Positions 1-22,406 of a DNA stretch of 22,406 nucleotides are shown here, piece by piece. The notes under the pieces were generated by a model. That model did no database searches and was not told the DNA's origin. It saw only the letters and a list, made by a program, of their open reading frames with translations. The stretch is from the NCBI GenBank assembly GCA_044345405.1, contig JBIJBE010000085.1:1-22406 (forward strand). The letters are read 5' to 3'. Origin of the DNA: Bdellovibrionota bacterium. Its GTDB lineage: Bacteria; Bdellovibrionota_C; UBA2361; OMII01. The first letter of the stretch is position 1. Every line of letters begins with the position of its first letter. A program made the translations under genes and the position numbers.

Positions 1-1
1 C

Positions 2-3000
2 GGTCATGGTTGCGGTGCGTGTTGGCGTCGCCGTCGCGCTCTCGGTCGCCGTCTCAGTCGGTGTTCGCGTCGGCGTAGAAGTCGCCGATTCAGTCGCTGT
101 GGCTGTTTGCGTCGCCGTCAACGTTGGCGTGCGTGTAGGTGTTGGCGTAACGGTTGGAGTCGTTGTCGGTGTTACCGTCGCCGTCGCGGTGATTGTTGCC
201 GTGCCTGTCGGTGTTGCCGTTGCGCTCTCGGTCGCCGTCTCGGTCGGTGTTCGTGTCGACGTAGACGTCGCCGATTCAGTCGCCGTAGCTGTTTGCGTCG
301 CCGTCAACGTTGGCGTGCGTGTCGGTGTTGGTGTAACGGTTGGAGTCGTTGTAGGCGTTACGGTCGCCGTCGCGGTCATTGTTGCCGTGGCCGTCGGTGT
401 CGCCGTTGCGCTCTCGGTCGCGGTCTCGGTCGGTGTACGTGTTGGCGTTGTAGTCGCTGTGGTCGTAGCGGTTGAGGTGGACGTGGCTGTGTAGGTGGCG
501 GTTCGGCTCGGCGTCGTGGTCGCGGTAGCGGATGGAGAGGCGGTCGCGGTACTCGTTGCGGTCTCCGTAGGTGTCGCCGATGGCGTTCGAGTGAAGGTCA
601 CGGTCGCGCTCGCCGTTGGAGTTGCCGTAGTTGTCGTTGTCTGAGTCGGCGTTAAAGTTGAAGTTGCGGTGGCCGTCAACGTGATCGACGGAGTCGCGGT
701 TAATGTTTGAGTCGGTGTGGTGGTCGGAGTCTCCGTCGGGCTTGCTGTCGCCGTCGGGGTCGCGGTTCCTGTCGCGGTGATAGTTACAGTAGCCGTCATC
801 GTCGGCGTTAGCGTTGCTGTCGGTGTGGTGGTTGCCGTTTGCGTTCCGGAAGGTGTCGGCGTCGGCGAGGTTGTGCTCGTAGCCGTTATCGTCGGAGTAA
901 GTGTCGCGGTGCGGGTTGGCGAACTCGTTGGCGTTGCGGTTTCAGTGGAAGTGCTTGTAGCCGTCTCCGTGGCCGTTGCCGTGTGAGTCGGAGTTGAGGT
1001 CGCGCTTTGTGTCGGCGTCGTGGTGCTTGTCATGCTCGGGGTAGTGGTCGGAGTCACGGTTGCGGTTTGAGTTGGTGTCGGGCTATTCGTTGGCGTTGTC
1101 GTGGCTGTCGCCGTGACAGTGATTGTGCTCGTCGCGGACGGTGTGAGCGTTGATGTAGGTGTTGGGCTTGTCGTGACGGTGGTCGTCGGTGTCTCTGTCG
1201 GAGTAGCGGTGGCAGTTGACGTTGGAGTGTAGGTTACGGTGTCAGTGACCGTGGCTGTTGGGGTCAACGTGCTCGTCGCGGTCATGGTAGGCGTAATGGT
1301 CGACGATGCTGTAGCCGTTGGCGTATCCGTCGCGGTTCCCGTCGGGGTCGCCGTGTTCGTCGCGGTCTCCGTTGGCGTAACGGTAACCGTCTCTGTGGCT
1401 GTTTGACTCGCCGTCATAGTAGCCGTTGCCGTCGGTGTCAGGGTAAGGGTTGGCGTAACACTTGGTGTCTCTGTCGGACTAGCGGTCGCGGTTACGGTGA
1501 CCGTCGTCGTGGCGGTCATCGTGGCTGTCGCGGAGGCCGTGATGGTCGGTGAGGTCGTTGGGGTTTCAGTTAGTGTGGACGTAGCCGTCGGAGAGGTGGT
1601 CGGTGTTTCGGTCGGCGACGCGGTCGCGCTCTCGGTTGCCGTCGCGGTCGGCGTCTCTGTGGAGGTTTGTGTCGGGGTAATGGTCGGTGTGCCCGTTGAG
1701 GTAGTCGTCGACGTCAACGTTGGAGTGCTTGTAGGCGTAGCCGTGTGCGTAGCTGTATGAGTCGGCGTTTCGGTCGGCGTAATCGTCGCGGTCGCGGTTA
1801 TTGTATCCGTCGGCGTCGTTGTTGGAGTTTCGGTCGGTGTAGTGGTTGAGGTCACCGTGACGGTTGGTGTTTCCGTCGGCGTATCAGTCGGTGTCTCTGT
1901 TGGCGTCGCAGTTCCTGTACGTGTCGCCGTCGCTGACGCGGTGATAGTTACGGTGTGAGTTGGGGTCGTCGTTGCGGTCGCTGTCGGCGTGATGGTAGCG
2001 GTTTCGGTTGCTGTGTCTGTCGGCGTACTAGTCGCGGTATCGGTCGGTGTCGAGGTCGGTGTCTCCGTCGCTGTTATGGTCGGGGTGGCCGATGGAGTCA
2101 TCGAGGCGGTCGCCGTTGGTGTCACGGTCGAGGTATCGGTCGGAGTTAGCGTCGGTGTGTGCGTCGAGGAAGCGGTTGCCGTCGCGGTCGCTGTACTCGT
2201 GAACGTTGGGGTCTCGCTCGGTGTCGCCGTAGCGGATGAAGTCGGTGTATCGGTAGGCGTGGACGTTGGCGTCATAGTCGACGTCGCCGTCGCGGTCAGT
2301 GTCGCGGTTTCAGTTGGGGTCAGGGTCGGTGTGTATGTGGCCGTGACGGTCGGGGTCGACGTGGTCGTCGGCGTCAGGGTCGGAGTTATGGTCGGCGTTA
2401 CGCTCTCCGTTGGGGTCGGTGAAGGGGTTTGCGTCGCGCTACTTGTCGCTGTGATGGTAGGCGTAACTGACGGGCTTTCAGTCGGCGTAGGTGATGATGT
2501 TTCCGTCGGTGTCACGCTCGGCGTCGTTGTTGCACTTGCGGTCGCTGTCGCGGTGAGCGTCGCTGTTGGCGTGGTCGTCGGGGTTTCCGTGGCGGTGGTC
2601 GTAGCTGTCTGAGTCGAAGTTGCTGAAGCCGTTATCGTGGCCGTAGTTGTCGGCGTGACAGATGGCGTCTCTGTAAGTGTCGTCGTAGGCGTCGCCGTCG
2701 TGGTCGCGGTGGCACTTTGGGTTGGGGTTTCGGTGGCGGTGAAGGTTGGGCTCTCGGACGGAGTGGCCGTTGGCGTCGTTGACGGGGTTCCCGTTGGAGT
2801 TTCCGTGGTGGTCGCCGTTACGGTCGGAGTCTCCGTTGGCGTAGACGTCGCGGTATCTGTCGCCGTTTCTGTTGGAGTCGTTGTTGGCGTTTCCGTAACT
2901 GTCGTGGTCGCCGTCGGGCTATGAGAAGCCGTCGGAGTCTGTGACGGTGTCGCTGTTTGTGTGGCAGTCGCCGTACTCGTCGCCGTCTCAGTTGGGGTCG

Positions 3001-6000
3001 CGGTCGCGGTGTGGGTTGGCGTTTCGCTCGGTGTAACGGTGGTGGTCTCTGTTGGTGTTGCTGTCGACGTCAGAGTCGGAGTGGCGGTTACCGTCGCAGT
3101 GAATGTTGGCGATGGGGTCGACGTGGCCGTCGTTGTAGCGGTTGTCGTAGCGGTAGCTGTCCAGGTTTGAGTTGGTGTTTCGGTTGGCGTTTGAGTAATG
3201 GTCGGCGAAGAGGTTGGGGTCGGGGTTGAGGTAGCTGTAGCGGTTGGTGTCTCCGTATAGGTTTCCGTTGGAGACGCTGTAGGAGTGCCTGTTGCCGTCT
3301 CAGTCGCGGTCGTTGTGGATGAACTTGTTGGAGTACTCGTTTCCGTTGGCGTTTCGGTAACCGTAATAGTCGCGGTGGCCGTCTCTGTGAGCGTTGGCGT
3401 GACCGTCGCGGTATCTGTAGGAGTTACGGTCGGTGATGACGACGGCGAGGCCGTAGCGGTCGATGTCTCGGTTTGAGTGGCAGTTATACTTGGCGTCACT
3501 GTCGCCGTCAGCGTTGGAGTCTCCGTCGTCGTAACTGTCGGCGTTATCGTAGACGTCTCCGTAGGCGTTAGGCTCGCGGTGTGCGTCGGCGTAAGCGTTG
3601 GGCTTACGCTCGGAGTCGGTGTCGTCGTGCTGGTTGGTGTCTCTGACGGAGTGAGTGACGGGGTAACCGTTACGCTCGCCGTGGACGTTGGGGTGTCTGT
3701 GGTTGTCTCGGTTGGCGTCACGCTCGCGGTTCCGGTTGGCGTGAAGGTCGCGGTCTCAGTCGGAGTCGCGGTAACCGTCAGGGTTGCGGTCACCGTGTGA
3801 GTCACGGTCGATGTCTCTGTCGGTGTCACCGTTGCTGTCGCGCTCGCCGTCTCGGATGGAGTCGATGTCGGCGAGGCAGTGGCGGTCACTGTTGATGTCT
3901 CTGTTGACGTGTGTGTCGGAGTTGGAGTCACCGTTGCTGTAGCCGTTACTGTGCTGGTTTCAGTCGCCGTTATCGTTGGAGTCAAGGATGGAGTCGTTGT
4001 TGCCGTCCATGTCGCGCTCGAGGTCGGCGTCACTGTTGGAGTTTCCGTCGAGGTCAAGGTCGGAGTCGCGGTCGCGGTCGTTGTGGCGGTCACCGTTTCG
4101 CTTGGCGTCGCGCTCGCCGTCATTGTCGCGGTCGCGGTAGGAGTATGGGTCACCGTCTCGGTCGGCGTCGATGTTGGCGACTCGGTCGCTGTGCCCGTTG
4201 CCGTCACCGTGACCGTCGCGGAACCGGTCGGTGTTGTGGTCGGTGTACCTGTCGCGGTCTCCGTAGCTGTCTCAGTTGGCGTTACGCTCGGGCTCGCCGT
4301 CGTCGTTACGGTCGGCGTTTCCGTTGGGGTCGTGGTCGGAGTTTGGGTCGGTGTTGTCGTCGATGTCTCGGTCGCTGTTGGGGATGCCGTCTCGGTCGCC
4401 GTGACGGTAGCCGTGCCCGTTGACGTCGCGGTCGCGGTACTGGTCGGGGTAGGTGTCACGGTCACTGTCGCGGTGTCGGTCGGCGTTACAGTTGGGGTCT
4501 CCGTGGCGGTGACAGTCGGGAGGGCTGTCGCCGTTCCAGTCGCTGTCACCGATGGAGTGGTCGTCGACGTCGCGGAAGGAGTCGCGCTTGCGGTCTCGGT
4601 CGCCGTTTGAGATGGCGTCGCGCTCGGTGTTCCCGTCGGCGTCTCGGTCGACGTGCTCGTCGATGTCGGCGTAGAGGTAACCGTTTCAGTTTCAGTCGGT
4701 GTCGCTGTCGCGGTTTCGGTCGGCGTTACAGTAGCTGTTCCAGTCGCGGTATGAGATGGGGTCGTGGTCGGCGTAGAGGTCGCGGTTCCTGTAGCGGTCG
4801 CGCTCGCGGTTTCTGTAGGTGTCGCGCTCGGCGTCACCGTGGCGGTCTCGGTAGCTGTGCCACTTGGCGTCGCAGTCTCCGTTGATGTTGGAGTCTCGGT
4901 AGGTGTTGATGTCACCGTTTCAGTTGACGTCGCCGTCGCTGTCGCTGTCACGGTCTGGGATGGTGTCAGGGTCGGTGTCTCAGTCGCGGTCGCCGTCGTT
5001 GTCGCCGTCGGCGTTTCGGTTGGTGTCTCACTAGGTGTAGCGGTCGCGGTCTGCGAAGCGGTCGGTGTCAAAGTCGCGCTGGCGGTCGCTGTAGGTGTCT
5101 CAGTAGTAGTGGCGGTGGCTGTCTGTGTTGGTGTGGTGGTTGCCGTTCCGGTACTCGTATGTGTCGGTGTGACGGAAGGCGTTTCAGTCGGAGTTACCGT
5201 CGTTGTGGCCGTCGGCGTCTCGGTTGCTGTTTCAGTTGTCGTAGCGGTGGCGCTCGGCGTTGAGCTCGGCGTCTCGGTTGGCGTTGTTGTTGTCGTCCCC
5301 GTAGCTGTCTCTGTCGGACTTGCGCTCGGGCTCGCGGTTGCCGTTACGGTCGGAGTTTCCGTCGGCTCCGCCGTTGCTGTGGCGGTTGACGTTACCGTGG
5401 CGGTAGCGGTCGCTGTCGAGGAAGCCGTTACGGTCGCGGTCGCGGTGGCCGTACCAGTTGCGGTCTCGGTGGCAGTGCTGGTTGAGGTTGCGGTCGGCGT
5501 CTCTGTGGCCGTCTCAGTCGATGTCTGAGTCGGGGTCGCCGTCAACGTGACGGTCGGAGTTACCGTCGCGGTCGGGGTCGGCGTCTCCGTTGGTGTCTCT
5601 GTTGCCGTCGCGGTAGCCGTCATCGAAGCGGTTACCGTCGGTGTCGGAGTCACGGTCGAGGTCGACGTTTCGGTCGCGGTTCCAGTCGGTGTCGGGCTCG
5701 GTGTTTCAGTCGGAGTCTCGGTGTTCGTCGAAGTCGGTGAGGCCGTAGAAGTTGCCGTTGGAGTTTCGGTTGGCGTATCGGTGGCGGTGGCTGTGGCCGT
5801 TACGGTCGGTGTTGCTGTAACCGTACTAGTCGGTGTTGTGGTAACGGTAGCGGTCGCTGTAGCGGTTGCCGTCTCTGTAGGGGTCTCAGTTGGTGTGGCG
5901 CTCGGCGTCACCGTCGGCGTTTCTGTGCTTGTCTCTGTCGCGGTCGCCGTTGGCGTGCGTGTAGGCGTTTCCGTAGCGGTGGCCGTTACGGTTTCGGTCG

Positions 6001-9000
6001 GCGTCATGGTCGCGGTGTTCGACGCCGTTACGGTTGGTGATGTTGTCGGTGTGATGGTTGCCGTAACGGTCGATGTGAGCGTAGCCGTTTCCGTCGCCGT
6101 GGCGGTGGCCGTCAGCGTGGAGGTCTCGGTCGCGGTCGCCGTTGGAGTCGCTGTCAGAGTGATCGTTGGGGTCAGCGATGGAGTAGCGGTTGGGGTCGTC
6201 GTCGGCGTTATCGTTGAGGTGCTGGTCGCCGTTTGCGTAGGTGTCGCGCTGCCCGTGGTCGTCGCTGTTGCGGTCCATGTTTCGGTTGGGGTCTCGGTCG
6301 GCGTCTCGCTCGGTGTCGTTGTTGCCGTTTGAGTCGCTGTCTCAGTAGGCGTACCCGTTGTAGTTGTGGTTGGAGTCTGGGTAGCGGTTGAGGTGGCGGT
6401 CTCGGTCGTGGTCGGCGTAGAGGTCGGTGTTCCCGTCACCGTAGGTGTTGCGGAAGGTGTCCCTGTCGCTGTTCGGGTTGGAGAGGCGGTCGGTGGGATC
6501 GTAGCGGTTTCAGTCGCGGTCACTGTAGGCGTATTTGTCGCCGTCAGAGATGGAGTAGAGGTTGCTGTGGAGGTCGTGGTCGCTGTTCCCGTCGCAGTCG
6601 CCGTCTCAGTCGCCGTTGCGGTCACGGTAGCCGTCGCGGTCGCCGTTATGGTCGGTGTCGCGCTTGCCGTCTCGGTCAAGGTCGGCGTCGGTGTTTGAGA
6701 TGGCGAAGCGCTCGGTGTCGCGGTTTCGGTTTGGGTCGCCGTTTCCGTCGGTGTCAACGTAGATGTCTCCGTCGGTGTCACCGTCGCCGTCTCACTCGGC
6801 GTTACGGTTGGCGTTACGGTCGGTGTCGACGTCGCCGTGCCAGTCGGTGTACCGGTCGGGGTGTCGGTCGCCGTTGCTGTTGGAGAGGCCGTAACGGTCT
6901 CAGTCGGCGTGAGCGTAGCGGTCTCGGTCGCCGTTGTGGTTGCTGTTTGGGTGTGAGTCGACGTCGCGGTGCTCGTAGCGGTCACCGTTGGAGTGGAGCT
7001 TGAGGTCGCTGTCGGAGTGCCCGTCGGAGTAATCGTGACGGTACGGGTCGCGGTCGCAGTCGGCGTCTCTGTGGGTGTGTGAGAAGGCGTCGCGGTTGTG
7101 GTGAATGTCGGCGTTTCACTTGGAGTCGAGGTTGTCGTCGTTGTGGGCGTTACAGTTGGCGTCGACGACGCCGTATGAGTTGGTGTCGTTGATGGCGTTA
7201 TCGACGCGGTGCCCGTCGGTGTTTCGGTCGCGGTCTCTGACGGAGTCGCGCTCGGCGTCGACGTGGTTGTTGCCGTAGGCGTGAACGTGGCGCTTCCGGT
7301 CGGCGTAATGGTGGCTGTGTGTGTTGGAGTATCGGTCGCGGTGGCGCTCGGAGTCGTCGTCCACGTACCGGTGGATGTTAAGGTCGGTGTGGTGGTTGGT
7401 GTGGCGGTAGCGGTACCGGTCGAGGTACTCGTCGCGGTGAGTGTGGCTGTCGGTGTCTCCGTAGGTGTTGCGGTCGGTGTGTGTGTCGATGAAGCTGTCG
7501 CGGTCTCCGTCGGCGTATGTGTAGCCGTGCCGCTCGGTGTCGACGTTGGTGTTGCACTCGCCGTTTGAGTCGCAGTTTCGGTTGGGAAAGGCGTAATAGT
7601 CTGCGTTGGCGTGTCGGTCGGGGTGATTGTCGCTGTTTCGGTCGGCGTAGTCGTTGAGGTCTCCGTTGGTGTTGACGTGCGAGTGAGAGTTGGTGTGCCT
7701 GTCGCCGTGAACGTCGCGGTAGGTGTTGGGGTGAGCGTGGCTGTACCTGTTGCCGTTTCCGTTGGGGATGGGGTCAGTGATGGTGTGACGGTGGATGTCG
7801 CGCTCGGAGTGTGCGTTCCTGTTATTGTTGGCGTGAACGTTGGCGTAGATGTCGCCGTTTCGGTTGCGGTGAGTGTCGGGGTCGCGGTGTTGGTATGAGT
7901 CGGTGTTAACGTTGGGGTCGTGGTTTGTGTCGCCGTTTCGGTCGACGTGGCGGTCGCGGTCTGAGTAACGGTGGCTGTTGGCGTAGAGGTAACCGTCACG
8001 GTTGGAGTCTCTGTCGCGGTAGAGGTCGAAGTGACGGTCGCGGTAGAGGTCGGAGTCTCGGTGCGCGTTGCCGTGAATGTAACGGTCGCGGTGGCGGTCG
8101 TTGTAGGTGTTTCCGATGGCGTCCACGTCGCGGTTTCAGTCGGTGTCACGGTCGGGCTTTGCGTCACGGTAGCCGTTGGAGTGCTCGTGGATGTTTCGGT
8201 GCTGGTCGCTGTCACCGTTGCCGTTGGTGTAGCGGTTGGTGTTTCAGTCGAGGTCGATGTCACCGTCGCGGTTCCAGTTTCCGTCGGCGTGGCCGTCAGC
8301 GTTGTCGTTGGAGAGGCCGTAGGAATCGATGTCTCCGTCGCCGTGGCGGTCTGCGTTGGAGTGCTTGTAGCTGTGCTGGTGCTTGTCGCTGTTGGTGTGG
8401 TCGTTGCGGTGTTGGTTACCGTACCGGTGGCCGTCTCGGTAGGTGATTCGGTCGGTGTCGGGGTCACGGTTTCGGTGGAGGTTACCGTCGGGCTCTCGGT
8501 TGCGGTCAAGGTTGGCGTTGGCGTATTGGTGGCCCCACCCGCAGCCGCGCTTGTGGCCGTGAATGTTGGTGTAGCGGTTTCAGTAAACGTTTCTGTCGGC
8601 GTGACTGTCGCTGTATCGGTAGCCGTCGCGGTTGGAGACTCAGTTGGAGTGTGAGTCACCGTACCCATTACCGTTTCCGTTGGCGTTACCGTCGGCGTGC
8701 TCGTTACCGTTCCCGTTACCGTTTCAGTCGGTGTCTCCGTTGGTGTCTCAGTCACCGTCGCTGTCGCCGTTACGGTAGCTGTCTCAGTTACCGTTCCGGT
8801 CATGGTTACCGTTGGCGACATCGTCGCGGTCGCCGTGGTGGTTGGAGTCTCCGTAACCGTTGGCGTCTGAGTGATTGTCGCGGTCCACGTCACCGTTGGA
8901 GTATGCGTAACGGTGCGGGTAGCGGACGCCGTTGGCGAGATCGTCGGTGTCGGACTTACGGTTGGGGTGTGAGTCACCGTAGCTGTTGAGGTGATCGTTG

Positions 9001-12000
9001 GGGTTTCCGTTACAGTTGGCGTTTCCGTTATAGTTGGCGTCACCGTCGGTGTCGGAGATATCGTCGCGGTATCAGTTATCGTAGCCGTTGCGGTAATAGT
9101 CGGTGTCTCAGTCGGTGTCTCAGTCTCGGTAACTGTCGGCGACACGGTCGCGGTTTCAGTCACGGTAGCGGTTTCCGTAATCGTTGGGGTCTCAGTCACC
9201 GTCTCCGTCGCTGTCTCTGTTGGTGTGACGGTAGCCGTTTCAGTCACCGTTTCCGTTGGCGTTACCGTCGGCGTGCTCGTTACCGTTCCTGTTACCGTCT
9301 CAGTCGGTGTCTCCGTTGCTGTCTCTGTCACCGTCGCAGTAGCCGTTACAGTAGCGGTCTCCGTTACCGTTCCGGTCATGGTTACCGTCGGCGACATCGT
9401 CGCGGTCGCCGTGTTGGTTGGAGTCTCCGTAACCGTTGGCGTCTGAGTAATTGTCGCGGTCCATGTCACCGTTGGAGTATGCGTAACGGTGCGGGTAGCT
9501 GACGCCGTTGGCGAGATCGTCGGTGTCGGGCTCACGGTCGGTGTGTGAGTAACCGTAGCTGTTGAGGTGATCGTTGGCGTTTCTGTAACGGTCGGCGTCA
9601 CCGTCGGTGTCGGAGAGATCGTTGCGGTATCTGTTATCGTAGCCGTTGCGGTAATAGTCGGTGTCTCTGTCGGTGTATCAGTCTCGGTAACTGTCGGTGA
9701 CACGGTCGCGGTTTCAGTCACCGTAGCGGTTTCAGTAATTGTTGGTGTCTCAGTCACCGTCTCCGTCGCCGTCTCAGTCGGTGTGACGGTAGCCGTTTCA
9801 GTCACCGTTTCCGTTGGCGTTACCGTCGGCGTGCTCGTTACCGTTCCTGTTACCGTCTCAGTCGGTGTCTCCGTTGCTGTCTCTGTCACCGTCGCAGTAG
9901 CCGTTACAGTAGCGGTCTCCGTTACCGTTCCGGTCATAGTTACCGTTGGCGACATCGTCGCGGTCGCTGTGTTAGTTGGGGTCTCCGTAACCGTTGGCGT
10001 CTGAGTAATCGTCGCGGTCCATGTCACCGTTGGAGTATGCGTAACGGTGCGGGTAGCTGACGCCGTTGGCGAGATCGTCGGTGTCGGGCTCACGGTTGGG
10101 GTGTGAGTCACCGTAGCTGTTGAGGTGATCGTTGGGGTTTCCGTTACAGTTGCCGTTTCCGTTACGGTCGGCGTCACCGTCGGTGTCGGAGATATCGTCG
10201 CGGTATCAGTTATCGTAGCCGTTGCGGTAATAGTCGGTGTCTCAGTCGGTGTCTCAGTCTCGGTAACTGTCGGCGACACGGTCGCGGTTTCAGTCACCGT
10301 AGCGGTTTCAGTAATCGTTGGGGTCTCCGTCACCGTCTCCGTCGGTGTCTCCGTCGGTGTGACGGTAGCCGTTTCAGTCACCGTTTCCGTTGGCGTTACC
10401 GTTGGCGTGCTCGTTACCGTTCCTGTTACGGTCTCGGTCGGAGTCTCCGTTGCAGTAGCCGTCGCGGTCGCTGTCTCAGTTACGGTCGCGGTCTCAGTTA
10501 CCGTTCCGGTCATAGTTACCGTTGGCGACATCGTCGCGGTCGCCGTGGTGGTTGGAGTCTCCGTAACGGTTGGCGTCTGAGTGATTGTCGCGGTCCATGT
10601 CACCGTTGGAGTATGCGTAACAGTGCGCGTAGCGGACGCCGTTGGCGAGATCGTCGGTGTCGGGCTCACGGTTGGGGTGTGAGTCACCGTAGCTGTTGAG
10701 GTGATCGTTGGCGTTTCCGTTACGGTCGGCGTCACCGTCGGTGTCGGAGATATCGTCGCCGTTTCGGTTATCGTCGCCGTTGCGGTAATAGTCGGTGTCT
10801 CAGTCGGTGTCTCAGTCTCGGTAACCGTCGGCGACACGGTCGCGGTCTCCGTTACCGTAGCGGTTTCCGTAACCGTTGGGGTCTCCGTCACCGTCTCGGT
10901 CGGTGTCTCAGTCGGTGTGACTGTAGCCGTTTCAGTCACCGTTTCCGTTGGCGTTACGGTCGGCGTGCTCGTTACCGTTTCCGTTGCGGTCTCAGTCGGA
11001 GTGTCCGTTGCTGTAGCCGTCACGGTCGCTGTCTCAGTTACGGTTGCCGTCATCGATGAGGTTGGCGAGAGCGTCGGTGTCTCAGTGACCGTTTCGGTCG
11101 GAGTGGCTGTCGCGGTGCTTGTAACTGTTGGGGTGGTCGTTACCGTCGGCGATACCGTCGGTGTATGAGTGCCCGTCGCCGTTGACGTCGTTGTCGGGGT
11201 GTTCGTCACCGTTCCGGTTGGTGTTGGCGTCGGCGACACCGTCGCTGTGGCGGTAACCGTTGAAGTCGCCGTTGACGTTGGAGTGCTGGTCGCTGTGCCG
11301 GTTACCGTGGCGGTCGAGGTAACGGTCGGGGTGCGAGTTACCGTCGCGGTCGGTGAGGTGGTCGGCGTCTCAGTGACGGTAGCGGTACTTGTTGCGGTCG
11401 GCGATACGGTCGGCGTCTGTGTTGTTGTCGGAGTTGAGGTAACGCTCGGCGTCTCTGTCGGCGTTTCGGTCTCAGTTGCCGTCGGGGAGACCGTCGGGGT
11501 CTCAGTAACCGTCGCGGTCACGGTAATCGTCGGAGTCTCCGTTGCGGTCTCGGTCGCCGTCTCCGTTGGTGTAACGGTGGCGGTCTCCGTTACGGTCTCT
11601 GTCGCCGTTTCGGTTGGAGTGCTTGTGATGGTACCTGTGGCGGTCTCCGTCGGCGTTTCGGTAGGTGTCTCAGTGACTGTCTCCGTGGCCGTGACGGTAG
11701 CCGTCGGGGTCGCGGTTCCAGTCGTTGTGACCGTGGGCGACATCGTCGGTGTCTCGGTAACTGTTTCGGTCGGTGTCACCGTCGCGGTGATTGTGACCGT
11801 GGCGGTACTCGTTACCGTCGGCGTCGTGGTTGGCGTGTGAGTGACTGTCGCGGTCGACGTCGTCGTCGGTGTTCTCGTAGCGGTTCCGGTAGCTGTTGTC
11901 GTTGGCGATACCGTCGCTGTGGCGGTGATGGTCGGTGTCGAAGTTGCCGTTCGGGTACTTGTCGCCGTACCGGTCACGGTAACGGTTGAGGTAACGGTTG

Positions 12001-15000
12001 CGGTGGGGGTAACGGTCGCTGTCGCCGTAGCAGTAGGTGATTCGGTGACGGTGGCGGTCACTGTTTGAGTTGGGGATGTGGTTGGCGTCTCTGTTGTCGT
12101 GGCAGTTGAGGTCACCGTCGGCGTCTCGGTAGGCGTGCCGGTCTCGGTCGCGGTTGGAGAGGTCGTAGCTGTCTCGGTCACGGTCGCGGTCACCGTGACG
12201 GTTGGCGTCTCAGTCGGAGTTTCCGTCGTTGTCTCGGTCGGTGTGACGGTAACGGTTTGTGTCACCGTCTCCGTTGGCGTTTCAGTTGGGGTACTCGTTA
12301 TCGTGCCCGTCGCCGTTTCAGTTGCCGTCACGGTCGGTGTCTCTGTCACGGTCCCCGTTGGTGTCTCTGTTGGCGTATTCGTTGACGTTGCTGTCGGAGT
12401 TTCCGTCGGTGTCTCTGTAGGTGTATCCGTTACGGTCATGGTCGGCGTTACCGTTGCGGTCTCAGTCGCTGTCGCCGTCGTGGTTACTGTCGGCGACGCT
12501 GTCAGTGTCAACGTCGGCGTCTCTGTTGGCGTTACGGTCGGTGTATGGGTCACCGTCGACGTAGGTGTCTCCGTTGGCGTCGTTGTCGCCGTACGAGTGT
12601 GCGTCGCCGTCGACGTGAGGGTTGGCGTCCGAGTCACGGTCGCCGTCGCAGTGGCCGTTGGAGAATTAGTTGGTGTCGAGGTAACGGTCACCGTCGCTGT
12701 CACTGTCGTTGTCGAGGTTATCGTGGCTGTAGTGGTGGCGGTGGCAGTAGGTGTAGCAGTTCGGGTAATCGTTGGAGTGTGAGTTATCGTCGCTGTCGAC
12801 GTCGTGGTCGGCGTATGCGTCACCGTCGCGCTGGCTGTCGGCGTCGGCGACGTTGTCGCGGTGTCTGTGATGGTCGCCGTTACTGTCACCGTTGGCGTTT
12901 GAGTCGGGGTACCGGTAGGTGTAGTAGTTGGCGAACTCGTCGCGGTCTCAGTGACGGTCGCCGTCGGCGTCTCGGTCGGAGTGCTGGTCGCTGTTCCGGT
13001 TACGGTATCGGTCGGCGTTACGGTTGGGGTCTCGGTAACGGTCGCTGTGGCGGTCTCAGTTGGAGTGCTTGTTGTCGTCCCGGTCGCGGTTTCCGTAGGG
13101 GTCACAGTCGTGGTTTCCGTGACGGTCGCAGTCGGTGTCTCCGTCGGTGTGCTGGTGGTTGTTGCTGTCGCGGTGTCGGTCGGCGTGACGGTCGACGTCT
13201 CGGTAACCGTAGCTGTCGCGGTTTCGGTTGGTGTACTTGTTGTGGTCTCCGTTGGAGTCAAAGTTGGCGTTGAGGTCACGGTCTGAGTGACAGTAGCCGT
13301 GGCGGTAACGGTGCCGGTGTAGGTCGACGTCGCTGTAGCAGTTACTGTCGGCGAGACCGTAGGCGTCAGAGTGACCGTTTCGGTCGGAGTTACGGTCGGA
13401 CTTATAGTGGCCGTTGATGAAGCGGTTTCAGTTGGGGTCGATGTTATCGTACGAGTTACCGTCGCGGTTGGTGTTAGGGTCGGAGTTTCGGTAGCTGTGG
13501 CGCTCGGCGTTACCGTCGGTGAGGTCGTTGGTGTAAACGTCATGGTCGACGTCGACGTGACCGTCGGTGTTGCCGTAATCGTTGGGGTGACGGTCGCGGT
13601 TCCCGTCGCCGTCTCAGTTGGTGTCGAGGTAGGTGTGTGAGTAATTGTCGCGGTCTCCGTTGACGTCGCAGTCGGTGTTACCGTTTCAGTCTCGGTTGGC
13701 GTTGGCGACACAGTAGCCGTCTCTGTGATGGTCGCGGTCGCGGTTATAGTCGGCGTTTCCGTGGCGGTTGCAGTCACGGTGGCTGTTGGCGAGGATGTCG
13801 CCGTTTCAGTTGCGGTGGATGTTTCAGTCTGTGTTGGTGTACTTGTTATCGTGGCGGTCGCGGTGTCGGTTGGTGTTACGGTTGCTGTCTCTGTGACCGT
13901 CGCGGTAACCGTCTCTGTCGGAGTAGCTGTTTCCGTTCCGGTCGCGGTTATAGTTGGAGAGGCTGTAGGTGTATCAGTTACCGTCTCGGTTGGCGTAGCG
14001 GTCGCGGTGTGAGTGATCGTCGCGGTGCTTGTCACCGTCGGGGTTTCGGTCGGTGTCTCCGTTACTGTCGCGCTCGGCGTCAGGGTTGGCGTTGTAGTGG
14101 CGGTGCCTGTGGCTGTTACCGTTGGTGAGCTTGTCGCAGTCGGAGTCGAGGTCGCTGTTGATGTTTCCGTCGGCGTCGTCGTGACCGTGCTCGTTGCCGT
14201 CGAGGTTGGTGTGGTCGTGGCGGTTGCGGTAACGGTCGACGTCGGCGTCATGGTAGGCGTTCGGGTTGGCGTGCCCGTTGCGGTTAACGTCGGCGACATC
14301 GTTGGAGTGACGGTTACCGTTGCCGTTGCTGTCTCCGTTGGTGTGTTTGTCACCGTGCCTGTCGGTGTCTGAGTCGGCGTAACGGTAGGAGTAGTCGTGA
14401 CCGTCGCGGTCGCTGTCGGTGTCGGTGTCGAGGTCACGGTTGGGCTCTGGGTCGCCGTGCCGGTCGCGGTCGTTGTTGGAGAGGTCGTTGGAGTTTCGGT
14501 TGCCGTCGCTGTGACGGTTACCGTCGCCGTAACCGTTGATGTTCCCGTAGCGGTCGGTGTTGGCGAGGTGGTCGGCGTATCGGTCACCGTTTCCGTCGGC
14601 GTCACGGTTGGGGTTGTAGTGACCGTAGCGGTACTCGTCTCGGTTGGCGTTACTGTGGGCGTTTCTGTCTCTGTCGGGGTAGCCGTCAAGGTTGGGGTTT
14701 CCGTCGCTGTGCCCGTGGCGCTTGCGGTTGGGGAAACGGTCGCTGTTTCTGTTGCCGTTGCGGTTGGGGTTTCCGTTGGCGTGCTTGACTGAGTGGCCGT
14801 TGCCGTTTCGGTAGGCGTAACGGTCGGGGTTTCCGTGACCGTCGCGGTAGCTGTCGTTGTTGGCGTCTCAGTTTGCGTGCCAGTTGAGGTCGCGGTAGGT
14901 GAATTGGTCGCTGTTTCGGTCGCTGTGGCCGTCGCGGTCGTTGTTGGAGTCTCTGTCGCGGTTCCCGTAGGTGTCACCGTTGGGGACCTAGTCGGTGTGT

Positions 15001-18000
15001 GCGTCACCGTCGAGGTCTGCGTAGCTGTCGCGGTTGTGGTTGTGGTTGGTGTGCTCGTGGCGGTGCCTGTTGCGGTCGCCGTAGCGGTAACGGTCGCGGT
15101 TTCGGTGGACGTTCCGGTCGCGGTGGCCGTTGGCGACGTCGTTGGCGTGTTGGTCACCGTCGCCGTTGGGGTAATGGTCGGTGAACTTGTCGCCGTGGCG
15201 GTTCTGGTCTCGGTCGGCGTTGCCGTTGGAGTCGACGTTACCGTCGCCGTCGGCGTCACTGTTGGAGTGTCAGTCGAGGTGCCTGACGGGCTAGCCGTTG
15301 GCGACATTGTTGGTGTTGATGTCACTGTCTCGGTCGGTGTTACCGTCGGAGAACTCGTTGCCGTCGCGGTGCTCGTCTCAGTCGGTGTCACAGTTGGTGT
15401 CTCTGTCACCGTCGCGGTCGGCGTTACCGTTGGAGTCTCAGTCGACGTGCCTGTCGGGGTCACCGTTGGCGAAATCGTCGGTGTCGCCGTCTCAGTCTCT
15501 GTCGGAGTTATAGTCGGCGTGTTGGTCGCGGTCGGTGTGCTCGTCTCGGTCGGTGTGACGGTCGTGGTTTCTGTTACCGTAGCCGTAGGCGTTAACGTTG
15601 GCGTATCCGTTGCCGTGCCGGTCGCGGTTATTGTCGGTGACATCGTTGGTGTGCTCGTTACCGTCTCCGTTGGAGTCACAGTTGGCGAGCTAGTTACGGT
15701 CGCGGTACTGGTCTCAGTCGGTGTCACGGTTGGCGACTGCGTTACCGTTGCGGTCGCGGTTACTGTTGGCGTTCCAGTCGCGGTTCCCGTCGCGGTTGTT
15801 GTTGGCGACATCGTTGGTGTGGTCGTTACCGTCTGTGTCGGGGTCACGGTCGGTGAGCTTGTAGACGTGGCGGTGCTCGTTTGAGTCGGCGTGACAGTTG
15901 GGGTGCTTGTTACTGTCGCGGTCGCGGTTACGGTTGGCGTACTCGTCGGAGTTCCTGTCGCGGTAGCTGTTGAGGACATCGTTGGTGTTGCCGTTACCGT
16001 CTCAGTCGGAGTTACCGTCGGCGAGCTCGTGGCAGTACCGGTGCTCGTCTCCGTTGGAGTCACGGTCGGGGTCGCCGTCGCCGTGCCTGTTGGCGTAAGA
16101 GTCGGAGTTTCTGTCGAGGTAGCCGTCCAGGTCACCGTTGGCGAAACCGTTGGCGTGACTGTTACCGTTTCGGTTGGAGTCACTGTCGGCGAGCTCGTCA
16201 CGGTAGCCGTGGCGGTCTCCGTGGGAGTCATCGTTGGCGTCTGAGTCTCGGTCGCTGTCGAGGTTACGGTAGGCGTAGCGGTCGAGGTTCCTGTAGTAGT
16301 AATCGTTGGCGACGCTGTCGGTGTTGTTGTTACCGTCTCCGTTGGAGTCACCGTTGGAGAGCTTGTCACGGTCGCCGTACCGGTTTCAGTCGGTGTCATC
16401 GTTGGCGTCTCAGTCACCGTTGCTGTCGCCGTGCGCGTTGGCGTTTCCGTCGCCGTTCCCGTCGCGGTGGTCGTAGGTGAAATGGTTGGTGAGCTCGTGA
16501 AGGTCTGAGTCGGCGTTACCGTTGGAGAACTCGTAGCCGTTTCAGTGTTCGTCTGAGTCGGCGTAACGGTTGGCGTCATCGTCACCGTCGCCGTAGCGGT
16601 GAGCGTCGGTGTCCCAGTCGCCGTTTGTGAGGCGGTGAACGTCGGTGACATCGTTGGCGTCGTTGTCACCGTGTCCGTCGGTGTCACGGTTGGCGAAGTG
16701 GTTGTGGTGGCGGTGCTTGTTTCGGTCGGAGTAGTGGTTGCTGTCTCGGTAGGTGTACCCGTTGGCGTGCTCGTCGCGGTCTGTGTGGCTGTTCCCGTCG
16801 CGGTTACCGTTGCCGACGCGCTTGGTGTGGTTGTTACCGTTGCGGTGCTCGTTGCGGTTGGCGAGAACGTCGGCGTTCCGGTAGCGGTTTCAGTTGGCGT
16901 AACGGTCGGAGTCTGAGTCGTTGTACCGGTTGGCGTGAACGTTGGTGTCTCTGTGGCTGTTCCCGTTGAGGTCACCGTAGGCGACATGGTTGGTGTTGTC
17001 GTAACGGTTTCTGTCGGCGTCACGGTTGGTGAGTGTGTGGCCGTGGCGGTGCTCGTCTCTGTAGGTGTGATTGTTGGTGTCTGCGTCGTTGTTCCTGTTG
17101 GGGTGAACGTTGGGGTCTCCGTTGAAGTCCCCGTCGGCGTAACCGTTGGTGAGTTCGTCGCGGTATGTGTCACCGTCTCAGTCGGTGTGACGGTCGGCGA
17201 GCTCGTCGCCGTGCCGGTGTTCGTCTCGGTCGCTGTAATGGTTGGTGTCTGTGAAGGCGTTCTTGTTGGCGTTTGTGTTGGGGTCTCAGTCGATGTTCCT
17301 GTCACGGTTATGGTTGGAGACGCCGTGGTCGTAGCGGTGGCGGTGCCGGTTGCCGTTTGCGTTGGGGTGCTTGTTGTTGTGCCCGTGGGGGTGTTGGTCG
17401 GTGTAGCGGTCGGCGACTGTGTGACCGTTGCGGTCGAAGTCACCGATGCGGTTGGAGTCGCCGTTCCGGTCGCGGTGCCTGTCGGCGAGTGCGTGGCGGT
17501 CTGAGTCACGGTCTCGGTTGGCGTCGAGGTCGGGGAGTGTGTCGGTGTCTCGGACGGTGTCGACGTTGGTGAGCTCGTCGCGGTGTTGGTCACGGTCTCT
17601 GTCGGGGTTGCCGTCGCTGTTTGAGTCGTCGTTGACGTGGCGGTCTGCGTTGGCGACATCGTAGCCGTCATGGTCACCGTTGCGGTGGTCGTCACCGTTG
17701 GTGTTTGTGTGACTGTTTGTGTCGGTGTGACCGTTGCGGATGTCGTTGGCGTAACACTGGACGTCGCAGTCGCCGTCGTTGTTGGCGTGTTCGTGGATGT
17801 GGCTGTAGCTGTGTCGGTCGGTGTGACCGTTGGGCTACTAGTCACAGTACCGGTGGCGGTCAGCGTAGGCGTTGATGTGGCCGTCGGGGTCTGAGTGGCC
17901 GTCGATGTGATCGTTTGTGTCGGAGTCGAAGTCGCCGTCGCGGTTACGGAAGCGGTACTCGTCGTCGTTGCCGTCGACGTCTCGGTTGGGGTGGCGGTTG

Positions 18001-21000
18001 CCGTACTCGTGGTAGTCGCGGTCAACGTAATGGTCGGCGTTGCCGTCGCGCTGGCTGATGGCGTTGTTGTGGGTGTCGCGGTGACAGTTTGCGTGATAGT
18101 CGGAGTCGCCGTCGCTGTCGCGGTGAAGCTCGCGGTCGCGGTGTGAGTCGCTGTGGCGGTGGCCGTGGTTGTGCCCGTCGGTGTGATAGTTGGTGTTGTA
18201 GTCGCCGTAGCGGTCGAGGTTCCTGTGGATGTCTCGGTAGGTGTTAAGGTTGGAGTGCTGGTCGCGGTCGCCGTGTAGGTCGCGGTGGGTGTAGGGGTCA
18301 CCGTGGCGGTGCCCGTAGCAGTGCCGGTCGGCGTTTCCGTTGGTGTCAACGTTGAGGTCCGGGTTGGTGTGACCGTTGGAGTGCTAGTCGCCGTGCCGGT
18401 CGCCGTTCGTGTTGGAGTAACGGTCGGCGTAATGGTGACTGTACCTGTCGTGGTTGCGGTGGCGGTGTGGGTTGGACTACTCGTCGCGGTCTGCGTCTGT
18501 GTCGCGGTCGGTGTCAGGGTCGTGGTCGCGGTCGGAGTGATCGTCGCGGTGCTCGTCGCAGTACTCGTTGAGGTGGCACTCGCCGTTGCTGTCGGTGTAT
18601 TCGACGAGGTTGCTGTTGGCGACACTGTTGGGGTTGTCGTTGTCGTTCCGGTCGCGGTCGAGGTCGCTGTAGCGGTCGGAGTTAGGGTGACTGTCGCTGT
18701 TGCGGTGACGGTCGGCGTTTGGGTCGCCGTCCCGGTCGCCGTCGCGGTGGCGGTGACTGTTGGTGTCCTAGTGGCTGAAGCTGTGGATGTCGGCGTCGAC
18801 GTTGGGGTCTGTGTCGGGGTGGTCGTCGGTGTCGCAGTTACTGTAGCCGTGGCAGTTTGAGTCGCTGTCGGTGTCGTAGTCCCCGTTGTGGTTGGAGTGG
18901 CTGTCGTTGTTTGTGTCGCTGTCGTTGTTGGTGTGCTGGTTGTTGTGCTTGTTGGGGTAACCGTGGCGGTAGACGTAGCGGTTCGCGTCGGTGTTTGAGT
19001 CGCGGTGGTCGTTGGGGTGTTAGTTGTCGTGCCCGTCGGCGTTATGGTCGGTGTCTCGGTGACCGTGCTCGTGGCGGTCTGCGTCGGAGTCTCCGTGGGG
19101 GTTGCTGTCGTCGTTCGAGTCGGCGTAGTGGTTGGCGTGCTTGTCGGCGTCCGCGTTGATGTCATCGTCGGTGAGGTTGTCGCCGTCGCTGTTATTGTTG
19201 GAGTTGGCGTCGTAGTCGGTGTAGTTGTCGAGGTTCCCGTCGGAGTAGTGGTTGCGGTAGTGGTAGGTGTTTGGGTTGATGTTCCCGTTGGAGTCACCGT
19301 CGGCGTTACCGTCGCGGTCGATGTTGCCGTAGCCGTTGCCGTGATGGTCGCGGTGTGAGTTGGCAGTTCAGTTGGTGTCGTGCTTGGGGTGCTTGTCGAA
19401 GTGCCGGTGGCTGTCTGGGTAGGTGTGTTCGTCGGGGTCTTCGTCGCGGTCCCGGTTGGAGTATTCGTCGCCGTCTGAGTCGGAGTGTAAGTCGGAAGAG
19501 GGGTCGGTGTATCGGTGGGTGTGCTTGATGACGTCGCGGTCATCGTGACCGTGGCGGTATGTGTGACGGTCTCAGTAGGCGTGCTCGTTGGTGTGGTCGT
19601 CGGTGTCTCGGTAGCTGTGGCCGTCTGAGTAACGGTAGCGGTAGCGGTGCTAGTACCGGTCGAGGTCGGTGTTTGCGTAACCGTCGCTGTTAACGTTTGG
19701 GTCGCGGTAGGCGTAACGGTCGGCGTTTCGGTAGCAGTGCTGGTTGCGGTGGCTGTGGCGCTCGTCGTGGGTGTTCTTGTTACGGTACTCGTTGGTGTAG
19801 TTGTCGCCGTTGCCGTTGCTGTTCTCGTTGGGGTCTGCGTTGGCGTTACCGTAGCAGTACTCGTGACGGTGCCTGTCGGGGTTGTTGTCGGCGTTTGAGT
19901 TGGAGTTCTCGTTGCCGTTTGGGTTGGGGTTACCGTTGGCGTGCTTGTGGTGGTGCTGGTTGGAGTCACGGTGGCGGTGTTGGTGGCGGTTCGGGTTGGC
20001 GTTGTGGTCGGGGTTGTTGTCGCGGTCGCCGTGTTGGTCGCGGTTGGCGAGGTCGTTGGTGTGTGTGTCGCCGTCCCCGTTGGAGTTGTCGTCGGGGTGG
20101 TGGTCGGAGTGTGGGTTATCGTGCTCGTAGGCGTCTGGGTAGGAGTCTGCGTCGCCGTGCCGGTCGGCGTGGTGGTTGGGCTGACGGTTGGAGTCTCGGT
20201 TTGAGTACTGGTCGGCGTAACGGTTGGCGTCTCAGTCACCGTAGCGGTTGGTGTCTCTGTCGGGGTGACCGTCGGCGTCTTGGTGGTGGTTGCGGTCGGT
20301 GTAACCGTCGGCGTGGAGGTTGCCGTCTCTGTCGGTGTCTCTGTGGGAGTGCGCGTTGGAGTGCTAGTTGTGGTCGCTGTTGGTGTAACCGTTGGCGTGG
20401 ACGTTGTCGTTGCGGTTGGCGTCTCGGTAGGTGTCTGTGTCGGCGTACTCGTCGTGGTCGCTGTCGGGGTTACAGTCGGGGTGTGAGTAACCGTACTCGT
20501 TGGCGTGACCGTGGGTGTCACTGTGGCGGTCGCGGTTGGGGTTTGGGTTGGGGTAGTCGTTGGCGTTCGAGTAGCGGTCGCTGTCGGGGTAACGGTAGGT
20601 GTCGTCGTCGCGGTGTTCGTGACGGTCGCCGTCGGAGTAGTGGTTGGGGTTACGGTCGGCGTGCGGGTGGGTGTCGTCGTCGGGGTGCTAGTCGTCGTCG
20701 GCGTCGTGGTCGGGGTGCTGGTTGTCGTGCTGGTCGGCGTCTGCGTCGAGGTGGCCGTTGGAGTATTCGTGCTGGTTACCGTTGGTGTCGCTGTGGCCGT
20801 AGGGGTCTGCGTCGGAGTGCTCGTAGGAGTCGTTGTTGCCGTTGCTGTCGTAGTAGGCGTGGTGGTCGGCGTTGTGGTCGGCGTATTTGTTGGAGTCGTC
20901 GTCGGCGTAACGGTCGGTGTATGAGTTACCGTCGCCGTCATGGTCGGCGTATTCGTAACCGTTGGTGTTGTCGTTGGAGTAGTCGTGCTGGTGGAGGTGG

Positions 21001-22405
21001 GCGTGTTAGTTGCCGTTTCAGTAACGGTGGGGGTCACGGTCGGAGTAGTTGTGGGGGTCGCTGTCGTGGTCGCGGTCGGCGTGACTGTGGGGGTCAAGGT
21101 GGGGGTTGTCGTCGCGGTCGCCGTGCTCGTAGCGCTCGGTGTACTCGTTGGAGTTTGAGTGGCGGTCGCTGTCGAGGTTGGAGTATTTGTCGCTGTGGCC
21201 GTTTGAGTAACCGTTGGGGTGTTTGTTGATGTCGGAGTCACTGTCGGTGTCGTCGTCGGAGTGGTGGTCTGTGTAGCCGTACTCGTCCTCGTTGCGGTGG
21301 CCGTCGGTGTTTGGGTGACGGTTGGAGTTACCGTTGGTGTCGTCGTCGCGGTCGCTGTGCGTGTGGAGGTCGGTGTCATCGTCGCGGTCCGGGTAACGGT
21401 CGGCGTTGCCGTCGGGGTGGTCGTGGCGGTTAACGTGGGTGTCCGCGTGGGGGTTCTTGTTGGCGTTTGAGTGGCCGTTGGGGTCATCGTCGGGGTCGTT
21501 GTCGCGGTCGCGGTGTTCGTAACCGTTGGGGTCGTTGTAGGTGTCCGGGTCACCGTCGCGGTCCTCGTTGGAGTTGTGGTCGGCGTTGTCGTCCTTGTGT
21601 TTGTCGGCGTCCTCGTCGCCGTGCGTGTCGCGGTTGGTGTGACCGTGGGAGTGGTGGTAGCGGTCGAGGTTGTCGTTGCCGTGGGCGTCCTCGTTGCGGT
21701 TTGCGTAACGGTCGGGGTACTGGTTGGAGTGTTAGTCGCCGTCGCGGTGCTGGTAACCGTTGCCGTGTTCGTGGCCGTCTGAGTAACGGTGGGTGTGCTG
21801 GTTGGTGTGGTCGTCGCGGTTGCGGTCGCGGTTGCCGTCGCGGTTACTGTCGCTGTCTGAGTTACGGTCGGCGTGACGGTTGGCGTATTCGTCGCGGTCG
21901 ATGTGCCGGTCGCCGTCGGCGTGTTCGTGCTTGTTTGAGTGACCGTTGGGGTTACCGTTGGGGTGGTTGTCGCCGTTGCCGTACTAGTGCTGGTTGGCGT
22001 CGTCGTTGGGGTTTGCGTGACCGTAGGAGTGGTCGTTGGGGTAGTGGTGGCGGTACCGGTGGCGGTTACCGTCGGTGTTTGCGTCGTGGTTTGCGTGACC
22101 GTAGGTGTTGTAGTCGGCGTCATCGTCGCGGTCGATGTACTGGTGGCTGTCGGCGTCATCGTTTGCGTTTGAGTGACTGTTGGAGTTACCGTCGGCGTTG
22201 TTGTCGCCGTAGCCGTGTTGGTTATCGTCGGGCTCGTTGTTGGGGTGGTCGTGGCGGTGGCCGTAGCGGTTGTTGTCCCCGTTTGAGTCGCGGTTTGCGT
22301 GACCGTAGGTGTTGTAGTCGGCGTCATCGTCGCGGTCGATGTACTGGTGGCTGTCGGCGTCATCGTTTGCGTTTGAGTGACTGTTGGAGTTACCGTCGGC
22401 GTTGT
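2..22405 (-). CDS. Giant Thr-rich (T-X)n low-complexity protein, partial at both ends (>=7,468 aa); putative mucin-like secreted or surface stalk protein
   Basis: Reverse-complementing the + strand triplets that start at positions 2 mod 3 gives continuous T-X-T-X sequence. Examples: [20 protein letters not shown] near 7562-7621 and TTPTVTPT at the right end. All Val-rich + ORFs start at positions divisible by 3, so the frame never shifts. Every candidate stop I inspected (e.g. 491, 1229, 3161, 3257, 8885, 13319, 16127, 18275, 19487) decodes to Tyr or Trp. Thr, Pro and Ala codons vary freely at the wobble position while the amino-acid pattern is kept, which indicates real coding selection. The product call is inference from composition only. 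Confidence 0.93.
20..450 (-). repeat. Intragenic tandem repeat, 186-nt (62-aa) period, about 2.3 copies
   Basis: gcgctctcggtcgc occurs at 36, 222 and 408, and gattcagtcgc at 87 and 273. Differences between copies are mostly synonymous. Confidence 0.9.
8528..8554 (-). other. Single Ala/Gly hinge (T-S-A-A-A-G-G-A-T) interrupting the T-X pattern
   Basis: The + strand ggtggccccacccgcagccgcgcttgt decodes on the minus strand to TSAAAGGAT, in the context [21 protein letters not shown]. It is the only multi-residue Thr-free run I found. Confidence 0.85.
8670..11045 (-). repeat. Intragenic tandem array of about 4.2 near-identical units of 576/558 nt (192/186 aa)
   Basis: The Trp codon of the motif [25 protein letters not shown] lies at 8885, 9461, 10019 and 10595 (spacings 576, 558, 576). 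ccgtttccgttggcgttac recurs at 8671, 9247, 9805, 10381 and 10939. Confidence 0.93.
11085..12400 (-). repeat. Two degenerate 672-nt (224-aa) units related to the 192-aa units
   Basis: Homologous segments start at 11169 and 11841, and at 11485 and 12157 (both offsets 672 nt). The segment 11485-11745 resembles the part of the 576-nt unit that starts near 9139. Confidence 0.7.
15050..17700 (-). repeat. Degenerate tandem array, exact 168-nt (56-aa) period, about 16 copies
   Basis: A Ser in the Thr register (MSP/ISP-like marker) recurs at exact 168-nt steps: 15133, 15301, 15469, 15637, 15805, 15973, 16141, 16309, 16477, 16645, 16813, 16981, 17149, 17317, 17485, 17653. Example unit (15469 to 15302): [56 protein letters not shown]. 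Confidence 0.88.
20265..20500 (-). repeat. Short degenerate array, 84-nt (28-aa) period, about 3 copies
   Basis: Similar blocks encoding [11 protein letters not shown](K/S)TPT are centred on 20277, 20361 and 20445. Low complexity weakens the call. Confidence 0.5.
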
Positions 22406-22406
22406 T
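22088..22406 (-). repeat. Exact 115-nt direct repeat, 204-nt (68-aa) offset, running into the window end
   Basis: 22088-22202 is identical to 22292-22406 (ggtttgcgtgaccgtaggtgttgtagtcggc...gttaccgtcggcgttgtt). Confidence 0.92.

Follow-up and report, generated by a model that had tools for sequence, protein, structure and literature searches.

The window, i.e. the whole stretch of 22,406 nt analysed here, is one entire contig in which neither end of the gene is assembled. Its minus strand forms a single reading frame of 7,468 amino acids without any stop (Table 1). The initial annotation described a dipeptide (6-nt) register of Thr/Ser codons running over the full 22.4 kb, and we find the same when Thr/Ser frequency is computed per codon parity: Thr or Ser occupies 3,723 of the 3,734 even residues (99.7%; 3,462 Thr and 261 Ser) against just 14% of the odd ones, and a three-state Viterbi parse assigns one parity state to all 7,468 residues, with no register shift. 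On the plus strand the reverse-complemented Thr/Ser codons lie at positions 2 mod 6, and each of the 374 lines of 60 nt opens with such a codon at bases 2-4. At the odd positions (X sites) we mainly count Pro (909), Ala (859), Val (425), Glu (348), Ser (305) and Thr (216). The 11 exceptions at the even positions (T sites: L, L, M, A, A, G, I, F, P, E and L) are all in-phase substitutions, and the SAAAGGA hinge is indeed parity-neutral, as had been claimed. A search for local parity switches that cancel each other (+3/-3 pairs) yielded no evidence for such events within the window. Thr/Ser runs of length 3, 5 and 7 occur 388, 53 and 8 times, respectively, and the only even-length runs are two adjacent TS pairs, each located beside a substituted T site. 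These fit the substitution of a T site next to an X-site Thr/Ser, a situation seen in 2 of 9 substitution events in the window against ~26% expected.

Table 1. Features of the window with their positions, strand and main characteristics.
Feature	Position	Strand	Characteristics
Internal fragment of giant (X-T/S)n protein gene	2..22405	-	7,468 codons, unbroken dipeptide register, open at both ends
SAAAGGA hinge	8531..8551	-	A, A and G at three successive T sites; phase kept afterwards
Span of the 11 T-site exceptions	4520..19498	-	All in-phase substitutions
T-site exception codons, set 1	19496, 19364, 8666, 8546, 8540, 8534	-	In-phase substitution
T-site exception codons, set 2	8324, 7586, 6494, 5366, 4520	-	In-phase substitution
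Youngest tandem units	8670..11044	-	Periods of 558/576 nt alternating (sum 1134), 90-96% identical, 18-nt indels between copies
186-nt tandem repeat at contig end	1..457	-	TRF 2.5 copies, 88%
204-nt repeats at opposite contig end	22035..22406	-	93-95% identical to open end of contig C20
168-nt (2 x 84) degenerate tandem array	15099..16696	-	9.5 copies, 71% matches

The repeat periods and the 18-nt indel had been reported as multiples of 6, which holds for all periods found with TRF (186, 84, 168, 78 and 204 nt) as well as with a lag scan (558, 576, 672, 1134 and 1710 nt). In-phase lags reach an identity of 75-96%, whereas the best off-phase lag reaches just 48%. The gaps by which recent duplicates differ measure 12 nt (n=1) or 18 nt (n=4), and an 18-nt deletion variant at position 10136 is seen in an independent run. 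One point of the earlier picture needs correcting, in that the tract is no young simple repeat: only 4,152 of the 22,406 nt are duplicated at an identity of at least ~85%. Most of the tract has diverged down to the compositional floor, at ~61-66% identity to any in-phase segment.

Given that the contig consists wholly of repeat, originates from a short-read assembly (k=127) and overlaps with no other contig, it might be argued that the window is an assembly artefact, a non-coding repeat or a dead gene. Moreover, the 186-nt repeat at the contig end was probably collapsed by the assembly (summed depth of 547.6 in run X11 against ~74-251 elsewhere, with a joint that 'goes back 358'). We nonetheless consider this reading highly improbable. 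Pieces of the window recur in contigs assembled independently from four other lake-water runs, matching at 99-100% over 0.5-3.9 kb, and pieces of up to 3,865 nt show no differences at all; 7,468 codons are free of stops; polymorphisms and differences between duplicates cluster at third codon positions; and in complete paralogues the frame of the stalk runs on into the head and the tail. In addition, false joins at shared 127-mers preserve the phase and could therefore neither create nor mask a register shift.

Three complete sister ORFs are present in the same genome, on C67 (1,703 aa), C84 (1,923 aa) and C81 (C81b, 2,657 aa). All three combine a signal-peptide-like N-terminus and a stalk with a common C-terminal domain, which is conserved, Cys-rich and ~290 aa long. 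In the family the signal peptide is followed by a head that varies, then by the (X-T)n stalk and lastly by this domain. The genome holds seven copies of this domain, and the heads of the paralogues differ where assembled; no glycoside hydrolase domain was found with Pfam in the heads tested. Contig C20 encodes an N-terminal head with a signal peptide, and the 93-95% similarity of the repeats suggests that the window gene may continue into it. By elimination, the C-terminal piece of the window gene may be C81a.

Among the genomes searched the C-terminal domain is confined to this genus (19 of 24 congeners against none of 16 genomes from other families in the order). A search of 1.84 billion representatives gives 117 matches, the domain being C-terminal in each full-length match examined, and a single-protein search of genome contigs gives one locus. 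The domain has no significant match in Pfam or NCBIfam; with regard to known sorting domains (T9SS CTD, PEP-CTERM etc.), the sole Pfam match is HVO_A0261_N, well below its cut-off (19.3 against 35 bits). AF2 predicts the fold confidently (pLDDT of 91.4) as beta-sandwiches plus a helical bundle. A fold search against the PDB returns DUF3823 sandwiches as best match (TM 0.27/0.39), and a search of the protein atlas (best score 0.80) gives weak CarboxypepD_reg/Big_1-like leads only. We also considered a type V autotransporter and rejected it, as the prediction contains no beta-barrel and no autotransporter family is matched in Pfam. The conserved domain is a new module and a candidate for anchoring or export.

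Purifying selection on Thr at the even sites is strong and well supported. All four ACN codons are used (ACG 36%, ACC 30%, ACA 21%, ACT 13%) near the usage of the genome, which indicates that Thr is conserved at the protein rather than at the DNA level. Ser makes up 261 of the 272 non-Thr residues at T sites (261:11 against all other replacements together), although only about one quarter of the single-base changes of ACN yield Ser. In recent duplicates none of 89 differences falls at positions 1-2 of Thr codons and 53 fall at Thr position 3; compared with the latter, only 13 changes are found at positions 1-2 of X codons, so that the X positions are constrained as well and not free to vary. 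Similarly, the 40 best-supported polymorphisms comprise 12 synonymous and 0 non-synonymous changes at T/S sites, and 15 synonymous and 12 non-synonymous changes at X sites. The proposal that the strict alternation is under selection is therefore partly supported, and well so for the hydroxyl residue itself. None of the analyses demonstrates a one-faced ordered structure, a spacing rule of a glycosyltransferase or lateral assembly.

For the register we compared the window with related tracts. Nine sister tracts from the same genome (12,041 aa; 19,509 aa including the window) contain no register shifts, and neither do 31,542 aa of tracts from 17 congeneric genomes; homologues that freely carry odd-codon indels were thus not encountered in either set. 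Short T-rich linkers within these same proteins have 5 shifts in 774 aa against 0 in the 19,509 aa of giant tracts, which lends some support to the idea that disordered linkers tolerate single-codon indels. When a 6-kb slice of the window is searched against 35 genomes of the genus, 33 give matches, at only 61-74%. This equals the range of arbitrary in-phase segments within the genome, hence there is no orthologous alignment and gap lengths between species carry no meaning.

The suggestion that slippage on a hexamer-periodic template favours even-codon indels is strongly supported. Exact direct repeats of 8 nt at lags of at most 36 nt occur 536 times in phase and 3 times out of phase; at k=6 the numbers are 1,647 and 76, and at k>=10 none are out of phase. 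The population sample contains only 2 indels against 578 substitution sites, and all observed indels measure 12 or 18 nt. It could consequently be argued that the register is a mutational and historical by-product, in which the phase is inherited, odd-codon indels hardly arise and selection acts on the Thr residues only. Every period and every indel seen agrees with this, and a rough estimate (taking 165 flips of a local Pro phase as 6-mod-12 indels and scaling at k=8) gives ~3 odd-codon events expected in the window. Scaling at k=6 predicts ~23 such events where none is seen, and implies still more over the ~51,000 aa of tracts, again with none. Besides, register shifts do occur in the short linkers of these genes, and the saturated synonymous divergence points to a long time at risk. 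Overall we judge it a tentative account, and rather unlikely to suffice.

Alternatively, the tract might form an ordered two-faced ribbon or fibre, with a regular, beta-like (X-T)n chain whose one face carries all Thr hydroxyls or glycans and a global register that is itself selected. The chain might pair with itself or with other chains, in which case a single additional residue would invert all that follows. The contrast between giant tracts and short linkers fits this model, and the identity of ~61-66% implies ample time for odd-codon indels to have appeared. The 130 pairs and 15 triples of adjacent identical codons are possible sites for 3-nt slippage, and the phase has never shifted there. 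The constraint on X sites also fits, as does the distribution of Pro, which is found 909 times at X sites and once at T sites. Pro furthermore keeps a local 4-residue phase in 82% of neighbouring pairs (43% in shuffles), which hints at more order than in a random coil and, on geometric reasoning alone, would fit the non-hydrogen-bonded edges of a two-stranded ribbon. On the other hand, a Pro share of 24% at X sites is unfavourable to regular sheets, the Pro phase flips in 165 of 908 neighbouring pairs so that no long-range lattice is kept beyond period 2, and the microhomology described above can account for a large share of the register with no need of a structure. A 300-aa slice of the tract, predicted with AF2 as single sequence, reaches a pLDDT of 38.6, a value that bears on neither order nor disorder. 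We regard the model as unlikely. Its most specific form seems quite improbable, namely a ribbon several micrometres long in which Thr backbones are hydrogen-bonded between strands, Pro is restricted to outward X sites and an odd-codon indel would be lethal to function. If true, such a ribbon would represent a new class of bacterial surface fibre made from one polypeptide, with seven paralogues.

The reading that we prefer, with a rough probability of 0.55, is that of a secreted surface protein encoded by a gene no shorter than 22.4 kb, carrying a giant and presumably glycosylated (X-Thr/Ser)n stalk whose register results from in-phase duplication, channelled indels and selection together. By analogy with the sister genes the protein would begin with a Sec signal peptide and a variable head, continue with the stalk and end in the Cys-rich module. 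The stalk would be an extended, proline-stiffened and probably O-glycosylated chain, with a contour length for the window of ~2.3-2.6 micrometres (at 0.31-0.35 nm per residue), and could serve to keep the head far off the cell. Each hydroxyl site would then matter, since a single bare, protease-accessible gap could cut the entire tether. The tract might have grown by in-phase duplications of units of 78-1134 nt, whose lengths are without exception divisible by 6, after which hexamer-phased microhomology would steer later indels to multiples of 6 nt and some degree of selection would purge the rare odd-codon indels. A long-range ordered structure would not be required for the register. Nonetheless, the glycan-shield argument leaves the absence of benign shifts unexplained.

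If this surface-stalk reading is correct, a single polypeptide would exceed the length of its own cell: when extended, the window by itself would already measure ~2.3-2.6 micrometres, and the gene as a whole is longer still. The dipeptide-stalk design known from Gram-positive pathogens would also reach into an uncultured diderm lineage, where Thr takes the place of Ser. Over ~51,000 residues the tracts retain the hydroxyl residue and their period-2 phase, and the rest has diverged to saturation. This amounts to an unusually clean natural experiment, in which mutation bias can be tested directly against structure.

The closest known counterparts are the Gram-positive Ser-X stalks and the cellulase PT linkers, and the present protein is a member of neither. 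Like the serine-rich repeat proteins (SRRP; Fap1, GspB, SraP, PsrP), it has a hydroxy residue at every second position over thousands of residues; these also hold a variable binding head off the cell with a stalk, and dense O-glycosylation has been proposed for their repeat. In Fap1 the S(V/I/E) dipeptide repeats (consensus SX) cover ~2,000 aa, and a model depicts them as an extended stalk in which Ser lies exposed to O-glycosylation (PMC2952246). In contrast to SRRP, Thr outnumbers Ser (3,462 against 261), which is the same design with another residue and differs from Ser-X; the tract is longer (at least 7,468 aa) and has Pro as its commonest X residue; and the paralogues end in the Cys-rich ~290-aa domain rather than in an LPXTG signal, the C-terminus of the window gene itself being unassembled. 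The host moreover is diderm, and its 99.4% complete genome gives no matches to the two families tested, acc_sec_asp2 (TIGR03712, Asp2) and TIGR02919 (which we take to be GtfB).

The staphylococcal ClfA/Sdr proteins (modified by SdgA/SdgB) likewise have a stalk of strict dipeptide repeats in which every other residue is a hydroxy amino acid. Nearly all Ser in their SD repeats is reported to be glycosylated, and the glycans protect against proteolysis (PMC3794999). Their X residue is Asp, whereas Asp accounts for only 34 of the 3,734 X residues here, so that the tract is not (Ser-Asp)n; furthermore, their stalks span hundreds of residues instead of thousands, and here no dedicated glycosyltransferase is seen in the neighbourhoods of the sister genes. 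Cellulase PT linkers, which are short and join two enzyme modules, share the (P-T)n unit, P-T being the commonest unit in the window (909 of 3,734). They differ in size from the 7,468 aa observed here, where Pro makes up just 24% of X residues and other residues 76%. Fish antifreeze glycoproteins are built as (Ala-Ala-Thr)n, with one glycosylated Thr per three residues, unlike the period of two residues (6 nt) seen here. PT linkers are described as extended and O-glycosylated, with glycans making them stiffer (PMC5939190). In the literature searched (main texts) we found no description of giant (X-T)n proteins, and the tract exceeds in scale any such tract found in print; a preprint on giant genes deals with other protein types (10.1101/2023.11.21.568195).

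The host is an uncultured diderm lake bacterium, its diderm nature following from an OprB porin and a TonB-dependent receptor that adjoin the C81 genes. Its genome encodes 12 PMT_2 (GT-C) genes, which are candidate periplasmic O-glycosyltransferases. As a correlate of the trait we rejected PMT_2 copy number, given that it ranges from 4 to 17 per genome across the whole order independently of the trait. The neighbourhoods of C67, C84, C81 and C20 contain mainly housekeeping genes with nothing recurrent, and no consistently adjacent glycosyltransferase or secretion gene was found among these four. Individually, the C84 gene has a GT2 gene ~1 kb upstream, C20 has an NTP-transferase gene nearby and C81 a pyruvyl transferase gene.

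The minus strand of the window, an entire contig of a 3.59-Mb genome (85 contigs, 99.4% complete, approximately 55% GC), is a single frame that is open at both ends. Its alternating pattern is real and highly non-random: the 3,734 even residues (T sites) comprise 3,462 Thr and 261 Ser (99.7%), and the odd residues (X sites) are mainly P (909), A (859), V (425), E (348), S (305), T (216), G (123) and Q (114). The initial annotation had claimed a 6-nt register over the full length, and this is confirmed by a three-state Viterbi parse (two parities and background), which assigns all 7,468 residues to one parity; local parity switches that might cancel between sampled points were looked for, and none was found. 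The 11 T-site exceptions to Thr/Ser are all in-phase substitutions, including those of the SAAAGGA hinge, where three consecutive T sites are replaced by A, A and G. Likewise, a Thr or Ser codon occupies bases 2-4 in 374/374 of the 60-nt lines, as had been described for the lines scanned. The repeat periods named at that stage are all real, and all are multiples of 6: TRF yields 186, 84, 168, 78 and 204 nt and a lag scan 558, 576, 672, 1134 and 1710 nt, with off-phase lags never exceeding 48% identity.

Tracts and other features with their location, strand and size (residue numbers are marked aa).
Feature	Contig	Position	Strand	Size	Remark
Open frame	window	2-22405	minus	7,468 aa	
SAAAGGA hinge	window	8531-8551	minus		three of 11 T-site exceptions
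Deep segment, run X11	window	1-667			
End resembling C20	window	22070-22406			
Sister tract	C81a			3,199 aa	single parity
Sister tract	C81b			1,677 aa	single parity
Sister tract	C67			1,291 aa	single parity
Sister tract	C84			1,119 aa	single parity
Sister tract	C42a			1,360 aa	single parity
Sister tract	C42b			1,852 aa	single parity
Sister tract	C83			780 aa	single parity
Sister tract	C82			389 aa	single parity
Sister tract	C20			374 aa	single parity
N-proximal linker	C20	118-292 aa			
N-proximal linker	C81b	139-261 aa			
Congeneric scaffold L028	G021:C48	1-20000			
Cys-rich secreted protein	G000:C61	78349-80625	plus	759 aa	
PMT_2 (GT-C) gene	G000:C61	81324-81779	minus		
Protein with X-T linker	C85	~119.7-122 kb	minus	~750-800 aa	
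Protein with X-T linker	C70	~28.2-30.6 kb	minus	~750-800 aa	

Together with nine sister tracts from the same genome, the window provides 19,509 aa with 0 shifts (odd-codon changes of step). A congeneric sample of 17 other species holds 35,324 aa of tract; after removal of four duplicate loci (L038, L041, L042 and L027; 3,782 aa), 31,542 aa are left with 0 shifts within any continuous tract, one locus carrying a tract of 4,143 aa. The 20-kb scaffold L028 is made up of four X-T pieces whose frames differ and which are interrupted by N runs alone; since it terminates in the same C-terminal domain as the sister genes, it is another giant gene of the family, probably of at least 6,600 aa. The strict pattern (ACN-NNN)x25 is found in 34/35 genomes of the genus and in 43/89 other genomes sampled from the phylum, with 0 occurrences of a reversed-pattern control in all genomes. 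Given that counts per genome reach at most ~180 outside the genus against 4,399 in the source genome, alternating X-T linkers are a lineage trait that is hugely expanded in the genus, and most of all in the source genome.

The initial annotation further held that the alternation is under selection. For the hydroxyl residue this is shown by several lines of evidence. By the genetic code, only about a quarter of the single-base changes of ACN lead to Ser, and the transition to Ala is expected to be common; Ser nonetheless accounts for 261/272 of the non-Thr residues at T sites in the window. Within a pair of duplicated units (1,211 nt, ungapped) there are 89 differences, of which 53 fall at position 3 of Thr codons and 0 at positions 1-2, against 23 and 13, respectively, in X codons. 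Contigs from four other lake-water runs, aligned to window 1-20000, reveal 578 substitution places. Among the 40 best-supported polymorphisms, synonymous changes number 12 at T/S sites and 15 at X sites, against 0 and 12 non-synonymous ones, respectively; the lone non-synonymous change at a T site is F to L, at an already exceptional position. As a fourth line, the alternation is retained in each sister tract examined.

The tract is not a young simple repeat. A duplicate at ~85% identity or more exists for only 4,152 of the 22,406 nt; the remaining self-alignments and the alignments to sister tracts show 61-66% identity, the minimum imposed by the common ACN-NNN composition. Thr codons (ACG 36%, ACC 30%, ACA 21%, ACT 13%) are used at near genome-wide frequencies. 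Together, these observations indicate that silent sites are saturated while the protein pattern has been retained. Among Pro codons in the tract, CCC is strongly avoided (2.8% against 24% genome-wide) and CCT is low (8.8% against 20%), CCG and CCA being predominant; this skew may be a context effect, as each X codon precedes the A of ACN.

Two explanations survive for the fact that the register never breaks, namely mutational channelling of indels and selection that acts on the phase as well. Channelling does occur: a count of exact 8-nt direct repeats with lags of no more than 36 nt gives 536 in phase against 3 out of phase, and 0 direct repeats of 10 nt are out of phase in the window. All indels seen (between duplicates, and in the other runs a deletion and a gap of 18 nt each) measure 12 or 18 nt, both multiples of 6, in agreement with the even-codon indels proposed earlier. 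PMC10652141 proposes that alternating two-residue repeats are driven by replication slippage.

Other observations suggest that selection acts on the phase too. In the same proteins, the short T-rich linkers located close to the N-terminus contain 5 shifts in 774 aa, so the source genome can both generate and tolerate a change of register. The spacing of Pro residues provides a yardstick: distances of 4, 8, 12 and 16 residues occur 340, 167, 161 and 52 times, against 42, 40, 50 and 12 times for 2, 6, 10 and 14 residues, and 82% of neighbouring Pro pairs share a 4-residue phase (43% in shuffles). Along the window this 4-residue phase flips 165 times, the 2-residue phase 0 times. The tract has a second, weaker period of four residues (tetrapeptide P-T-x-T), whose phase is kept locally. 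Adjacent identical codons form 130 pairs and 15 triples in the window. T/S runs of 3, 5 and 7 residues occur 388, 53 and 8 times, and even-length runs are limited to two TS pairs, each next to a T site that carries a substitution. Hence even the shift that would disturb the structure least, in which one X separating two Thr is lost, does not occur. In a rough estimate, we counted each of the 165 flips of the Pro phase as a 6-mod-12 indel and scaled the total by the microhomology counts; for the window this predicts ~23 odd-codon events with k=6 and ~3 with k=8. The conclusion thus hinges on a mutational parameter, and selection on the register itself, as distinct from the hydroxyl residue, is no more than plausible.

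Complete sister genes encode, in order, an N-terminus that resembles a signal peptide, a head that varies, the stalk and a common C-terminal domain of ~290 aa with conserved Cys. The head of C42b has beta-propeller repeats (Rax2/DUF5122/SBBP matches), that of C82 gives a weak Gly-rich match, and those of C20, C84 and C81b are unannotated beta-rich regions. The N-proximal linkers of C20 and C81b are a T-rich segment of another kind than the giant stalk: Ala/Thr-rich and TATATxL-like, with an additional hydrophobic residue per 8-15 residues that moves the T register. The C-terminal domain, present in 7 copies in the source genome, is a new module. It has no significant match in Pfam or NCBIfam, occurs in 19/24 congeners and 0/16 genomes of other families in the order, and finds only 117 matches among 1.84 billion representative proteins. 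Its AF2 model (pLDDT 91.4) consists of beta-sandwiches and a helical bundle, which rules out an autotransporter barrel; likeness to the PDB is weak and confined to DUF3823 sandwiches (TM 0.27/0.39). Outer-membrane proteins adjoin the C81 genes, which shows that the cell is diderm.

Three contigs of the genome end in open N-terminal pieces and three start with open C-terminal pieces. The open end of C20 consists of 204-nt repeats sharing 93-95% identity with the window end, and C20 encodes a signal peptide as well as a ~900-aa head; from these sequences, it is probably the 5' part of the window gene. Pairing by repeat flavour joins C42b with C42a and C82 with C83, leaving C81a (3,529 aa) as the C-terminal piece of the window gene by elimination only; a correct assignment would make the protein longer than 12,000 aa. 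At the opposite window end, summed contig depth in run X11 is 547.6 against roughly 74-251 elsewhere in the window, with a joint going back 358 nt. The 186-nt end repeat has probably been collapsed in the assembly, the true copy number being above that of the contig. Independent contigs from the four other runs match window pieces of 0.5-3.9 kb at 99-100% identity. Since phase would survive wrong joins at common 127-mers in this short-read assembly (127-nt contig overlaps), the local pattern is more secure than the order of units over long distances, and the register of the whole tract is no more informative than the sum of local registers.

Among stalks built on the known dipeptide-repeat design, the protein represents a new and very large variant that uses Thr, and its C-terminal module is new as well. 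Fap1 has S(V/I/E) repeats with the consensus SX over ~2,000 aa, and its model is an extended stalk whose Ser residues are accessible to glycosylation (PMC2952246); nearly all Ser in SD repeats are glycosylated, the glycans guarding against proteolysis (PMC3794999); and PT linkers favour extended conformations, to which glycans add stiffness (PMC5939190). Membership of the SRRP family was rejected: T sites are mainly Thr whereas SRRP repeats use Ser, the source genome yields no match to Asp2 or TIGR02919, and the sister genes lack LPXTG. By analogy, the tract would form an extended, Pro-stiffened, densely O-glycosylated stalk that may hold the head micrometres away from a conserved anchoring or export module; if extended, the window would span ~2.3-2.6 micrometres at 0.31-0.35 nm per residue.

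Gene counts in the source genome are 12 for PMT_2 (GT-C), 3 for Wzy_C and 1 for GT41. As a counterweight, PMT_2 genes are unusually numerous throughout the order (4-17 per genome, in genomes of 1.5-4.7 Mb), and in the sister-gene neighbourhoods no transferase consistently adjoins the tract genes. The only close pair of a tract protein and a candidate O-glycosyltransferase that we noticed is on C61, where the gene of a secreted, Cys-rich protein that has several X-T linkers is ~0.7 kb from a convergent PMT_2 gene. Two further proteins, on C85 and C70, form a separate small family with short X-T linkers. Both start with a dockerin-like motif, 'CNGD...DVN.DC', in the N-terminal part and have, besides the X-T linker, a large C-terminal region that includes the EF-hand-like segment 'DTDRNGKIDG' (motifs labelled by eye).
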